The position numbers were made by a program, and so were the translations under genes. DNA of 64,000 bases from Anaerovoracaceae bacterium. Its GTDB lineage: Bacteria; Bacillota; Clostridia; Christensenellales; Aristaeellaceae. The notes beneath the pieces were generated by a model, which saw only the letters and a program-made list of their open reading frames with translations, made no database searches and had not been told where the DNA came from. Shown piece by piece: positions 1 through 64,000 of this stretch; the stretch's first letter is position 1, and each line of letters starts with the position of its first letter. Location: contig CAVANO010000011.1 of the NCBI GenBank assembly GCA_963590165.1, positions 12,988 through 76,987 of the forward strand, in the 5' to 3' direction.

Positions 1-777
1 CGCGTAGATGAGGAGCATGTATTTGTCGGTGAAAATCGCCTTGAGCTGCTTCATAAACGGCACGGCAGGCTCATCGCTTTGCTGCGCTTCCAGCGTGACG
101 CGCTCCTTCGTGAAGTAGTACTCCAGCAGCGTCAGCGGCAGCGCGAGAATGGACAGGATGCTCATGAGGATAATCCACTTGCTCTGGTCCACACCAATCA
201 TCGGCATAATGACCATCGGGAATACAAGCGCCACCAGAATGCCGCTCATCATGATGGTGGCAATCTGGTTGAAGACTGACAGGCTGCCGCGCTGCGTGGT
301 GTTGCGCGTGGACAGCGGCACCATCAGGTTGTGGCTCATGTTGAAGATGGTGTAGGCGAAGGAATAGAACAGGTTGTAGCTGACCATGACCCAAATCGCC
401 TGCATCGTCTGCGAACCGCCGGGCACGGTGAACAGCAAGATGCCGGTGACTGCCACCAGCGGCGCGGACAGCAGCAGCCACGGGCGCGCTTTGCCCTCCT
501 TGGTGCGCGTGCGGTCGATGATGTAACCCATGAGGACATTCGTGATGGCATCAATGATTTTCGAGATGATGGGGAAAACCACCAGAAACGCGCCGCCCCA
601 AAGCCCGGTCAGCTTCAGCACGTCCGTGTAATAGACATTCAGGTACGTTGCAAGTACGGCATTGAGCAGCAGCGCACCTGCCGGACCGAGCAGATAGCCC
701 AGCCATTTTTCGGCAGGGGTCACGTCCTCGGCGTGAATCCGGCTTTGAAACAGTTTGCGTTCCACGAGTTTTGACAT
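1..777 (-). CDS. MFS/GPH-family sugar:cation symporter, N-terminal part (gene continues past window start)
   Basis: Absent from ORF track because there is no stop in the window. Minus-strand ATG at 775-777 lies 8 nt after AGGAGG, and the frame stays open to position 1. Translation [34 protein letters not shown]...[13 protein letters not shown] with serial hydrophobic helices, typical of melibiose/glucuronide-type carriers. Confidence 0.75.
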
Positions 778-850
778 GGCTGATTCCTCCTGGTAAATCG
801 TACGATATGGTGGATTCATGACCAGTATACCACATCCGCAGCGATAAGAC

Positions 851-879
851 TTGCTTCTTTGTAATACAATTGGTATAAT
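851..879 (+). promoter_or_regulatory. sigma-70-type promoter of AraC-family gene
   Basis: TTGCTT (851-856), 17-nt spacer, extended -10 TGgTATAAT (TATAAT 874-879), about 25 nt upstream of the 904 start. Confidence 0.5.
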
Positions 880-903
880 TGTAATCAGATGAGGAGGGTG
901 AGC

Positions 904-2079
904 ATGGAGAACATCGACTTGCGGTACCTGTGCACGACCATCGGCAATTTGGCGGGCATTCCTGTCCGCATTTTTGAGGACGGCGTGATGACCTTTTTTT
1001 ATTCTGTCGTTCATCTGCCGAAGGATCCGATGGTGCTCTGTCAGGACGAAATTCTTGCCATCACCGACCATCTGGGCTATTGCGTTACGCCGCAGTTCCA
1101 TTATTACGGCGTTGTCAGTAGCGGCAGCACCAAAATCGTTGTCGGACCGACGCGGCAGGTTAACGAAACGGAGCAGGAACTGCGGTCACTCGTCTTTCAG
1201 CTGGATTTATCCGGCGAGGAGGCGGAACGGATGATTGCCGGCGTGCGGAGCATTGTCCGGATGCCCATGGAAAGCGTGCTGCAGATGCTGTGCACGATTA
1301 ACTATGTGCTCAATCACGAAAAGCTGGCGCTGACGGACATCAGCATTCAGGCGCAGGAACAGGCGGAGATTGCGGCACGGCAGGCACAGGAACGGCTGAA
1401 CGCGCCGGAAGGCCAGCAGCAGGCGGAGCATAACACGTATGATATCGAGCAGCGGCTGTTGCGCATGGTGCGCAAGGGCGACCCGGCGGCGCTTCGGGCA
1501 TGGCTTGCGGCGGCACCTGCGATTCGCGGCGGCGTCATTGCCGGAGAACCGCTGCGTCAGCGCAAGAACCTGTTTATCGTCACCGTCACGCTTGCATCCC
1601 GCGCGGCAATTCAAGGCGGCATGCAGGTCGATGATGCCTTCACGCTCAGCGACTCGTACATTCAGCAGTGCGAGTTGCTTTCCTCACCGGAGCGCATTAC
1701 GAATCTGCAGTACCGGATGCTGTTGGACTATGCGGAGCGCGTCGAGCGGCTGCACTGCGGCAAAGCGCCGTCCCAACTGACGGTTGACGTGGCGAATTAC
1801 GTTCAGCATCACCTGTCGGAATCCATCAGGACGGCGGATGTTGCCGCTGCGCTCTACATGAGCCGGCCGTATCTCTCGAAGAAATTCACGCAGGACACGG
1901 GCGAAAGCATCGCCGACTTCATCCTGCGCGAAAAGACGGAGGAAGCCAAACGCCTCCTGCGATATACGGACAAATCGCTTACCGCCATCAGCGAATACCT
2001 TGGATTTTCCTCGCCGAGCCACTTTTCACGGGTGTTCAGGCGATATGCCGGATGCAGCCCGAGGGAATACAGACAGTGA
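904..2079 (+). CDS. AraC-family transcriptional regulator
   Basis: ORF 889..2079. ATG at 904 follows GAGGAGGG. C-terminal dual HTH signature ...[30 protein letters not shown]. Confidence 0.85.
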
Positions 2080-2105
2080 CGATTGTAAAAACAAATGCCC
2101 TTTGC

Positions 2106-2134
2106 TTGCAATCTGCATCGAAAATCGCTATACT
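2106..2134 (+). promoter_or_regulatory. sigma-70-type promoter of the MoxR operon
   Basis: TTGCAA (2106-2111), 17 nt, TATACT (2129-2134), upstream of RBS GAGGAGG and ATG 2169. Confidence 0.5.
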
Positions 2135-2168
2135 GATACTATTCGATTAAAATGAGGAGGCGGAACGC

Positions 2169-3110
2169 ATGCAGCCCAGACAAATGGTTCAAAGGCTGAT
2201 TAACAATATAAGCACCGTCATTGTCGGCAAGGAAGAGGTTGTTGAATACGCGCTGATTGCCCTTTTGTGCAAGGGACATATCCTGCTGGAGGACGTGCCC
2301 GGCGTCGGCAAGACAACACTTGCGAGCGCACTGGCGAAGTCGCTGGACTGCACGTTCCGGCGCATTCAGTTCACCCCCGACCTGATGCCGTCGGACGTTA
2401 CCGGCTATACGCTGGTGAATTTCAAGACCGGCGAAACGGAGTATCGCGAGGGTGCGGTGATGAGCCAGATTGTGCTGGCGGACGAAATCAATCGCACGAG
2501 TCCCAAGACGCAGTCGGCGCTGCTGGAAGTCATGGAGGAGTATCAGGTGACGGTGGACGGCGTGACGCACCCCGTGCCGCAGCCCTTCATCGTGCTGGCG
2601 ACGCAGAATCCGGGCGAGTTCGTCGGCACCTATCCGCTGCCGGAAGCGCAGATGGATCGCTTCTTCATGCGCCTGTCCATCGGTTATCCGACGATTGAGC
2701 AGGAGATGGACGTGCTGGAGCGTTATTCGGGCGTGGTGAAGCCGATGCAGACGCTGACGCCGGTATGCTCGGCAGCGGACGTCATCGCCATGCAGCAGAT
2801 GGTCACGCAGATTTACTGCTCGCCGGAGGTGCGGTCGTATGTCGCGACCATTGCCGCCGCAACGCGTCAGGATGCGTCCTTGCAGCTGGGCGCATCCACC
2901 CGTGCTGCCATCGCGCTGATTCACGGTGCGCAGGCGTGCGCGCTGCTCGCGGGGCGTGATTACATCATTCCGGAGGACGTGCAGCATATGGCGGTGCAGG
3001 TGCTTGCGCACCGTCTGGTGCTCAGCCCGGAGGCACGCATGAAGGGCGTTTCGGCGGAAAGCATCGTCCGGCGGATTGTCCGCAGCACGCCCGTGCCGGT
3101 GAAGCTGTGA
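2169..3110 (+). CDS. MoxR-family AAA+ ATPase
   Basis: Walker A LLEDVPGVGKT, Walker B VLADEINR, typical MoxR length (313 aa). Followed by DUF58 and transglutaminase genes. Confidence 0.9.
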   Translation: MQPRQMVQRLINNISTVIVGKEEVVEYALIALLCKGHILLEDVPGVGKTTLASALAKSLDCTFRRIQFTPDLMPSDVTGYTLVNFKTGETEYREGAVMSQIVLADEINRTSPKTQSALLEVMEEYQVTVDGVTHPVPQPFIVLATQNPGEFVGTYPLPEAQMDRFFMRLSIGYPTIEQEMDVLERYSGVVKPMQTLTPVCSAADVIAMQQMVTQIYCSPEVRSYVATIAAATRQDASLQLGASTRAAIALIHGAQACALLAGRDYIIPEDVQHMAVQVLAHRLVLSPEARMKGVSAESIVRRIVRSTPVPVKL

Positions 3111-4273
3111 GGCAGCAAACGAACAGGCGGCAGGTGAAGCTGCACCTGACCATGCCGCTGCTGCTGACGGTGACGCTGTATGCCGCCGCCTTTTCGACCG
3201 GCAGCCCTGTGTTCCTGACGCCGGCGATTCTGGTGACGCTGCTGACGCTGACCGGCATATTCGGCGTGCTGCAGGCATCGCGGACGCTGCAAATTTCCGC
3301 GTCATCCGCTGCTGACCGGGTGCAGCGCGGCGATGATGTGACGCTGATGGTGGAAATCACCTGCCGGAGTTTGATTCCGCTTGCGCCGATGTGGGTGGAG
3401 CTGACCGGCGCCGACGCGCAGAGTATGCAGTTGACGGGACGCGTCCGGCAGACGATGACGGTGCCCTTCCATGCGGCGCATGTGGGTGCCGTTGCACCGG
3501 GCGTGAAACGCGTGACGATGACGGACTTCTTCGGCATCTGCACCGTCTGTCAGGAGCCGGAAAACGCCGAAAAACCCCTGCTGGTGCTGCCGCAGCTCTT
3601 TGACATCGACCCGCTGCACCTGTCCGCCGGCGAAACAGGCACCGAGGCGATGGCACGCGCATCGGAGGATATCACAAACCCGACGGACGTCCGCAGCTAT
3701 CAGCCGGGCGACCCGCTCAAAAAAATCCACTGGAAGCTATCTGCCCGAAAGCAGGAACTGCTTGTCCGCCGCTTTGAGGATCCTGTTCAGCCGGATTTGC
3801 TGGTGCTGATGGATTCTGCCGTCCCGAAACAGCCGGATCATCCCGAGGCGGAGGCGGATTTGCGCGATACGCTGATTGAAACGGCGGCATCCGTGATGGC
3901 GGAGGCAGATCAATCCGAGCATCCGGCGCGTCTGCCGCTGACCGGCGAACATCCCGTTGTGCTGGACAAGGACATGGGACTCAAGCGCGTGCTGGAAGGT
4001 TTGGCACGGGCTGATTTTTCCGCGCCGGAATCGTTCGTGCGCGTCATGATGATGGAAATGCGGCAGATGCGCAAGGTCGGCTGTACGGTTGTCATCACGG
4101 CGCGGCTGGACAGCCGGATGGTGGAAATGATGACCGCGATGCGCCGGATGGGACCGAATATGCGGTTGTATCTGGTCACGCCTGTGCCGGATGATTCGCA
4201 GATGCTGCCGCTGGTGAGGAAACTGCAGGAAGTTGGGGTGGAGGTTGGCTACGTCAAGCCGCTGCCGATGTAA
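3107..4273 (+). CDS. DUF58 domain protein (MoxR-associated, vWA-like)
   Basis: GTGA start/stop overlap with the MoxR gene. N-terminal TM helices. DUF58 signature DVRSYQPGDPLKKIHWKLSARKQELLVRRFE. Alternative ATG at 3152. Confidence 0.85.
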   Translation: MRQQTNRRQVKLHLTMPLLLTVTLYAAAFSTGSPVFLTPAILVTLLTLTGIFGVLQASRTLQISASSAADRVQRGDDVTLMVEITCRSLIPLAPMWVELTGADAQSMQLTGRVRQTMTVPFHAAHVGAVAPGVKRVTMTDFFGICTVCQEPENAEKPLLVLPQLFDIDPLHLSAGETGTEAMARASEDITNPTDVRSYQPGDPLKKIHWKLSARKQELLVRRFEDPVQPDLLVLMDSAVPKQPDHPEAEADLRDTLIETAASVMAEADQSEHPARLPLTGEHPVVLDKDMGLKRVLEGLARADFSAPESFVRVMMMEMRQMRKVGCTVVITARLDSRMVEMMTAMRRMGPNMRLYLVTPVPDDSQMLPLVRKLQEVGVEVGYVKPLPM

Positions 4274-4280
4274 AAAGTTT

Positions 4281-4316
4281 CAAGGGGCTTTCCGATCGCC
4301 CCCTTGACCCCTTCGG
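4281..4316. repeat. Solo copy of the GC-hairpin intergenic repeat family
   Basis: caaGGGGCtttccgatcGCCCCcttgaccccttcgg immediately after the DUF58 stop. Same core as the arrays at 17.5, 21.5, 30.5, 52.5 and 63.6 kb. Confidence 0.85.
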
Positions 4317-4421
4317 CAGCACGCAATATCAATCATGATACCGAAAAACAGCAACGAAAAAGAGCTGCGTGCAAATACGCAATTGAAGGAGGTGTTTCTG
4401 CTGTCTGAGAAGGGACGCACG

Positions 4422-6701
4422 ATGTTATCCCGTGGCGTGGTGGCGCTGATGATGGCATCAGGCATGCTTCTGCCGCTGCTGATTGTCACGGGGACGCAGC
4501 GTCTGTGGCTGCCTGCCATTGCCTGTGCGCTGCCGGTGATTGCGGTGCTGGCAATCCGCCACCTTCATCCGCTGGGAAACATCCTCACCGGTGCAGCGTT
4601 CGGTATATTCTTTCTCATCTGGGCTGTTTGCGGCGGCATCGCGGATGCGGCGGAAGTTGTCCGCGCCCTGCTGCTGTATTTTTCCGGTCTGACAACGGCA
4701 CTGCCGATGGTCAGCCAGACCTTCGCGTGCCTGACAGGCGTTGTGTGCGCCTTCATCGGCTATGCGCTGACGAGCCGCCGAGTAGGGGCGTATCCGGCAC
4801 TGGCGGCGGTGCTGCTGATTGCGGTGCTGCTGTGGCTCGATGACCGTCCCGACGCGCTGTGGGGGCTGCTGCCGGCGGTCGTGCCGAGCGTGGCGATGCT
4901 GATGGTTTCCGGCTATGACGGCGTGCCGATGCGCCGCGTGCTGCCGCTGACGCTGATTGTTGTACTGCTGAGCTTCGTCGGCGTTGCAGTCGGCGGCGTG
5001 ACCATTGCACCGATGAAGGATGCGGCGGACACGCTCCGGCAGAAAATCTATGATTACTTCTTTTTCACGAGCACGCGCGACGTGTTTTCCATCTCCTCGC
5101 AGGGCTTTTATCCGCAGGGGCAGACGCAGCTGGGCGGTCCTGCCGAGCCGAACGACCAGCCTGTCATGACCGTGCGCGGCGAAGGGCGCATTTACCTGCG
5201 CGCCGTCAGCAAGAGCACGTACACGGGCAGCATGTGGGTCGATGAAACCGGCGGTCGGCGGTATCTGTGGAGCAGTCTGCGCTGGCAGAGCGTCCGCAAT
5301 ACCGTGTTCGAGCAGGACATGCCGGCGGACTCGGCCGGCGCGACCTTGCCTGTCAAGCAGGTGACCGTCACGATGCTGACGGACAGCGCAAGCAGTCTGT
5401 TTGTTCCGCAGCGCCTTTTGAGTCTCAAGACGGGCAGTACGATTGTGCCGTACTTCAACGCGAGCGGCGAGGTGTTTGCGACGCACAGCCTTGAATCCGG
5501 CGACACATGGACGGCGGAGTATGTCGACCTGATTGCCGGTCAATCGGGACTGACGGAGCTGATTGACGCCTGCGCGCAGCTGCCGGATGAACAGTATGAA
5601 TCGATGCGCGAAACATATACCGTGTTGCCGTCGCACCTGGAGCAGCGGCTGTTTGATTTTGCGCGCGATGCCGCCGGCGACACGACCGACCCATACGAAA
5701 TGGCGCGGAATATTCAGTCGTACCTGCAGTCGTACTGCAGTTACAACCTTGACATCGCGCAGCAGCAGGAGAATCTCGACTTTGTGGCGACCTTCCTGCT
5801 GATGACGCGCGAAGGCTACTGCACGCATTTCGCGTCCGCCATGACGGTGCTCTGCCGGATGGTCGGGCTGCCTGCACGGTATGTGGAGGGCTTTGTCGCG
5901 GACATCGGCGAATCGGGCAGCGCCGTCATCACCGGTGAAAGTGCCCATGCATGGACGGAAGTTTATTTCAGCGGACTTGGCTGGGTGACGTTCGACGCGA
6001 CGCCGTGGGCAGGGGCTTCATCGGATTCGTCCTCGGATGACCCGTCGACATTGCCGCCGCCGTCCGCATCGCCGTCTGCAACACCATCCCCTTCGCCTTC
6101 TCCTTCGCCGTCCCCATCCCCCTCGCCGTCGCCCTCGCCTTCGGATGATTCACAGGATGAGCAGGAGACACCGCTGCCTACCGATTCGCCGACGCCGTCG
6201 CCGACCGTTCCGTCTGCAACGGACATGCCGTCACCGACGCCGGAAAGCGAGCCGAATCAGCCGGATGAGCCGAATGACCTGTCATGGCTGTGGTGGCTGC
6301 TGCTGATGCTGCTGCTGATTGCGGCCATTGCGGCGCGCATCTGGTGGACGCTTCCGCAGACGTGCGAAAAGCGCGCGAAAGACGAGAACGACCGCAGCAC
6401 GGTTTACCTGCAGGCGGTGCATGATGCGCTGCGCGTTGCGGGTCTTGTCCGCGCGAATACCGAAACGCCGCAGATGTTCTTCCGTCGGGCGGAGCAGGCA
6501 GGCTGGACGGAGGCGTCCGCTGCCGGAACCATCGAGGAACTGCGCTTCTATGCGCATGCGGAATCATCACCTGAGCAGACGGATGTGCTGCGTCAGGCAT
6601 ATGCCGGCATGCGGCAGAAAATGAATGTGTGGCAGCGCATGCGGTTTGTGCTGCTGAGGGCTGCCGTGCCGCTGAAAATGCGGCTATTCACGGGCAAATA
6701 G
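4422..6701 (+). CDS. Transglutaminase-domain membrane protein (TgpA-like) with Pro/Ser-rich linker
   Basis: ORF 4335..6701. ATG 4422 has GAAGGGA 6 nt upstream, while ATG 4335 has no RBS. Multiple TM helices. Cys-His core REGYCTHFASAM...SAHAWTEVYF. (SP)n low-complexity tract, then a C-terminal TM. Confidence 0.85.
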   Translation: MLSRGVVALMMASGMLLPLLIVTGTQRLWLPAIACALPVIAVLAIRHLHPLGNILTGAAFGIFFLIWAVCGGIADAAEVVRALLLYFSGLTTALPMVSQTFACLTGVVCAFIGYALTSRRVGAYPALAAVLLIAVLLWLDDRPDALWGLLPAVVPSVAMLMVSGYDGVPMRRVLPLTLIVVLLSFVGVAVGGVTIAPMKDAADTLRQKIYDYFFFTSTRDVFSISSQGFYPQGQTQLGGPAEPNDQPVMTVRGEGRIYLRAVSKSTYTGSMWVDETGGRRYLWSSLRWQSVRNTVFEQDMPADSAGATLPVKQVTVTMLTDSASSLFVPQRLLSLKTGSTIVPYFNASGEVFATHSLESGDTWTAEYVDLIAGQSGLTELIDACAQLPDEQYESMRETYTVLPSHLEQRLFDFARDAAGDTTDPYEMARNIQSYLQSYCSYNLDIAQQQENLDFVATFLLMTREGYCTHFASAMTVLCRMVGLPARYVEGFVADIGESGSAVITGESAHAWTEVYFSGLGWVTFDATPWAGASSDSSSDDPSTLPPPSASPSATPSPSPSPSPSPSPSPSPSPSDDSQDEQETPLPTDSPTPSPTVPSATDMPSPTPESEPNQPDEPNDLSWLWWLLLMLLLIAAIAARIWWTLPQTCEKRAKDENDRSTVYLQAVHDALRVAGLVRANTETPQMFFRRAEQAGWTEASAAGTIEELRFYAHAESSPEQTDVLRQAYAGMRQKMNVWQRMRFVLLRAAVPLKMRLFTGK

Positions 6702-6735
6702 CCGAACAAGCAGAATGGATTGAGGAACAACAATG

Positions 6736-6766
6736 AAAGCAGCTATTTTGTGTAGCTGCTTTTTTT
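6736..6766 (+). terminator. Rho-independent terminator after the transglutaminase gene
   Basis: aaagcagct / agctgcttt stem with 9-nt loop, followed by a T7 run. Confidence 0.7.
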
Positions 6767-6810
6767 CATCCTTTTTTGCTGTTTTTCTCCTGTTTTTTGG
6801 CGAAAGTCTC

Positions 6811-6839
6811 TTGCAATTTTGCCTGAAATCATGTATGAT
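6811..6839 (+). promoter_or_regulatory. sigma-70-type promoter of serC-serA
   Basis: TTGCAA (6811-6816), 17 nt, TATGAT (6834-6839). Confidence 0.5.
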
Positions 6840-6920
6840 AGGCGCATGGAACGTTTTTCACCCTGTGGGCGATAATCGTCCCACATGAATAAGAAAGAAA
6901 TTATGAAGGAGGTGCACGCA

Positions 6921-7997
6921 ATGGAGCGTGTATATAATTTTTCGCCGGGACCGTCGATGCTGGCTGAACCGGTGCTGGAGAAGGCACAGAAGGATCTGAT
7001 GGTGTACGGCAATGCCGGCATGTCCGTGATGGAAATGTCCCACCGCAGCAAGATGTACACCGATATTTTCGACAAGACCATCGCAGACCTCCGCGCACTG
7101 ATGAAGATCAGCGATGATTATGAGGTGCTGATGATGCAGGGCGGCGCGACGCTGGAATTCTCCGCGGTTCCGCTGAACCTGATGGTCAAGGGCAAGGCGG
7201 ACTATATCGATTCGGGCAACTTCGCGCATCTTGCGGCGGAGGAAGCCAAGCGCTACGGCGAGGTGAACATCGCCGCATCCAGCCGTGAGGACAATTATAC
7301 CTACGTGCCGGACATGAAGGACGTGAAACTCGATCCTGATGCGGATTATGTCCACATCACCCAGAACAACACGATTTACGGCACGCGCTATATCGAGTTG
7401 CCGGACGCGAAGGCACCGATTGTTGCGGATGCGAGCTCCATGATTCTTTCCGAGCCGATGGATGTCAACCGTTACGGCGTGATTTATGCCGGTGCGCAGA
7501 AGAACATCGGCCCGTCCGGCCTGTGCATCGTCATCGTCCGCAAGGATTTGCTCGGCCATGCGAAGGACATCTGCCCGAAGCTGATGAACTGGAAGGTCGA
7601 GGCGGACAAGGGCAGCATGTACAACACGCCCAACACGTGGGGCATCTACCTTGCCGGACTGACGTTTGACTGGCTGCGTGCGCAGGGCGGTGTTGAGGCC
7701 ATCTACAAGGTGAATCTGGAGAAGGCGGCGCTGCTTTACGACTTCCTGGACAACAGCAAGCTGTTCAAGCCGACGGCGCAGAAGAAGTACCGCAGCCTGA
7801 TGAACGTGACGTTCGTGACCGGCGATGCGGACAAGGATGCGGCGTTCGTGAAGGCAGCGGCGGCACAGGGATTGGTGAACCTGAAGGGTCACCGGACGGT
7901 CGGCGGTATGCGTGCGTCCATCTATAACGCCATGCCGATGGAAGGCGTCAAGAAGCTGGTTGCATTCATGAAGCAGTTCGAGCTGGAGAATGCCTAA
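6921..7997 (+). CDS. serC: Phosphoserine aminotransferase
   Basis: ORF 6885..7997. ATG 6921 is preceded by GAAGGAGG. MERVYNFSPGPSMLAEPVLEKAQ...YAGAQKNIGPSGL (PLP-Lys motif). Next to serA. Confidence 0.9.
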   Translation: MERVYNFSPGPSMLAEPVLEKAQKDLMVYGNAGMSVMEMSHRSKMYTDIFDKTIADLRALMKISDDYEVLMMQGGATLEFSAVPLNLMVKGKADYIDSGNFAHLAAEEAKRYGEVNIAASSREDNYTYVPDMKDVKLDPDADYVHITQNNTIYGTRYIELPDAKAPIVADASSMILSEPMDVNRYGVIYAGAQKNIGPSGLCIVIVRKDLLGHAKDICPKLMNWKVEADKGSMYNTPNTWGIYLAGLTFDWLRAQGGVEAIYKVNLEKAALLYDFLDNSKLFKPTAQKKYRSLMNVTFVTGDADKDAAFVKAAAAQGLVNLKGHRTVGGMRASIYNAMPMEGVKKLVAFMKQFELENA

Positions 7998-8000
7998 AAA

Positions 8001-8120
8001 GGGTCAAGGGGGGGACTTCGTCCCTTTTCCTGTCCCTTGCAGGGCTTGGGCAACGCCCCAACCTGTTATTCGCAGCCGAGCGGACGGACTTCGTCCGTTT
8101 TCGTTGAACCCCTTCTTCGA
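8001..8120. repeat. Composite intergenic repeat (GGGACTTCGTCCC and CGGACTTCGTCCG-TTTT modules)
   Basis: gtcaaggggGGGACttcGTCCCttttcc ... cggaCGGACttcGTCCGttttcgttgaaccccttc. The same modules recur at 11.57, 21.2, 40.03, 43.55 and 63.53 kb. Confidence 0.8.
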
Positions 8121-8208
8121 ACTTGATTTGTAATGTGGCTTTTATAGGGCTGCCTTAAGTTTAGGAAAGGGCATTGCGAAGAGGCTTGGACAGAAATCAG
8201 ATGAAGTC

Positions 8209-8260
8209 GAAAAACCAGGCGAAGCAAAAAACCAGGCGAAGCAAAAAACCAGGCGAAGCC
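8209..8260. repeat. Three tandem copies of a 17-nt unit (AAAAAACCAGGCGAAGC)
   Basis: Read directly. The last copy runs into CAGGCgaaGCCTG, a mini-hairpin also present in the 21.2 kb array and at 61.95 and 63.59 kb. Lies 17 nt upstream of the serA ATG. Confidence 0.85.
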
Positions 8261-8276
8261 TGCGGGAGAAAACAAG

Positions 8277-9443
8277 ATGTATAAGATTAAGACACTGAAT
8301 TCGATTTCCGATATCATCCATGAGGAACTGTCGGCGGAGCAGTACGCCATCAGCGCGGAAGAGCCTGTGCCGGAAGGCATCCTTGTGCGCTCTGCCGCGA
8401 TGCATGACATGGCGCTTGGCGATGAACTGCTCGGCATTGCCCGTGCGGGTGCCGGCGTGAATAACATTCCGCTGGATCAGTGCACGAAGCAGGGCATCGC
8501 TGTGTTCAACACACCCGGCGCGAATGCCAATGCAGTGGCTGAGCTGGTGCTCGGTGCGCTCGTCATCGGCAGCCGCAATGTGGCGCCTGCCATTCGTTGG
8601 GCGGACACGCTCAAGGGGCAGGGTGACGTGGCAAAGCTGGTCGAAAAGGGCAAGTCGCAGTTCGTCGGACCGGAGCTGCGCGGTAAGACGCTGGGTGTCA
8701 TTGGTTTGGGCGCTATCGGCCGACTGGTCGCAAATGCTGCGTCCGCCGGTTACGGCATGAAGGTTGTCGGCTGCGACCCGTTCCTCTCGGTTGAAAGCGC
8801 ATGGGCGCTGAACAGCAGCGTCCGCCGTGCCGCAACGAATGACGACCTGTACGCGCAGGCGGACTACATCACCTTCCACGTACCGCTCAACGACAAGACG
8901 CGCGGCTCCATTGATGCGGCGGCGTTCGCGAAGATGAAGAAGGGTGTTATCCTGCTGAACTTTTCGCGCGGTGAGCTGGTCAACGTTGCTGACCTCAAGC
9001 AGGCGATTGCGGATGGTCAGGTCGGCGGTTATGTGACGGATTTCCCGTGCGATGAGCTGCTCGGCGTGGACAAGGTGACGTGCATTCCCCATCTGGGTGC
9101 ATCGACGCCGGAGAGCGAGGACAACTGCGCGCGCATGGCGGCGGCTGAACTGCGCGATTATCTGGAGTTCGGCTCGATTCACAACAGCGTGAATCTGCCC
9201 GAGCTGCCGATGGGCAAGCCTGAAAACGTGCGTGTGCTTGTCATCCACGAGAACATCCCCAACATGGTCGCGACCATCACGACCTGCATCTCGGCGGAGC
9301 ACATCAACATCGACAACCTGCAGAACAAGTCGAAGAAGGATGTCGCCGTGACCGTGATGGAAATGGCGGAAATGCCCTCGCGGCAGGCGCTGAATGTCAT
9401 CCGCACGATTGCCGGCGTCATTCGGGTCAGGGTGTTTGAGTAA
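8277..9443 (+). CDS. serA: D-3-phosphoglycerate dehydrogenase (with C-terminal ACT-like domain)
   Basis: NAD-binding GVIGLGAIGRLVA, 2-hydroxyacid dehydrogenase core, adjacent to serC. Confidence 0.88.
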   Translation: MYKIKTLNSISDIIHEELSAEQYAISAEEPVPEGILVRSAAMHDMALGDELLGIARAGAGVNNIPLDQCTKQGIAVFNTPGANANAVAELVLGALVIGSRNVAPAIRWADTLKGQGDVAKLVEKGKSQFVGPELRGKTLGVIGLGAIGRLVANAASAGYGMKVVGCDPFLSVESAWALNSSVRRAATNDDLYAQADYITFHVPLNDKTRGSIDAAAFAKMKKGVILLNFSRGELVNVADLKQAIADGQVGGYVTDFPCDELLGVDKVTCIPHLGASTPESEDNCARMAAAELRDYLEFGSIHNSVNLPELPMGKPENVRVLVIHENIPNMVATITTCISAEHINIDNLQNKSKKDVAVTVMEMAEMPSRQALNVIRTIAGVIRVRVFE

Positions 9444-9461
9444 TTCTGAACAATCAAAAGA

Positions 9462-9502
9462 AGCGGGTTCATTGCTGATGAAGGCAGTGAATCCGCTGTT
9501 TT
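9462..9502 (+). terminator. Rho-independent terminator after serA
   Basis: agcgggttca ... tgaatccgct stem (one G-U pair) followed by gtttt. Confidence 0.55.
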
Positions 9503-9595
9503 GACCTCTTCGGACATGCAGGATTGGAAGAAATTTGGCGTTTTGCATCCGATTGTGTTATGATGACATAATAACAGAAAGGAAGTGCACCCCTG

Positions 9596-19949: not shown

Positions 19950-21063
19950 GCTGCCTCCACTGATTCAACGCCTTTTCGCGCTCATTCGCCGTCATGGGCG
20001 TAAATGCCTGCTGATAGATTTCACGCAGCTGCTGTTTGTTCAGCGGCTCCGGATGATTGCCCAGCCGCTCCGGATTGACCGATGCGGCGAGATAGTCCAG
20101 CATCGCATCATCCGGCATCGGCAGATTGTCCAGCTCAAGCGACGCCAGCAGCCCCTTGAGCAGCAGCGCGCCGTCCTGCGCCGTTTTGCCGCCGCAGAGT
20201 GCGGAAAGTGCATCCAGCATTGGCTGATTCTGCGGATACTGCGCCAGATGCAGCCACAGATATGGCAGCGTCAGCATGCATGCGTGACCGTGAGCCGCGC
20301 CGAGCTTCTTGGTGATTTGGTAGCTCATGGCATGCGCCGCCGTCGTCCGCGTCGTGAGAATCGCCAGACCGGATTCATACGCCGCGTGAAGCATGGCATC
20401 CTGCGCGTCCGCATCGCCTGCCATGTACTTGGTCAGATGGTCGAGCACGCCGTGAATCGCGTTTTCGGCATGGACGCGGCTGTCTGCCGTTGCTTTGCGC
20501 GCCCACCACGACTCAATGCCCTGCGCCAGCGCATCCATTGCGCACGACTTCCGGTGATATTCCGGCAGCGTATCCAGCAGGGAACCGTCCAGCAGCACGC
20601 CGTCCGGCAGCAGCGTCTGATGGTCAACAGACAGTTTCTGATTGTTTTCGTACAGCACGGCGACCGCGGTCGTTTCCGCGCCGGTGCCGGCCGTTGCCGG
20701 AATCGCGAGGTGCGGCAGGTGCGAATCCGCCGGCAGGTGACTTCTGCGGACATCCGGCAAATCCGCCAAAATCAGCGCTTTCACGCCCTTCGCCGTATCC
20801 ATGGCTGAGCCGCCGCCGATGGAAATCAGCCCGTCACAGTCCTTCGCGCGGTACAGCGCCGCGCCTGCCTGACAGTCCTCCAAATCGGGATTTGCATGGA
20901 ACGCGCTGAAAACGGGCAGACGCATCCCTGTCCGCGCGAAAAAAACGTCCTTTGTGCGTGTGCCTGCGACCAGCATCGGGTTCGTCACGCCCAGTTCGCG
21001 GAGCATCACGGCGATATTCGCACCGCTGAGGGCACCGCGGCCTTCCTTCAAGCAAATTGGCAT
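19942..21063 (-). CDS. Iron-containing (group III) alcohol dehydrogenase family protein
   Basis: ORF 19942..21186. ATG 21063 lies after AAAGGGGAAG, and the upstream extension lies in repeat array B. Motif LISIGGGSAMDTAKG. Confidence 0.8.
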   Translation of the reverse strand: MPICLKEGRGALSGANIAVMLRELGVTNPMLVAGTRTKDVFFARTGMRLPVFSAFHANPDLEDCQAGAALYRAKDCDGLISIGGGSAMDTAKGVKALILADLPDVRRSHLPADSHLPHLAIPATAGTGAETTAVAVLYENNQKLSVDHQTLLPDGVLLDGSLLDTLPEYHRKSCAMDALAQGIESWWARKATADSRVHAENAIHGVLDHLTKYMAGDADAQDAMLHAAYESGLAILTTRTTAAHAMSYQITKKLGAAHGHACMLTLPYLWLHLAQYPQNQPMLDALSALCGGKTAQDGALLLKGLLASLELDNLPMPDDAMLDYLAASVNPERLGNHPEPLNKQQLREIYQQAFTPMTANEREKALNQWRQHG

Positions 21064-21124
21064 GGTTTTTCTTCCCCTTTCACGGGTTCTATTGTACAGC
21101 ATCGGAAGGTTTTGTGCAACCTTA

Positions 21125-21800
21125 TCAGAAACGGACTTCGTCTGATTTTTTGATTCCTTCGGTATCATGCTTGGTTTCATTTTCATGGTTAGACATTAGC
21201 AAATTGACAGGGGGCGATAGAACAGGCAAAGCCTGCGGTCGCGGACTTCGTCCGTTTTCTTCGACCCTTTCGGTATCATGCTTGGTTTCATTTTCATGGT
21301 TAGACATTAGCAAAATGACAGGGGGCGATAGAACAGGCAAAGCCTGCGGTCGCGGACTTCGCCCGTTTTCTTCGACCCCTTCGGTATCATGCTTGGTTTC
21401 ATTTTCATGGTTAGACATTAGCAAATTGACAGGGGGCGATAGAACAGGCAAAGCCTGCGGTCGCGGACTTCGTCCGTTTTCTTCGACCCCTTCGGTATCA
21501 TACTTGGTTTCATTTTCATGGTTAGACATTAGCAAATTGACAGGGGCTTTCCGGTCGCCCCCTTGACCCCTTCGGTATCATGCTTGGTTTCATTTTCATG
21601 GATGATTTTGTTTACGTTTTTCGGGGCTTTGCAATCGCCCCCGAACTCCTTCGCACAACTTGGTTTGTATTGCGGATTTTATTATAAAGCAAGCATGGAA
21701 AAAGTGTGCAGCCGAAGGGGTCAGGGGGCGATCGGAAAGCCCCCTGGGAAAGCCTCATAACAAAACTACTATGGAAATGAAAATTGCATGCCAAAGGCAG
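21125..21800. repeat. Tandem array B: 111-bp unit x about 4.5 plus extra GC-hairpin modules
   Basis: CTTCGGTATCATGCTTGG recurs at about 21157, 21268, 21379, 21490 and 21570. Units carry CAGGCaaaGCCTG and CGGACttcGTCCGtttt. The distal part has GGGGCtttccggtcGCCCCC, GGGGCtttgcaatcGCCCCC and GGGGGCgatcggaaaGCCCCC. Confidence 0.9.
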
Positions 21801-21852
21801 AAAAAAACCGAGCCTCCCTTGCGAGAGACCCGGCGGAAAGGGTTCCAATCAA

Positions 21853-23565
21853 TCAGAGAATAACCAGCACAACCACCGCACCGATGGCAAGCACTGCGGC
21901 GATGATGTTGCCGATGGTCAGCTTGCGGTTGCGGTCGAAGAGGCTGCACAGCAGATGCGCGATGATGCCGATGGCGGCACCGATGGCGATGCTGCTCGTT
22001 GCAAGGGCTGCGAGGACGGTCGCGGCGAACACGATGCGGTCATCCGCACGGTCGAAACCGCCCTGCACGGAGGTCATAACCATGTGCAGACCGAGAATTG
22101 CCATCACGGCATCCGCAACGATGAAGGAGCAGTCCGTCAGCATCTGCAGGACAACGCCGTAGTGACCATAGAGGTTGAATTCAAGGTCATAGCTGGTCGT
22201 TGTCGCGAAGAAGAACGGCACAATCCAGATGAACGCGCTGACGAGCATGCCCAGCGATGCGACAACGCTGCTCAGACCGGAACGTGCACCATCACGGCGC
22301 GCGCCGACGCTGCTGATGCTGATGGCCATGGGCGTTACGCCGGCGAGGGAGGACACGATATTCGCACCTGCATTGCACAGCAGGGCGCGTCCGGTTTCCT
22401 TCTCGTCCGCCTCATTCACGGTGAGCACCGCGTCCGCCTGCGTCATGCCGGTCAGCAGGAAGGTGACGATGCCGGTCGCGAACATCAGGGCGACATTGCC
22501 GCCAGCCTCGGTGAAGGCGGTGAAATCAAAGCCTTCCGTGAGCACCTGACCGAGCGCGAGGTTCTGGAAAATCTGACCGAGGTGGAGGTGCTGTGCGTCC
22601 TCGCTGCCGACCATCCACAGGCGTCCCCAGAGCGAACCGAGGTCATACTGAATGGCGCCGTTGCGGCCGACATAGAACACGACAAGACCCAGATAGGACA
22701 GGAAATACACGGCAGTGCCGATGAGCAGGGAATACCAGACCGGATGCTTGGACTTCTTTGTGAGCAGATAGCCGGCGAAAGCGGCGATGGCACCAATCAT
22801 GGCGCACTGAATCCACGGATAGTAGGAATCGCCCTTGTAGCCCAGCGAATTGTAGGTCTGGAAGTCAAACAGGGAGAACAGCGACACGTTGTCGTTCAGC
22901 ACGCCCGTCCACTTTTTCATGTTGATGGCGGATGTGTTGACACCCTCGATGGACAGTTCCGTCGCGCCGATTTGGACAATGCCGGTCATCTGCAGCATGA
23001 CGATGACGAGCAGCAGACCGACCGCCGCCGGAGCCGCGCGCCGCACACCTGCCGGAATCGCCTTGAAGATCGCCTTGCGGACAGCCGGAACAGCCATCAG
23101 CACGGTGTATACAAGCGAGGACACGAGGCAGACTGCCAGCAGATTCTGGTAGCTCAATCCGGCACCGATGCCGAGGCTGGAAATCAGCACGGTGGACAGC
23201 CCGAGCGAAGGAATCTGGCAGATGGGCAGACGCGCGATGAGTCCCATGGCGAGCGTGCCGATGAAGGCGACGATCATGGACAGGAAATAGTACCGCGCGA
23301 TGACCTCGCAGTTGGCGGCTGTTTCGATGGTTTCTTCGACCGAACCGGTGGAAACGAGCAGCTTGCTCACGAACTGCATGTTCATGAAGATGCAGCAGAC
23401 TGCCAGCACGCACATCAGCAGACCGGAACCGATTTCGCGTCCGGTGGTGCTGCCGCGGTCAATGTGGTGGAAAAAGCGGTTCAGCGGGCGCTGGGCGGCA
23501 CGCTCCGCCTTTGCCTGCTTCTTTGCAAGCTTGACAGCTTTCTTCGCCGTAATGGCTTCAGACAT
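21853..23565 (-). CDS. NCS2/AzgA-like purine (adenine/guanine/hypoxanthine) permease family protein
   Basis: ORF 21853..23607. ATG 23565 is preceded by AAGGAGGA. FFHHIDRGSTTGREIGSGL resembles the AzgA N-terminal motif. About 13 TM helices; longer than typical members. Confidence 0.6.
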   Translation of the reverse strand: MSEAITAKKAVKLAKKQAKAERAAQRPLNRFFHHIDRGSTTGREIGSGLLMCVLAVCCIFMNMQFVSKLLVSTGSVEETIETAANCEVIARYYFLSMIVAFIGTLAMGLIARLPICQIPSLGLSTVLISSLGIGAGLSYQNLLAVCLVSSLVYTVLMAVPAVRKAIFKAIPAGVRRAAPAAVGLLLVIVMLQMTGIVQIGATELSIEGVNTSAINMKKWTGVLNDNVSLFSLFDFQTYNSLGYKGDSYYPWIQCAMIGAIAAFAGYLLTKKSKHPVWYSLLIGTAVYFLSYLGLVVFYVGRNGAIQYDLGSLWGRLWMVGSEDAQHLHLGQIFQNLALGQVLTEGFDFTAFTEAGGNVALMFATGIVTFLLTGMTQADAVLTVNEADEKETGRALLCNAGANIVSSLAGVTPMAISISSVGARRDGARSGLSSVVASLGMLVSAFIWIVPFFFATTTSYDLEFNLYGHYGVVLQMLTDCSFIVADAVMAILGLHMVMTSVQGGFDRADDRIVFAATVLAALATSSIAIGAAIGIIAHLLCSLFDRNRKLTIGNIIAAVLAIGAVVVLVIL

Positions 23566-23703
23566 GGTGTTTGTCCTCCTTGTAGGGGTGATTTTTCCGC
23601 AATGCATCAGGGTGCAGCCGCTTGAACGACCGTCCCTGTCGTGAAAGAGAGAGGGAGACTGCGTTCGGGGCAGTCCCCCTCTCGGAGGGAGTGGAGAAAG
23701 CGA

Positions 23704-24723
23704 TTATTGCACAAGCACACCGGATGCCGGCTGATTGAGGCAGCAGTCAACGCGGTCGCTCTGCTGTGCGGGGTTCGCGCCGGGCATATCCATCTGCTGC
23801 GGATCCGTCCACAGCTCGGTCTTTGCCTGCTGGAACTCTTCGGTCGGCGCGTCGTCGGTCAGGGTGATTTCCAGTACCGTGGAGACCTGGGAATCGAGCA
23901 CGTACTCATCGCGGGAGAGTGCCTGGCAGGTCACGTAGTACGTGCCGGCAGACAGCGTGTACTCGTACTTGTCGTAGATGAAGTACAGCGGATTGAGCGA
24001 TCCGCCGCCCATGCTGCCGCCGGACTCACCGGAGTTCTCCTCATAGCCGTCGGGCTTGTAGAGGAACAGGTCGTTGGCATCCTTCGCGGCTTCGCTGTGA
24101 TAGCCCCAGATGATGATGACGCCGGGAGGGTTCTTGCTCATGGTTGCGGCAAGATCCTTCAGGTCGACGGTGTCGGTGAACACTTCGTTCGTGCATTCCG
24201 CATCGCTGTAGAAGGTGAACTTCATCAGCGGAAGATACTCGTTGTAGCGGTAGTCGCACAGCGTCCACCAGTCGATGACGAGCTGCACGGTGTTGCCGCT
24301 GTACATGGCGAGCATTTCCGGACGCTCCAGCGGCAGACCCACGCCGAACTGGCACATGATGTTGATGGGGTCAGGCGTGATGTAATCCGTGCCTGCCGGT
24401 GCGAAGGAGCACAGCGAAACGGCGAATTCGCCCCATGCGACGCTGCTCAGGTCGAGCGTGCCGGTGATTTCGCCGGTCTTGCCGCCGCGGATGCGCTTGG
24501 AGGAAGAAATGTATTCGCCGGTGATTTCGCCGTCCTTTATCTCGTAGAAGCGGATGAAGTAATAGCCCATGTTCTCGTCATTCGCGACGAAGGAGTAGTT
24601 GCCCGTCATCGGGTCGAAGGTGAAATCCGTAGGCGCCTGAAGCGTCTTCTCCTCTGCAGAGGCGAAGCATGCGCACGAAAGCACAAGCATCAGGCACAAA
24701 ATGGCAGAAATGAACTTTTTCAT
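23704..24723 (-). CDS. Secreted hypothetical protein
   Basis: ORF 23704..24828. ATG 24723 is preceded by GAGGAG. Signal peptide MKKFISAILCLMLVLSCACFASA. No domain recognised. Downstream of and co-directional with the GH3 gene. Confidence 0.7.
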   Translation of the reverse strand: MKKFISAILCLMLVLSCACFASAEEKTLQAPTDFTFDPMTGNYSFVANDENMGYYFIRFYEIKDGEITGEYISSSKRIRGGKTGEITGTLDLSSVAWGEFAVSLCSFAPAGTDYITPDPINIMCQFGVGLPLERPEMLAMYSGNTVQLVIDWWTLCDYRYNEYLPLMKFTFYSDAECTNEVFTDTVDLKDLAATMSKNPPGVIIIWGYHSEAAKDANDLFLYKPDGYEENSGESGGSMGGGSLNPLYFIYDKYEYTLSAGTYYVTCQALSRDEYVLDSQVSTVLEITLTDDAPTEEFQQAKTELWTDPQQMDMPGANPAQQSDRVDCCLNQPASGVLVQ

Positions 24724-24830
24724 ATGCCTATTCTCCTCATGTTGTTGTGGGGAAACGGGTTCGGCAGGCGATTCCCCTGCTTTTCGTCCGGAGAACCGCC
24801 GCCGATGGGGAGCTTCAAATGGCTGCAATG

Positions 24831-24873
24831 GAAGGGGTCAAGGGGCAATTGCAAAGCCCCTTGTTGACCCCGC
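24831..24873. repeat. Solo GC-hairpin repeat
   Basis: ggaaggggtcaaGGGGCaattgcaaaGCCCCttgttgacccc, between the GH3 stop and the secreted-protein start. Confidence 0.8.
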
Positions 24874-24885
24874 AGCGAGAAAGAA

Positions 24886-27741
24886 TCAGTCAGCCAGATT
24901 CAGCGTAGAGCAGTACTGATATAGCGCGTTGCGCATGATGTTGTGCAGCATGTAGCGTCCGTACACCGTCTCGGTCGGGTCGCCGTATGCGGCAACATTC
25001 TGACGGGAGGTGGCGTAGTTGGAGATGGTCAGCATGCAGCCCTGGATGGACAGCATGGCAGCAGGAGAGTTGTAGCAGTCGCCCGTGCCGCCGTCGCCGT
25101 CGGTAATCAGCATGCCCTGCCAGCCCCATTCGTCGCGCATGATGGTCTTGTACATGCCGTAGTGGAACCAGCTCATGCCGATGCGGTTCAGGGAGCCCAT
25201 GATGCCGTTGGCGTTGTATTCCTTGCAGGAGATTTCATAGGGCATCATGTAGATTTCGCGGATGGCCTGTTCGTTTGCCCAGGTGGTGTTGCCGCCGCGG
25301 TTGGTGTCGCCGTCGTTCAGGGCAGCGTGCTTGATGAACACGTTCGTGCCGGTGGACTGGATGCCGGATGTGGCGCTGCCGCCGATGTGACCGGCGATGA
25401 AGCCGTCCTCGGAGTAGTATTCGAAGTTACGGCCGCCGAACGGGCTGCGGTGCGTGTTCATGGCAGGCGCGTAGGCATGGATGCCGAACAGGCGGGTCTG
25501 ATGGCCGTAAGCAACGCCCTCAGCGTATGCGAGGTCGGTGTTCCACGTTGCCGCGATCATGACTGCGCAGGGGAACCAGGTGCCGCCGTTGTACTGACCG
25601 TTGCCGGGTTCGCCGGGGCCGTCAACGACCTTCTGCTTTTCCTTGCCGACGGATTCAACCGCGGACACGGCCCAGCCGGAATTGCCCTGGATTTCAACCG
25701 CCTCATCGATGGAGGTCATGTTTGCCAGCTTATCGAAGAGTTCAAGACCTTCGTCCGTGTAGATGTCCACACCGGCGAGGTCGGCGGCAGTCAGCTTATG
25801 GTAGCTGCCGGAGGTGGGCTCTTCATCGACCACAACGGGGTTGCCCGCTTCGGTCGTTTCGCCCTCGACGACGTAGTAGGTCTGCTCCCACAGGGGGTCA
25901 GTCAGCGTAGCAGTGTCAATGCCGTCAGGCGTCGTTTCGCCGTAAGGCATCATGTTGCCGCCGCGCGCGTAGAGCGTCTCGGTGATGGTCGTCTTCACGC
26001 CGTTGCGGTAGGTTTCAAACGTGTACTCAATGGTATCCTCATCGGTCGTCGCGAGAACTGCCTCGATGGCATCGGTGACCTTTTCGTTGGCTTCCTCGTC
26101 GGACTGGTGGGACATGATCTGCTTCATGCCGCCGGCGATGTCGCTGCGGGACAGATAACCGTCGAGCATGTTGCCGTCGCCCGCGGTCACGTCATCCATG
26201 GCGTTCTTGGCAACAGTCTTGTCGGAGGAACGGGCACCCACGCCGTCCTCGTTGTAGATGAGCGCGTCCGCAAGGGTGACCTTCAGGCTGGCGGTCGCGC
26301 GGTCGCCCCACTGATGGGCATCGGACTGGATGTTGAAGCTGTATTCGCCGTTCTCCAGCACGTAGCAGCCCTGACCGAAGTTATCGAAGGAAGCGAGGTT
26401 GTCGGTATCGAAGGTGATGGTGACTTCCTCAGAAGCGCCGGGTTCAAGCGTGCTCGTCTTGGCAAAGCCGATCAGCACAACCTTCGCCTTTTCCAGACCC
26501 ACACCCTTGATGCCGAAGCGTTCGGTGTCCGTCTGATACGGCGCGTCCATGTATAGCTCGACCGCACGCTTGCCAGCCACATCGCCGGTGTTGGTGACCT
26601 TGACGGTGATGCTGTTTGTGCCATGCGCGGTGAGGGTGACGTCAGAGGCAACGATCTCCTCGGAGAAGGTCGTATAGCTCAGACCATAGCCGAACGGGAA
26701 CTGAACGACCTGATCATAGCCGGAAACAGCGCCGTTCTTGAATTCGATAGCCTTGAAGTCGTCGGAATCGAAGTAACCGACAGCATCCGCGGTCTCGAAG
26801 TAGCGGTAGCCAACATAAATGCCTTCTTCGTACTGGTAGAAGGTCTGACCGTTGGCGTTGGCATAGCGGTTGTTGTCCGTGTTGTAGTAGGTGGGATTGG
26901 TGGTCATGTCATAGGCGTAGGTATCCACCAGTCGGCCGGAAGGATTGCTGCGGCCGGTCAGGATGGTGCCGACACCGGTGATGCCTGCTTCGCCCGGATG
27001 GCCGATCCACAGGCACGCATCCACGTTGTACTCCTCGCTGTCGATGAAGCCGAGCTCCATGGCGGTTGCGGAGTTGATGAGGACGATGGTGTGGGCGAAA
27101 TTCGCCTTGCAGTACGCCAGCAGATCCTTCTCGTTCTGGTCGAGCTCGAGGTAGGTCGAGCCGGTCAGCGTCGAGCCGTCGCCGTCGTAGTCCATCGAGG
27201 GAGAAGCACCCTCAGCGCCGGAACGGGAGAAAGTGACGATGGCGTAATCCGTGTAGCCGTCCGCGAGGATGTCGGCAGAGCCGGCTTCGTAGACGGACTT
27301 GTCAAACTCATGAATCTTCTGGTAGCTCGTCCAGTCGCCGATGCCGGACGGGTCGCACTCGCCGACACCGCGCGCGCCGCCGCAGTTGTCCTCGAGCCAG
27401 TACCAGGCGTCTTCGTTGACATCCAGACCGGCTTCGATGAACGCATCCGCCATCATAACGGTGTTGATGTCATCCTTGCCGCCGGCGGAGCCCGTGCCGC
27501 CCTCGACGTAGTTGTAGCTCATTGCGCCGAGCAGCGTGACCTTCGTGCCCTCCGCGAGCGGAAGCACATTGTCCTTGTTCTTGAGCAGGACTGCACCTTC
27601 AGCGGCGATCTGCACGCTGACGTCATAGCCCTCCGCATAGCACTCGTTCGCGTCGAACGAAGCCATCGCGGGCGCGGCAAAGCTGGTGACCAGCATGGCC
27701 GCGGCACAGAGGGTGCTCAGGATCTTCTTGCCGAGTTTCAT
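24886..27741 (-). CDS. Glycoside hydrolase family 3 (beta-glucosidase/xylosidase-like), domain-permuted, secreted
   Basis: ORF 24886..27888. ATG 27741 is preceded by AAGGAGGA. Signal peptide MKLGKKILSTLCAAAMLVTSFAAPAMA. The sandwich domain (AVLLKNKDNVLPL, NPSGRL) and Fn3-like part (FGYGLSYTTF) precede the TIM-barrel part (GGRNFEYYSEDG, KHAALND, GMLITDGDG). Confidence 0.85.
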   Translation of the reverse strand: MKLGKKILSTLCAAAMLVTSFAAPAMASFDANECYAEGYDVSVQIAAEGAVLLKNKDNVLPLAEGTKVTLLGAMSYNYVEGGTGSAGGKDDINTVMMADAFIEAGLDVNEDAWYWLEDNCGGARGVGECDPSGIGDWTSYQKIHEFDKSVYEAGSADILADGYTDYAIVTFSRSGAEGASPSMDYDGDGSTLTGSTYLELDQNEKDLLAYCKANFAHTIVLINSATAMELGFIDSEEYNVDACLWIGHPGEAGITGVGTILTGRSNPSGRLVDTYAYDMTTNPTYYNTDNNRYANANGQTFYQYEEGIYVGYRYFETADAVGYFDSDDFKAIEFKNGAVSGYDQVVQFPFGYGLSYTTFSEEIVASDVTLTAHGTNSITVKVTNTGDVAGKRAVELYMDAPYQTDTERFGIKGVGLEKAKVVLIGFAKTSTLEPGASEEVTITFDTDNLASFDNFGQGCYVLENGEYSFNIQSDAHQWGDRATASLKVTLADALIYNEDGVGARSSDKTVAKNAMDDVTAGDGNMLDGYLSRSDIAGGMKQIMSHQSDEEANEKVTDAIEAVLATTDEDTIEYTFETYRNGVKTTITETLYARGGNMMPYGETTPDGIDTATLTDPLWEQTYYVVEGETTEAGNPVVVDEEPTSGSYHKLTAADLAGVDIYTDEGLELFDKLANMTSIDEAVEIQGNSGWAVSAVESVGKEKQKVVDGPGEPGNGQYNGGTWFPCAVMIAATWNTDLAYAEGVAYGHQTRLFGIHAYAPAMNTHRSPFGGRNFEYYSEDGFIAGHIGGSATSGIQSTGTNVFIKHAALNDGDTNRGGNTTWANEQAIREIYMMPYEISCKEYNANGIMGSLNRIGMSWFHYGMYKTIMRDEWGWQGMLITDGDGGTGDCYNSPAAMLSIQGCMLTISNYATSRQNVAAYGDPTETVYGRYMLHNIMRNALYQYCSTLNLAD

Positions 27742-27873
27742 GATAGAAGTTCCTCCTTTGCTTCTGGCTCTCCCTGCCGCATCGGCGGCGAAGGAGCAGC
27801 AACGTTGCCAAGCAGCGGATGAACAGGGCACAATTATGCCGATCATGTCCCGTTCACCGCCTCCTGATTCCAA

Positions 27874-27901
27874 AGTATAAGAGGTCATGACGAAAGGTCA
27901 A
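27874..27901 (-). promoter_or_regulatory. sigma-70-type promoter of the GH3 gene
   Basis: Minus strand: TTGACC (27896-27901), 16 nt, TATACT (27874-27879). Confidence 0.45.
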
Positions 27902-28058
27902 CGTGCTTGTCGCAAATGGAGCGTTAATCTCCCTAAAAGAGCACTTTAACGGAACGAACGTTGCTCGAAACGGAACAAACGGCAAGAAAACGCCGCTTGT
28001 CAGGACAAATGACAGGCGAATTCTTGCTGAATCTTAATCTGCTTTTAAGCTGCATCGA

Positions 28059-28087
28059 TTGCAAAATCTGCCTGCAGCGATTATAAT
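28059..28087 (+). promoter_or_regulatory. sigma-70-type promoter of the Gly/Pro-rich mini-gene
   Basis: TTGCAA (28059-28064), 17 nt, TATAAT (28082-28087). Confidence 0.55.
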
Positions 28088-28121
28088 ACAAGAGAACAAC
28101 AAAAGGAGGTGCCAAACGAGT

Positions 28122-28394
28122 ATGAGTAGCAATCGCATGATGTCCCATGGCGCCGGACCCGGCGGCGGCGGACCTGGCGGTGGCGGACCTGGCGGCGGAC
28201 ATCGCGGCGGATTTGGCGGTATGGGTCGCGGCGGTCATCGTCCTCCGCCCGAACCGCCGAGGCGCGGCTTTGGTCATCGGGAACCGCCGCCTCCCAGACG
28301 CAGACCGTATCGGGGCTCTTGCCTTGGGTGCGCCGTATGGGTGCTGGGCGCGGCACTGCTGCTGGGGCTGCTGGTGGTGCTTCTGTTTGCCTGA
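28122..28394 (+). CDS. Small Gly/Pro/Arg-rich tail-anchored membrane protein (90 aa)
   Basis: ORF 28059..28394. ATG 28122 lies 11 nt after AAAGGAGG. MSSNRMMSHGAGPGGGGPGGGGPGGGHRGGFGGMGRGGHRPPPEPPRRGF..., then a single C-terminal TM CAVWVLGAALLLGLLVVLLFA. Has its own promoter and terminator. Confidence 0.6.
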   Translation: MSSNRMMSHGAGPGGGGPGGGGPGGGHRGGFGGMGRGGHRPPPEPPRRGFGHREPPPPRRRPYRGSCLGCAVWVLGAALLLGLLVVLLFA

Positions 28395-28423
28395 TGCACG
28401 CGCATCGATCCGTTTTTCCATGC

Positions 28424-28456
28424 AGGAGAGAGCTTGATGCTCTCTCCTTTCTTTTC
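28424..28456 (+). terminator. Rho-independent terminator of the mini-gene
   Basis: AGGAGAGAGC-ttgat-GCTCTCTCCT followed by ttcttttc. Confidence 0.7.
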
Positions 28457-28460
28457 ATGC

Positions 28461-28490
28461 TTGACAATGCCTTCCTTTATACGGTACAAT
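28461..28490 (+). promoter_or_regulatory. sigma-70-type promoter
   Basis: TTGACA (28461-28466), 18 nt, TACAAT (28485-28490), upstream of RBS GGGAGGA and ATG 28537. Confidence 0.5.
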
Positions 28491-28536
28491 AGAACCAACA
28501 AACAAGCGAAATCAGCCATACAGGGAGGAATTTGCC

Positions 28537-29046
28537 ATGCAGCAGCTCTATCTGACCGGGCAGGGCGCGTCCGCCGCTGCCGAACGGGTGCTTCGTGCCA
28601 TCAATGTGCCGACCGCCGGATTTCGCCTGACGCCGTTTTCCGTGTCCGGCGAGGTTCGCGGCGAAGCGCTGCACTTCCTGCTGCCGCCGCCGTCACCGCT
28701 GCTCAATGACGTGCCGTGCCGCATCCGCATTCAGAGCGATTCGTGGCAGCTTGTGCCGAAGGTGATGGAGCAGATTGCCGCGCCGGGGCTCCGCGCCTGT
28801 CTGGGCACGCTGACGCCTGTGCTGGTCGATACGATTCATCCGGACATGCTTGCCGGCAAGGCATTCTGCGCGGTGCTTGACCAGCTGCAGGCAAGGGAGC
28901 GCCTATGCGTGTTTGTCGTGGCGGACGGCGCGGAGAAGAAGCTGCGCCGTATGATGCCGGTCGAACGTCAGCGGTGGTTCCGCGTCACGGACGTGCCGGA
29001 GGAAACGCTGATTGAAGCGGCGATGCTGCGCCTCAGCAGCCTGTAA
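28537..29046 (+). CDS. Hypothetical protein, possibly a degenerate NTPase (THEP1/NTPase_1-like) fold
   Basis: 169 aa. LYLTGQGASAAAERVL occupies the Walker-A position but lacks the GK[ST] lysine. It is followed by GFRL...GEVRGEAL, resembling GF.T.E.R..G.R.GF. Confidence 0.55.
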   Translation: MQQLYLTGQGASAAAERVLRAINVPTAGFRLTPFSVSGEVRGEALHFLLPPPSPLLNDVPCRIRIQSDSWQLVPKVMEQIAAPGLRACLGTLTPVLVDTIHPDMLAGKAFCAVLDQLQARERLCVFVVADGAEKKLRRMMPVERQRWFRVTDVPEETLIEAAMLRLSSL

Positions 29047-29052
29047 TTTTAG

Positions 29053-29212
29053 GGCAATACCGCACAATTCGGCGGCACCGCTGAACATGCTTTTTGCGCC
29101 ATCTGCGGCTTGCAAAAATCTCGATTTACATCCAGTAAACCTTCGATTTTTGCAATTGCATCTGACACAAAATTCATTGTTCATCGTACCACCTCATTTG
29201 TGCGGTATTGCC
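29053..29212. mobile_element. MITE-like element, copy 1 (160 bp, 15-nt terminal inverted repeats)
   Basis: GGCAATACCGCACAA ... TTGTGCGGTATTGCC. The internal arms match the inverted copy at 44896-45036. The central 11-bp hairpin TTGCAAAAATC/GATTTTTGCAA is unique to this copy. Lies between convergent genes. Confidence 0.7.
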
Positions 29213-29240
29213 TTAGGCAAATAAAAGGAAGGACAGCCGA

Positions 29241-30425
29241 TTATGGTTGTCCTTCTCTTTTTCGGTCAACGCTGATGACCGTCACGGCGGTGCTGATGGT
29301 TCGTCCGGTCGAGGGAAACTGCAGGTAAAACAGCCGTTTCAGGCGTTCCATGACGATGTTGCCTGCTTCGACATCCGCATTCGGCAGCAGCACGGCAATG
29401 GTGCTGTCGTTTGTGCGCGTGATGACGTCGCTCCGGCGCAGGTTCAGCAGCATGATTTTCACAAGCCCGTTCATCGAGGCATCATGGCGGACACTGCCGC
29501 GCTCAAGCTCCGTGAGCGTCAGCAGACCGAGCACTGCCTGACCGCCGCTGCGCTCCATGGAATGGCGCTGCATGCGGAAAAGCGCCTTGAACACGCGGCT
29601 GTCGCAGAGAATCGCGCGGCCGTTGTCCTCCTCGCTGAGCAGCTCCTCACGCAGGGCGGACACATCGTTCTCGACCGCCCGAACCGCCTGCTGCACGCGG
29701 ATCCGGTAGTCGCGCATCTGCTCCTCCATTGCAAATTCGCTGATGCGCGAGGTCAGTTCTGCCTGCTGCGCGGCATCAGCCGTGCGTTCGGTGCTGTTGA
29801 GCCCTTCAATTAACCGCTGCTGCAGCGCCTCATTCGTCGGGTCGGCATCAATCGCCTGACGCACCAGCGCGACATAGCGGTGCGCGTGACCCGTTTGCTT
29901 CAGAAACTGAAGCCGCGCGTCAATTGCCTGCAGGAACATCTGATGCAGCCGCTCGGCCTTGCCGTTCGTCCATGTCAGCCGGCGGTCTTCCTCCAGCAGC
30001 CGCCCCTGATAGAGCGACAGAATCTGTGTGATGACCTCGTCAGGCGGTGCAGGTGCATCGCTCTGCTGATATGGTGCAAGCAGCTGCTCGAACAGCAGCA
30101 CATCCACCGTCACGCTCGGCTCGCTGACCCAGCGGTAACCGCCGCGGATGGTTGTCAGGCAGTCCGACAGTTCCATTGAAATCGTTCGCAGAAGCGTCCG
30201 TTGCCGGCTGACGAGCGTCTTGAGCGCGGATTCGGGTCTTGCGGAGGCCTCCTCCGGCCAAAGCACGCGCATCAGCGTTTTGGCATCCGCCGTCTGATTC
30301 GGCGCGAGAATCAGGTATTCCATTAGCAGAATGCCCTTGGGGGAATGGGAAAGCTGCTCATCGACGGACACGCCGTCCTTTTCTACATGAAAGCTGCCAA
30401 AGAGATTGATTTTTACATGGCTCAT
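29241..30425 (-). CDS. SARP/BTAD-type transcriptional regulator fused to a degenerate GGDEF-like domain
   Basis: N-terminus INLFGSFHVEKDG...LLMEYLILAPNQTADAKTLMRVLWPEE...ALKTLVSRQRTLL...GGYRWV (winged helix), followed by a BTAD-like helical region. The C-terminus matches a GGDEF-domain layout, but the signature is replaced by RTNDSTIAVLLP. Confidence 0.65.
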   Translation of the reverse strand: MSHVKINLFGSFHVEKDGVSVDEQLSHSPKGILLMEYLILAPNQTADAKTLMRVLWPEEASARPESALKTLVSRQRTLLRTISMELSDCLTTIRGGYRWVSEPSVTVDVLLFEQLLAPYQQSDAPAPPDEVITQILSLYQGRLLEEDRRLTWTNGKAERLHQMFLQAIDARLQFLKQTGHAHRYVALVRQAIDADPTNEALQQRLIEGLNSTERTADAAQQAELTSRISEFAMEEQMRDYRIRVQQAVRAVENDVSALREELLSEEDNGRAILCDSRVFKALFRMQRHSMERSGGQAVLGLLTLTELERGSVRHDASMNGLVKIMLLNLRRSDVITRTNDSTIAVLLPNADVEAGNIVMERLKRLFYLQFPSTGRTISTAVTVISVDRKREGQP

Positions 30426-30491
30426 GGGCGTATCTCCTTTTCAACAGTTACATCATAACAAAAATGATGCAAAAGTGCAAGACCCGAAGAG

Positions 30492-31031
30492 TTCTCACTT
30501 CCATCGTCGAGCTTTAGCAAACGAACAAGGGGGCTTTCCGGTCGCCCCCTTAAACCCCTTCGGTTTTGGCGGATTATAATAGAACGCATGCCAGAAGGGT
30601 TCTCACTTCCATCGTCGAGTTTTAGCAAACGAAGAAGGGGGCTTTCCGGTCGCCCCCTTAAACCCCTTCGGTTTTGGCGGATTATAGTAGAACGCATGCC
30701 AGAAGGGTTCTCACTTCCATCGTCGAGTTTTAGCAAACGAAGAAGGGGGCTTTCCGGTCGCCCCCTTAAACCCCTTCGGTTTTGGCGGATTATAGTAGAA
30801 CGCATGCCAGAAGGGTTCTCACTTCCATCGTCGAGTTTTAGCAAACGAAGAAGGGGGCTTTCCGGTCGCCCCCTTAAACCCCTTCGGTTTTGGCGGATTA
30901 TAGTAGAACGCATGCCAGAAGGGTTCTCACTTCCATCGTCGAGTTTTAGCAAACGAAGAAGGGGGCTTTCCGGTCGCCCCCTTAAACCCCTTCGGTTTTG
31001 GCGGATTATATGATGGAACGCATGCCCGAAG
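30492..31031. repeat. Tandem array C: 108-bp unit x 5 (copies 2-5 essentially identical)
   Basis: TTCTCACTTCC recurs at 30492, 30600, 30708, 30816 and 30924. Each unit reads TCACTTCCATCGTCGAGTTTTAGCAAACGA + GGGGGCtttccggtcGCCCCC + ttaaaCCCCTTCGGttttgg + a TATA-rich box. Confidence 0.92.
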
Positions 31032-31062
31032 GGGTTCGGGGGCGAGATGAAAGCATCCGATT

Positions 31063-31104
31063 ACAAAGAAAACCGGCAGGAACCGCCATGCAGCTCCTAC
31101 CGGT
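31063..31104 (-). terminator. Rho-independent terminator of rny
   Basis: Minus strand: ACCGGTAGGA ... TCCTGCCGGT (one G-U pair) followed by TTTCTTTG, 11 nt after the rny stop. Confidence 0.6.
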
Positions 31105-31115
31105 TTTATTCTGAT

Positions 31116-32729
31116 TTACTTGGCGTACTCCATCGACCGCGTTTCGCGGATGACGTTTACGCGGATCTGACCCGGATATTCCATTTCCTTCTCGATGCGC
31201 TTGGCGATTTCCTTGGCGAGAATCTTCGTGCCGTCGTCGGTCACGTCGTCGGGCTTCACCATGATGCGCACCTCGCGGCCGGACTGGATGGCGTAACACT
31301 TCTCGACGCCCGGGAAGGACATTGCGATTTCCTCCAGCTTCTCCAGACGCTTGATGTAGTTCTCCAGGCTCTCGCGGCGCGCGCCGGGACGGGCAGCGGA
31401 GATGGCGTCTGCCGCCTGCACGAGCACTGCCTCGACCGTCTGCGGTTCCACATCGTTGTGATGCGCCAGAATCGCGTGGATGACATCGGGGCTCTCGTGA
31501 TACTTGCGTGCCAGTTCGCCGCCGAGGGTGACGTGTGTACCTTCTGCCTCGTGGTCAACCGCCTTGCCGATGTCGTGCAGCAGACCTGCGCGCTTGGCAA
31601 GCTGAACGTCAGCGCCGAGCTCTGCTGCCATCAGGCCGGCGAGATGGCTGACTTCGATGGAGTGCTGGAGCACATTCTGACCGTAGGAGGTGCGATACTT
31701 CAGGCGACCGAGCAGCTTGACGAGCTCGTGGTGGATGCCGTGCTGATTCGTCTCGAACACGGCAGCCTCGCCTGCCTCGCGAATCTGGTTTTCGACTTCC
31801 TTTTTTGCCTTGTCCACCATTTCCTCGATGCGGGCGGGATGGATGCGGCCATCGTTAATCAGACGCTCCACCGCGATGCGCGCGATTTCACGGCGAACCG
31901 GGTCGAATGCGGACACGATGACGGCTTCAGGCGTATCGTCAATGATGATGTCAACGCCGGTCGCAGTCTCAAGGGCGCGGATGTTGCGGCCTTCGCGGCC
32001 GATGATGCGTCCCTTCATGTCGTCATTAGGCAGCGCGATGACGGATACCGTGCTCTCGGCGACGTGGTCGGATGCGCACTTCTGGATGGCAAGCGCGATG
32101 ATGTTGCGCGCCTTCTTCTCGGCCTCTTCCTTCGCACGGGCTTCGATATCGCGCACGGAGGCGGCGGCATCGTGGAAGGCTTCCTTCTGTACGCGGTCAA
32201 TGATGATTTGCTTGGCCTCGTCCTGCGTCATGGCGGCGATGCGTTCAAGCTCGGCTGTCTGCTTGTTGAAGAGCTGTTCCGCCTCGTCATGCAGGCGGTT
32301 CGTGTCCTCCTGACGAAGTTCGATTTGCTCGGTGCGCTTCTTCAGGTCGTTCTCGCGGTCATCCAGGCTGTCGGAGCGCTTGTCCAGCGACGATTCACGC
32401 TGAAGCAGGCGGTTCTCCGTCCGCTGCACCTCTGCGCGGCGTTCGCGGACTTCATTCATCTCACGGGTACTTTCGGCGCGTTCGCGGTCAATCTCGTTCT
32501 TGGACTTGAGAATCTCCGCCTTGGCTTCCTGCACTTTTTCCTTCTTGTAGTCGTCAGCCTTGCGCTTGTAGTCATCCGCCTTGCGGACGGCATCTTCGTA
32601 AAGCTGTGCGGCTGTCTTTTCGCTGCGATTAATTTTTTCCTCGATGAGGTTCTTCCGGTAGGTATAGCCTGCGAAGCCGCCTCCTGCCGCAGCAACGAGC
32701 AGAAGAAGAATCCACACAATGGTCGGCAC
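31116..32729 (-). CDS. rny: Ribonuclease Y
   Basis: ORF 31116..32831. GTG at 32729 lies 8 nt after AAGGGGGA and gives the usual N-terminal TM ([17 protein letters not shown]); alternative ATG 32765 has no RBS. Coiled coil, KH domain ([13 protein letters not shown]), HD domain ([10 protein letters not shown]...LLHDIGKA). Confidence 0.92.
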
Positions 32730-32799
32730 GATTGAAATCCCCCTTTCAAAGTGTTTTTCGTTCATATGTTCAGATTTTGCATCCATGCCCGGCTGACGC

Positions 32800-32833
32800 A
32801 AAAAAGCCGTACGGGACATGAAATCCCACACGG
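32800..32833 (-). terminator. Intrinsic terminator/attenuator at the 3' end of the rny leader
   Basis: Minus strand: CCGTGTGGGA-tttcatg-TCCCGTACGG (10 bp, two G-U pairs), a single C, then TTTTTT. Ends 35-70 nt before the rny start. Confidence 0.5.
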
Positions 32834-33264
32834 CCGGATGCTGTTCATTCGATATCAGACCCCGGTTTCCGTACCGCAGGGCATACTACGGCACAAAAAA
32901 CAGCAGGGCAAAAACCAGAATCAGTCATGCGCACCCCTGACCTCCGTCGAGGGCACACAAAAACAAGCGCAAGCATGCTGCGTGCATACGGACAGACAGC
33001 GCTGCCCTTTCAGCAGAGGCTGAAGGGGATCATCGCCGAATATAGGAAGCCTGCGGAATCGCTGTGCCGAAAAGGGACACAAGCTGACCGCGGGAAAACA
33101 CGCTGCAGAAGCGGCATGAATACAAGGGTGACTGCTTAAAGAAACCGAACGTGGCACATTCGCACCGCAGAAAAAGCCGTGCAAGCCTGCCGCGGACGGG
33201 ATTTTCAGGCTTTATCGAAAACAGCATGGGCACATCTGCAGACGCGCCTCAGCCGGTCATGAAT

Positions 33265-33293
33265 ATTTTACAATTAAAGCGTGCTTCTGTCAA
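33265..33293 (-). promoter_or_regulatory. Strong sigma-70-type promoter heading the long rny leader
   Basis: Minus strand: TTGACA (33288-33293), 17 nt, TAAAAT (33265-33270). No ORF with an RBS between it and rny. Confidence 0.55.
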
Positions 33294-33392
33294 GGGAAAA
33301 CGGACACGGTGCAGGAAATAATTCACGAAGAAAATGTTTTATGCCTTGTTGCGGATAAGCTGACGGAAAAAAGGAAAATTCCGCCGCATCAG

Positions 33393-33421
33393 TGGACAAT
33401 CGCCGTGCATTCAGGTATAAT
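33393..33421 (+). promoter_or_regulatory. sigma-70-type promoter of the beta-galactosidase gene
   Basis: TGGACA (33393-33398), 17 nt, TATAAT (33416-33421). Confidence 0.5.
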
Positions 33422-33460
33422 CAAGATAAGAAGTTCTCCGCGAAAGGAAGGACGTTTCAT

Positions 33461-36400
33461 ATGAGGCAAATCAAAAAAGAGCAATTCGATGTTTCGTGGC
33501 TGCAGAATCCGGAAATTTTCAGCGTCAATGAGATGCCGGACTGCTCGGATCATGCATTTTACGCCAGCGAGGAGGAAGCGGCGCAGGGTATTTCGTCGCT
33601 GGAGAAGAGCCTGGACGGCACATGGCGCGCGCATTTCGCCATGACGCCTGAGGAGGCGCCGGATACGCTGCTCAAGAGCGGCGCACTCGACAGCACATTG
33701 CGGACGATTGATGTCCCCTGCGAATTTCAGCTTGCCGCGCCGGACTGGGATCCGCCGCAGTATGTCAACGTGCAGTATCCGTGGGACGGGCACGAAGCGC
33801 TCCGCCCGCCGGAAGTCAGCAAGACATATAACCCGACCGTCACGTGCGTCAAGACGTTCTCGCTGTCGCTGCCGCAGGCGACAAGCCGCACGGTGCTGCA
33901 TCTCGGCGGCGTAGAGGCGGCAGTGCTCGTGTATGTGAACGGGCATGAGGTCGGCTATGCGGAGGGCAGTTTCGTGCCGCACCGCTTTGAAATTACGCCC
34001 TTCATCCATGCCGGCGAAAACCGCCTCGTGCTGCGCGTTTTCAAGCGCTGCTCCGGCAGCTGGCTGGAGGATCAGGATTTCTGGCGCTACAGCGGCATTC
34101 ACCGCAGCGTGACCTTGCATTTCTATCCCGAAACGCACCTGTGCGACCTGCGCGTCCGTACGCCGCTGAAGGATCATTACACCCGCGCGGCGATTGATGT
34201 CCGCATGCGCGTAACCGGCGCTTCGCTGGGCAAGGCATCGCTCCGCCTGACGCAGAAGGACGGCACGGTCATCTGGCAGGCAGAGAAGCCCATGACAACG
34301 CTCGAAACGCACATCTCGGCGGATGTCCCAGGCGTCAGGCTGTGGAGCGCCGAAGAGCCGAACCTCTACCAGCTCACCGTCACCCTGACGAACGCGCACG
34401 GCGTTGTCACCGAAGTCTGCCGGACAGCTGTCGGCTTCAGGCAGTTCGAGATGATTGACAAAATCATGTGCCTGAACGGCAAGCGCATCGTGTTCCACGG
34501 CGTCAACCGCCATGAATTCAACTGCGATCAGGGACGCGTGATGACGCACGAGCTGCTTCTGCGCGACATTCACGACATCAAGAGCCTGAATATCAATGCC
34601 GTCCGCACATGCCATTATCCGAATGTGCCGGAATTTTACCGCCTGTGCGATGAATACGGCCTGTACGTGATTGACGAGACCGATTTGGAGACGCACGGCA
34701 CGCATGCCCCGATGCATGACTATGTCCTTCCGGACGACAAGCCTGAATGGCGCGAGGCGGTCATGCGCCGCGGTCGGGCGATGCTGGAACGCGACAAGAA
34801 TCATCCGTGCATCCTGCTGTGGTCATGCGGCAACGAAAGCTGGGGCGGCAAGACGCTCTATGAGCTCAGCCAGTATTTCCGCCGGGAAGATCCGACACGC
34901 CTTGTGCATTACGAGGGCGTGACGGCTGACCCGCGCTATCCCGACACGACGGATGTGCATTCCAACATGTACCGTCCGGCTGCGTCCATCGAGGAATATC
35001 TGCAGAATAATCCCGACAAGCCTTTCATCAACTGTGAATACACCCACGCCATGGGCAACAGCTGCGGCGGCATGAGCCTGTACACCGCGCTGGAGGACAA
35101 GTACCCGATGTATCAGGGAGGCTTCATCTGGGACTATGTCGACCAGGGACTGCGTGTGAAGAACCCGAACGGCAAGACGCGGTATGCCTACGGCGGCGAT
35201 TTCGGCGACCGCCCGACGGACTGGCAGTTCATCGGCAACGGCATCGTGCTGGCGGATCGCTCGCTGACCGGCAAGAGCCAGGAAGTTCGCTACCTGTTCC
35301 GCGATGTGTTCCTTGATGTGGACAAGACCGGTGTGACCGTGACGAACCGGAAGAATTTCGCCGTGCTGACCGGCTTTGACATCTGCTGGACGCTGGAGTG
35401 CGACCGCACGCCGCTGTGCGCAGGCGAAACGCTGCTGCCGGACATTGAGCCCGGCAAGTCGCTGCACATGGAGCTGCCGTTCGGCGAGATTCCCGACGGG
35501 CAGGTCGTCGCGACATGCTTCCTCGTGCTGCGCGAACAGCAGGGTATCCTCGAGGCAGGCACCGTGCTCAGCCACGGTCAGGCGATTTGGGGCGAAACGT
35601 TACGTCCAATCAAGCCGGACAACGGTCCAAAGCCGGTTCTGGGCGACTGCAACGTCGGCTTCCATGGCGAATCGCTCGGCGCGATGTGCACCTATCAGGG
35701 TTATCACGGCGGTTTGTCCTCCTTCCGCGACAGCGTCCTCCGCGAGATGATGCTCGCCGCGCCGATGCTCAGCCTGTTCCGTGCGCCGAACGACAACGAC
35801 CGCAGCAACGGCAATATGCTCCGTCAGGGCGTGTATCACCTGCTCAGCCGCTACAGCGACAGCGGACGCGCCGAAATCGATCAGCAGGACGGCAGGACAA
35901 CCGTCAGCTATCACTATAAGACGCCCATGCTGCCTGATTTTGCCGTGACGGTGCGTTACACCTTCCGCGCGCAGGATGAGATGGAGGTCACGGTTGAGTG
36001 GCCGGGCATCGCGAATCAGCCTGATCTGCCGGCGCTTGGGCTGTCCTTCCAGCTGAATCCGCGCTACAACCGCGTGCGCTGCTACGGCTACGGGCCGATG
36101 GAGAACTATATCGACCGCCGCGAGGGTGCATATCTTGGCTGGCACAGCTGGAATGCCGCCGATGGCATGACGCGCTACCTGCGCCCGCAGGAGAGCGGCA
36201 ACCGCACGGGCGTGCAGGTCATTGCCGTCACGGACGCGGACGGTCACGGCGTGCAGGTCGAAGGCGACAATCTGGAGGTCAGCGTGCTGCCGTATCTGCC
36301 GGAGGAAATTGCCGCCGCCGCACATCCGGACGACCTCGGCGAACCCGTCAAGACGGTGTTGGATGTCGCTATGTTCCGCATGGGTATCGCCGGCGATGAC

Positions 36401-36484
36401 AGCTGGGGTGCACCCGTGCTGCCGCAGTTCTGCTACCCGTCGGATAAGGCGTACTCGTTCACCTTCCGGATGAAGGCAATGTGA
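33461..36484 (+). CDS. lacZ: Beta-galactosidase, glycoside hydrolase family 2
   Basis: ORF 33392..36484. ATG 33461 lies after GAAAGGAAGGA. NHPCILLWSCGNESWGG (acid/base Glu), INCEYTHAMGNSCGG (nucleophile Glu). About 1007 aa with a C-terminal small-chain domain. Confidence 0.9.
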   Translation: MRQIKKEQFDVSWLQNPEIFSVNEMPDCSDHAFYASEEEAAQGISSLEKSLDGTWRAHFAMTPEEAPDTLLKSGALDSTLRTIDVPCEFQLAAPDWDPPQYVNVQYPWDGHEALRPPEVSKTYNPTVTCVKTFSLSLPQATSRTVLHLGGVEAAVLVYVNGHEVGYAEGSFVPHRFEITPFIHAGENRLVLRVFKRCSGSWLEDQDFWRYSGIHRSVTLHFYPETHLCDLRVRTPLKDHYTRAAIDVRMRVTGASLGKASLRLTQKDGTVIWQAEKPMTTLETHISADVPGVRLWSAEEPNLYQLTVTLTNAHGVVTEVCRTAVGFRQFEMIDKIMCLNGKRIVFHGVNRHEFNCDQGRVMTHELLLRDIHDIKSLNINAVRTCHYPNVPEFYRLCDEYGLYVIDETDLETHGTHAPMHDYVLPDDKPEWREAVMRRGRAMLERDKNHPCILLWSCGNESWGGKTLYELSQYFRREDPTRLVHYEGVTADPRYPDTTDVHSNMYRPAASIEEYLQNNPDKPFINCEYTHAMGNSCGGMSLYTALEDKYPMYQGGFIWDYVDQGLRVKNPNGKTRYAYGGDFGDRPTDWQFIGNGIVLADRSLTGKSQEVRYLFRDVFLDVDKTGVTVTNRKNFAVLTGFDICWTLECDRTPLCAGETLLPDIEPGKSLHMELPFGEIPDGQVVATCFLVLREQQGILEAGTVLSHGQAIWGETLRPIKPDNGPKPVLGDCNVGFHGESLGAMCTYQGYHGGLSSFRDSVLREMMLAAPMLSLFRAPNDNDRSNGNMLRQGVYHLLSRYSDSGRAEIDQQDGRTTVSYHYKTPMLPDFAVTVRYTFRAQDEMEVTVEWPGIANQPDLPALGLSFQLNPRYNRVRCYGYGPMENYIDRREGAYLGWHSWNAADGMTRYLRPQESGNRTGVQVIAVTDADGHGVQVEGDNLEVSVLPYLPEEIAAAAHPDDLGEPVKTVLDVAMFRMGIAGDDSWGAPVLPQFCYPSDKAYSFTFRMKAM

Positions 36485-36690
36485 GCAAGAGAGGCAAAAT
36501 GCCTGCCTTTGCGATGCACAGGGATAATCGACGGTTTCATACACAGCAGGCAATAAGCGTCTGCCTGACGAAGACAATCCGCATAATCGGGTCAATGAAG
36601 TCCATGCCGGAATGACGAATTGCCTGCCACGTTAGGGGCAATCTGTGCATAAATCATCTATTTTTGAGCATGATTTGCATTCCTGATGCC

Positions 36691-36719
36691 TTGACGAACG
36701 TTCATGAAAGCGCTATACT
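36691..36719 (+). promoter_or_regulatory. sigma-70-type promoter
   Basis: TTGACG (36691-36696), 17 nt, TATACT (36714-36719), upstream of GAGGAGG and ATG 36768. Confidence 0.5.
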
Positions 36720-36767
36720 ACGCATAGGAGGCATCCTGAATCAGTCATTATTGAGGAGGTTTTTCTG

Positions 36768-38252
36768 ATGCAGAATATTCCTGTGGTAAAGCTGGGTCTG
36801 GTTGCGGTCTCTCGTGACTGCTTCCCGATTGAACTGAGCGAAAAGCGCCGCGCCGCAATTGCGGAGAAGTGCGGACAGAAGAAGCTCGACATCGTCGAAA
36901 TCAAGACGACCGTCGAGAATGAGCTGGATATGCTCAAGGCTGTGGAAGAGCTCAAGGCGAACGAGTGCAACGCGGCTGTCGTGTTCCTCGGCAACTTTGG
37001 TCCTGAAACGCCTGAAACCCTCATCGCCAAGAACTTCGACGGCCCCTGCATGTTTATCGCGGCGGCTGAAGGCGACGGCGACATGATCAACGGCCGCGGC
37101 GATGCATACTGCGGCATGCTGAACTGCTCCTATAACCTCGGCATGCGCCACCTGAAGGGCTATATTCCGGAGTACCCGATCGGTACCGCGGATGAGCTGG
37201 CGGACAAGATTGCCGAATTCATCCCGATTGCACGCGCTATCATCGGCGTGAAGAACCTGAAGATTATCACCTTCGGTCCGCGTCCTCAGGATTTCTTCGC
37301 CTGCAACGCCCCGATTAAGGGTCTTTATGAGCTGGGCGTGGAAATCGAGGAGAACTCCGAACTTGACCTGCTTGTTTCCTATAAGGAGCATGCCGGCGAC
37401 GCCCGCATCCCTGCTGTCTGCGAGGACATGGCAAAGGAAATGGGCGAAGGCAAGTATTATCCTGAGCTCTGCGAGCGCATGGCGCAGTTTGAGCTGACGC
37501 TGCTGGACTGGGCAGAGGCGCACAAGGGTGCACGCAAGTATGTCGTGTTCGCCGATAAGTGCTGGCCTGCCTTCCCGTCTCAGTTCGGCTTTGAGCCCTG
37601 CTATGTCAACTCCCGTCTGGCGTCCCGCGGCATTCCGGTCGCCTGCGAGGTGGATATCTACGGCGCACTGAGCGAGTACATCGGCGCTTGCGTGACCGGC
37701 GATGCCGTCACCCTGCTGGATATCAACAACTCCGTCCCGCAGTACATCTACGATGAAGACATCAAGGGCAAGTTTGACTACGCCCTGACCGATACCTTCA
37801 TGGGCTTCCACTGCGGCAACACGCCTTCCTGCAAGATGTGCGACAACCGCGCGGTCAAGTACCAGCTGATTCAGCATCGTCTGCTGGAGCCTGCCGGCAG
37901 CGAGCCTGACTTCACCCGCGGCACCCTCGAAGGCGACATTGCTGCGAGCCCCATCACCTTCTACCGCCTGCAGTGCGATTCCGAAGGCGTTGTCCGCTCC
38001 TACATCGCTGAGGGCGAGGTGCTGCCTGTCGCGACGCGTTCCTTCGGCGGCATCGGCGTGTTCGCCATCAAGGAAATGGGTCGCTTCTACCGCCATGTGC
38101 TGGTGCAGAAGCGCTATCCGCATCACGGCGCGGTCGCATTCGACCACTGCGCGAAGCTCCTCTACGAGGTGTTCAAGTACCTCGGCGTGCAGGATATCGC
38201 GTGGAATCAGCCGAAGTCCCTGCCGTATCCCACGGAAAATCCCTGGGCTTAA
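36768..38252 (+). CDS. L-fucose isomerase-family sugar isomerase
   Basis: 494 aa. VKLGLVAVSRDCFP...VVFLGNFGPE...YCGMLNCSYNL...FGPRPQDFFAC..., the layout of the FucI/AraA-like isomerase family. Substrate not assignable. Confidence 0.7.
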   Translation: MQNIPVVKLGLVAVSRDCFPIELSEKRRAAIAEKCGQKKLDIVEIKTTVENELDMLKAVEELKANECNAAVVFLGNFGPETPETLIAKNFDGPCMFIAAAEGDGDMINGRGDAYCGMLNCSYNLGMRHLKGYIPEYPIGTADELADKIAEFIPIARAIIGVKNLKIITFGPRPQDFFACNAPIKGLYELGVEIEENSELDLLVSYKEHAGDARIPAVCEDMAKEMGEGKYYPELCERMAQFELTLLDWAEAHKGARKYVVFADKCWPAFPSQFGFEPCYVNSRLASRGIPVACEVDIYGALSEYIGACVTGDAVTLLDINNSVPQYIYDEDIKGKFDYALTDTFMGFHCGNTPSCKMCDNRAVKYQLIQHRLLEPAGSEPDFTRGTLEGDIAASPITFYRLQCDSEGVVRSYIAEGEVLPVATRSFGGIGVFAIKEMGRFYRHVLVQKRYPHHGAVAFDHCAKLLYEVFKYLGVQDIAWNQPKSLPYPTENPWA

Positions 38253-38271
38253 TTGACCAGGCATCGACCAC

Positions 38272-38314
38272 TCAAAAAAAAGGCAGTCTGCTGTGTGCAG
38301 GCTGCCTCTTTTAT
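38272..38314. terminator. Bidirectional terminator between convergent genes
   Basis: A8 run, AGGCAGTCTGC-tgtgt-GCAGGCTGCCT, then CTTTTAT. Confidence 0.65.
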
Positions 38315-38322
38315 GTGTCTGA

Positions 38323-38889
38323 TTATTCGGTATAAACCGCCCTTGCACCGCCGATGTAGGGCAGGCGCGAGTAGGCCATCACGAGATTCGCTTGACCGAC
38401 ATGATTGGTGGAGATACGCAGCGGCACGGCAACCGGACGGATGTGCATGCCGACAAGCGTATCGCCGATGTCGATCGCGGCATCTGCCTGAATGCTGACT
38501 GCCAGCGCAGGCTTATTCATGCGCTTCCACGCCGCCGCAGGGACGCTGCCGCCTGCTTTGGGCTGCGGCACAGCACGCACCTGTGTCAGGTTCATCGCCT
38601 TGAGCACCGGCAACTCCAGCACAATGCCGCGGTTCAGGTGCTCGCAGCACTGGAACGCCGCATGGAAGCCGCGGCTGCTGCATGCGTTCAGCATCGCGTC
38701 CGCTACCATTTCGCCAAGCTCCGGCACACTGCCCTTGCCGATGCGCGCGCCGACAATCTCGCTTGTCGAGCAGCCCAGCACAATGACGCTGCCTGCCTCG
38801 AGGTGCCCTGCGTCCATCAGTGCGTCAACCGCCTCATCGAGAATCCGATTGATTTCGACGCGAAGCTCTTCCTTTTCCTGTTCATTCAT
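38323..38889 (-). CDS. UPF0340/YwlG-family protein (TIGR01440-like)
   Basis: ORF 38323..38925. ATG 38889 lies after GAGGGAG. VIVLGCSTSEI.G..IG...CCEHLNR...VGMHIRPVAVP pattern. Confidence 0.7.
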   Translation of the reverse strand: MNEQEKEELRVEINRILDEAVDALMDAGHLEAGSVIVLGCSTSEIVGARIGKGSVPELGEMVADAMLNACSSRGFHAAFQCCEHLNRGIVLELPVLKAMNLTQVRAVPQPKAGGSVPAAAWKRMNKPALAVSIQADAAIDIGDTLVGMHIRPVAVPLRISTNHVGQANLVMAYSRLPYIGGARAVYTE

Positions 38890-39985
38890 GTTGAATCGCT
38901 CCCTCTTGCTTATTTTGACCTGCATCCTGGGATGGCAGGTGATTTTGCCGAATCATGTCCAGCGTATTTTCCGCGCCGATGGCAGCCAGTTTGCCGAGGA
39001 GCACGGCGACCATCTTTGCCGATTCCTTATCTGCCTGATACACCGCGGTCAGGCTGCCGGGAATGTCCTTGATCACGTCCTTCAGGCTGACGCGCTTCGT
39101 TGTCGCCAGCAACGTGAAGATGCCGTCAACAAACTGCCGCCGCTGCTCCTTTGAGCACTGTGCCAACCACTGGTGCACCGTCTGATTCACCAGCATGCTG
39201 CGCTTGTCCAGCCCCTCCGCATAGCAGAAGTCGCGACCGAGCATCTCCCATGAAAACGGATCATGCTGCATGATGCCGAAGTTCGAGGACTGGACAACGC
39301 GGTGAACCGGATGCGCCGCAAGCAGCAGTCCAACGACCGCGAACTGCGGCACATAGGCGATGATGCGCTTCGTGACGGCTTCATATCCGGCAGATGCCGC
39401 CGTATCATCATCCACGCCGGGACCATCGAAGCTGACGATGCGTTTCAGCCGCGGCTGAAGCGCCGCAGGCGTATGCGCCGCCGCATATACGGCAAGATTG
39501 CCGCCCTTGCTGTGACCTGTCACGAGGAAATCCCCCGTGTCCTCCTGCAGATGGCGCGTCAGGTACGCCTGTGCGGCTGCCTGCGCCGGAACAGGACTCT
39601 CAAATGACATGGCGAAATCCTCACGCCAGCCGGTTTCGCTGCCGTCCGTTCCGCGGAAGGCAACGACATGCGAGCCGTCCGGCAAATCGATGGTCATCGC
39701 GGCAAACTGCACTTCATCATTCAGGACGGACACGGCATCGCGCACCATCAAATCGCCGAAACGTTCGGACTGCCCAAGCTGTGCCATCAGAAGACAGCAT
39801 TCGTCATGGAAATGATCCGTATTTTTCCCGCGGTCAGCTTTTTCGGCACAGGCGCGCAGGATCCCTTCTTTCGGCAGGTCGAGATACACCGCGACCGCGA
39901 ACACAAGGAGGTCGATATCACACCGCGGCGACAGCGAAAAGGGCAAATCTCCACGCCAGGAGAGGTAATCAGGAAGATGTCCCAT
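38882..39985 (-). CDS. DUF2974 (Mbeg1-like) alpha/beta-hydrolase, lipase-like
   Basis: ORF 38882..40210. ATG 39985 lies after AAGGAGG, and the upstream extension lies in repeats. Nucleophile elbow VTGHSKGGNLAVYAA. 8-nt overlap with the downstream gene. Confidence 0.75.
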   Translation of the reverse strand: MGHLPDYLSWRGDLPFSLSPRCDIDLLVFAVAVYLDLPKEGILRACAEKADRGKNTDHFHDECCLLMAQLGQSERFGDLMVRDAVSVLNDEVQFAAMTIDLPDGSHVVAFRGTDGSETGWREDFAMSFESPVPAQAAAQAYLTRHLQEDTGDFLVTGHSKGGNLAVYAAAHTPAALQPRLKRIVSFDGPGVDDDTAASAGYEAVTKRIIAYVPQFAVVGLLLAAHPVHRVVQSSNFGIMQHDPFSWEMLGRDFCYAEGLDKRSMLVNQTVHQWLAQCSKEQRRQFVDGIFTLLATTKRVSLKDVIKDIPGSLTAVYQADKESAKMVAVLLGKLAAIGAENTLDMIRQNHLPSQDAGQNKQEGAIQHE

Positions 39986-40011
39986 GAGGTTTGCCTCCTT
40001 ATTTTGACTTT

Positions 40012-40200
40012 TGCGGGCTTTGTGATTGCGGATTTCGTCCGTTTTCGTTGAACCCCTTCGGGCATACTTGTCATTTCCATCGTTGAGCTTTGGCAAACGA
40101 TATAATGCCTTGCATTTTAAACCCACTATGGAAGTGCGAATCCGAAGGGTGCAGGGGCGACCGGAAAGATCCTGCTCGCCTCCGCAGAGGCGAAACCCCT
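40012..40200. repeat. Composite of three repeat-family modules (solo)
   Basis: GGGCTTTGTGATTGCGGAtttcGTCCGttttcgttgaaCCCCTTCGG (as at 43.55 kb). TCATTTCCATCGTTGAGCTTTGGCAAACGA (as in array C). CCGAAGGGTGCAGGGGCGACCGGAAAGATCCTGCTCGCCTCCGCAGAGGCGAAACCCC (as in arrays A and D). Confidence 0.85.
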
Positions 40201-40258
40201 GATTGTCCAATCATCACTGATTTCTCCGAAGGAATTGAAGCAAGTGACGGTAAAGCCC

Positions 40259-43200
40259 TTACTTCAATTCTCCGCTTGCTTTCATGGCTTCGTACTGCTC
40301 CAGCGAAATCAGGCAGCGGCGGGGCTTTGCGCCGTCCTTAGCAGAGATGATGCCGCGCTGCTCCATTTCATCGACAAGGCGTCCTGCGCGCGCATAGCCG
40401 AGCTTCAGCCGGCGCTGAATCAGGCTGGTCGAGACCTCGCGGTCGCGCACTGCCATTTCCACGCACTGCGAGAACAGGTCACGGTCGGACGCGGCGTATT
40501 CATCCACGGTCGAATTGGCATCGGGGTCGTCTTCGTCGCCGTCGTTGCCGGCGTTCTCAAGGCGAGCCATTTCATCCAGCACGGAATTGTCGTAGTTGGC
40601 AGGCGAATACTGGCGGATAAAGTCGGTAATGCCGTTGACCTCATCGTCTGTCAGGAAGCAACCCTGCACACGAATCGGCGTAAACTCGCCCATCGGCATG
40701 TACAGCATATCGCCGTAGCCCAGCAGCTGTTCGGCACCGTTGCGGTCGAGAATCGTGCGGCTGTCGACGTTCGAGGACACCTTAAACGCGATTCGGCTGG
40801 GGATATTCGCCTTAATCAGACCGGTAATGACATCCACGGACGGACGTTGCGTTGCGACGACCAGATGAATGCCGGCAGCACGGGCGAGCTGCGCCAGACG
40901 GCAGATGCGCTCTTCGACTTCCTTCTTGCACGTCATCATCAGGTCAGCCAGCTCGTCAATCACGATGACGATGCGCGGCAGCGGCTCTTCGTCCTCATCA
41001 AGGGACTCGTTGTAGCCGTCAATGGCGCGGACGCCCTTTTCCTGGAACAGCGTGTAGCGGTTCATCATCTCGCCGACTGCCCAGCCCAGCGCGCCGCTTG
41101 CCTTATGCGGGTCGGACACGACAGGAATCAGCAGGTGCGGAATGCCGTTGTAGCACTGCAATTCAACGACCTTCGGGTCAACGAGAATCATGCGGACTTC
41201 CTTGGGCGAGCAGCGGTACAGCAGCGAATTGATAATCGTGTTGATACACACGGATTTACCAGAACCGGTTGCACCGGCAATCAGCAGATGCGGCATTTTC
41301 GCAAGGTCGCAGAGAATCGGCACGCCGGCAATGTCCTTGCCGAGTGCGACGCTCAGCCGTCCCTTTGCCTTGCGCATCACGTCGGACTGCAGGACTTCCT
41401 TGAGCGTGACGGTCGTGCGTGCGCTGTTCGGCACCTCAACGCCGACAAGTGCCTTGCCGGGAATGGGCGCTTCGATGCGGACGGACTTGACCGCCATATT
41501 CATGGCGATGTTGTGGTTGAGGTTCGTGACCTTCGAGACCTTGATGCCCGGCGCGATTTCCAGCTCAAAGCGCGAAATCGCCGGTCCGTGCGTGATGTGG
41601 CGCACTTTCGCCGGAATGCGGAAGGACTTAAGCGTCTCTTCCAGCCGCTGGGTGCGCATGATATCCTCCTCCTCACTGATGCCCTGCTGAGGCGGCGGGT
41701 CGCGCAGGAGGATGACCGGCGGATACGTGTAGGGGATTTCAGGGTTGTAGGTGGACATGGCGGATGCGCCTGTTGCACTCGGTCCGCCGGACGGCGCTTC
41801 GGCGGTCGGTTTGGCGACCATGATGCCCTGCTTGGCGGAAGGCGGCGTGAAATCAGGCTTCTGCAGCGTTTCAGGGACGCTCCGCATGCCGGTGGACTTC
41901 TCCTGCGGTAGCTTCAATTCAGGCTGCCACGCGCCCTCGGGACGCGGTTGCGTCAGTACGGGCGACACAGCCTCCTTCGGCGCCTCCTCCGACTCCTCCC
42001 ACGGCGGACGGTCATCGAGCGACTCCGGAAATTCCGGCTCATCCTCAAGATCCTCCTCTGAAGGCTGTGCAACAGGCTTCGCCTGATTTGGCTCTGCCTG
42101 ATTTGGCATTGCCTGGTCTGGCATTGCCTGCACAGGCGATGTCTGTTGTGCCGTTTGCACAGGCGAAGCCTGTTGCGTCGTTTGCACAGGCGAAGCCTGC
42201 TGCATCGGTACGTCATTCCAGGTATACTGCGCCGGCGCACCGAGACCGGTATCTGCATTGCTCTTCGGCAGCTCATATGGGTCGATATTCGGCGGCTCAA
42301 CGGTCTCCGCATCGGTAAACGCCGGATTTTGCGCTGTATTGCCCTGCGGTTCCACTGCCTGCACAGCGCCCGTGCTGCTCCATGCAGAACGGCGGCGCGG
42401 CGTTGTCCAGCCTTCCGCAACGCTCGTCTGACCAAGTTCCTCCGCTGTCGGCGCGAAGCCGATATGGGTGTTCTTCCGGCTCTGAACGGAGGTAATCGGC
42501 TGCCCCTGCATTTCCGGCTTCGTGGGCTGATTCACCTGCTGCGGCCGCTGGTACGGGCTCTGTGCACCCTGCTGAGCCGTTGTCCCGGTTACCGGGTTCC
42601 CGGTTATCGGCTGCCCGGTTACCGGATTCCCGGCGACCGGGTTCCCGGTTATCGGATTCCCGGCGACCGGGTTCCCGGTTATCGGGTTCCCGGCGACCGG
42701 TTGCCTCGTTGTGCCGGGACGGGCATAAGGAGACGGACCACCCTGCGTATATCCGCCGCCATAGGGCTGCTGCGCCTGCGCTGCAATCTGCTGCTGACGC
42801 GCTGCTTCCTGACGGCGCGCCTCCTCCTCGGCGGCACGTTCAGCGCGCTCCTCCTGCCGCTCGCGTGCCAGTTCCAAGCGCTCGCTCAATGCTTCCTTCA
42901 GCCGTTTGACGAGCGGCCAGCAGCCAATCAGCACATCCACCGCAATCAGCAGACCCAGCACAACCGTGCCGAGCGTTCCGCCGAGGTACTTCCACAGCGG
43001 CCACGCCAGCAGCATGCCGACCATGCCGCCGCCCTGTCCCTTCATGCCATAGGTCATGCTCCGCGACATCATGCCGCCGAAGCTGTCAGAACCGTCAAGT
43101 GCCTTGATATAATCCGGCAGACAGAGCTGCCCTTCATTCGTGCTGACGAACGTCACCAGCGTCAGGAAACCGCACAGCAGCACGACAAGAATCGCATAGC

Positions 43201-43510
43201 AGACGACATAGCGTTTCGTCACCTTGCGTGTTGTCAGGATCAGCATCAGGATGCCGCCGGCAATCAGCGCGAACGTCATCAGCAGCGTCATCGAGCCGAA
43301 CATGGAGGACGAGAACTGCGTCAGATAGCGGAACACATCGTGCTGCAGCCCGAAACCTGCGCCAAGCAGCGTCAGGATGCCGGTCGCCAGCAGCAGGATT
43401 CCGATCATCAGGTATGCTGCCAGCGAATCTGCCTCATAGCGAGGCATCGCTTTTCGTTTTGTTCCGCCGGTGCCCTTACGGGATGAGGTGGATTTTTTGT
43501 TTTGCGCCAT
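40259..43510 (-). CDS. ftsK: DNA translocase FtsK/SpoIIIE
   Basis: 1083 aa. N-terminal TM helices, long Pro/Gln-rich repetitive linker, motor domain with LLIAGATGSGKS Walker A, C-terminal winged-helix gamma domain. Confidence 0.93.
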   Translation of the reverse strand: MAQNKKSTSSRKGTGGTKRKAMPRYEADSLAAYLMIGILLLATGILTLLGAGFGLQHDVFRYLTQFSSSMFGSMTLLMTFALIAGGILMLILTTRKVTKRYVVCYAILVVLLCGFLTLVTFVSTNEGQLCLPDYIKALDGSDSFGGMMSRSMTYGMKGQGGGMVGMLLAWPLWKYLGGTLGTVVLGLLIAVDVLIGCWPLVKRLKEALSERLELARERQEERAERAAEEEARRQEAARQQQIAAQAQQPYGGGYTQGGPSPYARPGTTRQPVAGNPITGNPVAGNPITGNPVAGNPVTGQPITGNPVTGTTAQQGAQSPYQRPQQVNQPTKPEMQGQPITSVQSRKNTHIGFAPTAEELGQTSVAEGWTTPRRRSAWSSTGAVQAVEPQGNTAQNPAFTDAETVEPPNIDPYELPKSNADTGLGAPAQYTWNDVPMQQASPVQTTQQASPVQTAQQTSPVQAMPDQAMPNQAEPNQAKPVAQPSEEDLEDEPEFPESLDDRPPWEESEEAPKEAVSPVLTQPRPEGAWQPELKLPQEKSTGMRSVPETLQKPDFTPPSAKQGIMVAKPTAEAPSGGPSATGASAMSTYNPEIPYTYPPVILLRDPPPQQGISEEEDIMRTQRLEETLKSFRIPAKVRHITHGPAISRFELEIAPGIKVSKVTNLNHNIAMNMAVKSVRIEAPIPGKALVGVEVPNSARTTVTLKEVLQSDVMRKAKGRLSVALGKDIAGVPILCDLAKMPHLLIAGATGSGKSVCINTIINSLLYRCSPKEVRMILVDPKVVELQCYNGIPHLLIPVVSDPHKASGALGWAVGEMMNRYTLFQEKGVRAIDGYNESLDEDEEPLPRIVIVIDELADLMMTCKKEVEERICRLAQLARAAGIHLVVATQRPSVDVITGLIKANIPSRIAFKVSSNVDSRTILDRNGAEQLLGYGDMLYMPMGEFTPIRVQGCFLTDDEVNGITDFIRQYSPANYDNSVLDEMARLENAGNDGDEDDPDANSTVDEYAASDRDLFSQCVEMAVRDREVSTSLIQRRLKLGYARAGRLVDEMEQRGIISAKDGAKPRRCLISLEQYEAMKASGELK

Positions 43511-43533
43511 TCTGTCCTCCTAATGGTTCTCTT

Positions 43534-43582
43534 TGGGGGCTTTGTGATTGCGGACTTCGTCCGATTTTCAGAACCCCTTCGC
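43534..43582. repeat. Solo repeat module
   Basis: GGGGGCTTTGTGATTGCGGACttcGTCCGattttcagaaCCCCTTCG, a near-copy of 40012-40060. Confidence 0.8.
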
Positions 43583-43593
43583 AATGTACTCTT

Positions 43594-44826
43594 TCAAAGC
43601 TGATTCTCCGCTTGCATCAGCATAACCATCTTCAAAACGCCGTCTTCATCGGCATGCAGACATAGCGTTGCATTCTCCCATAGCGCGTAATAGTCCGTTT
43701 GCCCTGCGACCATGCGACGCAATTCAGCATCGTCTGCGCTGACGTTTGCCGTGCTGTCTGGTTCGCCGAGCGCCTCACGCCATTCCGCCTGCGTCGTCCG
43801 GCCGGTCATCAACCCGCAGAGCATCAGCCGCTCTGTCCGAATAACCTGAACAATGCTGCTGTTGAGGCTGTCGGTCAGATTGTCCGTCAGGAGCGATACG
43901 CCGCGGAATGCGCCGTCCTCCAGCGAAATCAGCCGCTGACTGCCTGCCAAGTCGGGGTCGTTCAGCAGCGCGTACGTATCAATGAGCGACTGCACATTGT
44001 CGCCAAGCGCCGCCGGAATACCGGGGAATGCACCGCCTGCGAGCACCTGACGGATCGTTTCCTTCGCGTCTGCCGGGAAAGCCATCTGCGACGGTACGCC
44101 CAGCCGCGTCAGGATGCTGCCATCCGACAAATCAAGCACCTCCGCGATTTCGCTCCAGAGAATCGTGATTGTGCCGGCACGCTCCGCCAGCGTTTCAAAC
44201 CGCTGAATCGGGTAATGGAATGTGATGGCGTATTCCGTGAGCGAAAACACGTCCGGCACCGGCAGCAGTTCCGCCGCGCCCAGATGATCGCTCAGCTCCG
44301 GCTCGATTGTCTCTTCAATCAGCGCAGTGATGGCATCGTTTGCCGCATCCGCATCGGTGAAAAGCGCGTCCAGCGAGATGCTTTCGCCGGTGCGCAGGTC
44401 AATATTAACGGCAGACCACGCCTGCGTTGAGCGTTCGGTCTCCAGTGCGCCGTCCGCAAGAAAAGCCACGGACAGCACATCGCCGGTCAATGTTGCCGTG
44501 TAGGAAACATCGATGCTGACCGGCAGGGACATCAACGCGGTCATGCGGGTCAGGCGGCTTTCAATCTGTCCGGCGGTTAAAATGGCATCGTTGACGGATT
44601 GCTGAAGCGCTTCATCCGCCATGCCCGTCACGGCAGGATAGCGGACGCTGCTTCCGCCCAGCGAAAGTCCTGCATCCGTCAGGGTGACAGCGGTGTTTTC
44701 AGCCGGCTTTTCCGGTGCATCGCCGATTCGGGTGACGCCGCCCTGCTCCGCCTTCGCAAGGGGCGGATTCTGCATTGCGGCGGTCAGCAGCATCATGGCA
44801 AGCAACAGGGAAACTGCTCGTTTCAT
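43594..44826 (-). CDS. Secreted protein, DUF4163/DUF3298 (RsiV-like) candidate
   Basis: ORF 43594..44832. ATG 44826 has GGAGG 9 nt upstream. Signal peptide MKRAVSLLLAMMLLTAAM...AKA. VRYPAVTGMADEALQQSVNDAI pattern. Confidence 0.7.
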   Translation of the reverse strand: MKRAVSLLLAMMLLTAAMQNPPLAKAEQGGVTRIGDAPEKPAENTAVTLTDAGLSLGGSSVRYPAVTGMADEALQQSVNDAILTAGQIESRLTRMTALMSLPVSIDVSYTATLTGDVLSVAFLADGALETERSTQAWSAVNIDLRTGESISLDALFTDADAANDAITALIEETIEPELSDHLGAAELLPVPDVFSLTEYAITFHYPIQRFETLAERAGTITILWSEIAEVLDLSDGSILTRLGVPSQMAFPADAKETIRQVLAGGAFPGIPAALGDNVQSLIDTYALLNDPDLAGSQRLISLEDGAFRGVSLLTDNLTDSLNSSIVQVIRTERLMLCGLMTGRTTQAEWREALGEPDSTANVSADDAELRRMVAGQTDYYALWENATLCLHADEDGVLKMVMLMQAENQL

Positions 44827-44895
44827 CAGCATAGTCCTCCTTGTGTGATTCTATTTTACATCATCTAACGAATTCACGCAAGTTTATCTTCCCAA

Positions 44896-45036
44896 GGCAA
44901 CACCGCACAAATGAGGTGATATGATGAACAGTGAATTTTGTGTCAAAGGCAGACCGGCGAAATAAACTTTTATTTCGGCGCCGCAGTTGGTGCAAAAGGC
45001 ATGTTCAGCGGCGCCACTGAATTGTGCGGTATTGCC
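44896..45036. mobile_element. MITE-like element, copy 2 (141 bp, inverted relative to copy 1)
   Basis: GGCAACACCGCACAA ... TTGTGCGGTATTGCC. The arms match copy 1 in reverse complement. The central hairpin differs (GCGAAATAAacttTTATTTCGgC). Confidence 0.7.
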
Positions 45037-45114
45037 GTAACTGCGGGCAAAAGAAGAGGCTGCCTCTCCCGACCTGACGGTCCTGTTGAGACAGCCTCCG
45101 AAAGGCCGTTGTGA

Positions 45115-46911
45115 TTACTTGTTTTCCGGCATGATAACCGCCTTGATGCGGCGCACGCCTGCGGAGGAGCTTTCCTCCTTCTGAATCTTGAAGCCGCCCA
45201 GCTCGCCCGTGGTCTGTGCATGCGGGCCGCCGCAGATTTCAAAGGAGTAATCGCCCATCTTGTACGTGCGGACGCGCTCGCCGTACTTGGATTCAAACAG
45301 ACCGATGGCACCCTTCGCCTTCGCTTCCGGCACCGTCATTTCCTCGCAGACGACCGGCACATTTGCGGCAATCGCCTCGTTGACGAGCTTTTCGACCTCG
45401 GCCAGCTCTTCCTTGGTCACCTTGCGGCCGAAGGAGAAGTCGAAGCGGAGGCGCTCAGCGGTGATGTTCGAGCCCTTCTGCGCGACCTCGTCGCCCAGCA
45501 CCTTGCGCAGCGCCGCGTGCAGCAGATGCGTCGCGGTGTGCAGGCGTGCCGTCTCGACGCTCGTGTCCGCCAGACCGCCCTTGAACTTCTGCTCAGCGCC
45601 CTGATGGCTCAGCTCCTGATGCTTGCGGAATGCCTCGGCGAAGCCTTCCGTGTCAACCGTCAGACCGCGCTCGCCAGCCAGCTCAACCGTCATTTCAATC
45701 GGGAAGCCGAACGTGTCATAGAGGTGGAAGGCGGTTTCGCCGTCAATCTTGCCGTCGGCGGCGCGGGTCGCGACCTTGTCGAATTCCTTGTTGCCCTGCT
45801 TGAGGGTGCGTGCGAAGCGATTTTCCTCCAGCGCAAGCTGTTCGAGCACGAATGCAGCGTTGCGTGCCAGTTCGGGATATGCTTCCTTGTACTGGTCGAT
45901 AATCACGCGCGCGATGTCGCCGGTGAAGCCGTCAGGCATGCCGATCTGCATGCCGTAGCGGACGGTGCGGCGGATCAGGCGGCGGAGGATATAGCCCTGA
46001 TCGGTGTTGGACGGGGACACGCCGCGGTCATCGCCGAGGATGAAAGTGGACGTGCGCATATGGTCGGCAATAATGCGGAATGCCTTGGTCGTGTCGGCAT
46101 CCTGCTCATACGTCTTGCCGGACAGCTCGGCGATCTTCGCGAGAATGTTGGTGAATGCGTCCGTCTCGTAGACCGTCTTCTTGCCGGTCAGCACGCAGAT
46201 GGTGCGCTCCAGACCCATGCCGGTATCGACATTCTTCTGCTTGAGCGGGATGAACGTGCCGTCCTTTTGCTTGTTGTACTGCATGAAGACGTCGTTCCAG
46301 ATTTCCAGATACGCGCCGCAGTGGCAGGCAGGCGAGCAGTTCGGGCCGCAGGGCTTCTTGGTGATGATGAACATTTCCGTATCCGGACCGCACGGACCCG
46401 TGATGCCGGCAGGTCCCCACCAGTTATGCTCCTTGGGCAGGTAGAACAGGTGATCATCCTTCACGCCGCAGCTGCGCCAGAGGTTTGCCGCCTCCTCGTC
46501 GCGCGGGCAGTCTTCATCGCCCTCGAAGACGGTGAACGCCAGCTTATCGGGATCAAGCCCCAGATACTGTTCGCTCGTGAGGAACTCCCAGCTCCACGGG
46601 ATCATTTCCTTCTTGAAATAATCGCCCAGCGACCAGTTGCCCAGCATCTCGAAGAACGTCAGGTGGCTCGGATCGCCCACATCATCGATATCGCCGGTGC
46701 GGATGCACTTCTGCACGTCCGTCAGGCGTGTGCCGGCGGGATGCGGCGTACCCATCAGGTACGGCACCAGCGGATGCATGCCGGCGGTGGTGAAGAGGAC
46801 AGTGGGGTCATTCTCCGGAATGACGGAGGCGGACGGAATGCGATGATGTCCCTTCGATTCCATGAACTTCTGGAACATTTCCCGCAGCTGTGCGGAGGTG
46901 ATCTGCTTCAT
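45115..46911 (-). CDS. alaS: Alanine--tRNA ligase homologue lacking the C-Ala domain (598 aa)
   Basis: ORF 45115..46941. ATG 46911 lies after GAAGGGAG. FTTAGMHPLVPYLMG, TFFEMLGNWSLGDYFK (class II core). Editing-domain HTATHLLHAAL and CGGPH. Stops right after AGVRRIKAV. Confidence 0.85.
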   Translation of the reverse strand: MKQITSAQLREMFQKFMESKGHHRIPSASVIPENDPTVLFTTAGMHPLVPYLMGTPHPAGTRLTDVQKCIRTGDIDDVGDPSHLTFFEMLGNWSLGDYFKKEMIPWSWEFLTSEQYLGLDPDKLAFTVFEGDEDCPRDEEAANLWRSCGVKDDHLFYLPKEHNWWGPAGITGPCGPDTEMFIITKKPCGPNCSPACHCGAYLEIWNDVFMQYNKQKDGTFIPLKQKNVDTGMGLERTICVLTGKKTVYETDAFTNILAKIAELSGKTYEQDADTTKAFRIIADHMRTSTFILGDDRGVSPSNTDQGYILRRLIRRTVRYGMQIGMPDGFTGDIARVIIDQYKEAYPELARNAAFVLEQLALEENRFARTLKQGNKEFDKVATRAADGKIDGETAFHLYDTFGFPIEMTVELAGERGLTVDTEGFAEAFRKHQELSHQGAEQKFKGGLADTSVETARLHTATHLLHAALRKVLGDEVAQKGSNITAERLRFDFSFGRKVTKEELAEVEKLVNEAIAANVPVVCEEMTVPEAKAKGAIGLFESKYGERVRTYKMGDYSFEICGGPHAQTTGELGGFKIQKEESSSAGVRRIKAVIMPENK

Positions 46912-47067
46912 ATATGGGTTGCTCCCTTCGGTTAAATGCACAAAATCAGTTGCAAGGGTTATTATATCATTCTATCCGGCGATTTGCAAGGGTTATCGTC
47001 CGTTATTGACAAAGCCTATGCCATGGCGCTATACTAAGCCCACGCAATACAGCAAGGAGGCTCCACC

Positions 47068-48420
47068 ATGCCGAATCCATACCTTCCTCTCTGGGAATAT
47101 ATTCCCGACGGCGAACCGCGCGTCTTTGGTGACCGCGTCTACGTTTACGGCTCCCATGACCGTGTCGGGCATGACCAGTTCTGCGATTATGTACTCAAGT
47201 GCTGGTCAGCACCTGTCACCGACCTGAATCACTGGACTGACCACGGTGTGATTTTCCGCACAAAGGATACCTTCGATCATCCTGCCGACACGGATTGGAC
47301 AAAGGAGCATAACGAGCTCTATGCGCCGGACGTGGTGGAGAAGGACGGCAAATATTACCTCTTCGCCTATATTATCGGCACGCGCGGCTGCGTCGCGGTT
47401 GCAGACCGTCCTGAGGGACCGTTCACGCTGCTGGGCAAGTACAGGTACACCATGCCGGAGCGCGTCTGCGTCAACGGCTGGTTCATCGACCCCGGCGTGC
47501 TGATTGATGATGACGGCAAGGCGTACATCGCGTGCGGCTTCGAGCGGTCGTTCATTGCGCAGCTCGATTCGGATGACCTGACGCACGTGCTGGATGATTC
47601 CCACATTGAGCACATCATTCCCTGCGAAACGACCGAGGAGGGCGGTTTCACTGACCCGGACTCGCGCTTCTATGAGGCGGCGTCCCTGCGCAAGGTTGGC
47701 AGCACGTATTACTTCATCTACTCGCCCAAGCGTGGCAGCCGCCTCGCCTACGCCACGTCCGACAAACCTATGGGACCCTACACGTACCGCGGCTGGATTG
47801 TGGATAACGGCGTTGATTACCCCGGCGGCAACAATCACGGCTCCATCTGCTGCATCGGCGGTCAGTGGTACATCTTCTATCATCGCATGACGAATGGTTC
47901 TATCATGAGCCGCCGCGCATGCGTTGAGCGGATCGAGCTGCTGCCGGACGGCACGATTCCGCCGGTGGAAATGACGTCGCTGGGCTTCTCGGAGTCGCTC
48001 AATCCGTATGAGGAAACGCCGGCGGAGCTTGCCTGCGTGCTCAAGGGCGGCGCGTTGATCACCGAGCGTACTCCCTTCGAGCGTGTCATCACGAATGTGC
48101 AGGACGGCTGCGTCATCGGCTACAAATACTTCGATTTCGGCGATGATTTTGGCAGCAAAACCATGCAGTTCTTTGCAAGCATCAACGGCTTCGGGTGCAA
48201 CGGCGATGTGCATATCCGTCTGGACGCGGAGGACGGCGAGGAAATCGGCTGCTTCCATGTCGGGCGCGGCGAAACGACCTGCATCAAGACGCGCGTACGC
48301 GCCGTGACAGGACGCCATGCGCTGTTCTTTACCGTCACAACCGCTTACGAGGGCTGGACGGGCAGCTTCTTCGCCAACCGCTGCCTGATGGAATTCAGAA
48401 AGTTCGTGTTTATGAAATAA
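47068..48420 (+). CDS. Glycoside hydrolase family 43 protein (xylosidase/arabinofuranosidase type) with C-terminal beta-sandwich
   Basis: AAGGAGG RBS. MPNPYLPLWEYIPDGEPRVFGDRVYVYGSHD..., LYAPDV, FIDPGVL, YEAASLRK. Confidence 0.82.
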   Translation: MPNPYLPLWEYIPDGEPRVFGDRVYVYGSHDRVGHDQFCDYVLKCWSAPVTDLNHWTDHGVIFRTKDTFDHPADTDWTKEHNELYAPDVVEKDGKYYLFAYIIGTRGCVAVADRPEGPFTLLGKYRYTMPERVCVNGWFIDPGVLIDDDGKAYIACGFERSFIAQLDSDDLTHVLDDSHIEHIIPCETTEEGGFTDPDSRFYEAASLRKVGSTYYFIYSPKRGSRLAYATSDKPMGPYTYRGWIVDNGVDYPGGNNHGSICCIGGQWYIFYHRMTNGSIMSRRACVERIELLPDGTIPPVEMTSLGFSESLNPYEETPAELACVLKGGALITERTPFERVITNVQDGCVIGYKYFDFGDDFGSKTMQFFASINGFGCNGDVHIRLDAEDGEEIGCFHVGRGETTCIKTRVRAVTGRHALFFTVTTAYEGWTGSFFANRCLMEFRKFVFMK

Positions 48421-48426
48421 CCCAAA

Positions 48427-48469
48427 AGCCCGGACAGAGCGCACAATCACGCTCCGTCCGGGCTTTTTA
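48427..48469. terminator. Bidirectional terminator between convergent genes
   Basis: AGCCCGGAC ... GTCCGGGCT followed by TTTTAT and preceded by AAAA. Confidence 0.65.
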
Positions 48470-48484
48470 TTGTCCCTTAAATTG

Positions 48485-50056
48485 TTACTCGCCTGCCATG
48501 ATGGCATTCACCGCGTCGACAACCGCCTGAGAGGTGATCGTTGCGCTGGTCACCGCATCAATGCCGTCGCCCAGCGTGAACGGTGCCTTCTTGCCGATGA
48601 ACTGCGCCGTGAATTCGTCTTCCGCGCACTTCTGACCCAGACCGGCGGTCTGCGTAGAAGCATCCACGCGCAGCGTCTTGATGACGCCGTCTTCATCCGT
48701 CACATACACGATGACATCGCCGTCGCCGAAGCCCTTGACCGTCACGGTCTTTTCGTCAGCAGGAACTTCCGGTTCGGCTGCGTACAGGCTGTTCACTGCA
48801 TCGACAACCGCCTGAGAGGTGATTGTTGCGCTTGCCACCGCATCAATGCCGTCGCCCAGCGTGAACGGTGCCTTCTTGCCGATGAACTGCGCCGTGAATT
48901 CGTCCTCTGCGCACTTCTGACCCAGACCGGCGGTCTGCGTAGAAGCGTCCACGCGCAGCGTCTTGATGACGCCGTCTTCGTCCGTCACATACACGATGAC
49001 ATCGCCATCGCCGAAGCCCTTGACCGTTACGGTCTTTTCGTCAGCAGGAGCTTCGCTCGCTTCCGGCTCGTTCACTTCCGACTCGCTCGCTTCCGTTTCG
49101 GCTGCTGCTTCCGGCTCAGCCGTTGCTTCCGGCTCAGCTGCAGCCAGCTCGTCTTCCGTCATTGCGGGAGCTTCCAGCGCTGCATTGATGGCTTCGACCG
49201 CCGCCGTCGAGGAGATCGTCGCGCCGGTCAGCGCATCCACGCCGTCACCCAGCGTGAACGGACCGCTCTTGCCGATGAACTGCGCCGTGAACTCTTCGCC
49301 TGCGCAGCGCGTGCCGAGACCTTCGGTCTGCGTGCTCGCATCGATGGTCAGCGCGGAAATCGTGCCGTCATCGTTGAGCGTCAGGCGCGCAACCACTTCA
49401 CCGCCGCCAAAGCCCGATGCCGTGCCCTGATGCACATCACCCGTCAGCACAACAGGCTCGGCAGCCGCCGTCTCCTGCTTCGCGCCGAAGGACAGCGGGT
49501 CGCCCTCGACATCCTTGCCGAGGACATGGCTGATGCACTTGAGCACGTTGTTGGAGGCAGTCAGCACCGCATTCGAGGTGAGCGTCGCGCCGGAAATCGC
49601 CTCGATGGTATCGCCGCCGTACGCGCTCACGCCCTTGAACTGCACCGCGCGTTCAGCCTCCTGCCAGCGTGCACCGAAACCGGCCGTTTCGGAGAAATTC
49701 GTATCGCCGATCTGGGCGCCGGTCACCTTGCCGTCCATGTCAACGCCGAGCGTGACCGCGACATCGCCGCCGTAGCCCTTCGCGGACGACACGGCACAGT
49801 AGCCGATGGTCTGACCGCCTTTCTTTGCCTCGACGAGCTTCGACACGTCGTAGCCCTCGGGAATGTCCATCGTGCTGAAGGTGTCAGCCTCCATGACGGA
49901 CTGGAAAGCGGCGTTCTGCGCGGCTTCCTCATGTTCCTTGATTGGTCCCTCGGTGATTGCATTTGTCACAGCCAGCGCCAGTGCAGCCACCAGTGCGATA
50001 ATCGCCAGAATGACATACGCCGGAAGCTGCTTTTTCGTTGCCTTGTTCTCGCTCAT
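48485..50056 (-). CDS. Membrane-anchored protein with four FMN-binding (FMN_bind) domains
   Basis: GGAGGAGG RBS. N-terminal TM. Four domains with flavinylation-type motifs SGATLTS, TGATISS and SATITS (x2). Domains 3 and 4 are a near-identical tandem duplication. Confidence 0.85.
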   Translation of the reverse strand: MSENKATKKQLPAYVILAIIALVAALALAVTNAITEGPIKEHEEAAQNAAFQSVMEADTFSTMDIPEGYDVSKLVEAKKGGQTIGYCAVSSAKGYGGDVAVTLGVDMDGKVTGAQIGDTNFSETAGFGARWQEAERAVQFKGVSAYGGDTIEAISGATLTSNAVLTASNNVLKCISHVLGKDVEGDPLSFGAKQETAAAEPVVLTGDVHQGTASGFGGGEVVARLTLNDDGTISALTIDASTQTEGLGTRCAGEEFTAQFIGKSGPFTLGDGVDALTGATISSTAAVEAINAALEAPAMTEDELAAAEPEATAEPEAAAETEASESEVNEPEASEAPADEKTVTVKGFGDGDVIVYVTDEDGVIKTLRVDASTQTAGLGQKCAEDEFTAQFIGKKAPFTLGDGIDAVASATITSQAVVDAVNSLYAAEPEVPADEKTVTVKGFGDGDVIVYVTDEDGVIKTLRVDASTQTAGLGQKCAEDEFTAQFIGKKAPFTLGDGIDAVTSATITSQAVVDAVNAIMAGE

Positions 50057-50090
50057 TGCCTGATTTCCTCCTCCGGATTCCTTGTCCCCG

Positions 50091-51131
50091 TCATTGCAGG
50101 GACGTATAGCCTAATTCCTGCATCAATTCATTCATCAGGACGGTGCCGTCACGCTGAATCAGCAATGCCGGATAGCCGTTTTCCTGCGTCAGCTTGAGTG
50201 CCTCTTCGCTGCCGAGCACAATGCATGCCGTCGCGATGGCGTCCGCGCACATGGAGCTTTCCGAGACGATGGTTGCCGATGCCAGATCGGTGTCCGCAGG
50301 CAGACCCGTCCACGGCGACAGGATGTGATGATACCGCACGCCGTCAATCGTGAAGCCGCGCTCGTAGATGCCGCTCGTCACGACGCTGCAGTCCGACACC
50401 GACAGCACGCCGATGGGATTGCTGGAGTTCGGATCATCCGGATCCTGAATGCCGACGCGGTACTTGCTGCCGTCCGGCTTTGTGCCGACCGCATAGACAT
50501 TGCCGCCGAAGTTGAGCATCGCGCCGCTGCATCGCCCTTTGGCAAGCGCCGCAATCTGGTCGGCGATATAGCCCTTGGCGATGCCGCCCAGATCAATCTG
50601 CATCCCGGCAGGCAGCGTCACCGTGTTGTTCTCGCCGAGCACGAGTTTATCGTCATCCACCAGCGGCAGTGCGGCAAGACGTTCCTCATCGGTCGGCATT
50701 TTGTTTGTGCCGCCGGTGAAGTCCCACTGTGCCACAAGCGGCGCAATGGTCACGGAAAAGGCACCGCCGGAAAGCTGATTGATTTCCTTCGCCTCGCTGA
50801 GAATCGCCCACGTTTCCGCATCGACCGTCACGGTCTGTCCGTTCGATTCGTTGATGCGGCTGACATCGCTGCCCTCAACCGTCTTGGAGAGCAGATTCTC
50901 ATAGTGCTTGCACGCCGACCAGATATCCTCCATCAGCGTGTCATCCGCGCCGTAGAGCGTCAGCGTCACGACCGTGTCGAAGTAGAACCCGACGCCTGAT
51001 GTTTTTGCGTCTTCCGCCGAGGCGGACAGAATTGAGTCTGTCGGCTGCGTCTCCGTTGTCTCCGATGACGTGCAGCCGCTTAGAATCAGCAGCAGCACCA
51101 GCAGACAAGCAGAGAGCGTTCGTTTCTTCAT
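50091..51131 (-). CDS. apbE: FAD:protein FMN transferase (ApbE), lipoprotein
   Basis: Lipobox LLILSGC. ApbE pattern ...DLGGIAKGY...NFGGNVYAVG...VVTSGIYERGF...HHILSPWTG. Confidence 0.88.
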   Translation of the reverse strand: MKKRTLSACLLVLLLILSGCTSSETTETQPTDSILSASAEDAKTSGVGFYFDTVVTLTLYGADDTLMEDIWSACKHYENLLSKTVEGSDVSRINESNGQTVTVDAETWAILSEAKEINQLSGGAFSVTIAPLVAQWDFTGGTNKMPTDEERLAALPLVDDDKLVLGENNTVTLPAGMQIDLGGIAKGYIADQIAALAKGRCSGAMLNFGGNVYAVGTKPDGSKYRVGIQDPDDPNSSNPIGVLSVSDCSVVTSGIYERGFTIDGVRYHHILSPWTGLPADTDLASATIVSESSMCADAIATACIVLGSEEALKLTQENGYPALLIQRDGTVLMNELMQELGYTSLQ

Positions 51132-51499
51132 TCATTCACCACCAATTCAACGCTGACACGGTTGGGCAGGCAGATGATGAACTGCTGGTTGGGACGCGTC
51201 TCCCAATTATCCAGCGTCACCTCGCCCATTTCCACGCACAGCTGGTTTTCGCATGTGGACGATTCCATCACCGCGCCGCGCGACGTTATGCGGATGACAT
51301 TGACGCACCCGTCTGATTGCGAAACAGTGATTGTCTGCTCCTGACCGACCGGTACGCGCGTGTACTCCTTGCCATCCAGCGTCACCACGATTTCCGCCGA
51401 TGTGCCGTCCGTTTGGGGGCGCAGCAGCGTCACCGCCAGCAGCAGCGCAATCGCCGCAATCAGCAGCGCTGCGATGATTCCGACATTTTTCCTGTCCAT
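51128..51499 (-). CDS. NusG domain II-like small membrane protein
   Basis: ATGA overlap with apbE. N-terminal TM, then IVVTLDGKEY...ENQLCVEMG...IICLPNRVSVELV, typical of PF07009-type proteins found next to ApbE. Confidence 0.7.
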   Translation of the reverse strand: MDRKNVGIIAALLIAAIALLLAVTLLRPQTDGTSAEIVVTLDGKEYTRVPVGQEQTITVSQSDGCVNVIRITSRGAVMESSTCENQLCVEMGEVTLDNWETRPNQQFIICLPNRVSVELVVNE

Positions 51500-51546
51500 G
51501 CTGCCCCCTTGCTGCCCCCTTGCATTTTGGTTTGCATACCCTGTAA

Positions 51547-51575
51547 ATTATATCACGTTGCATTCACTCCGTCAA
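51547..51575 (-). promoter_or_regulatory. sigma-70-type promoter of the NusG_II-apbE-FMN_bind operon
   Basis: Minus strand: TTGACG (51570-51575), 17 nt, TATAAT (51547-51552). Confidence 0.55.
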
Positions 51576-51619
51576 TGATAAACGCTTCATTTCAATTCCG
51601 TACAAAAACTGTTTCTTGC

Positions 51620-51648
51620 TTTACAATCTTCGTCTTTTCCGATATAAT
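51620..51648 (+). promoter_or_regulatory. sigma-70-type promoter of the ECF S-component gene
   Basis: TTTACA (51620-51625), 17 nt, TATAAT (51643-51648). Leaves a leader of about 110 nt. Confidence 0.5.
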
Positions 51649-51765
51649 AGCATTATCCGCATGGTTTGCGCCGCTGAGAGCACAGGCATCAGACGGTCAG
51701 GACAAATATGCGGAAATCATAATCATCGTAGGGTACCCGAATGGGACTCGAACGGAGGCAAAAAA

Positions 51766-52377
51766 ATGAATACGCAAAGCACGAATCTTGTCAGGCTGCT
51801 GACGCTGACGATGCTCGCGGCACTCATCTTCCTGATGGGGCAGACGCCGATCGGGCTGATTCCGCTGGGCTTCTGCAACGTGACGCTGCTGGTCATCCCG
51901 GTGGCGGTCGGCACGCTGTTCATGGGGCTGAACAGCGGCTTGATTTTAGGGCTCGTCTTCGGCGCGACAAGTTTTCTGTCCGCGCTGCTGCGCCCGTCGA
52001 CGCTCGTTGCAACGCTCATGGGCGAATCGCCGCTGCTGGTCGTTGTGATGACGTTCGTGCCGCGGCTGATGGTGCCGGTCGTTATTCATTTCGTGTACAA
52101 GCTCATGGCACACAAGCTCGACAAGACGGGGTTGGCGGTGGCATCGGCATGCGGAAGCCTGACAAACACGGTTCTGTATCTGGGGCTGATGCTGCTGTTT
52201 TACGTGATGTGCGGCATTGACAACACAGCGGTGCTGACGGCGATTGGGGCGACTGCCGGCGGTGCCGGACCGCTGGAAGCGGTGGCCGCGGCACTGATTA
52301 CGCCCCCGATTGTGCTGGCGCTGAGAAAGGCGCTGCATCGCAAGGGAATGAGCGCTTCCTCGGAGAGGGAAAAGTGA
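51766..52377 (+). CDS. ECF transporter S component, probable pantothenate-specific (PanT-like)
   Basis: ORF 51616..52377. ATG 51766 lies after ACGGAGG. 6 TM helices. IGLIPLGFCNVTLLVIPVAVGTLFMG..GLILGLVFGATSF pattern. Next same-strand gene is coaX. Confidence 0.7.
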   Translation: MNTQSTNLVRLLTLTMLAALIFLMGQTPIGLIPLGFCNVTLLVIPVAVGTLFMGLNSGLILGLVFGATSFLSALLRPSTLVATLMGESPLLVVVMTFVPRLMVPVVIHFVYKLMAHKLDKTGLAVASACGSLTNTVLYLGLMLLFYVMCGIDNTAVLTAIGATAGGAGPLEAVAAALITPPIVLALRKALHRKGMSASSEREK

Positions 52378-52389
52378 TTTTTCTTTTGC

Positions 52390-52895
52390 AGCAAAGGTTT
52401 CGCATCTGCGGATGCGGGCAGGGGCTTTGCGATCACCCTTGCACCCTTCGAATTCCGATCTTAGCAATCGGTCGCTATTGTAACAGGAAAGTTTCGCGTC
52501 TGCGGATGCGAGCAGGGACTTTGCGATCGCCCCTGCACCCTTCGCATTCCGATCTTTGCAATCGGTCACTATTGTAACAGGAAGGTTTCGCATCTGCGGA
52601 TGCGGGCAGGGGCTTTGCGATCACCCTTGCACCCTTCGAATTCCGATCTTAGCAATCGGTCGCTATTGTAACAGGAAAGTTTCGCGTCTGCGGATGCGAG
52701 CAGGGACTTTGCGATCGCCCCTGCACCCTTCGCATTCCGATCTTTGCAATCGGTCACTATTGTAACAGGAAGGTTTCGCATCTGCGGATGCGAGCAGGGG
52801 CTTTGCGATCGCCCCTGCACCCTTCGCATTCCGATCTTAGCAATCGGTCGCTATTGTAACAGGAAGGTTTCGCGTCTGCGGATGCGGGCAGGGGC
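52390..52895 (+). repeat. Tandem array D: 94-bp unit x about 5.4, alternating variants (188-bp super-period)
   Basis: GTTTCGC recurs at 52397, 52491, 52585, 52679, 52773 and 52867. Each unit has three hairpins: CGCRTCtgcgGATGCG, GCAGGGGCtttgcgatcRCCCYTGC and CCGATctt(a/t)gcaATCGG. Fills the panT-coaX gap. Confidence 0.92.
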
Positions 52896-52973
52896 ATGAA
52901 AACGGATGAAGTCCGCAGGATATAAAAAAGGACGAAGTCCATAAAATCGGATGAAGTTCGGGAGGTACAGAGG

Positions 52974-53741
52974 ATGATCCTGACACTTGACATCGGCAAT
53001 ACCAACATCAAGACAGCGCTTTTTGAAGGCAAGGACATGAAGCATTACTGGCGGCTGTCGACGAACATCCTGTATTCCTCTGATGAATACGGTATTCTGC
53101 TGACGAACCTGTTCCGCCATGATGGGGTGGAGCCTGCCTGCGTTGAGGGGATCATGATTTCCTCTGTCGTCCCGACGGTGAATTTCACCATCGAGCACAT
53201 GTGCCAGAATTACTTCGGTATCACGCCGCTGTTCGTCGTGCCGGGCATCAGGACGGGCATCAACATCCGCTATGAAAACCCGCGCGAGCTCGGCAGCGAC
53301 CGCATCGCCAATGCCGTCGCCGCGTATGAGGAATACGGCGCGCCGACTATTTTCATTGACTTCGGCACAGCAACGACGTTTGGCGTCATCGCCGAAGGCG
53401 GCGCGTTCCTGGGCGGATGCATCTGCCCGGGCGTGAAGCTGGCGAGCGAGGCGCTTGTCAGCGGCACCGCGAAACTGCCGCGCTTCGAGCTGACAAAGCC
53501 GGAGCACGTCATCGGGCGAACGACCCTTGCCAACCTGCAATCCGGCATGTATTACGGCTATGTCGGGCTGGTGAAGAACATCGTCCGCAAAATCAAGCAA
53601 GAGCTCGGACATGACGCGCTCGTTGTCGCGACAGGCGGCATGGCAGTCATGATTGCCGAGGAAAGCAAGGTCATCGACAAGCTGGATGGGCTGCTGACGC
53701 TCAAGGGACTGCGGCTCATCTATGAACGGAACAAGAATTGA
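52974..53741 (+). CDS. coaX: Type III pantothenate kinase
   Basis: MILTLDIGNTNIKTALF..., GSDRIANAVAA, IDFGTATTF. 255 aa. Confidence 0.92.
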   Translation: MILTLDIGNTNIKTALFEGKDMKHYWRLSTNILYSSDEYGILLTNLFRHDGVEPACVEGIMISSVVPTVNFTIEHMCQNYFGITPLFVVPGIRTGINIRYENPRELGSDRIANAVAAYEEYGAPTIFIDFGTATTFGVIAEGGAFLGGCICPGVKLASEALVSGTAKLPRFELTKPEHVIGRTTLANLQSGMYYGYVGLVKNIVRKIKQELGHDALVVATGGMAVMIAEESKVIDKLDGLLTLKGLRLIYERNKN

Positions 53742-53796
53742 TTCCCCTCTACATCGACAGAACAATGGCGTATCCGCCATGCAGGAGGAAAAGAGC

Positions 53797-55074
53797 ATGA
53801 AGGAAGTTGTAATCGGTTTTCTGGGCTGCGGCAATGTCGGCGGCGGCGTGTGGACGCTTCTGACCGGCTTCTCGAACGAAATCGCGCACCGCGACAGCAT
53901 CTCCATCCGCGTCAAGCGCGTGCTGGTGCGTGACGTGAACAAGACGCGTTCATGCGGCGTACCGCGTGAGCTGCTGACGACAAATGCCGCCGAGGTGCTT
54001 GACGACCCGGAAATCAGCATCGTCGTGGAATTCATGGGCGGCGAGCAGCCTGCAACGGACTACATGCTCCGCGCACTGGAGAACGGCAAGACCGTTGTCA
54101 CAGCGAACAAGGTCGCCATCGCGCTGAACTGGCACCGCCTGCAGGCCGCCGCGCAGCGCAACAAGGTCGGTCTGTACTACGAGGCGAGCGTCTGCGGCGC
54201 AATTCCGATTATCAACGCGCTCATGCAGCCCCTGCAAGCGAACCGCATCAACTCCCTGATGGGGATCATCAACGGCACGACGAACTACATCCTCTCGCGC
54301 ATGTACGAAAACGGCGAGGAGTACGAGGCCGTGCTGCATGATGCGCAGCAGCTGGGTCTTGCCGAGCCGAATCCGGCGGCAGATGTCGAAGGTCTCGATG
54401 CCGCGTACAAGCTGTCCATCATGGCAAGCCTTGCCTTCCATGCCCGCGTGCCGTTCAGCAAGGTGTATCGCGAGGGCATCACGAAGATTACCGCGCTGGA
54501 CATCGCCTGCGCGAAGGAAATGGGCTATGTGCTCAAACTGCTCGCCATCGCCAAGCGCGAAGGAACCACCATCGAGGTGCGCGTCCATCCGACGCTCCTG
54601 CCGAAGTCGCATCCGCTTGCGCAGGTCAGCGGCAGCTTCAACGCCGTGTTCCTGCACGGCCATGCCTGCCAGGAAATGATGCTGCAGGGCCGCGGTGCCG
54701 GCGATCTGCCGACCGCAAGCGCCGTTGTCGGCGATATCCTGCATGCCGCAACGGTTGACGTGCATGTCCATCCGACATTCGTCAACAGTGAATCCGCCGA
54801 TGCGTCGCTGTCCTTCACCAACGACTGGAAGACGCGCTACTTCCTCCGCCTGTCCGTCAAGGATGAGCCCGGCTCGCTGGCAAAGATTGCCGCATGGCTC
54901 GCGGGTGAGAAGGTTTCCATCGCGACCATGATGCAGAAGGCCGAACATGCCGGCGGCAAGGTGCCGCTGATTATCATCACGCACGAGGCGAACGAGCAGG
55001 CCATCCGTGCGGCAGCCGCAAAGTTCGACGCTGAGCTTTGCACGATTGAAAACATCATCCGCGTTGAAGCGTAA
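53797..55074 (+). CDS. hom: Homoserine dehydrogenase (with ACT domain)
   Basis: ORF 53722..55074. ATG 53797 lies 7 nt after GGAGGA. GFLGCGNVGGGV, GIINGTTNYILSRM, C-terminal ACT-like YFLRLSVKDEPGSLAKI. Confidence 0.9.
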   Translation: MKEVVIGFLGCGNVGGGVWTLLTGFSNEIAHRDSISIRVKRVLVRDVNKTRSCGVPRELLTTNAAEVLDDPEISIVVEFMGGEQPATDYMLRALENGKTVVTANKVAIALNWHRLQAAAQRNKVGLYYEASVCGAIPIINALMQPLQANRINSLMGIINGTTNYILSRMYENGEEYEAVLHDAQQLGLAEPNPAADVEGLDAAYKLSIMASLAFHARVPFSKVYREGITKITALDIACAKEMGYVLKLLAIAKREGTTIEVRVHPTLLPKSHPLAQVSGSFNAVFLHGHACQEMMLQGRGAGDLPTASAVVGDILHAATVDVHVHPTFVNSESADASLSFTNDWKTRYFLRLSVKDEPGSLAKIAAWLAGEKVSIATMMQKAEHAGGKVPLIIITHEANEQAIRAAAAKFDAELCTIENIIRVEA

Positions 55075-55098
55075 TTGATCCGAAGAGGGCGGTTATTC

Positions 55099-56193
55099 AT
55101 GCAGACCATCACCGTTGCGCTGGGCGACAGAAGCTATCCGATTCACATCGAGCGCGGCATTTTATCGCAAGCCGGTACGCTGATTCATGCGCAGCTGGGC
55201 GATGCCGCCGCTGCCGTCATCACGGATGACCATGTTGCGCCGCTGTATCTGCGGCAGGTCGTGTCGTCCATGGAAAATGCCGGACTGCGCGTCTGCAGCA
55301 TCATCCTGCCGCACGGCGAGGAGACAAAGTGCCTTGCGCGCCTGACGGAATTGTACACCTTCCTCTGCGAGCAGCACATCACGCGCAAGGATGCCGTGGT
55401 CGCGCTCGGCGGCGGCGTCATCGGCGATTTGGCCGGTCTGGCGGCGGCGACATACCTGCGCGGCGTACACTTCATTCAGCTTCCCACAACGCTCCTGGCA
55501 CAGGTGGATTCTTCTGTCGGCGGAAAGGTCGCGGTGGATTTGCCGCAGGGCAAAAACCTCGTCGGCGCGTTCTATCAGCCGGAGCTGGTTCTGGCTGACC
55601 CGCTGGCGCTCGAGACGCTGACGGACGAATTCTGGCGCGACGGGCTGGGCGAGGTCGTCAAGTACGGCTGCATCGGCGATGAAGCCCTGTTTGCGCTGCT
55701 CGAACAGCATGCAGCAGGCGGCAGACAGTCGCTCATGGCCGTGATTGACGATATTCTCCTGCACTGCATTCAGCAGAAGGCGGATGTCGTTGCGCAGGAT
55801 GAACATGATACCGGTCTGCGCATGACGCTGAATTTCGGGCACACCATCGCCCATGCGGTGGAAACGTGCCAGCATTATACAGGCATGCGCCACGGTGAGG
55901 CGGTCGCGCTGGGTATGCGCATCATCACCGAAATCACGGAGCAGCGAGGTATGACGGAATCAGGCACCAGTCAGCGCTTGAAACGGCTGCTTGATACGCT
56001 CCATATGCCCAACATGCTGCCGGACATTCCGGAAAGCGCACTGCTGAGCGCCATGACGCTGGACAAAAAGAGCGCCGGCAAGCAACTGCGCATCATCTCC
56101 CTGAAGAAAATCGGCAGCTGCGAAATTGTCCCGACGGACGTGTCCTTCTTTCAGGGCATGACGGTGATGAAAAGTTCCACAGAAAGCAGGTGA
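55099..56193 (+). CDS. aroB: 3-dehydroquinate synthase
   Basis: ORF 55075..56193. ATG 55099. ALGGGVIGDLAGLAAATYLRGVHFIQLPTTLLAQVDSSVGGKVAVD, LNFGHTIAHAVE. Confidence 0.9.
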   Translation: MQTITVALGDRSYPIHIERGILSQAGTLIHAQLGDAAAAVITDDHVAPLYLRQVVSSMENAGLRVCSIILPHGEETKCLARLTELYTFLCEQHITRKDAVVALGGGVIGDLAGLAAATYLRGVHFIQLPTTLLAQVDSSVGGKVAVDLPQGKNLVGAFYQPELVLADPLALETLTDEFWRDGLGEVVKYGCIGDEALFALLEQHAAGGRQSLMAVIDDILLHCIQQKADVVAQDEHDTGLRMTLNFGHTIAHAVETCQHYTGMRHGEAVALGMRIITEITEQRGMTESGTSQRLKRLLDTLHMPNMLPDIPESALLSAMTLDKKSAGKQLRIISLKKIGSCEIVPTDVSFFQGMTVMKSSTESR

Positions 56194-56200
56194 ATGGTTC

Positions 56201-57292
56201 ATGCAGCAGGAGCAGCAGCTTCTGTCTGAGTCCATGCTGTCTATGATGACGCAGAGCGGTCAGCCGTTGAAAAACAATGCGTCCATGCCCGTTTATGCAT
56301 GGCGGCTGCTTCGCTGGGAGGCGGATGTTCCGCTGACGGAAGAGCAGAGGCAGGCGCTGCTTGGGATTGTGCCCGAGGCAATGGCGCTTTGCGGCGTCAG
56401 TGCAGCATGCTTCGCGGCAGACGGCGATGTGATGACCATTCTGCTGGCGCTGACGAGCTTTCCGGCAAGGGCGCACCGCGCACCGGTGCTGTGGCTCTGC
56501 GCCCATGCGCTGATTGAAAAGGCATCCGTCACGCTGGAGCAGGACGGCACCATGTTCATCGGCGAGGAATTCGACAATCCTGCCGAATGGACGGAGCATC
56601 TGCGCCCGATGCGTGAAATCAGCGACTGGTGGACGCATGCTTCGCCCATGGACGGCGCCACCGCGCACCGCCATCGCAAGGAACTGCAGACATGCATCAA
56701 GCGGCGGCAATATGCCGTGCTGGGCGGCTATGTGTCGCGTGCGCTGCGCGAGGATCAACAGCTGTCAGTAACCTGCTTCGCCTTCGTTCCGCTGGTGATT
56801 GAGGCGGTCTGGAGTCAGCACGCGGAGCTGCCGCTGCAGACGCTGACGGAAGGGCTGAATCTCAACGAGATGACGCGCCGGCCGCGGGAAACGCTGCTGA
56901 GCTGGCTGGCGCTGCTTCCGCCGAGGCTCCGCGCCTGTCCGCAGACCGCCAGCATTGAGCCGATTGAAAAGGTCATTGACTCCATCCGGGCGGACTGCTC
57001 TTTGCCGTATTCGCAGACGAACCTGAGCCGCTCGCTCGGACTGACACCCGCGTATTTCTGCCGGCTGTTCCGCGACAAGACCGGACAGCATTTTTCGACC
57101 TTCCTGACGCGTACGCGCATGGAAAAGGCACAGCAGCTGCTATCGGAGCAGCCGCCGCTTCTGCTCGGCGACATCAGCGCCGCATGCGGCTATCCCAACA
57201 AGAGCTATTTCTGTCAGGTGTTCAAGAAATACACCGGCATGACGCCCGGCGAATATCAAGCCGTCGCGGCAGAGCAGCATCCGGCTGGGTAA
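56201..57292 (+). CDS. AraC-family transcriptional regulator
   Basis: C-terminal HTH pair ...LSRSLGLTPAYFCRLFRDKTG...GYPNKSYFCQVFKKYTGMTPGEYQ. Confidence 0.8.
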   Translation: MQQEQQLLSESMLSMMTQSGQPLKNNASMPVYAWRLLRWEADVPLTEEQRQALLGIVPEAMALCGVSAACFAADGDVMTILLALTSFPARAHRAPVLWLCAHALIEKASVTLEQDGTMFIGEEFDNPAEWTEHLRPMREISDWWTHASPMDGATAHRHRKELQTCIKRRQYAVLGGYVSRALREDQQLSVTCFAFVPLVIEAVWSQHAELPLQTLTEGLNLNEMTRRPRETLLSWLALLPPRLRACPQTASIEPIEKVIDSIRADCSLPYSQTNLSRSLGLTPAYFCRLFRDKTGQHFSTFLTRTRMEKAQQLLSEQPPLLLGDISAACGYPNKSYFCQVFKKYTGMTPGEYQAVAAEQHPAG

Positions 57293-57398
57293 CGTTTTCT
57301 GCAGCATATGATCCGGCGGATGAAATGGTTGGGTTTCATCCGCCTGTTTTTTGTAGTTTCCTCGGCAGTGATAAAAACATGTAAAAGGAGGAATCAGC

Positions 57399-59345
57399 TT
57401 GAAACGAATGCGATGGATACTCTGCCTGCTGATGTGCATCGCGCTGCTCGCGGCAGGATTGCCATTTTCGCTGGCAGCGGATGCCTCATCGGATGAAGCG
57501 CCGACCGTGCGGGTGCTCCTGCGGCGGCTGCAGCTGACCGACCGTGCCGACCTTACGCTCGATGGCGCGTATACCGTGCTGGTGAACGGTCAGGCACTGC
57601 TTGCGCTGCCGGAGGATGCCGAGGTGACTGTGCAAATCCGCTCCGGCGAGCTGTATTTGTTTTACAGCGGCATGAGCCTTCGCCTCGGGAAAAGCGCGGT
57701 GTTCCAGCGGAATCAATCCGCCACGGATATGCCCGGGCTGCGCTTCAGCAAGACAGGTAACCTGTACCCCGGCACGCTGTCGCTGTCCATCGAGAACGGG
57801 CTGCTCGTGCCCATCCTGACGCTGTCGGTCGAAGACTACCTGCTCGGCGTCGTGCCGTATGAGATGAGCGACAGCTTTCCGCTTGAGGCGCTCAAGGCGC
57901 AGGCAGTCTGTGCACGCACCTATGCGCTGTCACACCTGAATTCCTCCCGAACCTATGACGTTGTCGACACAACGAACGATCAGGTTTTCCGCGGCGTTGA
58001 TGCATCGACCACCAATGCCGCCCGCGCCGTCAAGGAGACGGCAGGCATTGTCGGCACCTACAACGGCAAGCTCGCTGAGTGCTTCTACAGCGCCAGCAAC
58101 GGCGGTCAGACCGAGCTGGTGCAAAACGTCTGGTCCGGCAGCGGCGATTACAGCTATTACGCCATGGTCGATGATCCGTATGACCTGGAGAATCCGCTGA
58201 GCATCGTCCGCACGGTGAAAATCGGCAAGGACGGCAGCATGCCTGATGCGCTCAAAACGCTGCTGCACGAGAAGATGCTCGCGGAACTGATTCAGGGCGG
58301 CTATTCCGAGGCACTGGAGGACTTCCGCATCGACAGCATCTCCGCGGTGTCCGCCGAAACACCGTTATTCGATGCGCCGAGCCGCCGCATGAGCGAGCTG
58401 GTCATCACCTTCACCTGGTCAGGCAAGAAGCAACTTGCCGATATTCTGCCCTCTGCCACCGCCGCGACCAGTGCTTCGGCTGACTACGCGGTTCCGTCCG
58501 CCGTCGATGAGGATTGGGACTTGGGCGACAGCACCGCCATGCCGACTGACACGCCATCCCCCTTGCCGACCGAAACGCCGACAACTGTCCCGACGCCCGA
58601 CCCGACCGTGCAGCTGACCGACTTCCTTTCCGGCGGCGAAGCGACCGTTACGCTTGCCCTGAGCAGCAGCGTCATCACCGCGCTGTCCCTGCACATCTCC
58701 GGCAGCGAGGTCATCTCTGTCACAGAGGAGGACAGCCGCTTTCTCGTGCAGGCACGGCGCTACGGGCACGGCGTCGGCATGAGCCAGCGCGGTGCGCAGT
58801 GGATGGCAAGCCGCTACGGCAAGACCTTCGATGAGATTCTCGCCTTTTATTATCCGGGCATGACGCTGATGAAGACGTCTTCCGGTGATTTGACGCTGCC
58901 GACCGTGCCGTCTGCACTCGCCGACACGCCCGCACCGGCCGCCACCGCGACCCCGAAGCCCACGCTGATGCCTGTCACGACCGATTCTCTGCCCGATGGC
59001 GCGACTGTCATGTACGTCAACGCCTCCAGTTTGAATCTCCGCGCAGAGCCGAGCATGGCTGCCGACCTGCTGATGCGCCTGCAGTCCGGTCAGCAGGTTA
59101 TTGTCCTGGAAACGTGCGATGACCCGGAGTGGGTGCACGTCCGCACGGATGTCATCGAGGGCTACTGCATGGTCAGCTACCTCGCCGCCGCTGACGCTTC
59201 GTCCGCCCAGCCTTCGCAGCATGTCACTGTCACGCCGGCTGTACCGGCAACGCCGGAGGTATCGGCAACGCCGGAGGTACCGGCAACGCCGGAGGTACCA
59301 GCAACACCGGAGGTGCCGGCAACGCCGGCGCCGGATCCTGAATAA
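57399..59345 (+). CDS. SpoIID/LytB-domain protein with SH3-like domain and Pro-rich repeats
   Basis: TTG start 6 nt after GGAGGA (alternative ATG 57408). Signal peptide. EDYLLGVVPYEM...ALKAQAVCARTYAL, GHGVGMSQRGA. C-terminal SH3b-like region, then the (PATPEV)n tail. Confidence 0.85.
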   Translation: MKRMRWILCLLMCIALLAAGLPFSLAADASSDEAPTVRVLLRRLQLTDRADLTLDGAYTVLVNGQALLALPEDAEVTVQIRSGELYLFYSGMSLRLGKSAVFQRNQSATDMPGLRFSKTGNLYPGTLSLSIENGLLVPILTLSVEDYLLGVVPYEMSDSFPLEALKAQAVCARTYALSHLNSSRTYDVVDTTNDQVFRGVDASTTNAARAVKETAGIVGTYNGKLAECFYSASNGGQTELVQNVWSGSGDYSYYAMVDDPYDLENPLSIVRTVKIGKDGSMPDALKTLLHEKMLAELIQGGYSEALEDFRIDSISAVSAETPLFDAPSRRMSELVITFTWSGKKQLADILPSATAATSASADYAVPSAVDEDWDLGDSTAMPTDTPSPLPTETPTTVPTPDPTVQLTDFLSGGEATVTLALSSSVITALSLHISGSEVISVTEEDSRFLVQARRYGHGVGMSQRGAQWMASRYGKTFDEILAFYYPGMTLMKTSSGDLTLPTVPSALADTPAPAATATPKPTLMPVTTDSLPDGATVMYVNASSLNLRAEPSMAADLLMRLQSGQQVIVLETCDDPEWVHVRTDVIEGYCMVSYLAAADASSAQPSQHVTVTPAVPATPEVSATPEVPATPEVPATPEVPATPAPDPE

Positions 59346-59367
59346 CCCCACAGAAAGGAGCATTCCC

Positions 59368-60060
59368 ATGTCCCTGACCCCCTCTGATATCGCTGCCATG
59401 CTCGACCACAGCACCCTTCAGCCGTACCTCACCGAGGACGACATCCGCCGGGGCTGCGAGCTGGCGCTCCAGTACCGCACTGCATCCGTCTGCGCGCGTC
59501 CGTGCGATGTGCCGATTCTTGCCGAAATGCTTCAGGGCAGCGGCGTGAAGGTCTGCACCGTCATCGGCTTTCCGCACGGCGCACACGCCTCTGAAATCAA
59601 GCTTGCCGAGGCGCGTCTGGCGCTGCAGCAGGGCTGCGAAGAGCTCGACATGGTCATCAACATCGGCAGGATGATTCACGGCGATGAGGACTATGTCCGC
59701 AACGAAATTCGGCAGATTTGCGAACTGGCGCACGGGCAGCATGCGATTGTCAAGGTCATCCTTGAAACGTGCTACCTGACCGACGCGCAGAAGAAACGCT
59801 GCTGCGAGCTGGCGGAAGAAGCCGGTGCGGATTTCGTCAAGACCTCAACCGGCTACGGCTCGGCAGGATGCAAAATCGAGGACATCCGCCTGATGCGTGC
59901 CGCAGTCTCTCCGCACGTGCGCGTCAAGGGATCCGGCGGTATCCGCGACCTCGACACGGTTCTGGCGCTGCGTGCAGCCGGGGCTGACCGCTGCGGCGTA
60001 TCCGCAACCGCGAAAATCATGGCTGAAGCCGAAGAACGATTCAAAGCCGGAACACTGTAA
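59368..60060 (+). CDS. deoC: Deoxyribose-phosphate aldolase
   Basis: ORF 59101..60060. ATG 59368 lies after AAAGGAG. IAAMLDHSTLQP, VCTVIGFPHG, FVKTSTGY (Schiff-base Lys), VKGSGGIR. Confidence 0.9.
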   Translation: MSLTPSDIAAMLDHSTLQPYLTEDDIRRGCELALQYRTASVCARPCDVPILAEMLQGSGVKVCTVIGFPHGAHASEIKLAEARLALQQGCEELDMVINIGRMIHGDEDYVRNEIRQICELAHGQHAIVKVILETCYLTDAQKKRCCELAEEAGADFVKTSTGYGSAGCKIEDIRLMRAAVSPHVRVKGSGGIRDLDTVLALRAAGADRCGVSATAKIMAEAEERFKAGTL

Positions 60061-60073
60061 AATGGCATAACAA

Positions 60074-60108
60074 AAACCTGCTGCTTGTGATAAGCAACAG
60101 GTTTTTTT
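60074..60108. terminator. Bidirectional terminator between deoC and argS
   Basis: AAACCTGCTGCTT-gtgat-AAGCAACAGGTTT followed by TTTT, preceded by an A-run. Confidence 0.75.
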
Positions 60109-60120
60109 CGCAGACCTGCT

Positions 60121-61848
60121 TTACATGCGTTCGGGTGCTTCGATGCCAATCAGCCAGAGCCCTGTCTTAATGACATCCTTGACCGCCTTCGTCAGCGCAA
60201 CACGTGCCGCCGCGGTCGCAGGCTCATCATCCAGAATGCGGTGTTCATAATAGAACTTATTATACCCCTGCGCGATATCGGTAACCGCTCTCGTAATCAT
60301 AGACGGCTCATACTTATCCGCCGCCTCCGCAATGACGTCCGGGAAACGACCCAGCATGCGCAGCAGCGCCTGCGCCTCGTCATCGGTCAGGGCAGCCATG
60401 TCTGCCTCAGGCAGCGACAAATCCGCAGCCTTGCGCAGCACCGAGCAGCACCGCGCGTGCGTGTACTGTACATACGGACCCGTCTCGCCGTCGAAATTCA
60501 GTGCGCGTTCCCACGAGAAGTCAACGTCCTTGATGCGATTGTTGCTCAAATCGGTGTATACAACCGCGCCGATGCCGACCTGCCGTGCGACTTCCTCCTT
60601 GTTCGGGAGGTTCGGAGACTTCTCGTTGATGATTTCCAGCGCCTTCTTCTGCGCCTGATCCAGCAGATCCTCCAGATAAACAACGTGTCCCTTCCGGGTG
60701 GACAGCGCCTGACCCTCGTAGGAGATCATGCCGAAGGCGACATGCACGCAGTTCTTCGACCATGCATAGCCCATCTTCTCCAGCACGCGGAAAATCTGCC
60801 GGAAATGCAGATCCTGCTGATACGCCACGACATACAGGCATTTGTCGAAATGATATGTATCCTGCCGATAGAGCGCCGCAGCCAGATCGCGCGTGGCATA
60901 GAGCGTCGCGCCGTCGGAGCGGAGGATAATGCACGGCGGCATGTTATCCTCGCTCAGGTCAACAATGGACGCACCCTCGGAGACGGTCAGCAGGTTCTTC
61001 TCCTTCAGCTCGTTGATGACACGATCCATCTTATCGTTATAGAACGATTCGCCGGCGTAGGAGTCAAACGTTACGCCGAGCAGCTTATAAACGCGCTCGG
61101 TATCGCGCAGTGTGAGCGCCTTGAACCAGTTGAAGATGCGCAGCGCTTCCTCATCGCCGTCCTCAATCTTCTTGAACCACGCGCGACCCTGATCGTCCAA
61201 TGCAGGATCCTTTTCTGCCTCCTCATGGAACTTGACGTACAGGCGCACCAGCTCCGTTACGCCGCCCTTTTCGACTTCTTTCTCATTGCCCCAGAGCTTA
61301 TAGGCGCAGATCATCTTGCCGAACTGCGTGCCCCAGTCGCCGAGGTGATTGATGCCGACCGTCTTATAGCCGAGGAAATCGTAAATGCGGCGCAGACTAT
61401 GGCCGATCATCGTTGTCGACAGATGACCGATATGAAAGCGCTTGGCGATATTGATCGAGGAATAGTCCAGGCAGATGGTTTTGCCGTTGCCCTGATCGGA
61501 CGAGCCGTAGCGTTCGCCGCTTGCGAGGATTGCACCGAGCGTTTCCGCTGCGAAATTGACACGGTTCAGGAAGAAATTGACATAGCCGTTGACAGCCTCT
61601 GCGCGCGCGACATCCTCATGCGACCACTTTTCAACCACCGTCGCGGCGATTTTCGGCGGCGCCATCCGCAGCGCCTTTGCCAGGCGGAAGACGGGCAGCG
61701 CATAATCACCCATCTGCGGATCCGGCGGAACCGCCAGCAGTGCGCGGATTTCTTCCGCGGTCGGCAATCCCTGCGCATCAGGCCAGATTTCCGTCAGGCA
61801 ATTTGCCGCCATGCCTGCCAGCTTCGTTTTCATATCCATTGGCTTCAT
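60121..61848 (-). CDS. argS: Arginine--tRNA ligase
   Basis: 575 aa. HIGH-type motif FHIGHLSTTMIGH, class I core, C-terminal DALR anticodon-binding region. Start may instead be the ATG at 61839 or 61833. Confidence 0.92.
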   Translation of the reverse strand: MKPMDMKTKLAGMAANCLTEIWPDAQGLPTAEEIRALLAVPPDPQMGDYALPVFRLAKALRMAPPKIAATVVEKWSHEDVARAEAVNGYVNFFLNRVNFAAETLGAILASGERYGSSDQGNGKTICLDYSSINIAKRFHIGHLSTTMIGHSLRRIYDFLGYKTVGINHLGDWGTQFGKMICAYKLWGNEKEVEKGGVTELVRLYVKFHEEAEKDPALDDQGRAWFKKIEDGDEEALRIFNWFKALTLRDTERVYKLLGVTFDSYAGESFYNDKMDRVINELKEKNLLTVSEGASIVDLSEDNMPPCIILRSDGATLYATRDLAAALYRQDTYHFDKCLYVVAYQQDLHFRQIFRVLEKMGYAWSKNCVHVAFGMISYEGQALSTRKGHVVYLEDLLDQAQKKALEIINEKSPNLPNKEEVARQVGIGAVVYTDLSNNRIKDVDFSWERALNFDGETGPYVQYTHARCCSVLRKAADLSLPEADMAALTDDEAQALLRMLGRFPDVIAEAADKYEPSMITRAVTDIAQGYNKFYYEHRILDDEPATAAARVALTKAVKDVIKTGLWLIGIEAPERM

Positions 61849-61878
61849 TGCTCCTTGTCATCCAGTTTATCCAAAGCT

Positions 61879-61907
61879 ATCATAACACATTTTCCCTTGC
61901 GGTGCAA
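61879..61907 (-). promoter_or_regulatory. sigma-70-type promoter of argS
   Basis: Minus strand: TTGCAC (61902-61907), 17 nt, TATGAT (61879-61884). The -35 box abuts a repeat-family module. Confidence 0.5.
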
Positions 61908-61909
61908 CA

Positions 61910-61976
61910 GGGTGAACACAGGCTTCGCCTGTTTTATAGCCCTTGGCAGTTTGCTAAAGCTCAATGATGAAAATGA
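61910..61976 (-). repeat. Solo repeat module related to the array B/C units
   Basis: Minus strand: TCATTTTCATCATTGAGCTTTAGCAAACTGCCAAGGGCTATAAAACAGGCgaaGCCTGTgttcaccc. Compare array B ...TTAGCAAATTGACAGGGGGCGATAGAACAGGCaaaGCCTG. Confidence 0.7.
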
Positions 61977-62089
61977 AACCCTTTTGCATAGTTTTGCAGC
62001 AAAATTCATAAAATCTTCACATAATGAATGCCAATTTTACACCGATTTGATGTATACTGAAAATAGCAAGATAAACGGAGGTGATCACC

Positions 62090-62851
62090 ATGGCGAATGT
62101 CCAATGCTCCTTTGAGCGCGTGGAGAAGAAATTCCTGCTGACGCAGCTGCAGGCAAAGGCGCTTCTGCATGATTTGCGCACCTATATGGAAATCGACCAG
62201 TACGGTCGGCACACGATCCGGAATCTGTATTTTGATACACCGGATTACGCGGTGATCCGCCGCTCTGTGCTCAAGCCGGTTTATAAGGTGAAATTCCGCC
62301 TTCGCGCATACGGTACGCCGGCGCGTGATACGCTGGTGTTCGCAGAGCTGAAGAAGAAGTATAAGGGGATCGTCTATAAGCGCCGCATTGCCGCCGCGCC
62401 GGAGGAACTGTCACGTTTCCTGCAGGGGGTGATGCTTCCGGACGAGCCGAACGTGCAGATTCAGCGCGAGCTGCACCGGTATCTGCAGGAGCATCCGGTT
62501 GCGCCGCGCGTGCTGCTGTCGTATGAGCGGATTGCACTGTTCGGGCGCGAGGATTCCGCGCTGCGCGTGACGTTTGACACGAACCTGCGCTTCCGGACGG
62601 ATCGCCTGGAGCAGTTCACGGATGATTCAGGGCGGCTGATCTGCGATGACAATCCGGTCGTGCTGGAAATCAAGCTCGCGCATGCTGCACCGTTGTGGCT
62701 GACGCACCTGTTGAGCCGCCATCACTGCTACATGACGTCCTTCTCCAAATACGGCACGTGCTACCTGAAGCATCTGGCATGCAATGTGCCTGACATCCGT
62801 GCTATGATTCCCTGCGAAAGCAACAAAGGAGCAAACGAATATGTTTCTTGA
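62090..62851 (+). CDS. VTC-domain (polyphosphate polymerase-like) protein
   Basis: ORF 62081..62851. ATG 62090 lies 8 nt after GGAGG. FERVEKKFLL...IRNLYFDTPDY...VYKRRI pattern of bacterial VTC/CYTH-like proteins. Confidence 0.7.
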   Translation: MANVQCSFERVEKKFLLTQLQAKALLHDLRTYMEIDQYGRHTIRNLYFDTPDYAVIRRSVLKPVYKVKFRLRAYGTPARDTLVFAELKKKYKGIVYKRRIAAAPEELSRFLQGVMLPDEPNVQIQRELHRYLQEHPVAPRVLLSYERIALFGREDSALRVTFDTNLRFRTDRLEQFTDDSGRLICDDNPVVLEIKLAHAAPLWLTHLLSRHHCYMTSFSKYGTCYLKHLACNVPDIRAMIPCESNKGANEYVS

Positions 62852-63506
62852 TTCCATTCTCCCTTCGACATTGACCGTTCCTTCCCTGCTGATGTGCCTC
62901 GGCGCATCGTTGGTTCTGGGCATTCTCACGGCGATTGTGTTCACGCGCGGCTGCCGCCATTCCGCATCGTTCGCGCTGACGCTTGCGCTCCTGCCGATGA
63001 CCGTCGCGCTGGTGATTATGCTGGTCAACGGCAGCATCGGCACAGGGCTTGCCGTCGCGGGCACATTCGCGCTGGTGCGTTTCCGTTCGATTCCCGGCAC
63101 GGCGCGCGAGATTGCCGCCATTTTCACGGCGGTCGCCATCGGGCTGGCAATGGGCACGGGTATGCTGGGCATTGCGGTGATTTTCTTCGTGCTGTCTGCT
63201 GCAGCCGTGCTGATTCTGACCGCACTGCATTTCGGCGAACCGGCAAAGAACGAGAAGCAGCTGCGCATCACCGTGCCGGAAGACCTTGACTACGAGCACG
63301 CATTCACGGAAGTGTTCGCCGCGCATCAGGTGAAGGCTACGCTGGAAAAGGTGCATTCGGTCAGCATGGGTACGCTGTTTGAGCTGACGTATCAGCTGAA
63401 GCTGCCCGGGGATATTCCGTCGAAGGCACTGATGGATGATTTACGTGAGCGCAACGGCAATTTGCCGATCCTATTTACATCCGCTGCGGATGATGGCATG
63501 ATGTAA
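62841..63506 (+). CDS. DUF4956-domain membrane protein
   Basis: AAAGGAG RBS, 11-nt overlap with the VTC gene. 3-4 TM helices. FALVRFRSIPGTAREIAAIF motif. Usual partner of VTC-domain genes. Confidence 0.7.
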   Translation: MFLDSILPSTLTVPSLLMCLGASLVLGILTAIVFTRGCRHSASFALTLALLPMTVALVIMLVNGSIGTGLAVAGTFALVRFRSIPGTAREIAAIFTAVAIGLAMGTGMLGIAVIFFVLSAAAVLILTALHFGEPAKNEKQLRITVPEDLDYEHAFTEVFAAHQVKATLEKVHSVSMGTLFELTYQLKLPGDIPSKALMDDLRERNGNLPILFTSAADDGMM

Positions 63507-63512
63507 CAGGCA

Positions 63513-63875
63513 GGCTTCGCGGACTTCGCAGACTTCGCGGACTTCGTCCGTTTTTTCAGACTTCGCAGACTTCGTCTGTCTTTTTCAGGCTTTGCCTGAT
63601 TTTGACCCCTTCGGGTAAGTACCCTGCGAAGGGGTTCGGGGACGACCGCAAAGCCCCCGAAACAGAATATAGCGATCTCCAATACCCAATAGAGTAGCAA
63701 TAAAAAAAGCCTTCGGGTAAGCGCACTGCGAAGGGGTTCGGGGGCGAGCGCAAAGCCCCCGAAACAGAATATAGTTATCCCCAATACCCAATAGAGTAGC
63801 AATAAAAACCCCTTCGGGTAAGTACCCTGCGAAGGGTTTCGGGGGCGAGCGCAAAGCCCCCGAAATAGACATTCC
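63513..63875. repeat. Array F: GACTTCG mini-hairpin cluster followed by a 101/102-bp unit x about 2.6
   Basis: CGGACttcGTCCGtttttt and CAGACttcGTCTGtcttttt, then CCTTCGGGTAAG at 63608, 63710 and 63811. Each unit has CCCCTTCGGGTAagTACCCtgcGAAGGGG and TTCGGGGGCgagcgcaaaGCCCCCGAA. Confidence 0.9.
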
Positions 63876-63901
63876 CAATTCCCAAGAGAGCAGGTGAACA
63901 G

Positions 63902-64000
63902 ATGAAAAAATGTTTCATTTCCCTGATGACCATCATTGCAGCGATGATGCTGACCACCGCCTTGGCGGATGAAACCATCACACTGTCTCCAGCAGGGTCA
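63902..64000 (+). CDS. Secreted protein, N-terminal 33 codons only (runs off window end)
   Basis: ATG 63902 lies after AGGTGA. MKKCFISLMTIIAAMMLTTALADETITLSPAGS is a signal peptide. Sits downstream of VTC-DUF4956, where CotH-like genes are often found (not verifiable here). Confidence 0.55.
   Translation, partial: MKKCFISLMTIIAAMMLTTALADETITLSPAGS

Follow-up and report, generated by a model that had tools for sequence, protein, structure and literature searches.

Interspersed repeats that form hairpins have been studied extensively in Proteobacteria (REP/REPIN-RAYT) and in pneumococci (BOX). The question raised by the 64-kb stretch of DNA analysed here in full (the window) is what a GC-rich hairpin recurring between the genes of a Clostridia-like genome represents. 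A first-pass annotation had described the hairpin as a modular element resembling BIME/REP or BOX repeats with new sequences, a reading that the present analysis supports: the unit looks like an undescribed repeat family of the REP/BOX type. Clostridia of the Oscillospiraceae/Ruminococcaceae type dominate gut and rumen communities.

Results

Copies and arrays in the window

The recurrence is real and lies at the coordinates first reported, with GGGGC-N9-GCCCC occurring exactly 15 times in the 64-kb window against 0.12 expected from shuffles and, with at most one mismatch, 20 times against 3.8 expected. With a cut-off of E<=0.003, a covariance model built from the 47-nt unit recovers 22 copies in the window (9 on + and 13 on -; Table 1), each of which is strand-specific, scoring 24-54 bits in one orientation (apart from the lower outlier at 31024) and ~10 in the opposite. 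A degenerate site near 8045, earlier counted as a member, drops out, as the sequence at 8041 fits the stem pattern only, has a different loop and yields no model match. By our own gene calls all 22 copies are intergenic, spread over 8 separate regions, in agreement with the claim that no credible coding region holds one; non-coding DNA makes up ~14% of the window, and the repeat family occupies roughly 30% of the window's intergenic DNA. The window genes are housekeeping genes only, and copy density is fairly even at ~1 per 3 kb both here and in a related species.

The earlier figure of about two dozen copies holds as a count but not as a number of insertions: 16 of the 22 sit in four of five local tandem arrays (A-E, called by a tandem repeat finder), so that the window represents ~8 independent loci rather than ~24 independent insertions. 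Local tandem amplification as the source of most copies had gone unremarked in the first-pass annotation. Units within one array are 89-98% identical, linkers included, and differ by point changes, while different arrays have only modules in common and each has a distinct linker, a pattern that fits local amplification. Judged by codon usage, open reading frames that run across the arrays are non-coding. A CRISPR array was considered and rejected, since whole units with their linkers share this identity and there are no unique spacers. The four additional hairpin modules (CGGAC-TTC-GTCCG, CAGGC-RAA-GCCTG, CGCNTC-CGCA-GANGCG and CCGAT-N7-ATCGG) can be read in the sequence, and self-BLAST finds the same modules reshuffled between loci, joined in differing combinations as described.

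Table 1. Repeat features of the window, with covariance-model match starts, composition and gene context
Feature	Position	Strand	Model match starts	Composition and context
Single minimal unit	4273..4318	-	4273	Tag CCGAAGGGG + hairpin; 52.7 bits; 7 nt past DUF58 stop codon, in 61-nt gap between two + strand genes
Accessory module without main hairpin	8085..8115	+		CGGAC-TTC-GTCCG + TTTTCGTTGA + ACCCCTTC (the latter = reverse-complement tag); self-BLAST matches 21464-21493, 40029-40059
Tandem array A	17533..17891	+	17644, 17779	135 nt x 2.7; tag + hairpins P2 and P3 (P3 being TCGCCTC-CGCA-GAGGCGA) + AAACCC + AT-rich linker; predicted three-way junction; between SMC and GidB genes, both on - strand
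Tandem array B	21132..21546	-		111 nt x 3.7, mosaic unit; reverse-complement tag, CGGAC-TTC-GTCCG, CAGGC-AAA-GCCTG, half P2 hairpin
Three units adjoining array B	21531..21755	mixed	21531, 21613, 21710	21531-21577 (-); 21613-21656 (-, loop GATTGCAAA); 21710-21755 (+)
Degenerate single unit	24827..24871	+	24827	Loop AATTGCAAA, tag GGAAGGGG; 28.1 bits
Tandem array C	30486..31033	-	30518, 30626, 30734, 30842, 30950	108 nt x 5.1, 98% identity; tag + P2 + variable hairpin + closing strand AACCCTTCTGG + linker with TATAAT; downstream of RNase Y terminator
Degenerate unit, opposite orientation, end of array C	31024..31068	+	31024	17.5 bits
Composite element (self-BLAST)	40010..40210	+	40140	Match 40140-40183, 30.1 bits; first part mini-hairpin + T-run + ACCCCTTCGG, then ~75 nt AT-rich core; second part CCGAAGGG + P2 (3' arm decayed) + P3 + AAACCCC
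Accessory module copy	43532..43581	+		Also at 40010-40060; 88% over 52 nt (self-BLAST)
Tandem array D	52389..52895	-	52410, 52504, 52598, 52692, 52786	94 nt x 5.4, 188-nt super-repeat; tag TGCGAAGGG + P2 (loop GATCGCAAA) + P3 + AACCTTC + CCGAT-N7-ATCGG hairpin; between ECF-S and CoaX genes
Isolated array B AT-rich linker	61919..61980	-		Adjoins CAGGC-TTC-GCCTG mini-hairpin (self-BLAST)
9-nt GCAGACTTC/GCGGACTTC repeat run	63510..63604	+		Mini-hairpins then T-runs, terminator-like; leads into array E
Tandem array E	63605..63869	+	63624, 63726, 63827	102 nt x 2.6; ACCCCTTCGG...CGAAGGGGT outer hairpin + P2 (loop GAGCGCAAA, G:C type) + linker

Sequence and fold of the core unit

The flank CCGAAGGG/CCCTTCGG and the 9-nt loop GAnCGnAAA of the earlier description are directly legible in the window. 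The conserved unit is ~37 nt long and consists of a tag, 5'-[S]CGAAGGGG(T), a covarying stem extension of 3-5 bp, and GGGGGC-GAYCG[S']AAA-GCCCCC, giving a core hairpin of 9-11 bp, rich in G+C, closed by the loop GAYCG[S']AAA. Of 162 copies, 154 have [C/G]CGAAGGGG as the tag head. Compensatory changes have preserved the hairpin: the share of paired cells is 97.9%, where shuffles give 85.4%, and each position of the stem extension shows 3-5 pair types. Main-stem mismatches are about equally G:T (9) and A:C (14).

The first base of the tag also covaries with the loop: S and S' form C:G in 112 copies, G:C in 42 and a wobble in 1, and are mismatched in 3. Each type is found with identical stem variants, the two coexist in 5 genomes, and a single composite (L206) has both in its two arms. 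This covariation is a new finding and points to a 3-bp pseudoknot in the single-stranded form; it implies that, as read from the sequence, the tag SCG would pair with CGS' of the loop to give an H-type pseudoknot whenever the unit is single-stranded. In about a quarter of copies a closing stem and a second, CGCA-looped hairpin are added, making a three-way junction that is predicted to be much more stable than shuffles (z = -3.8 for array A, -5.4 for array D). In this version the closing strand opposite GGGG shows 36-37 G:T pairs against 2-3 others, a biased count, and variation there that is nearly C/T-only hints at strand-specific, RNA-like folding with wobble pairs. Neither the pairing of flank and loop nor the junction version figured in the first-pass annotation.

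The main hairpin was also considered as an intrinsic terminator and rejected: in either orientation no U/T tract lies directly 3' of it, CTGG.. or ACCCCTTCGG following instead, and a terminator scan of array C detected only the RNase Y terminator. The small CGGAC-TTC-GTCCG-TTTT module, for its part, is terminator-like.

Distribution among genomes, strains and phages

More than 200 distinct copies, from more than 100 independent assemblies, have the 9-nt loop and the 9-nt tag in identical form; the carriers are gut and rumen Clostridia MAGs of 34-69% GC and siphovirus contigs. This occurrence is a second new finding, and conservation of such breadth, unlike that of classical REPs, lay beyond the first-pass annotation. 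It also bears on whether the pattern could be chance or artefact, produced by lookalike GC-rich terminators or by assembly errors that create arrays, which we regard as practically inconceivable. Short-read assemblies do often break at arrays (L120 starts inside array D), as an artefact might lead one to expect, but chance is ruled out by the 15 exact occurrences against 0.12 expected and by recurrence in so many independent assemblies, lookalike terminators by the missing U/T tract, and assembly duplicates by the point changes that separate array units.

The intergenic bias extends to other genomes, where 0 of ~86 interior copies lie inside genes. With respect to their flanking genes these copies are oriented at random (36 sense, 31 antisense, 11 convergent and 8 divergent), which, together with the near-equal G:T and A:C mismatches, fits an element acting at the DNA level. 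Stem-extension identity amounts to 62.6% within a genome against 4.1% between genomes, each genome having its own dominant variant, as expected under proliferation within genomes. Strains differ as well: array D is wholly absent from the same-species strain L119, three alleles exist downstream of gidB, and the region upstream of a dehydrogenase gene is a second polymorphic site; at the polymorphic sites, whose haplotypes have diverged, neither a target-site duplication nor a target consensus was seen. Palindromic two-arm composites of ~300 nt occur in the RGIG2676 MAG and in L206/L207, and the minimal unit can stack head-to-tail with a 35-nt period (L086).

On phage contigs copies often lie just past the stop of a capsid gene, antisense copies starting a median of 7 nt past capsid or tail gene stop codons; orientation relative to co-directional flanking genes is mixed (20:28). 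One unit after the capsid gene is present in five related phages and absent from L144 and L155, and at one orthologous phage site the unit is better conserved than the adjacent end of the capsid gene. Neighbouring copies share orientation in 14 cases and oppose each other in 2 on phage contigs, against 7 and 8 at bacterial loci. Near-invariance in hosts ranging from 34 to 69% GC, together with the conservation at this phage site, points to functional constraint or homogenisation beyond selfish spread.

An alternative is that the unit acts chiefly as a structured RNA, either a pseudoknotted hairpin or, in its full form, a three-way junction with a pseudoknot, whose genomic spread is secondary and which might block RNase J or 3' exonucleases, mark a processing or self-cleavage site, or bind a conserved protein. 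Watson-Crick covariation of a tertiary pair, the predicted stability of the junctions, near-invariance across hosts and at the orthologous phage site, the position of antisense copies behind phage stop codons and the C/T-only variation opposite GGGG would all suit such an RNA, as would the geometry, which judged from the sequence fits an H-type pseudoknot with a 3-nt loop (A-rich or U-rich) and a 7-nt strand (G-rich or C-rich) that might occupy a groove of the G-C stem. We nevertheless think it rather unlikely, because orientation is random with respect to co-directional genes in bacteria (36:31) and mixed in phages, the 37-nt unit is too short for a promoter, the main stem has no excess of G:U over A:C, no Rfam family matches (known self-cleaving ribozymes included), and the second hairpin and closing stem are missing from three quarters of copies.

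Gyrase and IHF bind REP/BIME, and the unit could likewise be a DNA site of benefit to the host, bound or cut by a protein conserved in Clostridia (a nucleoid or topology factor, say, or one that acts in replication or recombination) and kept by selection site by site and not by transposition. Its function would then be independent of orientation, and the high, fairly even density and the conservation in distant hosts and phages would follow. This we consider improbable, given that copies vary in presence and number between strains, that stem variants are genome-specific, that a double-stranded DNA binder would not enforce hairpin and tag-loop complementarity, and that one-by-one selection accounts poorly for arrays of 3-6 identical units.

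Known families and a possible mobilising enzyme

Rfam 15 gave 0 matches over the whole window at gathering thresholds, and over array A only chance-level matches at E<=10, with no self-cleaving ribozyme family. The unit has no match in PLSDB, and the literature searched holds no description of such a repeat for Oscillospiraceae/Ruminococcaceae-type Clostridia. An already described family, which the annotation had named as grounds for abandoning its reading, was thus found neither in Rfam nor in the searched literature. Its statement that the window encodes no RAYT likewise held in tblastn searches with an IS200-type TnpA (locus L035) and an approximate E. coli RAYT query, which found no RAYT/Y1. 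No transposase of any kind was found in the window, and in ~1.8 Mb around copies none lies next to copies or between inverted copies, which is weak evidence, and no IS with ends matching the repeat was found there.

Discussion

On balance we favour, with moderate confidence, the view that the family consists of non-autonomous mobile repeats of REP/REPIN/BOX type, locally amplified into arrays. What has been observed is the repeat with its fold, covariation and confinement to intergenic DNA, its genome-specific variants, its strain differences and its spread over taxa and phages; mobility itself, the enzyme, a single-stranded DNA substrate and the route of array formation are inferred. The view is based on copy number and strict intergenic location, on compensatory changes in the hairpin and tag-loop covariation, on genome-specific variants and presence or absence among strains (phages included), and on palindromic two-arm composites, random orientation and non-coding array reading frames. 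The replicating core would be the ~37-nt unit, with its single-stranded tag and 9-11 bp hairpin, to which optional modules (the CGCA-loop hairpin, the closing CCCC strand, terminator-like hairpins and AT-rich cores) are added to build larger units, some of them palindromic composites with two arms, as in REPINs or MITEs. An enzyme acting in trans from another part of the genome, for which a Y1/HUH-type transposase on single-stranded DNA offers the best analogy, would recognise the folded unit and copy it into intergenic DNA. Slippage or unequal recombination between two nearby, like-oriented copies could amplify unit and spacer into arrays of 94-135-nt units, and could also delete arrays. Phages, which carry the unit, would probably spread it between hosts, and behind phage capsid and tail genes the hairpin may have been put to use as a 3' structure of the mRNA. 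Against a REP/REPIN/BOX-like origin stand the failure to find a transposase or see a target-site duplication, the near-invariance across hosts (classical REPs being lineage-specific), the co-orientation of phage copies and the C/T-only variation of the closing strand.

More tentatively, and with less expectation of being right, we suggest that the unit is a new kind of folded module, in which the loop pairs with its own 5' tag, read by a Clostridia-wide factor or forming a new class of RNA; either form would explain near-invariance at 34-69% GC. The G-rich connector might lie in the groove of the G-C stem. The factor could be an unrecognised domesticated transposase system outside Proteobacteria, and the RNA could be nuclease-blocking or self-processing, placed by phages directly after capsid and tail genes.

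A repeat family common to bacteria and their phages is of interest in several respects. The covarying tag-loop pair offers a concrete hypothesis on how such repeats are recognised, conservation across many taxa is unusual for such elements and suggests a conserved partner, and strain-variable arrays beside housekeeping genes could serve as typing markers.

Comparison with known systems

As described in PMC3116915, PMC3337134 and PMC3733652, a REPIN is two inverted REPs, a RAYT is a single-copy Y1 transposase, and the systems belong to Proteobacteria. Like REPs, the mobile repeats we propose are short imperfect palindromes with a conserved 5' single-stranded head, strictly extragenic, clustered with other short motifs and devoid of coding capacity, their 37 nt falling within the 20-40 nt of REPs; they share with REP/REPINs genome-specific master variants and, by extrapolation for the Clostridia family, hundreds of copies per genome. 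Inverted two-arm composites occur in L206/L207 and RGIG2676, and the window has mostly single units and direct arrays. They differ in the head, [S]CGAAGGGG here and GTAG or CGTC in REPs; to our knowledge, no base-pairing of head and loop is on record for REPs. Clostridia are the hosts here, whereas the GTAG/CGTC survey makes no mention of Firmicutes; copies in the window form direct tandem arrays where BIMEs alternate; the core occurs in more than 100 assemblies, many genera and phages, whereas REPs are lineage-specific; and no RAYT was found around the copies (the window and ~1.8 Mb of loci).

BOX elements, known from S. pneumoniae and S. suis, have the structure boxA-boxB(n)-boxC (PMC3049150). 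Here too the hosts are Firmicutes, and the elements are intergenic, strongly folded, strain-variable modular composites without an identified transposase, with an internal tandem module variable in number and modules recombined into families: modules are shuffled between loci, arrays hold 2.6-5.4 units, and array D is absent in L119. The Clostridia family is G+C-rich, however, and not of the kind typical in a low-GC host, making sequence homology to BOX unlikely, as judged by composition alone; the whole unit with its spacer is amplified, each array having a separate linker, and the core is a 37-nt pseudoknot-capable hairpin found in many genera and phages.

Bacterial MITEs include Correia/CREE, RUP, ERIC, bcr1 and Nezha, as summarised in PMC3049150. 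The composites of 150-330 nt resemble them in being non-coding, with long terminal inverted arms around a central core, and in varying in presence between strains. Unlike MITEs, the family is not AT-rich. No target-site duplication was seen at the polymorphic sites, whose haplotypes have diverged, and no IS with matching ends was found; terminal inverted repeats are present in the 300-nt composites and absent from the minimal 37-nt unit, which can stand alone or stack head-to-tail.

The MIRU-type intergenic VNTRs of mycobacteria are direct tandem units between housekeeping genes, with strain-variable copy number. Both systems have units of 50-135 nt in direct tandem arrays between such genes, and all but one of the five array periods in the window are divisible by 3, but reading frames through the Clostridia arrays are non-coding by codon usage, and each Clostridia unit is built on a hairpin common to many genomes.

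Recurrence of the hairpin unit in the window

The first-pass annotation claimed that a GGGGC-N9-GCCCC hairpin recurs in the window and only in its intergenic DNA, and both halves of the claim hold. There are 15 exact matches against 0.12 expected from dinucleotide-preserving shuffles (20 against 3.8 with at most one mismatch), and a covariance model of the full tag-plus-hairpin repeat (the hairpin unit), trained on 92 gap-free copies all from other genomes, finds 22 window copies at E<=0.003. All 22 lie in non-coding gaps, in 8 separate regions, ~14% of the window being non-coding by a codon-usage gene call. The + strand carries nine copies and the - strand 13, and every one is strand-specific, scoring far above its opposite orientation. 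The neighborhood is ordinary chromosomal housekeeping (e.g. SMC, GidB, RNase Y, FtsK, AlaRS, ArgRS, CoaX), and the density, ~1 copy/3 kb, is similar in a related species.

Most window copies reside in five intergenic tandem arrays, A to E, within which units are 89-98% identical and between which the modules alone are common, linkers and periods differing. Open reading frames cross the arrays, but coding repeats were rejected as an explanation, as per-codon scores there run from -0.73 to 0.00 versus at least 0.25 in real genes. We observe separately that four of the five periods (A, B, C and E) are divisible by 3 (chance ~p = 0.045).

Tandem arrays (tandem repeat finder) and MITE-like element copies in the window
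Feature	Position	Period x copies	Context
Array A	17533-17891	135 nt x 2.7	intergenic
Array B	21132-21546	111 nt x 3.7	intergenic
Array C	30486-31033	108 nt x 5.1	intergenic
Array D	52389-52895	94 nt x 5.4	intergenic
Array E	63605-63869	102 nt x 2.6	intergenic
MITE-like element, copy 1	29049-29225		past gene ending at 29046
MITE-like element, copy 2	44883-45040		between AlaRS-like ORF and next ORF

Several other repeats occur in the window. Two short intergenic tandem repeats, AAAAACCAGGCGAAGCA x 2.9 at 8210-8259, with a CAGGC-GAA-GCCTG mini-hairpin at its end, and TTCGTCCCTTTTCT x 4.9 at 11580-11652, are perfect or near-perfect and look related to the mini-hairpin modules. A second, MITE-like element of ~170 nt, bounded by terminal inverted repeats GGCAATACCGCACAA and without relation to the hairpin family, is present in two copies. 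The AlaRS-like ORF beside its second copy (45115-46911) is only 598 aa long, and beyond the MITE-containing gap lies a 412-aa ORF (43594-44832) for which no Pfam match was found; together they may represent a split AlaRS or some unusual arrangement of it. At 48507-49054 the gene of a protein with four FMN_bind domains contains a 285-nt x 1.9 tandem duplication (95% identical), a domain duplication in coding DNA that is separate from the hairpin family, and a 15/30/45-nt repeat (TCCCGGTTACCGGGT x 7.4) at 42583-42700 within the FtsK/SpoIIIE gene is probably a low-complexity linker region.

Anatomy and covariation

Window copies were aligned with those of 118 loci, among the matches listed, from a species-representative genome collection. 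The conserved unit is ~37 nt long and consists of a tag, 5'-[S]CGAAGGGG(T), a variable stem extension of 3-5 bp, GGGG(G)C, the loop GA[Y/G]CG[S']AAA, GCCCC(C) and the complementary extension, where S and S' are variable bases of tag and loop. When every GGGGC-N7-11-GCCCC hairpin of the fetched loci was counted without bias, the same six loops accounted for 247 of 282. Compensatory change maintains the stem extension: positions 1-3 are 93, 89 and 82% Watson-Crick, with 3-4 Watson-Crick pair types at each, and in the 92-copy alignment 97.9% of cells are paired (shuffles 85.4%, slid controls 22-55%).

In about 1/4 of copies a second, likewise covarying hairpin (stem-CGCA-stem) comes next, and after it RAA and a CCCC/CYCY strand able to close on the GGGG of the tag; the resulting three-way junction is the predicted minimum-energy fold for units of array A (z = -3.8) and array D (z = -5.4). 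In some copies (L172/L178/L189/L192/L206, loci of other assemblies, ~270-340; window 21195-21250) a CAGAC-GAAT-GTCTG or CAGGC-AAA-GCCTG mini-hairpin sits inside the 9-nt main loop, which suggests that mini-hairpin modules have inserted in nested fashion.

Tag base S, immediately 5' of CGAAGG, covaries with S', the sixth loop base, with C:G in 112 copies, G:C in 42, U:G in 1 and mismatches in 3 (CG 67, GC 22, UG 1 and other 2 in the gap-free set), so that the tag 5'-SCG-3' is able to pair with the loop 5'-CGS'-3'; the G:C type lengthens this pairing to UGCG:CGCA. We do not think that this is just linkage within two subfamilies, because both types are found with identical stem-extension variants (TGCAG, TCAAG, TCCAG, TTCG, TTTG), variation at the third position of the loop does not follow type, both types are present in 5 genomes, the window's among them, and in one composite element the arms differ in type while each is complementary within itself. 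The covariation implies that the hairpin unit folds as a single strand into a predicted H-type pseudoknot, in which the G-rich connector might possibly lie in the groove of the G-C stem.

Distribution among hosts and phages

Among the matches listed, MAGs and isolates with the hairpin pattern carry the labels Ruminococcus, Oscillospiraceae, Faecalibacterium, Ruminiclostridium, Clostridiales and others, and their loci span 34-69% GC; Ruminococcaceae bacterium FB2012 and Gemmiger isolates are also carriers. A further 44 stretches with the pattern come from IMG/VR viral contigs. Many of these contigs are true structural modules of siphoviruses, encoding terminase, portal, protease, capsid, tail and tape-measure proteins. 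PLSDB plasmids gave no match and INPHARED gave only 10 gut-virome scaffolds, which are unverified. What is unusual in the family is the covarying tag-loop pseudoknot together with near-invariance across many Clostridia and their phages.

Phage units are often found directly 3' of the gene for the major capsid or major tail protein; those in antisense begin at a median of 7 nt past the stop codon. Across 5 diverged phage relatives the post-capsid unit has hardly changed at all, unlike the capsid gene's end and the spacer that follows the unit, both of which have diverged; in two further relatives it is missing, and the genes there overlap (TGATG). Programmed read-through beyond the capsid stop codon was considered and rejected, as the frame shuts again after 8 codons. 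Because the unit is conserved across taxa and at this orthologous phage site, we keep alive two other readings, a structured RNA with its own function and a DNA site for a conserved host factor.

With genes of the fetched loci called by a codon model trained on the window, the proposed check for intergenic bias in other genomes came out as anticipated, 0 of ~86 interior copies of bacterial loci being inside genes. Relative to co-directional neighbor genes these copies are sense in 36 cases and antisense in 31, with 11 between convergent and 8 between divergent genes, and the main stem has no RNA-type wobble asymmetry (G:T 9 vs A:C 14). The minimal unit is too short to contain a promoter, and intrinsic terminators were rejected because the main hairpin has no T-tract after it. 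The mixed orientation, nearly equal G:T and A:C, lack of promoter room and missing T-tract together favor a DNA-level element over a co-transcribed, sense-specific RNA. Pointing away from the DNA-level reading are the extraordinary conservation of the unit and the strand facing GGGG in the three-way-junction version, which varies almost only C/T in a count biased by choice of register. A replication-strand bias is unsupported, neighboring copies in bacterial loci having the same orientation in 7 cases and the opposite in 8; co-orientation is strong in the phage contigs (L121-L164; 14 same, 2 opposite), where orientation relative to genes differs among phages.

Turnover within and between genomes

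The dominant stem variant differs from genome to genome (extension identity 62.6% within and 4.1% between genomes), a signature of within-genome proliferation or homogenization. One MAG holds ~20 copies of a ~300-nt palindromic composite, and locus L086 carries the bare unit in head-to-tail 35-nt arrays. Comparison within the species covers the two short contigs found by exact-protein look-up, in one of which (L119, from another strain) array D is absent altogether and only the segment flanking it in the window is retained. In a related species, to which the closest gidB relatives (81% identical, from human gut metagenomes) belong, the region downstream of gidB exists as three alleles, one with just the second-hairpin module on its own, one with a two-arm palindromic composite of ~290 nt and one with a short leftover hairpin, and another polymorphic site lies upstream of a dehydrogenase gene. 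The arrays are most simply explained if unit and spacer are amplified and deleted locally, as would arise by unequal recombination or slippage between close same-orientation copies; the 89-98% identity within arrays that have only modules in common fits this, and so does L119.

Search for a mobilizing enzyme and relation to known repeats

That the window has no RAYT was borne out by gene annotation and tblastn, which found no transposase there. We clustered ORFs around the 118 genome loci (among the matches listed) and the 44 viral loci, ran Pfam or PHROGs on those recurring near copies or flanked by repeats, and searched for Y1 transposases by regex for HUH/Y motifs and by tblastn with IS200 TnpA and an approximate E. 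coli RAYT sequence. Across ~1.8 Mb around copies no neighbor gene recurred, inverted copies enclosed no gene, and the only Y1 transposase was one interrupted IS200, a low-GC tnpA with an in-frame stop ~140 nt from a hairpin unit in an uncultured Clostridia MAG (L035, 4340-4851), where its position is probably coincidental. The missing gene is weak evidence, because coverage is only this ~1.8 Mb.

The best-supported reading makes this a non-autonomous, REP/REPIN/BOX-like family of repeats whose replication inside genomes goes through a putative trans-acting enzyme. Such an enzyme would recognize the folded single-stranded unit, phages would be carriers, and the local arrays would be a secondary product of the spread. 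Rfam 15 contains no match to the unit, searches at gathering thresholds over the window and at E<=10 over array A giving nothing relevant, and no account of the family came up when the literature was searched by exact sequence and by keyword. The change in unit number in the window arrays resembles that of pneumococcal BOX elements, in which boxB number varies (PMC3049150). In contrast to REPs, the head of the unit is not GTAG/CGTC and its sequence is not lineage-specific; since these two defining REP features fail, the family appears to work like REP/REPIN or BOX while being a member of neither.

What the first reader, a model, noticed from the sequence alone, without database searches (positions are those of the whole stretch)
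30492..31031. Five nearly identical 108-bp units, each with a TATAAT box next to two hairpins
Unit starts are exactly 108 bp apart, and copies 2-5 look identical by eye, implying very recent amplification or ongoing homogenisation. On the minus strand every unit reads ...TA(C/T)TATAATCCGCCAAAACCGAAGGGGTTTAAGGGGGCGACCGGAAAGCCCCCTTCTTCGTTTGC.... That is a -10-like hexamer, about 12 nt, hairpin AAACC/GGTTT, hairpin GGGGGC/GCCCCC, then a T-rich tract. The hexamer is kept even in the divergent first and last copies (TATTATAAT, CATATAAT). I found no convincing -35 box. One reading is an array of tiny (about 50-60 nt) RNA genes; another is a purely structural repeat. The array lies between the rny terminator and the start of the SARP/GGDEF-like regulator.
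Basis: partly seen in the sequence, partly recalled or inferred. Interest (0 to 1): 0.6.

Follow-up and report, generated by a model that had tools for sequence, protein, structure and literature searches.

The report
Tandem copies of a dispersed hairpin repeat
The five 108-bp units are real, but they are a recent, lineage-specific tandem amplification of one copy of a small hairpin repeat that litters the gaps between genes in this group of gut Clostridia, and the evidence points against an array of small RNA genes, though expression could not be tested.

Summary
Window 30486-31033 carries 5.1 head-to-tail units of 108 bp; units 2-4 are identical and the edge units diverge.

The reading as tiny RNA genes is not supported:
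- Only about 42 nt of each unit recurs elsewhere. This core, (C/G)CGAAGGGGT, a 9-10-bp GC stem and the loop GAYCGSAAA, has at least 137 copies at 57 almost purely intergenic loci in this 2.4-Mb genome, in both orientations relative to the flanking genes. About 25 other arrays (periods 62-146 bp) contain it or a close variant.
- The TATAAT spacer and the small AAACC/GGTTT hairpin occur only in this array. No -35 or TG extension precedes the hexamer.
- Two sister species keep the rny-regulator synteny and the regulator's own promoter, but lack the unit.
- The internal unit junction is a hybrid of the two array edges. This points to duplication between two 12-13-nt direct repeats, followed by unequal exchange.

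The family resembles REP/BIME elements, but no RAYT gene is present and there is no GTAG anchor. The core also shows one loop-to-5'-flank base pair that covaries, as in a pseudoknot.

The scan had already met this family at another array of this genome (e1-3848781) and has reported REP-like families in other Clostridia.

The parts
30486..31033 (-). Tandem array of 5.1 units of 108 bp. Read on the minus strand, the sense strand of rny and the regulator, each unit is: TATAAT spacer, core hairpin element, then the tail ...GATGGAAGTGAGAA.
30523..30568 (-). Core element of unit 1: CCGAAGGGGTTT-AAGGGGGC-GACCGGAAA-GCCCCCTT.
   Evidence: Covariance model R1, 56.2 bits.
30631..30676 (-). Core element of unit 2.
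   Evidence: R1, 52.1 bits.
30739..30784 (-). Core element of unit 3.
   Evidence: R1, 52.1 bits.
30847..30892 (-). Core element of unit 4.
   Evidence: R1, 52.1 bits.
30955..31000 (-). Core element of unit 5.
   Evidence: R1, 52.1 bits.
31020..31064 (+). Degenerate core in the opposite orientation, with its 3' stem arm lost, lying between the array and the rny terminator. It is probably an older resident copy. A weak match sits in the corresponding orientation about 100 bp past the rny stop in 'Faecalibacterium sp. CAG:74'.
   Evidence: Inverted repeats I1-I5. R1, 14.9 bits at L081 3277-3321. L001 5750-5791, 18.6 bits.
31025..31037 (-). Direct repeat at the rny-side edge of the array: GAACCCCTTCGGG. 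It is part of the degenerate inverted core.
30483..30494 (-). Direct repeat at the promoter-side edge: GAACTCTTCGGG. The internal junctions GAGAACCCTTCTGG are hybrids of the two edges.
   Evidence: Alignment A3. The homologous GGAACTTCCGGG is present in sister species G013.
30452..30480 (-). The regulator's own promoter, TTGCAC-17 nt-TATGAT with TGT just upstream of the -10 hexamer. It lies immediately downstream of the array and is conserved in the sister species (TTGCGT/TTGCTC-17-TATAAT).
   Evidence: Read from the sequences. It is an inferred promoter, and the consensus scan did not call it.
31069..31107 (-). Intrinsic terminator of rny: 18 pairs followed by UUUUCUUUG.
31116..32831 (-). rny (RNase Y), upstream neighbour of the array.
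   Evidence: Pfam RNase_Y_N, KH_1 and HD.
29241..30425 (-). Regulator with BTAD and Trans_reg_C domains (SARP-like), downstream neighbour of the array.

Best explanation
The array is a young tandem amplification, specific to this lineage, of a 108-bp piece of intergenic DNA. That piece holds one copy of a dispersed, non-coding hairpin repeat. The repeat family works like REP/BIME elements and is spread through this family of uncultured gut Clostridia.

Shown:
- Only the roughly 42-nt core of the unit is repeated elsewhere in the genome.
- The rest of the unit, including TATAAT, is unique to this locus.
- Sister species keep rny, its terminator, the regulator and the regulator's promoter, but have other repeat modules in the gap.
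- The internal unit junction is a hybrid of the two array edges.

Inferred:
- The first duplication arose by slippage or illegitimate recombination between two 12-13-nt imperfect direct repeats, GAACCCCTTCGGG and GAACTCTTCGGG. Both are copies of the family's own CCCTTCGG motif and lie 108 bp apart.
- Later expansion and homogenisation came from unequal exchange or replication slippage between whole units. That leaves identical interior units and diverged edge units.
- The array most likely has no dedicated function. If it has an effect, it would be as five stable hairpins in any rny read-through transcript, or as structured DNA between the rny terminator and the regulator's promoter.
- The TATAAT hexamer is a chance feature of the amplified spacer.
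For: 1. Family. Genome-wide TRF finds about 25 further intergenic arrays of period 62-146 bp that contain the same hairpin core or a close variant. Model R1 finds at least 137 cores in the genome. nhmmer finds 112 cores at 57 loci. Nearly all are intergenic, and the few 'inside' cases sit at the ends of crudely called ORFs. In co-directional gene contexts about 7 loci have the gene orientation, 11 the opposite and 3 are mixed.

2. Uniqueness of the unit. BLAST of the unit against the genome matches only unit positions about 26-67 elsewhere. The non-core 85 nt is found in 0 of 39 other species of the genus and 0 JGI metagenome contigs.

3. Orthologous locus. In G054 and G013 the regulator is 92% identical and the rny tail 94-95% identical. 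The gap there is 203 and 185 bp, against 582 bp here. R1 finds no core in it, and the promoter is conserved. Six assemblies of a sister species (regulator 92% identical) show a constant 305 bp between the called rny stop and the regulator start.

4. Origin. Alignment A3 shows the internal junction matching the promoter-side edge on its left and the rny-side edge on its right, with the switch inside the shared AAC(C/T)C(C)TTC(G/T)GG.

5. No promoter and no RNA family. The promoter scan gives 0 sites. Rfam gives nothing at the gathering threshold; the best sub-threshold hits are PhotoRC-I at 18.5 of 45 bits and Clostridiales-2 at 15 of 58.6 bits. The whole-unit fold is not unusual (z = -0.55 and -1.16).

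6. Other species of the genus carry their own core-containing arrays: G006 with 119 bp x 4.5 and 75 bp x 2.6, and G019 with alternating orientation at periods 245 and 280.
Against:
- A perfect TATAAT lies 12 nt upstream of a small hairpin, and about 26 nt upstream of a GC hairpin followed by a U-rich stretch. That is the layout a very small RNA gene would have.
- No other strain of this species was available, so neither copy-number polymorphism nor the assembled copy number could be verified.
- 'No function' is an inference from lack of conservation. REP/BIME elements, the closest analogues, do affect mRNA stability and bind gyrase and IHF (textbook knowledge), so an acquired local effect is possible.
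Confidence: 0.75

Rival explanations
1. Array of small RNA genes. Each unit would carry its own -10 promoter (TATAAT) and produce an RNA of about 50-60 nt that ends at the GC hairpin and the U-rich tract.
For: - A perfect TATAAT is present in all five units, including the diverged edge units.
- Downstream lie two foldable hairpins and UUCUUCGUUUG.
- Arrays of sRNA genes do exist in other bacteria (general knowledge).
Against: - There is no -35 or TG extension, and the promoter scan finds 0 sites.
- The TATAAT spacer and the AAACC/GGTTT hairpin are unique to this array.
- The unit is absent from sister species that keep the synteny.
- TATAAT occurs 1.09 times per kb in intergenic DNA, so one unit in about 30 arrays holding it is expected by chance.
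- Family cores lie in both orientations relative to genes.
- No Rfam family matches.
Confidence: 0.07
2. Functional cis-acting array. The repeated hairpins would act as a transcriptional insulator or back-up terminator between rny and the regulator, as a stabiliser of the rny mRNA 3' end, or as repeated binding sites for a DNA- or RNA-binding protein (gyrase or IHF as at BIMEs, or the adjacent SARP-like regulator). Copy number would then tune the regulator's expression.
For: - The array lies exactly between the rny terminator and the -35 box of the regulator's promoter, and its cores are in the sense orientation.
- In all three species this gap is filled by some hairpin-repeat module.
- The core's stem covaries and its loop sequence is conserved, which suggests that something recognises it.
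Against: - The modules in the gap differ between sister species, so no particular sequence is conserved there.
- The sequence 3' of the hairpin is not U-rich across the family, and the scan calls no terminator in the units.
- Orientation relative to genes is mixed across the genome.
- No binding protein is known.
Confidence: 0.12
3. Assembly artefact. The locus would really hold one or two units, or many more, and the assembler produced five from a looped graph.
For: - Units 2-4 are identical over 324 bp, longer than typical short reads.
- The genome is a draft of 52 contigs, and several contigs end in such repeats.
Against: - The edge units carry distinct variants that anchor at least three different unit types: unit 1, the interior units and unit 5.
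- The hybrid junction is present, so at least two units must exist.
- Similar arrays occur in independent assemblies of other species.
Confidence: 0.05

Closest known systems
REP / BIME elements of Escherichia coli and other Enterobacteria (PU sequences; BIME-2 tandem clusters)
   Same: - Short GC-rich imperfect palindromes in hundreds of copies, almost only between genes.
- Found singly, as inverted pairs and as tandem clusters that differ between close relatives.
- Two stem variants alternate in orientation in one relative (G019), much as the Y and Z2 units do in BIMEs (from my knowledge).
   Different: - No GTAG tetranucleotide at the 5' side.
- No RAYT gene in this genome or in the other repeat-rich genomes of the genus.
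- The loop is long (9 nt), conserved in sequence, and covaries with the 5' flank.
- The host is a Clostridia lineage.
- The arrays in this genome are direct repeats of core plus a unique spacer.
REPIN-RAYT systems of Pseudomonas (PMC3116915, PMC3337134)
   Same: - A population of hairpin repeats confined to extragenic space.
- Inverted doublets are common: several '-+' loci appear.
- Copy number differs greatly between related species.
   Different: - By definition REPINs are mobilised by a single-copy RAYT gene flanked by REPs. PF01797 is not found here. Within the genus it occurs only in genomes with 21 or fewer cores, where both were counted.
- The four genes flanked by cores on both sides encode a mannosyltransferase-like protein, an SH3/peptidoglycan-binding protein, a GH94 enzyme and an unknown protein.
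MIRU (mycobacterial interspersed repetitive units) / VNTR loci
   Same: A dispersed family of intergenic tandem arrays with units of about 50-100 bp, whose copy number is specific to a locus and a lineage.
   Different: - MIRUs are reported to lie within operons in the gene orientation and to carry small ORFs that overlap the neighbouring genes' stop and start codons (from my knowledge).
- Here orientation is mixed, the periods are mostly not multiples of 3, and the conserved part is a covarying hairpin.
BOX elements of Streptococcus pneumoniae and STAR repeats of Staphylococcus aureus
   Same: Modular intergenic repeats of Gram-positive bacteria in which one module is tandemly reiterated. The elements are modular, and other small hairpins are found inserted inside them.
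   Different: No sequence similarity and no boxA-boxB-boxC order. This was compared from memory only, not by a tool.

Membership tests
REP/REPIN (RAYT-mobilised) | Short imperfect palindrome, high copy number, restricted to extragenic DNA | tested here: met
   At least 137 cores. There are 57 loci, nearly all intergenic. The 10-bp stem has six covarying pairs.
REP/REPIN (RAYT-mobilised) | A RAYT (Y1 transposase, PF01797) gene in the same genome, usually flanked by REPs | tested here: not met
   PF01797 gives 0 matches in this 97.7%-complete genome, while the control genomes do match. It is also absent from the repeat-rich genomes G019, G021, G006, G014 and G013, and present only in genomes with 21 or fewer cores where both were counted.
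REP/REPIN (RAYT-mobilised) | Conserved GTAG (or similar) tetranucleotide at the 5' foot of the hairpin | tested here: not met
   The conserved 5' flank is (C/G)CGAAGG(G/A)GT. No GTAG appears in alignments A1, A2 or A4.
BIME-type cluster | Tandem clusters in which two palindrome variants alternate in orientation | tested here: inconclusive
   This array is five cores in direct orientation. Alternating arrays are seen in G019, for example L102 14186-14989 reading +-+-+-+.
Small RNA gene (promoter, transcript, terminator) | A recognisable promoter | tested here: not met
   0 sigma-70-like sites on either strand. The hexamers 16-18 nt upstream of TATAAT are ACCCTT, CCCTTC and AACCCT, and there is no TG extension.
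Small RNA gene (promoter, transcript, terminator) | Transcript detected with a primary 5' end | not testable with these tools
Small RNA gene (promoter, transcript, terminator) | Conservation of the gene in related genomes | tested here: not met
   The unit's non-core part is found in 0 of 39 species of the genus and is absent at the syntenic locus of G054 and G013.
Rfam families (PhotoRC-I, Clostridiales-2 and all others) | Score at or above the family's gathering threshold | tested here: not met
   0 hits at the gathering threshold in the window and none for these elements in 140 kb of core-rich G019 DNA. The best sub-threshold scores are 18.5 of 45 bits and 15 of 58.6 bits.
Protein-coding repeat | An open frame with homologues or a domain match, and periods that are multiples of 3 across the family | tested here: not met
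   The two ORFs through the array (176 and 141 aa) have no Pfam match below E = 0.006. The family's other periods (94, 95, 101, 104, 113 and others) are not multiples of 3.
MIRU-like VNTR | Units oriented with the operon and carrying small ORFs that overlap the neighbouring genes' stop and start codons | tested here: not met
   Orientation is mixed relative to co-directional neighbours. The array is separated from both genes by a terminator and a promoter.

The most novel reading that the evidence does not exclude
The roughly 42-nt core may be more than a palindrome. It could be a folded element, as RNA or as single-stranded DNA, with a pseudoknot. A 3-4-nt stretch just 5' of GAAGG, (T)SCG, pairs with CGS'(A) in the hairpin loop, and the middle pair switches between C:G and G:C.

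The counts for that pair are:
- 63 C:G, 14 G:C, 1 U:G and 2 non-pairs in this genus.
- 26 C:G, 26 G:C and 3 non-pairs in four other genera.
- Both states occur with at least four different stem types.

If this is real, the family would be a REP-like system without a RAYT. Its copies would be recognised, and perhaps mobilised or bound, by a partner that is still unknown, in a large uncultured gut lineage. The tandem arrays, this one included, would be by-products of that system.
Probability: 0.2. Interest if true: 0.6.

Novelty: new variant of a known kind. Interest (0 to 1): 0.3.

Why it matters
For this locus the result is mostly a correction. A striking, almost perfect array with a textbook -10 box is a by-product of repeat turnover and should not be annotated as small RNA genes.

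The wider family is of moderate interest:
- It behaves like REP/BIME elements and fills intergenic gaps of many uncultured gut Clostridia. It is patchy across the family (12 of 72 genera sampled) and ranges from 0 to more than 150 copies within one genus.
- It lacks the transposase that defines REP systems, and it carries a covarying loop-to-flank pair. It could therefore lead to a new mobilising or binding factor.
- On the practical side, such arrays break short-read assemblies and could serve as strain markers of the VNTR type.

Tried and rejected
- Other strains:
  - An exact-protein look-up of the regulator found nothing.
  - The unit's 25-mer gave 0 hits in JGI metagenome contigs.
  - A regulator-based metagenome scan found no relative.
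  - The nearest protein cluster is only 92% identical, that is, a sister species.
- Rfam: nothing at the gathering threshold. The PhotoRC-I and Clostridiales-2 similarities are generic GC-hairpin resemblances far below threshold.
- Coding repeat: rejected.
- RAYT partner: absent.
- Partner gene flanked by cores: the four genes flanked on both sides show nothing nuclease-like or transposase-like; three look like housekeeping or cell-envelope genes and one has no Pfam match.
- Conserved 'hairpin 1' (AAACC/GGTTT): of 86 distinct cores, only 3 form 5 contiguous pairs around GAAGG and 45 form 2 or fewer. It is therefore specific to this array.
- Strand asymmetry of G.T versus A.C mismatches in the stems, which could separate an RNA role from a DNA role: by eye there are too few mismatches, and both kinds occur. 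No conclusion.
- Literature: four full-text searches found no description of this family in Clostridia.
- A fuzzy-regex genome scan timed out and was replaced by a plain regex, nhmmer and the covariance model.

Full report
**1. Observation**

Tandem Repeats Finder reports an array at 30486-31033 with period 108, 5.1 copies, 98% matches and no indels. The repeat finder gives spacings of 108, 108 and 108.

Printed in register, units 2-4 are identical. Unit 1, next to the regulator, has four substitutions. Unit 5, next to rny, diverges over its last 15 nt or so.

The neighbours are RNase Y (31116-32831, minus) and a regulator with BTAD and Trans_reg_C domains (29241-30425, minus). rny has a strong terminator at 31107-31069. 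Pfam gave no GGDEF match. The one caveat is that three identical 108-bp units cannot be counted reliably from short reads.

**2. The unit is one member of a genome-wide family**

The window alone holds four more arrays of about 100 bp: 17533 (135 bp), 21132 (111 bp), 52389 (94 bp) and 63605 (102 bp). Across the 2.43-Mb, 52-contig genome, TRF lists about 25 further intergenic arrays with periods of 62-146 bp that share one core or a close variant of it. The core is (C/G)CGAAGG(G/A)GT, a short linker, a 9-10-bp GC-rich stem, the loop GAYCGSAAA, and the returning stem.

A covariance model of the core (R1) finds at least 137 copies in the genome; only 150 of about 1,385 candidates were scored. nhmmer finds 112 copies at 57 loci: 30 single, 13 double and 14 larger. 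With a crude ORF map, nearly all loci are intergenic, and the few 'inside' cases sit at ORF ends.

Orientation relative to co-directional neighbours is mixed: about 7 loci with the genes, 11 against and 3 mixed. This argues against a function that depends on being transcribed in one sense.

**3. What is specific to this array**

BLAST of the unit against the genome matches only unit positions about 26-67, which is the core. The TATAAT spacer and the 40-nt tail have no other copy. The 85-nt non-core part is found in 0 of 39 other species of the genus. Its 25-mer is found in 0 JGI metagenome contigs.

The small AAACC/GGTTT hairpin is not a family feature. Of 86 distinct cores, 3 can form five contiguous pairs around GAAGG and 45 form two or fewer.

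TATAAT occurs 1.09 times per kb in this genome's intergenic DNA, counting both strands. Outside this array, six of the other 56 core loci hold one copy each, or 0.42 per kb. One unit in about 30 arrays carrying the hexamer is what chance predicts.

No sigma-70-like promoter is called on either strand. The hexamers 16-18 nt upstream are ACCCTT, CCCTTC and AACCCT, and there is no TG extension.

The whole unit does not fold better than shuffled sequence (z = -0.55 and -1.16). Only the core region does (DNA fold, z about -2).

Rfam gives nothing at the gathering threshold. The sub-threshold similarities are PhotoRC-I at 18.5 of 45 bits and Clostridiales-2 at 15 of 58.6 bits, and they are generic. 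The ORFs through the array have no domain support.

**4. Comparative evidence at the locus**

RNase Y is 90% identical to that of 'Faecalibacterium sp. CAG:74'. More distant hits are labelled Candidatus Limiplasma, Christensenellales or Clostridia MAGs from animal and human guts. The gene downstream of rny differs in that record, and only a weak inverted core lies about 100 bp past the rny stop.

Two species of the same genus, G054 and G013, have a regulator 92% identical to this one and keep the rny-regulator synteny. Their gap is 203 and 185 bp, against 582 bp here, and R1 finds no core in it. G054 has instead 6.5 copies of a 19-nt CGGACGAAGTCCG hairpin unit. G013 has a single, different composite element.

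All three species share the sequence just upstream of the regulator: TTGCAC/TTGCGT/TTGCTC, 17 nt, TATGAT/TATAAT, an RBS and ATG. I read this as the regulator's real promoter, at window 30480-30452. The array therefore lies between a terminator and a promoter, in a gap that each lineage fills with different repeat modules.

Six assemblies of a sister species (regulator 92% identical) show a constant 305 bp between the called rny stop and the regulator start. No other strain of the present species was found.

Over 34 kb of synteny with G054, almost every intergenic gap differs through such modules. Small hairpins are also found inserted inside cores.

**5. How the array arose**

On the minus strand:
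- the rny-side edge reads ...CCCCCGAACCCCTTCGGGCATGCGTTC...
- the promoter-side edge reads ...GAAGTGAGAACTCTTCGGGTCTTGCAC...
- every internal junction reads ...GAAGTGAGAACCCTTCTGGCATGCGTTC...

Alignment A3 shows that the junction equals the promoter-side edge on its left and the rny-side edge on its right, and switches inside the shared AAC(C/T)C(C)TTC(G/T)GG.

This is the signature of a duplication between two short imperfect direct repeats 108 bp apart. One is part of an older, inverted, degenerate core next to the rny terminator (31020-31064). The other is ancestral flank, also present in G013. Both are instances of the family's own CCCTTCGG motif.

Identical interior units with diverged edge units then fit unequal exchange or slippage between whole units. 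The duplication step is inferred from sequence, and the later steps follow from general knowledge of tandem-repeat dynamics.

**6. The family**

The core occurs in 22 of 24 sampled species of the genus, with 0 to more than 150 copies. It occurs in 12 of 72 sampled genera of the family. It was found in none of 16 other families of the order, each sampled with one genome. Other species have their own core-containing arrays. In G019, two stem variants alternate in orientation with periods of 245 and 280 bp, much as in BIMEs.

The stem covaries strongly. In alignment A2, six of ten pairs change on both sides, and 0 of 500 shuffles reach the observed score. The same holds in four other genera.

PF01797 (Y1 transposase, RAYT) is absent from this genome and from all repeat-rich genomes of the genus. 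It occurs only in genomes with 21 or fewer cores, where both were counted. There is no GTAG anchor. The family therefore works like REP/BIME elements but fails two defining features of REP-RAYT systems. The genes flanked by cores on both sides include nothing that looks like a mobilising enzyme.

**7. An unexpected feature of the core**

The base before CGAAGG and the base after CG in the loop are complementary. GCG goes with CGC and CCG with CGG. The counts are 63 C:G, 14 G:C, 1 U:G and 2 non-pairs in the genus, and 26 C:G, 26 G:C and 3 non-pairs in other genera. Both states occur with each of at least four stem types.

Together with the two invariant neighbouring pairs, this gives a 3-4-bp loop-to-flank helix, which has pseudoknot topology. 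Only two states are seen, so two old lineages that exchange stems cannot be fully excluded. The pairing works on either strand, and mismatch types do not single out a strand. I report this as a lead.

**8. Verdict**

The array is real and young. It is best explained as a lineage-specific amplification of a REP/BIME-like repeat copy together with its local spacer (confidence 0.75).

The rivals are:
- sRNA genes: 0.07
- an acquired cis-acting role: 0.12
- an assembly artefact: 0.05

The scan had already reached a similar conclusion for the 94-bp array of this genome (e1-3848781). My tests agree with it independently, and they add the absence of RAYT across the genus, the junction analysis and the covarying loop pair.

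Interest in this locus is low to moderate.

Noticed in passing
All cores, e.g. window 30523-30568(-), 21707-21750(+), 63722-63766(+); alignments A2 and A4: A loop-to-5'-flank base pair covaries between two states (GCG...CGC and CCG...CGG). Counts are 63 C:G, 14 G:C and 1 U:G with 2 non-pairs in the genus, and 26 and 26 with 3 non-pairs in four other genera. The topology is that of a pseudoknot, with an AAA stretch following the loop strand.
   Followed up: partly
Window 21151-21790; G054 syntenic gaps (L097-L099): Second hairpin modules, CGGACTTCGTCCG (a C(UUCG)G-type loop on one strand) and CAGGCTTTGCCTG, are found inserted inside cores or replacing a stem arm. The intergenic repeats are therefore nested and modular. 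R1 hits of about 57-63 nt and about 97-106 nt against a 46-position model reflect such insertions.
   Followed up: partly
Window 29047-29219: An element of about 160 bp with 15-nt terminal inverted repeats (GGCAATACCGCACAA...TTGTGCGGTATTGCC) is a clean insertion relative to G054. It is flanked by TTA on both sides, which is a possible TA or TTA target-site duplication and makes it look like a MITE.
   Followed up: partly
Window 9503-11710: About 2.2 kb is present here, but only about 100 bp at the syntenic site of G054. This is an insertion or deletion of gene-sized DNA. I did not examine it.
   Followed up: no
Window 30452-30480(-): Conserved promoter-like sequence of the BTAD regulator (TTGCAC-17-TATGAT with TGT upstream), shared with G054 and G013. 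The consensus scan misses it because its -35 box matches only 3 of 6 positions.
   Followed up: partly
L082 1316-1440 (G054, same rny-regulator gap): The sister species has 6.5 tandem 19-nt units, AAAACCGGACGAAGTCCGC, where this genome has the 108-bp array. The gap is a hot spot for different repeat modules.
   Followed up: partly
Genome contigs C15 56-297, C20 1783-2069, C25 1844-2134, C48 1333-1526: Several contigs begin within 0.1-2 kb of such arrays, and in relatives many cores lie at contig ends (e.g. G070, G006). This suggests that the repeats fragment short-read assemblies.
   Followed up: no
Window 42583-42700 and 48507-49054: Other tandem repeats unrelated to the core: a 15/30-bp TCCCGGTTACCGGGT array and a 285-bp x 1.9 repeat that looks as if it lies inside a gene.
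   Followed up: no

Follow-up and report, generated by a model that had tools for sequence, protein, structure and literature searches.

A conserved 5′ leader of rny in a family of uncultured gut and rumen Clostridia is a probable zipper-type transcription attenuator

Based on comparison of upstream regions across its family, the stretch preceding the RNase Y gene (rny) on the minus strand of the window (the whole 64,000-nucleotide stretch of DNA that was analysed; all coordinates below are positions in it) is a real, conserved and uncatalogued cis-regulatory leader of rny. We consider it probable, given the sequence comparisons and fold predictions presented here, that this region acts in cis as the 5′ leader of the rny mRNA and operates as a zipper-type transcription attenuator. 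The initial annotation had preferred to read the region as a long, terminator-gated 5′ leader controlling rny, and all of the comparative evidence supports that reading; new here is the anatomy of the gate, which combines a 5′-terminal antiterminator strand with a long-range closing helix. In Firmicutes, most mRNA decay begins with RNase Y, an enzyme whose dosage matters. To our knowledge, the only control of rny that has been described is post-transcriptional autoregulation in Bacillus subtilis, and a literature search recovered no description of an rny attenuator. If the attenuator reading is correct, the conserved terminator/antiterminator leader would represent a transcriptional layer of rny control, and would provide both a well-defined RNA motif not contained in Rfam and a chromosomal case of zipper-type attenuation, with the transcript's own 5′ end unusually serving as the antiterminator strand. 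The features of the locus, in the order in which they would be transcribed, are as follows.

33265..33293, minus strand: sigma-A-type promoter, TTGACA-17-TAAAAT, matching 11/12 consensus positions (consensus scan).
33250..33258, minus strand: S1 box, GACCGGCUG (GAUCGGCUG in most relatives), the putative antiterminator strand, complementary to the terminator 5′ arm.
33229..33248, minus strand: hairpin H1, GGCGCGUC-UGCA-GAUGUGCC, variable in sequence and length between relatives.
33213..33225, minus strand: 5′ strand of helix P1, GCUGUUUUCGAUA, of which the GCUG is also able to pair locally with the CGGC of S1.
32855..33212, minus strand: variable interior with several hairpins and no conserved ORF, alignable in the closest relatives only.
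32840..32854, minus strand: 3′ strand of helix P1, UAUCGAAUGAACAGC, pairing with 33225-33213 and so closing the interior.
32800..32836, minus strand: intrinsic terminator, with a 5′ arm CGGCCGUGUGGGA (32836-32824) that overlaps the site complementary to S1.
32784..32796, minus strand: post-terminator box, UCAGCCGGGCAUG, which in the clade of the window is complementary to transcript nucleotides 1-13.
31116..32747, minus strand: Shine-Dalgarno sequence GAAAGGGGG (32747-32739) and rny (GTG at 32729, stop at 31116), the regulated gene.

The promoter consists of a -35 hexamer TTGACA (33293-33288), a 17-nt spacer and a -10 hexamer TAAAAT (33270-33265); the near-consensus minus-strand promoter initially assigned to 33293-33265 is thus present, and in a consensus scan of 32400-33800 it is the sole promoter-like site on that strand. 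The same scan, which a weak promoter could escape, detected no promoter-like site between the terminator and rny (32800-32729), where the initial annotation had likewise seen no convincing second promoter. Across the family this terminator-rny spacer (49-118 nt) is poorly conserved apart from a GCCG and the Shine-Dalgarno sequence, and has no conserved promoter. Upstream of rny, a perfect match to TTGAC[AT]-16..18-TAnnnT is found in 30/30 genomes of the same genus and in 40/40 genomes of other genera of the family: within the genus as one perfect TTGACA(G)-17-TAcAAT promoter situated 387-650 nt before rny, and in the 40 genomes from 39 other genera as one such promoter situated 77-713 nt before it. 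Judging from promoter geometry, transcription would start about 7 nt past the -10 hexamer, so that the S1 box (GACCGGCUG) would form the 5′ end of the transcript. In each of the 57 leaders that share the architecture of the window (see below), S1 starts 5-7 nt past the -10 hexamer, with its CGGC 8-10 nt past it, which puts S1 at or beside the 5′ end. The start region reads ATTCATGACCGG or ..TGATCGG; unlike a reiterative start of the pyrG type, it contains no homopolymer run.

The product of rny was identified by the Pfam domains RNase_Y_N (1.7e-51), KH and HD. Its GTG start codon at 32729 lies 70 nt past the T-run, in agreement with the 35-70 nt between terminator and RNase Y start that had been given initially. 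The gene upstream of rny in the window encodes a divergently oriented GH2 β-galactosidase, and rny therefore cannot be co-transcribed from that gene. The leader measures approximately 530 nt in the window and 237-613 nt across the family. None of its ORFs is preceded by a Shine-Dalgarno sequence, and among three relatives (~91% leader identity) their frames and lengths are shifted by 1-nt indels. A small protein or upstream ORF was thus ruled out, given the lack of a ribosome-binding site and the frames broken in close relatives; the earlier description of about 460 nt devoid of any ORF with a ribosome-binding site holds, with no Shine-Dalgarno sequence and no conserved ORF found. The 466-nt stretch folds better than all of 100 shuffled versions (100/100; z = -4.4).

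Outside the closest relatives, BLAST matched the leader only at its ends (positions 1-97 and 446-506), and rny-upstream regions were therefore extracted directly. The set comprises 70 regions from this family of uncultured gut/rumen Clostridia, 30 from genomes of the same genus and 40 from genomes of 39 other genera, or 40 genera in total. The architecture of the window's leader recurs in 57 of the 70, representing 19 genera; the genomes of the family are related, and such counts are therefore not drawn from independent samples. The initial annotation had named a lack of conservation in relatives as grounds for discarding its reading, and the architecture was found to be conserved. Promoter, leader and terminator always accompany rny, lying directly upstream of the gene in the same orientation. 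The 5′ motif occurs in one copy in its own genome, at rny. A regulon was ruled out, as the second pattern match in that genome is the reverse complement of the 3′ module of the leader itself.

In all 57 leaders, the elements are arranged from 5′ to 3′ as S1, H1, P1 5′ strand, interior, P1 3′ strand, terminator, spacer, Shine-Dalgarno sequence and rny. H1 spans 16-39 nt (median 8 bp and -11.4 kcal/mol) and has 48% identity between genera, and the interior ranges from 43 to 403 nt. The P1 3′ strand reads UAUCGAA..CAGC throughout the family; the median length of P1 is 15 bp, and between its 3′ strand and the terminator arm there are 0-5 nt (mostly 0-4). In the window, the terminator hairpin is GGCCGTGTGGGA-TTTCA-TGTCCCGTACGGCT (32835-32805; 13 pairs including G-U, -20.2 kcal/mol), and the last T of the stem opens the six-T run (32805-32800). 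The hairpin plus T6 initially placed at 32833-32800 is therefore present, as a 13-bp structure at 32835-32800; as the end of the functional unit it did not hold, for the unit runs on to about 32784. Median stability of the terminator hairpin across the leaders is -19.9 kcal/mol. The base of the stem, GCCGUGCG...CGCACGGC, is conserved in sequence over 19 genera and is followed by U4-8; such conservation is to be expected if the arm must pair with S1 as well. The U-tract comprises four or more U in all 57 leaders and five or more in 47 of them, which favours a terminator, since a purely structural hairpin would not need a U-tract.

Two long-range helices are supported by comparison between genera. 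For P1, a count of covarying columns in a gapless alignment failed for the inner part of the helix, because bulges shift the register there, and the count was replaced by permutation of partners scored by duplex energy. Cognate P1 duplexes average -14.4 kcal/mol, an advantage of 3.2 kcal/mol over partners from other genera, and reversed-sequence controls gave no cognate advantage. Among 27 representatives, the cognate duplex stands at -14.5 kcal/mol compared with -11.4 kcal/mol for permuted partners, and 0/5000 partner permutations were as good. Removal of the invariant GCUG/CAGC left this result unchanged, with 0/5000 permutations reaching the cognate mean. The pair immediately outside GCUG:CAGC occurs as six standard pair types. 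For the pairing of S1 with the terminator 5′ arm (S1:arm), fixed windows were anchored on the invariant CGGC and GCCG, both anchors and windows being of our own choosing. The core helix is short (6-9 bp). In the 9-bp register, sliding the partner by 1-3 columns lowers the share of paired cells from 78.2% to 22-47%; the covariation score is 0.197 compared with 0.133 in shuffles, of which 0/500 scored as high, and for duplex energy 0/5000 partner permutations were as good. Compensatory changes are found at the fifth pair (UA 35, UG 6, CG 2, AU 1, GU 1) and at the sixth pair (GC 35, GU 6, AU 2, UA 2, UG 1); four of the nine pairs are uninformative on compensation because they never vary or change on one side only.

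A third helix, between S1 and the post-terminator box (S1:post), is real in some clades only. In the clade of the window, CAUGACCGGCUGA pairs with UCAGCCGGGCAUG at -22.6 kcal/mol; family-wide, only the GCCG core of the box recurs (45/57 leaders), pairing at its flanks does not exceed what would be expected from base composition, and 53/5000 permutations were as good as the cognate partners. Family-wide S1:post pairing is thus unsupported beyond the GCCG core. A pairing between the terminator arm and the post-terminator box was also considered and rejected, as it gave no signal (3964/5000 permutations as good).

Each of the 57 leaders was folded singly at successive lengths. When only the 5′ module is present, the CGGC of S1 is predicted to pair around H1 with GCUG, in the 5′ strand of P1, in 48/57 folds; both tetramers are invariant, so this local pairing cannot be probed by covariation. 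When the transcript extends up to the terminator loop, minimum-free-energy folds contain S1:arm with at least 5 bp in 49/57 leaders and P1 with at least 7 bp in 51/57. Once the U-run is included, the terminator hairpin is predicted in 54/57 leaders and S1:arm is retained in eight. In the window, with the whole terminator present, the terminator fold is thermodynamically favoured (-188.1 vs. -177.9 kcal/mol). Given that the antiterminator can form before the 3′ arm of the terminator emerges, and that the terminator is favoured once complete, the outcome would be decided by kinetic competition. In the full leader to the start codon, S1 is paired with the post-terminator region in 24/57 leaders, including that of the window, where the post-terminator box together with P1 and the terminator hairpin gives a four-way junction.

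Based on these pairings, the attenuator would work as follows. The first pairing would be a local one, around H1, between S1 and the GCUG in the conserved segment that follows. Once transcription has passed the interior, both strands of P1 (GCUGUUUUCGAUA and UAUCGAA..CAGC) would zip together and free S1, which could then pair with the terminator 5′ arm, 2-5 nt beyond P1. The resulting three-way junction of P1, H1 and S1:arm would hold the terminator arm, allowing polymerase to read through into rny. If S1 is instead sequestered, bound or removed, the 13-bp hairpin and U6 would form, and transcription would stop 70 nt before rny. In the full-length mRNA of the window's clade, the terminator hairpin would form later, and S1 would re-pair with the box past the U-run. 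We infer that termination occurs and is regulated. The compact, conserved ends of the leader yield clear predictions for mutants of S1 and the arm, for compensatory mutants and for blocking oligonucleotides, all of them accessible in vitro and free of cultivation.

Other readings of the same leader were weighed against the attenuator. It could be a constitutive stability or translation element, in which a closed junction of S1:post, H1, P1 and the hairpin buries the 5′ end, rny is controlled post-transcriptionally through the action of RNase Y or RNase J on the leader, and the hairpin and U-run are merely a leaky structure. The full-length fold of the window is exactly such a four-way junction, with a 12-bp S1:post helix; moreover, the 3′ module, reverse-complemented, fits the 5′ pattern, the GCCG box lies past the U-run in 45/57 leaders, S1:post beats all except 53 of 5000 permutations, and B. 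subtilis rny is autoregulated through mRNA stability (PMC10303841). Outside the anchor, however, S1:post pairs no more than base composition predicts, the cognate pairing is the better one in only 6 of 19 genera, and 12 leaders have no post-terminator box; this reading also does not account for the retention of four or more U in the U-tract of 57/57 leaders or for the covariation of S1 with the terminator 5′ arm, and we regard it as unlikely. An involvement of an RNA-binding protein that recognises repeated CGGCUG boxes (S1 and its copies in the interior) and sequesters S1, thereby causing termination, appears still less probable. Such a protein would resemble TRAP, PyrR or the factor whose proposed role is to stabilise SL-2 of the pLS20 attenuator cATT, the authors of that work having suggested a factor of this kind for their most conserved segment (PMC13401043). 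CGGCUG is indeed enriched in leader interiors (43 occurrences vs. 6.1 expected; its complement CAGCCG, 4 vs. 3.2 expected), and the S1 sequence is nearly invariant. Yet an extra box is missing from the clade of the window and from 33 of the 57 leaders, the locus has no linked gene for a candidate protein, and the two alternative pairings of S1 already account for its invariance.

The initial annotation had also raised the alternative of an independent RNA of about 450 nt. In the form weighed here, a non-coding RNA of about 460 nt with its own promoter and terminator would act in trans, and rny would depend on incidental read-through or on a proximal promoter that escaped recognition. A highly structured, ORF-free RNA is indeed bracketed by a strong promoter and a strong terminator here, and the terminated leaders of attenuators often accumulate; a free RNA of about 450 nt could accumulate as a by-product of termination in the attenuator as well, and is unnecessary for explaining the data. 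Against a function in trans, the interior is unconserved in both sequence and length (43-403 nt), conservation being limited to the terminator/antiterminator parts, and the unit is single-copy and always directly upstream of rny in the same orientation, with no conserved promoter in the 49-118 nt gap between terminator and rny; we therefore consider this the most improbable of the readings discussed.

No known RNA family accounts for the leader. With the gathering thresholds of Rfam 15, there were no matches in the window and no leader matches in 17 relatives; at a relaxed threshold, the best sub-threshold match was trpB (26.6 vs. 59 bits), which corresponds to the terminator alone. This outcome of an Rfam comparison, a check that the initial annotation had proposed, is consistent with its failure to recognise RNase P, tmRNA, T-box or 6S signatures, and no tRNA or tmRNA genes were found in the window. 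The conserved parts of the leader are exactly those engaged in alternative pairing, and the interior is free to vary, making a metabolite-binding riboswitch unlikely; given also the lack of a conserved ligand-binding core, an interior that is unalignable between genera and the absence of an Rfam match, the riboswitch was ruled out as a candidate.

The nearest mechanistic parallel is cATT of plasmid pLS20 and related conjugative plasmids, in which the antiterminator forms by default, and which has a local 5′ stem-loop and a long closing helix around a central domain that is extended by pairing of an upstream strand with the terminator 5′ arm (PMC13401043). As in cATT, the rny leader is long, has an intrinsic terminator directly before the first gene and has no ligand pocket; the base of its central domain is predicted to be extendable by pairing between an upstream segment and the terminator 5′ arm. 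In cATT that upstream segment can instead sit in a weak local stem-loop, of which the predicted S1:GCUG pairing would be the counterpart here. The two have no sequence relationship, and the likeness, predicted on our side from sequence, is one of mechanism and not of homology. Unlike cATT, which precedes a conjugation operon (conAn1/conAn2), the leader described here precedes rny, a chromosomal housekeeping gene; its putative antiterminator strand forms the very 5′ terminus of the RNA; H1 sits between that strand and the closing helix, creating a three-way junction; and what the helix encloses is a variable region of 43-403 nt with multiple hairpins, whereas in cATT it is one long imperfect stem.

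Pairing of the transcript's 5′-terminal nucleotides with the 5′ part of a terminator, with the effect of blocking termination, is outlined in PMC7039003 for B. subtilis pyrG (Meng, Turnbough and Switzer 2004), where CTP-sensitive reiterative transcription supplies the pairing strand in the form of additional G residues and the leader is short. The rny leader is similar in that its 5′-terminal nucleotides (S1, which starts 5-7 nt past the -10 hexamer in 57/57 leaders) are predicted to pair with the terminator 5′ arm. In contrast to pyrG, the strand is template-encoded, with no homopolymer run at the start, and its partner lies approximately 150-550 nt downstream and would be brought near by the long-range helix.

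With respect to rny itself, the B. subtilis gene has a 164-nt 5′ UTR and is autoregulated at the level of mRNA stability by RNase Y cleavage and RNase J1 trimming, and the account by Korobeinikova et al. (2023) nowhere mentions a terminator (0 occurrences) (PMC10303841). Both systems concern the same gene, preceded by a sigma-A promoter and a long leader, non-coding in each case, that would be expected to set RNase Y levels; the leader described here differs in its length (237-613 nt) and in containing a conserved intrinsic terminator and a predicted antiterminator. The initial annotation had drawn an analogy to RNase E of Escherichia coli. There, RNase E acts on a hairpin in the 5′ UTR of rne and on mRNA stability, with no terminator involved. 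The analogy is apt insofar as both are genes for a major decay-initiating endoribonuclease with a long, structured regulatory leader; it does not extend to mechanism, which here would be transcription attenuation rather than cleavage of a 5′ UTR hairpin, and the enzymes and RNAs are unrelated.

In the family leaders, neither a conserved pocket nor a conserved protein site was found from which a signal could be recognised. As the most speculative part of the proposal, our preferred guess for the trigger, and a tentative one, is that RNA-decay enzymes act on the nascent 5′ end and remove or detach S1. RNase Y could cut the U-rich CGAUA stretch beside H1, and RNase J could degrade the RNA from its 5′ end, such that high decay capacity would result in less rny transcription, i.e., homeostatic feedback. 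A somewhat more doubtful extension of this idea is that the leader senses the integrity of its own 5′ end, with RNA-decay capacity being read co-transcriptionally and fed back on rny transcription. The first nine nucleotides would be the only strand able to disarm the terminator, and the 43-403 nt interior would provide a time window during which RNase Y (endonucleolytically, beside H1) or RNase J (as a 5′ exonuclease) might remove S1. Alternative triggers include a protein that binds CGGCUG boxes, or the attenuation may be constitutive and purely kinetic.

The distribution of the element is narrow. The 13 of 70 family members without it mostly have short leaders, and certain genera of the family have leaders of 48-169 nt that contain neither S1 nor a terminator; other families of the order also do not have the element, which indicates that it is dispensable for rny expression as such. 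Of 380 genomes from 41 other families of the order, none contained the exact 5′ pattern. At 113-250 nt before rny, a consensus promoter is present in other families of the order too, but mostly with no terminator in the leader. Long rny leaders would thus be general in the order, with the attenuator an elaboration within this family. A stricter 5′ pattern gave 33 matches in 185,579 species genomes, 31 of them with a promoter directly upstream. The remaining two, in records labelled Acinetobacter and Sutterella, have neither promoter nor rny and look like chance matches. Among the 31 promoter-bearing matches, 26 are followed by rny 211-506 nt downstream and five end at the edge of the locus; all 31 are in metagenome-assembled genomes labelled Clostridia, Clostridiales or Christensenellales, mostly from ruminant gut.

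The hexamer CGGCUG, which resembles S1 (the box at the predicted 5' end of the transcript of rny, the RNase Y gene, and the proposed antiterminator strand), recurs in the interiors of the rny leaders, with 43 copies observed versus 6.1 expected; its complement CAGCCG is present there in 4 copies, against an expectation of 3.2. The extra copies are located as follows.

L013-L037 and L043-L046: loci with additional interior S1-like CGGCUG copies; for example, L026 has the arrangement UUUCGGCGGCUG-hairpin-GGUCGGCUGCAUAGGAAU.

In most of the window's genus, the interior copies build a unit similar to the 5' module (S1, hairpin H1 and the 5' strand of the long-range helix P1); the leader interiors of the window's own clade have no extra CGGCUG box. 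The interior copies could serve as back-up antiterminator strands or as protein-binding sites.

A second motif, UGAUACA or a close variant, is retained in the following rny leaders of the family, which lack S1 and mostly also the conserved terminator.

L068, L074, L082, L071 and L059: loci from the family whose rny leader is short or divergent and carries a UGAUACA-type motif.

The motif is positioned at or near the transcript 5' end in the short leaders, and corresponds to GAUA(C/G)A in the P1 5' strand of the long leaders, which have the S1/P1/terminator architecture; it may represent a conserved cleavage or recognition site.

Across the order, 29 genomes were sampled for the rny promoter (loci L118-L146), 27 of them from 16 other families. 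A perfect or near-perfect TTGAC[AT]-16..18-TAnnnT was identified 113-253 nt upstream of rny in 28 of the 29, and a long rny leader combined with a very strong promoter is therefore general in the order.

In the genome to which the window belongs, rnjA (the RNase J gene; contig C18) is preceded by an ORF-free leader of ~320 nt (L147, 3172-3505). An extended -10 promoter, TGTGATATAAT, marks the start of this leader, and a weak terminator-like hairpin lies in it ~40 nt ahead of the start codon. Based on these sequence features, rnjA is a second ribonuclease gene, besides rny, with a long predicted leader in this genome.

Downstream of rny, the window encodes the following, the array starting ~80 nt past the rny stop codon and the regulator gene being next after it.

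30486-31033: tandem array of a 108-nt unit in 5.1 copies (96-100% identity among units).
29241-30425, minus strand: SARP/AfsR-like regulator gene (394-aa product with winged-helix Trans_reg_C and BTAD domains).

The core of the 108-nt unit is a hairpin, GGGGGCTTTCCGGTCGCCCCC plus AAACCCCTTCGG, and is itself a dispersed repeat, with 59 matches in the same genome, several of which form arrays on other contigs at ~100 nt spacing. This dispersed repeat looks like a REP-like family.

Follow-up and report, generated by a model that had tools for sequence, protein, structure and literature searches.

A tandem hairpin array in a pantothenate kinase operon belongs to a dispersed, REP-like family of intergenic palindromic repeats in gut Clostridia

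The BOX elements of Streptococcus pneumoniae are intergenic repeats built of modules, one of which occurs in tandem in variable number, with stable hairpins predicted when the element is transcribed. The MIRU-VNTRs of Mycobacterium tuberculosis place tandem units of 40-100 bp in operon spacers at many loci, with strain-variable copy number, and their units contain short reading frames that are coupled to the genes on either side. The classical REP superfamilies are defined by a GTAG or CGTC tetranucleotide tag at the palindrome end (PMC3733652).

Here, we analyzed a 94-bp tandem array in the spacer between an ECF transporter S-component gene and coaX, within a 64-kb contig segment (the window, meaning the whole stretch of 64,000 nucleotides). 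The array repeats a palindromic core in which the GTAG/CGTC tag is absent: its conserved flanks are GCAGGGrwTT and CCCCTTCG, and CGTC occurs only in some stem variants of the first hairpin. The features of the locus, in window coordinates, are:

51766-52377, + strand: ECF transporter S-component gene, 203 aa (Pfam PF12822, 56.9 bits)
52392, 52486, 52580, 52674 and 52768, + strand: starts of the five 94-nt array units (repeat cutting)
52777-52792, + strand: hairpin 1 of the intact unit 5, CGCATC tgcg GATGCG (folds; 94-nt offset per unit)
52794-52818, + strand: hairpin 2 of unit 5, GCAGGGGC tttgcgatc GCCCCTGC (folds and family covariation)
52819-52826, + strand: conserved box ACCCTTCG of unit 5, directly after hairpin 2
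52831-52847, + strand: hairpin 3 of unit 5, CCGAT cttagca ATCGG, weaker (fold)
52862-52895, + strand: 34-nt partial sixth unit (repeat cutting)
52896-52973, + strand: spacer outside the array; it contains three short GGAYGAAGTYC hairpins and GGGAGG, the ribosome-binding site of coaX
52903-52915, 52930-52940 and 52948-52960: the GGAYGAAGTYC hairpins of this spacer
52974-53741, + strand: coaX, type III pantothenate kinase (NCBIfam NF009855, 323 bits, cut-off 233; Pfam Pan_kinase)

The S-component gene had no match in NCBIfam, and the 'panT-like' label given to it by the initial annotation is a putative one, drawn from the link to coaX alone. That annotation had further described six 94-bp units. 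The array is real, called by Tandem Repeats Finder at 52389-52895 (period 94, 5.4 copies, 91% matches) and again with a period of 188 (2.7 copies, 98% matches), and it comprises five full units plus the 34-nt partial one; a covariance model of the core (R1, see below) recovers the full units with E-values between 1e-16 and 1e-19 and the partial one with 1e-4. The two alternating variants and the 188-bp super-period that had been proposed are borne out, in that units 2 and 4 are identical, units 1 and 3 are identical apart from 2 nt at the junction, and variants 1 and 2 differ at 9 of 94 columns, while unit 5 is a mosaic of both variants that has the unmutated state at all stem positions. Given zero differences between units 2 and 4 and ~10% between neighbouring units, the 188-bp dimer would have been duplicated very recently. 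The array starts 11-12 nt past the S-component stop codon TGA (52375-52377) and ends 78 nt ahead of the coaX ATG (52974), which adjusts the 13 nt first given and agrees with the distance of about 80 nt. The hairpin 3 motif is found, within the window, in this array only and lies outside the core that the array shares with other loci; together with the tail that follows it, reaching 52861 in unit 5, it is the lineage-specific portion of the array unit.

Anchored profiles placed the extent of the family core at ~62 nt, corresponding to the first 62 nt of the array unit with its two hairpins, beyond which conservation is near background. The core runs from GCAGGGrwTT through hairpin 1 (CGCNNC-tgcg-GNNGCG) and hairpin 2 (9 bp, loop TTTsCGnTC) to the box CCCCTTCG. 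The covariance model R1, built from 124 distinct core copies, yielded 23 matches at E < 1e-3 in the 64-kb window, nearly all of them intergenic according to a heuristic ORF-based gene map. Besides the 94-bp array, the window contains the following members and relatives:

17500-17891, - strand: array A, 135-bp period, 2.7 copies, three two-hairpin cores with a different tail (Tandem Repeats Finder, R1)
21498-21761, mixed orientation: three hairpin-2-type copies, beside a 111-bp array at 21132-21546
30486-31033, + strand: related array, 5.1 copies at a 108-bp period, antisense to the genes on either side
40139-40205, - strand: solo core copy downstream of an ftsK-like gene (motif match, R1)
63605-63889, - strand: related array, 102-bp period, 2.6 copies, module of hairpin 2 and box

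The hairpin-1 motif occurs 11 times in the window, where 0.06 occurrences are expected by chance. The three states of one stem pair that the initial annotation had quoted, A-T, G-T and C-G, are all present: CGCATC/GATGCG and CGCGTC/GATGCG in the 94-bp array, and CGCCTC/GAGGCG on the minus strand, in three copies at 17.5 kb and a single one at 40.18 kb. Array A sits between SMC and rsmG, both encoded on the minus strand, and each of the window's three loci with a hairpin 1 lies sense to the genes beside it. Although the sample is small, this is what a role in RNA predicts, and it counts against reading the array as a DNA repeat. The unit at 30486-31033 consists of hairpin 2 and a CCCCTTCGG box without hairpin 1, and this short module recurs at 4.3, 21.5-21.8, 24.8, 30.5-31.0 and 63.6-63.9 kb. 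Across the window, hairpin 1, hairpin 2, the box and a GAC hairpin are mixed as a mosaic of modules, and within each array all units point one way.

The window is rich in repeats more generally. The four intergenic tandem arrays other than the 94-bp one (17533-17891, 21132-21546, 30486-31033 and 63605-63869, with periods of 135, 111, 108 and 102 bp; 2.6-5.1 copies) draw on overlapping sets of modules, and five such arrays per 64 kb is unusually dense for a bacterial chromosome. A second small hairpin family, CGGACTTCGTCCG, often followed by TTTTC, lies at 8085, 21132-21476, 40029, 43551, 52903-52960 and 63538, and also at 11580-11652; about half of its loci are antisense to the flanking genes, so that its copies are not simply terminators. 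Three copies in minus orientation stand directly upstream of the coaX ribosome-binding site, also in L002, a same-species strain described below. A perfect 17-nt tandem repeat, AAAAACCAGGCGAAGCA (2.9 copies, 100% identical, 8210-8259), is intergenic and located just upstream of a gene starting at 8277. Within genes, in-frame coding tandem repeats include 15/30-nt repeats in the ftsK-like gene (42583-42700), an 18-nt repeat (59232-59328) in the ORF at 57399-59345, and a 285-nt repeat at 48507-49054 in a protein with four FMN_bind domains.

Beyond the window, a pattern scan detected the core in at least 120 metagenome stretches, nearly all from human-gut assemblies with 55-63% G+C, and the same core pattern in 19 IMG/VR contigs. 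The latter (L134-L152) are predicted viral contigs, and L134 has two copies 101 nt apart. A narrower pattern for the GCAGG subfamily was found in species-representative genomes of Ca. Limiplasma and two other MAGs, in a scan that returned 6 loci, one of them a chance match, and in which the taxonomic spread is thinly sampled; the CoaX homologues (83-85% identity) come from records named Christensenellaceae or Clostridiales bacterium, with Christensenellaceae bacterium at 85%, and the host is placed by these names together with the Ca. Limiplasma matches. In the chromosomes of Christensenellales-like Clostridia of the human gut, the family takes the form of single copies, inverted doublets and tandem arrays. 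Outside the window, 7 loci (one on an IMG/VR contig, the others on 6 genome or metagenome contigs) have directly repeated neighbours at periods of 93-127 nt, and 6 loci have inverted doublets at a constant 163-175 nt. Of 144 copies, 32 lie at most 150 nt from where the retrieved stretch ends, which is often also the end of the contig; repeats on which assemblies break should leave this trace.

For an analysis of orientation, orthologous sites were collapsed into 97 clusters and genes were assigned with a simple, heuristic caller based on third-position G+C. By this measure, 5 of the 97 de-duplicated sites are called inside a gene, 23 are sense to both neighbours, 23 antisense, 9 convergent and 6 divergent. 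A structured RNA would be expected to keep a fixed orientation and position relative to the gene it regulates, and equal numbers of sense and antisense sites are not the pattern of an RNA acting in cis within a sense transcript. REP/REPIN elements have a cognate single-copy Y1/HUH transposase gene (RAYT) that the repeats flank. Here, no recurrent transposase-like protein family was found near the copies in ~0.9 Mb of loci, where only housekeeping families recur, and no transposase or other mobilising enzyme was found among the scanned window genes, which are likewise housekeeping (e.g. SMC, RsmG, FtsK, AlaRS and RNase Y). A search for tRNA and tmRNA genes found none. Rfam 15 gave 0 matches at the gathering score over the whole window and only chance-level matches (E >= 0.9) in E-value mode over 52300-53000. 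In the searchable literature, we found no published REP-like repeats in Clostridia or Christensenellales, nor the core sequence itself.

The initial annotation had pointed to covariation among aligned copies as the way to judge its hairpins, and family-wide both stems co-vary strongly. In the 124-sequence alignment, hairpin 1 is 99.1% and hairpin 2 96.4% paired, counts that rest mainly on columns left free by the search pattern, which specified the inner half of hairpin 2 together with some hairpin-1 positions and so enriched for intact copies. The covariation score is 0.372 compared with 0.154 in column shuffles, with 0 of 500 shuffles attaining the observed score, and slid controls all score far lower. 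The hairpin-1 pair quoted in that annotation is distributed family-wide as CG 52, GC 45, UA 15, AU 8 and GU 1, its neighbour as UA 65, CG 47, GC 6, AU 4 and UG 2, and five pairs of hairpin 2 likewise switch among Watson-Crick types. Intermediates are nearly absent, with G·T found 10 times and A·C 14 times among ~1,860 stem cells. The covariation is therefore strong and almost purely Watson-Crick, lacking the tolerance of G·U on the transcribed strand only that would mark a structured RNA. The loops (TGCG; TTTsCGnTC) are highly conserved and the stems variable, and hairpin-1 and hairpin-2 variants combine in a nearly full matrix.

Between related gut strains, orthologous intergenic sites can carry different, perfectly complementary stems, as in L117 compared with L054, and also L026 with L032 and L119 with L013; L119 has a chimeric hairpin 1, CGCCTC/GGCGCG. 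As far as such sequence comparisons go, different perfect stems and a chimera suggest exchange or gene conversion between copies, or palindrome-templated change, rather than slow compensatory drift of an RNA. The type of hairpin 2 is tightly linked to the box sequence; no consistent alternative pairing that could underlie this link was found, and we attribute it to descent within subfamilies. RNAfold also proposes a closing stem for unit 5, P1 (GGAAGG/CCTTC), which was dismissed, being only 76% paired in the family with an upstream strand that does not covary with box type.

Inside the array itself, the picture is different from that between loci. Of the nine variable columns, four are stem positions, all without compensation; true double stem changes occur between loci only. 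On the + strand, variant 2 has a G·T in hairpin 1 and an A·C in hairpin 2 (which the minus strand would read as a G·T wobble), and variant 1 has a G·T in hairpin 2 plus a C·A mismatch at the closing pair of that hairpin. The compensatory changes ascribed to the array thus hold for the family and not for the array's own four stem substitutions, and the description of hairpin 2 of variant 1 as pairing if G-U is allowed was correct about the G·T but omitted both the closing C·A mismatch and the A·C of variant 2. On either strand, the substitutions amount to 2 wobbles and 2 mismatches, whose roles swap between strands. Predicted RNA folds of single units gave:

Variant 1 (unit 1): + strand -27.2 kcal/mol, - strand -28.9 kcal/mol
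Variant 2 (unit 2): + strand -29.6 kcal/mol, - strand -31.9 kcal/mol
Unit 5 (intact): + strand -39.5 kcal/mol (z = -3.55), - strand -41.4 kcal/mol (z = -4.58)

Only unit 5 stands out against shuffles, the other four full units having z of -0.7 to -1.5 on the + strand. DNA folding parameters gave the same picture, and for the entire spacer the fold has z = -3.6 (+ strand) and z = -3.8 (- strand). Because the wobbles are balanced and both strands fold equally well, the earlier argument that G-U pairs single out the + strand, and hence an RNA, fails.

We then considered the history of the locus. One related contig, L001 (Logan SRR13434677), is 100% identical to the window and breaks off inside the array. 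The other same-species sequence, L002 (ENA ERZ27246005, 97% identical), consists of the left flank, 30 nt of a unit and the right flank, a 124-nt spacer that also retains the non-array part corresponding to 52896-52973. As a k=119 assembly cannot make this junction unless reads span it, L002 truly lacks the array. Relatives whose CoaX is 80-90% identical keep the gene order S-component, coaX, hom, with the three genes in a tightly spaced operon, and their S-component-coaX spacers measure 12 nt (L154), 15-16 nt (L155, L156, L159), 18 nt (L132) or 24 nt (L129-131); the longer spacers of L157 (84 nt) and L153 (112 nt) contain unrelated small palindromes. The array is consequently not conserved at the orthologous locus, and presenting it as a feature of the operon does not survive the comparison of copy number across strains (5.4 units in the window, 0.3 in L002). 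Judging from these spacers, it is a recent, strain-specific invasion of an ancestrally tight operon, followed by expansion.

With respect to transcription, a promoter-like TTTACA-17-TATAAT (11/12 matches) lies at 51620-51648, upstream of the S-component gene, and no promoter-like sites were found inside the spacer 52378-52973, nor terminator-like sites on either strand of it. The core ends CCCTTCG and does not present the GC-rich hairpin followed by a U run of an intrinsic terminator. Given the upstream promoter-like site and a spacer in which neither kind of match was found, read-through of the array within the operon mRNA is plausible and, on these predictions, likely.

The leader of the S-component gene, which is ~115 nt long and follows the promoter-like site, is of separate interest, being conserved in seven relatives with compensatory changes. 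It was located at:

51620-51768, + strand: leader region in the window
2762-2875: L002
2288-2406: L129 and L130
1448-1566: L131
1032-1149: L132
1793-1915: L155
1706-1819: L157 and L158
1750-1875: L159

Its invariant blocks include GGACG, CGUAGGG and GAACGGAGG, the last of which contains the ribosome-binding site. RNAalifold, applied to seven sequences, predicts two hairpins with 19 pairs, 6 of which show compensatory changes, and an outer stem also co-varies by eye (UCCGC/GCGGA, UCCCC/GGGGA). The leader has no Rfam match at E up to 10, and a covariance model (R2) finds it only upstream of the S-component-coaX-hom operon in ~1.2 Mb of related DNA. We regard it as a candidate for an uncatalogued, riboswitch-like regulator beside pantothenate kinase.

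Together, these data make it probable that the array is a locally amplified palindromic repeat of the DNA level, a passenger on the operon transcript with at most generic, REP-like effects. It would have arisen by local tandem amplification of one member of a large, dispersed family of intergenic palindromes that would reach new sites by transposition in trans or by recombination. Growth may have proceeded by replication slippage or unequal recombination, through an initial 94-bp duplication, divergence by ~10% and a recent duplication of the 188-bp dimer. The constraint on the stems would apply to the palindrome in DNA rather than to a + strand RNA, and could reflect recognition of hairpin or cruciform DNA by some protein, or template-switch correction within the palindrome. 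Hairpins in the operon mRNA might at most form a generic, REP-like barrier to 3' exonucleases or a partial attenuator. Against a REP-like reading, we count that no transposase was found near the copies or among the scanned window genes and that the GTAG/CGTC tags are absent. An extension of it, tentative and on balance doubtful, is that gut Clostridia have an undescribed system of mobilisation or maintenance for which the core is the substrate, a functional analogue of REP/RAYT without the tags. If that were so, the invariant loops would be the part recognised by protein, direct arrays would be products of amplification, and the stem pairs that switch freely yet stay Watson-Crick (2 bp of hairpin 1 and 5 bp of hairpin 2) would act as lineage 'barcodes' or be renewed by hairpin-templated correction.

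The covarying hairpins, the conserved operon, the likely read-through and the all-sense hairpin-1 loci of the window would also fit a structured RNA in the sense mRNA of the S-component-coaX operon, selected on the + strand for processing, insulation or dosage control. We consider this improbable in view of the even family-wide split between sense and antisense sites, the lack of any enrichment of G·T over A·C, the uncompensated substitutions on both strands, a minus strand that folds as well or better, the degraded state of four of the five full units, and the absence of the array from the 97%-identical strain and all relatives. Orientation independence fits a DNA-level or symmetric function, and conserved loops on variable stems suggest sequence-specific recognition; along with the very high density of 23 copies in 64 kb, these features could also be accommodated by an element that the host has recruited for a genome-wide role (for example as a binding site of gyrase or a nucleoid protein, or as a barrier in both directions), neither selfish nor neutral, of which the array would be a high-dose version. 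Since close strains differ in presence and copy number, the array contains decayed units and the proposal comes without a named partner protein, it too appears unlikely. Least credible by a wide measure is an independent non-coding RNA, whether a CsrB-like protein sponge, with AGGA and CGGA motifs in each unit, or a CRISPR-like array. Repeated hairpin units, ACAGGAAGG between units and GCGGAUG at the hairpin-1 loop are in its favor, but no promoter or terminator flanks the array and no Rfam family matches. For a CsrA sponge in particular, the family does not conserve GGA, and its hairpin 1 frequently reads CGCGCC/GGCGCG; in a CRISPR array, the 'spacers' would not themselves repeat, as they do here, the whole 94-nt unit recurring (unit 2 in unit 4, and unit 1 in unit 3 apart from the 2 junction nt).

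On the preferred reading of a DNA-level repeat, a striking array of co-varying hairpins in a vitamin-uptake operon is repeat DNA and not a regulator, and recognizing it as such averts a false ncRNA annotation. A very abundant repeat family is thereby documented in under-studied human-gut Clostridia, absent from Rfam and from the searchable literature. Its members break short-read assemblies, make copy-number markers between strains and may alter the expression of the operons that they invade, and the family offers a test case for how perfect palindromes are kept up without G·U intermediates.

Among described systems, the family most resembles REP, REPIN and BIME elements, as a short GC-rich palindrome dispersed in many intergenic copies, which are found singly, as inverted doublets or in clusters and form mosaics together with further short motifs. 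Further similarities are frequent cotranscription in operons, stems kept complementary, and presence and copy number that vary between strains. It differs in that the core has two adjacent hairpins over ~62 nt and not one hairpin of 20-40 nt, in its Clostridia host, compared with the Enterobacteria and Pseudomonas that host classical REPs, and in forming direct head-to-tail arrays (94-135 bp periods), with one orientation within every window array, where the palindromic units of BIMEs alternate and are set apart by other conserved motifs. Nor is the family known to have a RAYT gene. BOX elements are similar as modular intergenic repeats in a Gram-positive host, but are not known to share sequence similarity with the family, which has no known counterparts of the terminal modules boxA and boxC. 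Like MIRU-VNTRs, the array is a tandem unit in an operon spacer whose copies vary (5.4 in the window, 0.3 in L002), whereas its unit of 94 nt is not a multiple of 3, leaving no frame for translational coupling, and is dominated by hairpins. Correia/NEMIS and other MITEs are also non-autonomous, intergenic, cotranscribed and hairpin-forming, and the inverted doublets at 6 loci resemble elements with terminal inverted repeats; the family, in which neither target-site duplication nor defined ends could be made out, consists mostly of single cores or direct arrays. On these comparisons, it is a new REP-like family of intergenic palindromic repeats, separate from the RAYT-REP superfamilies.
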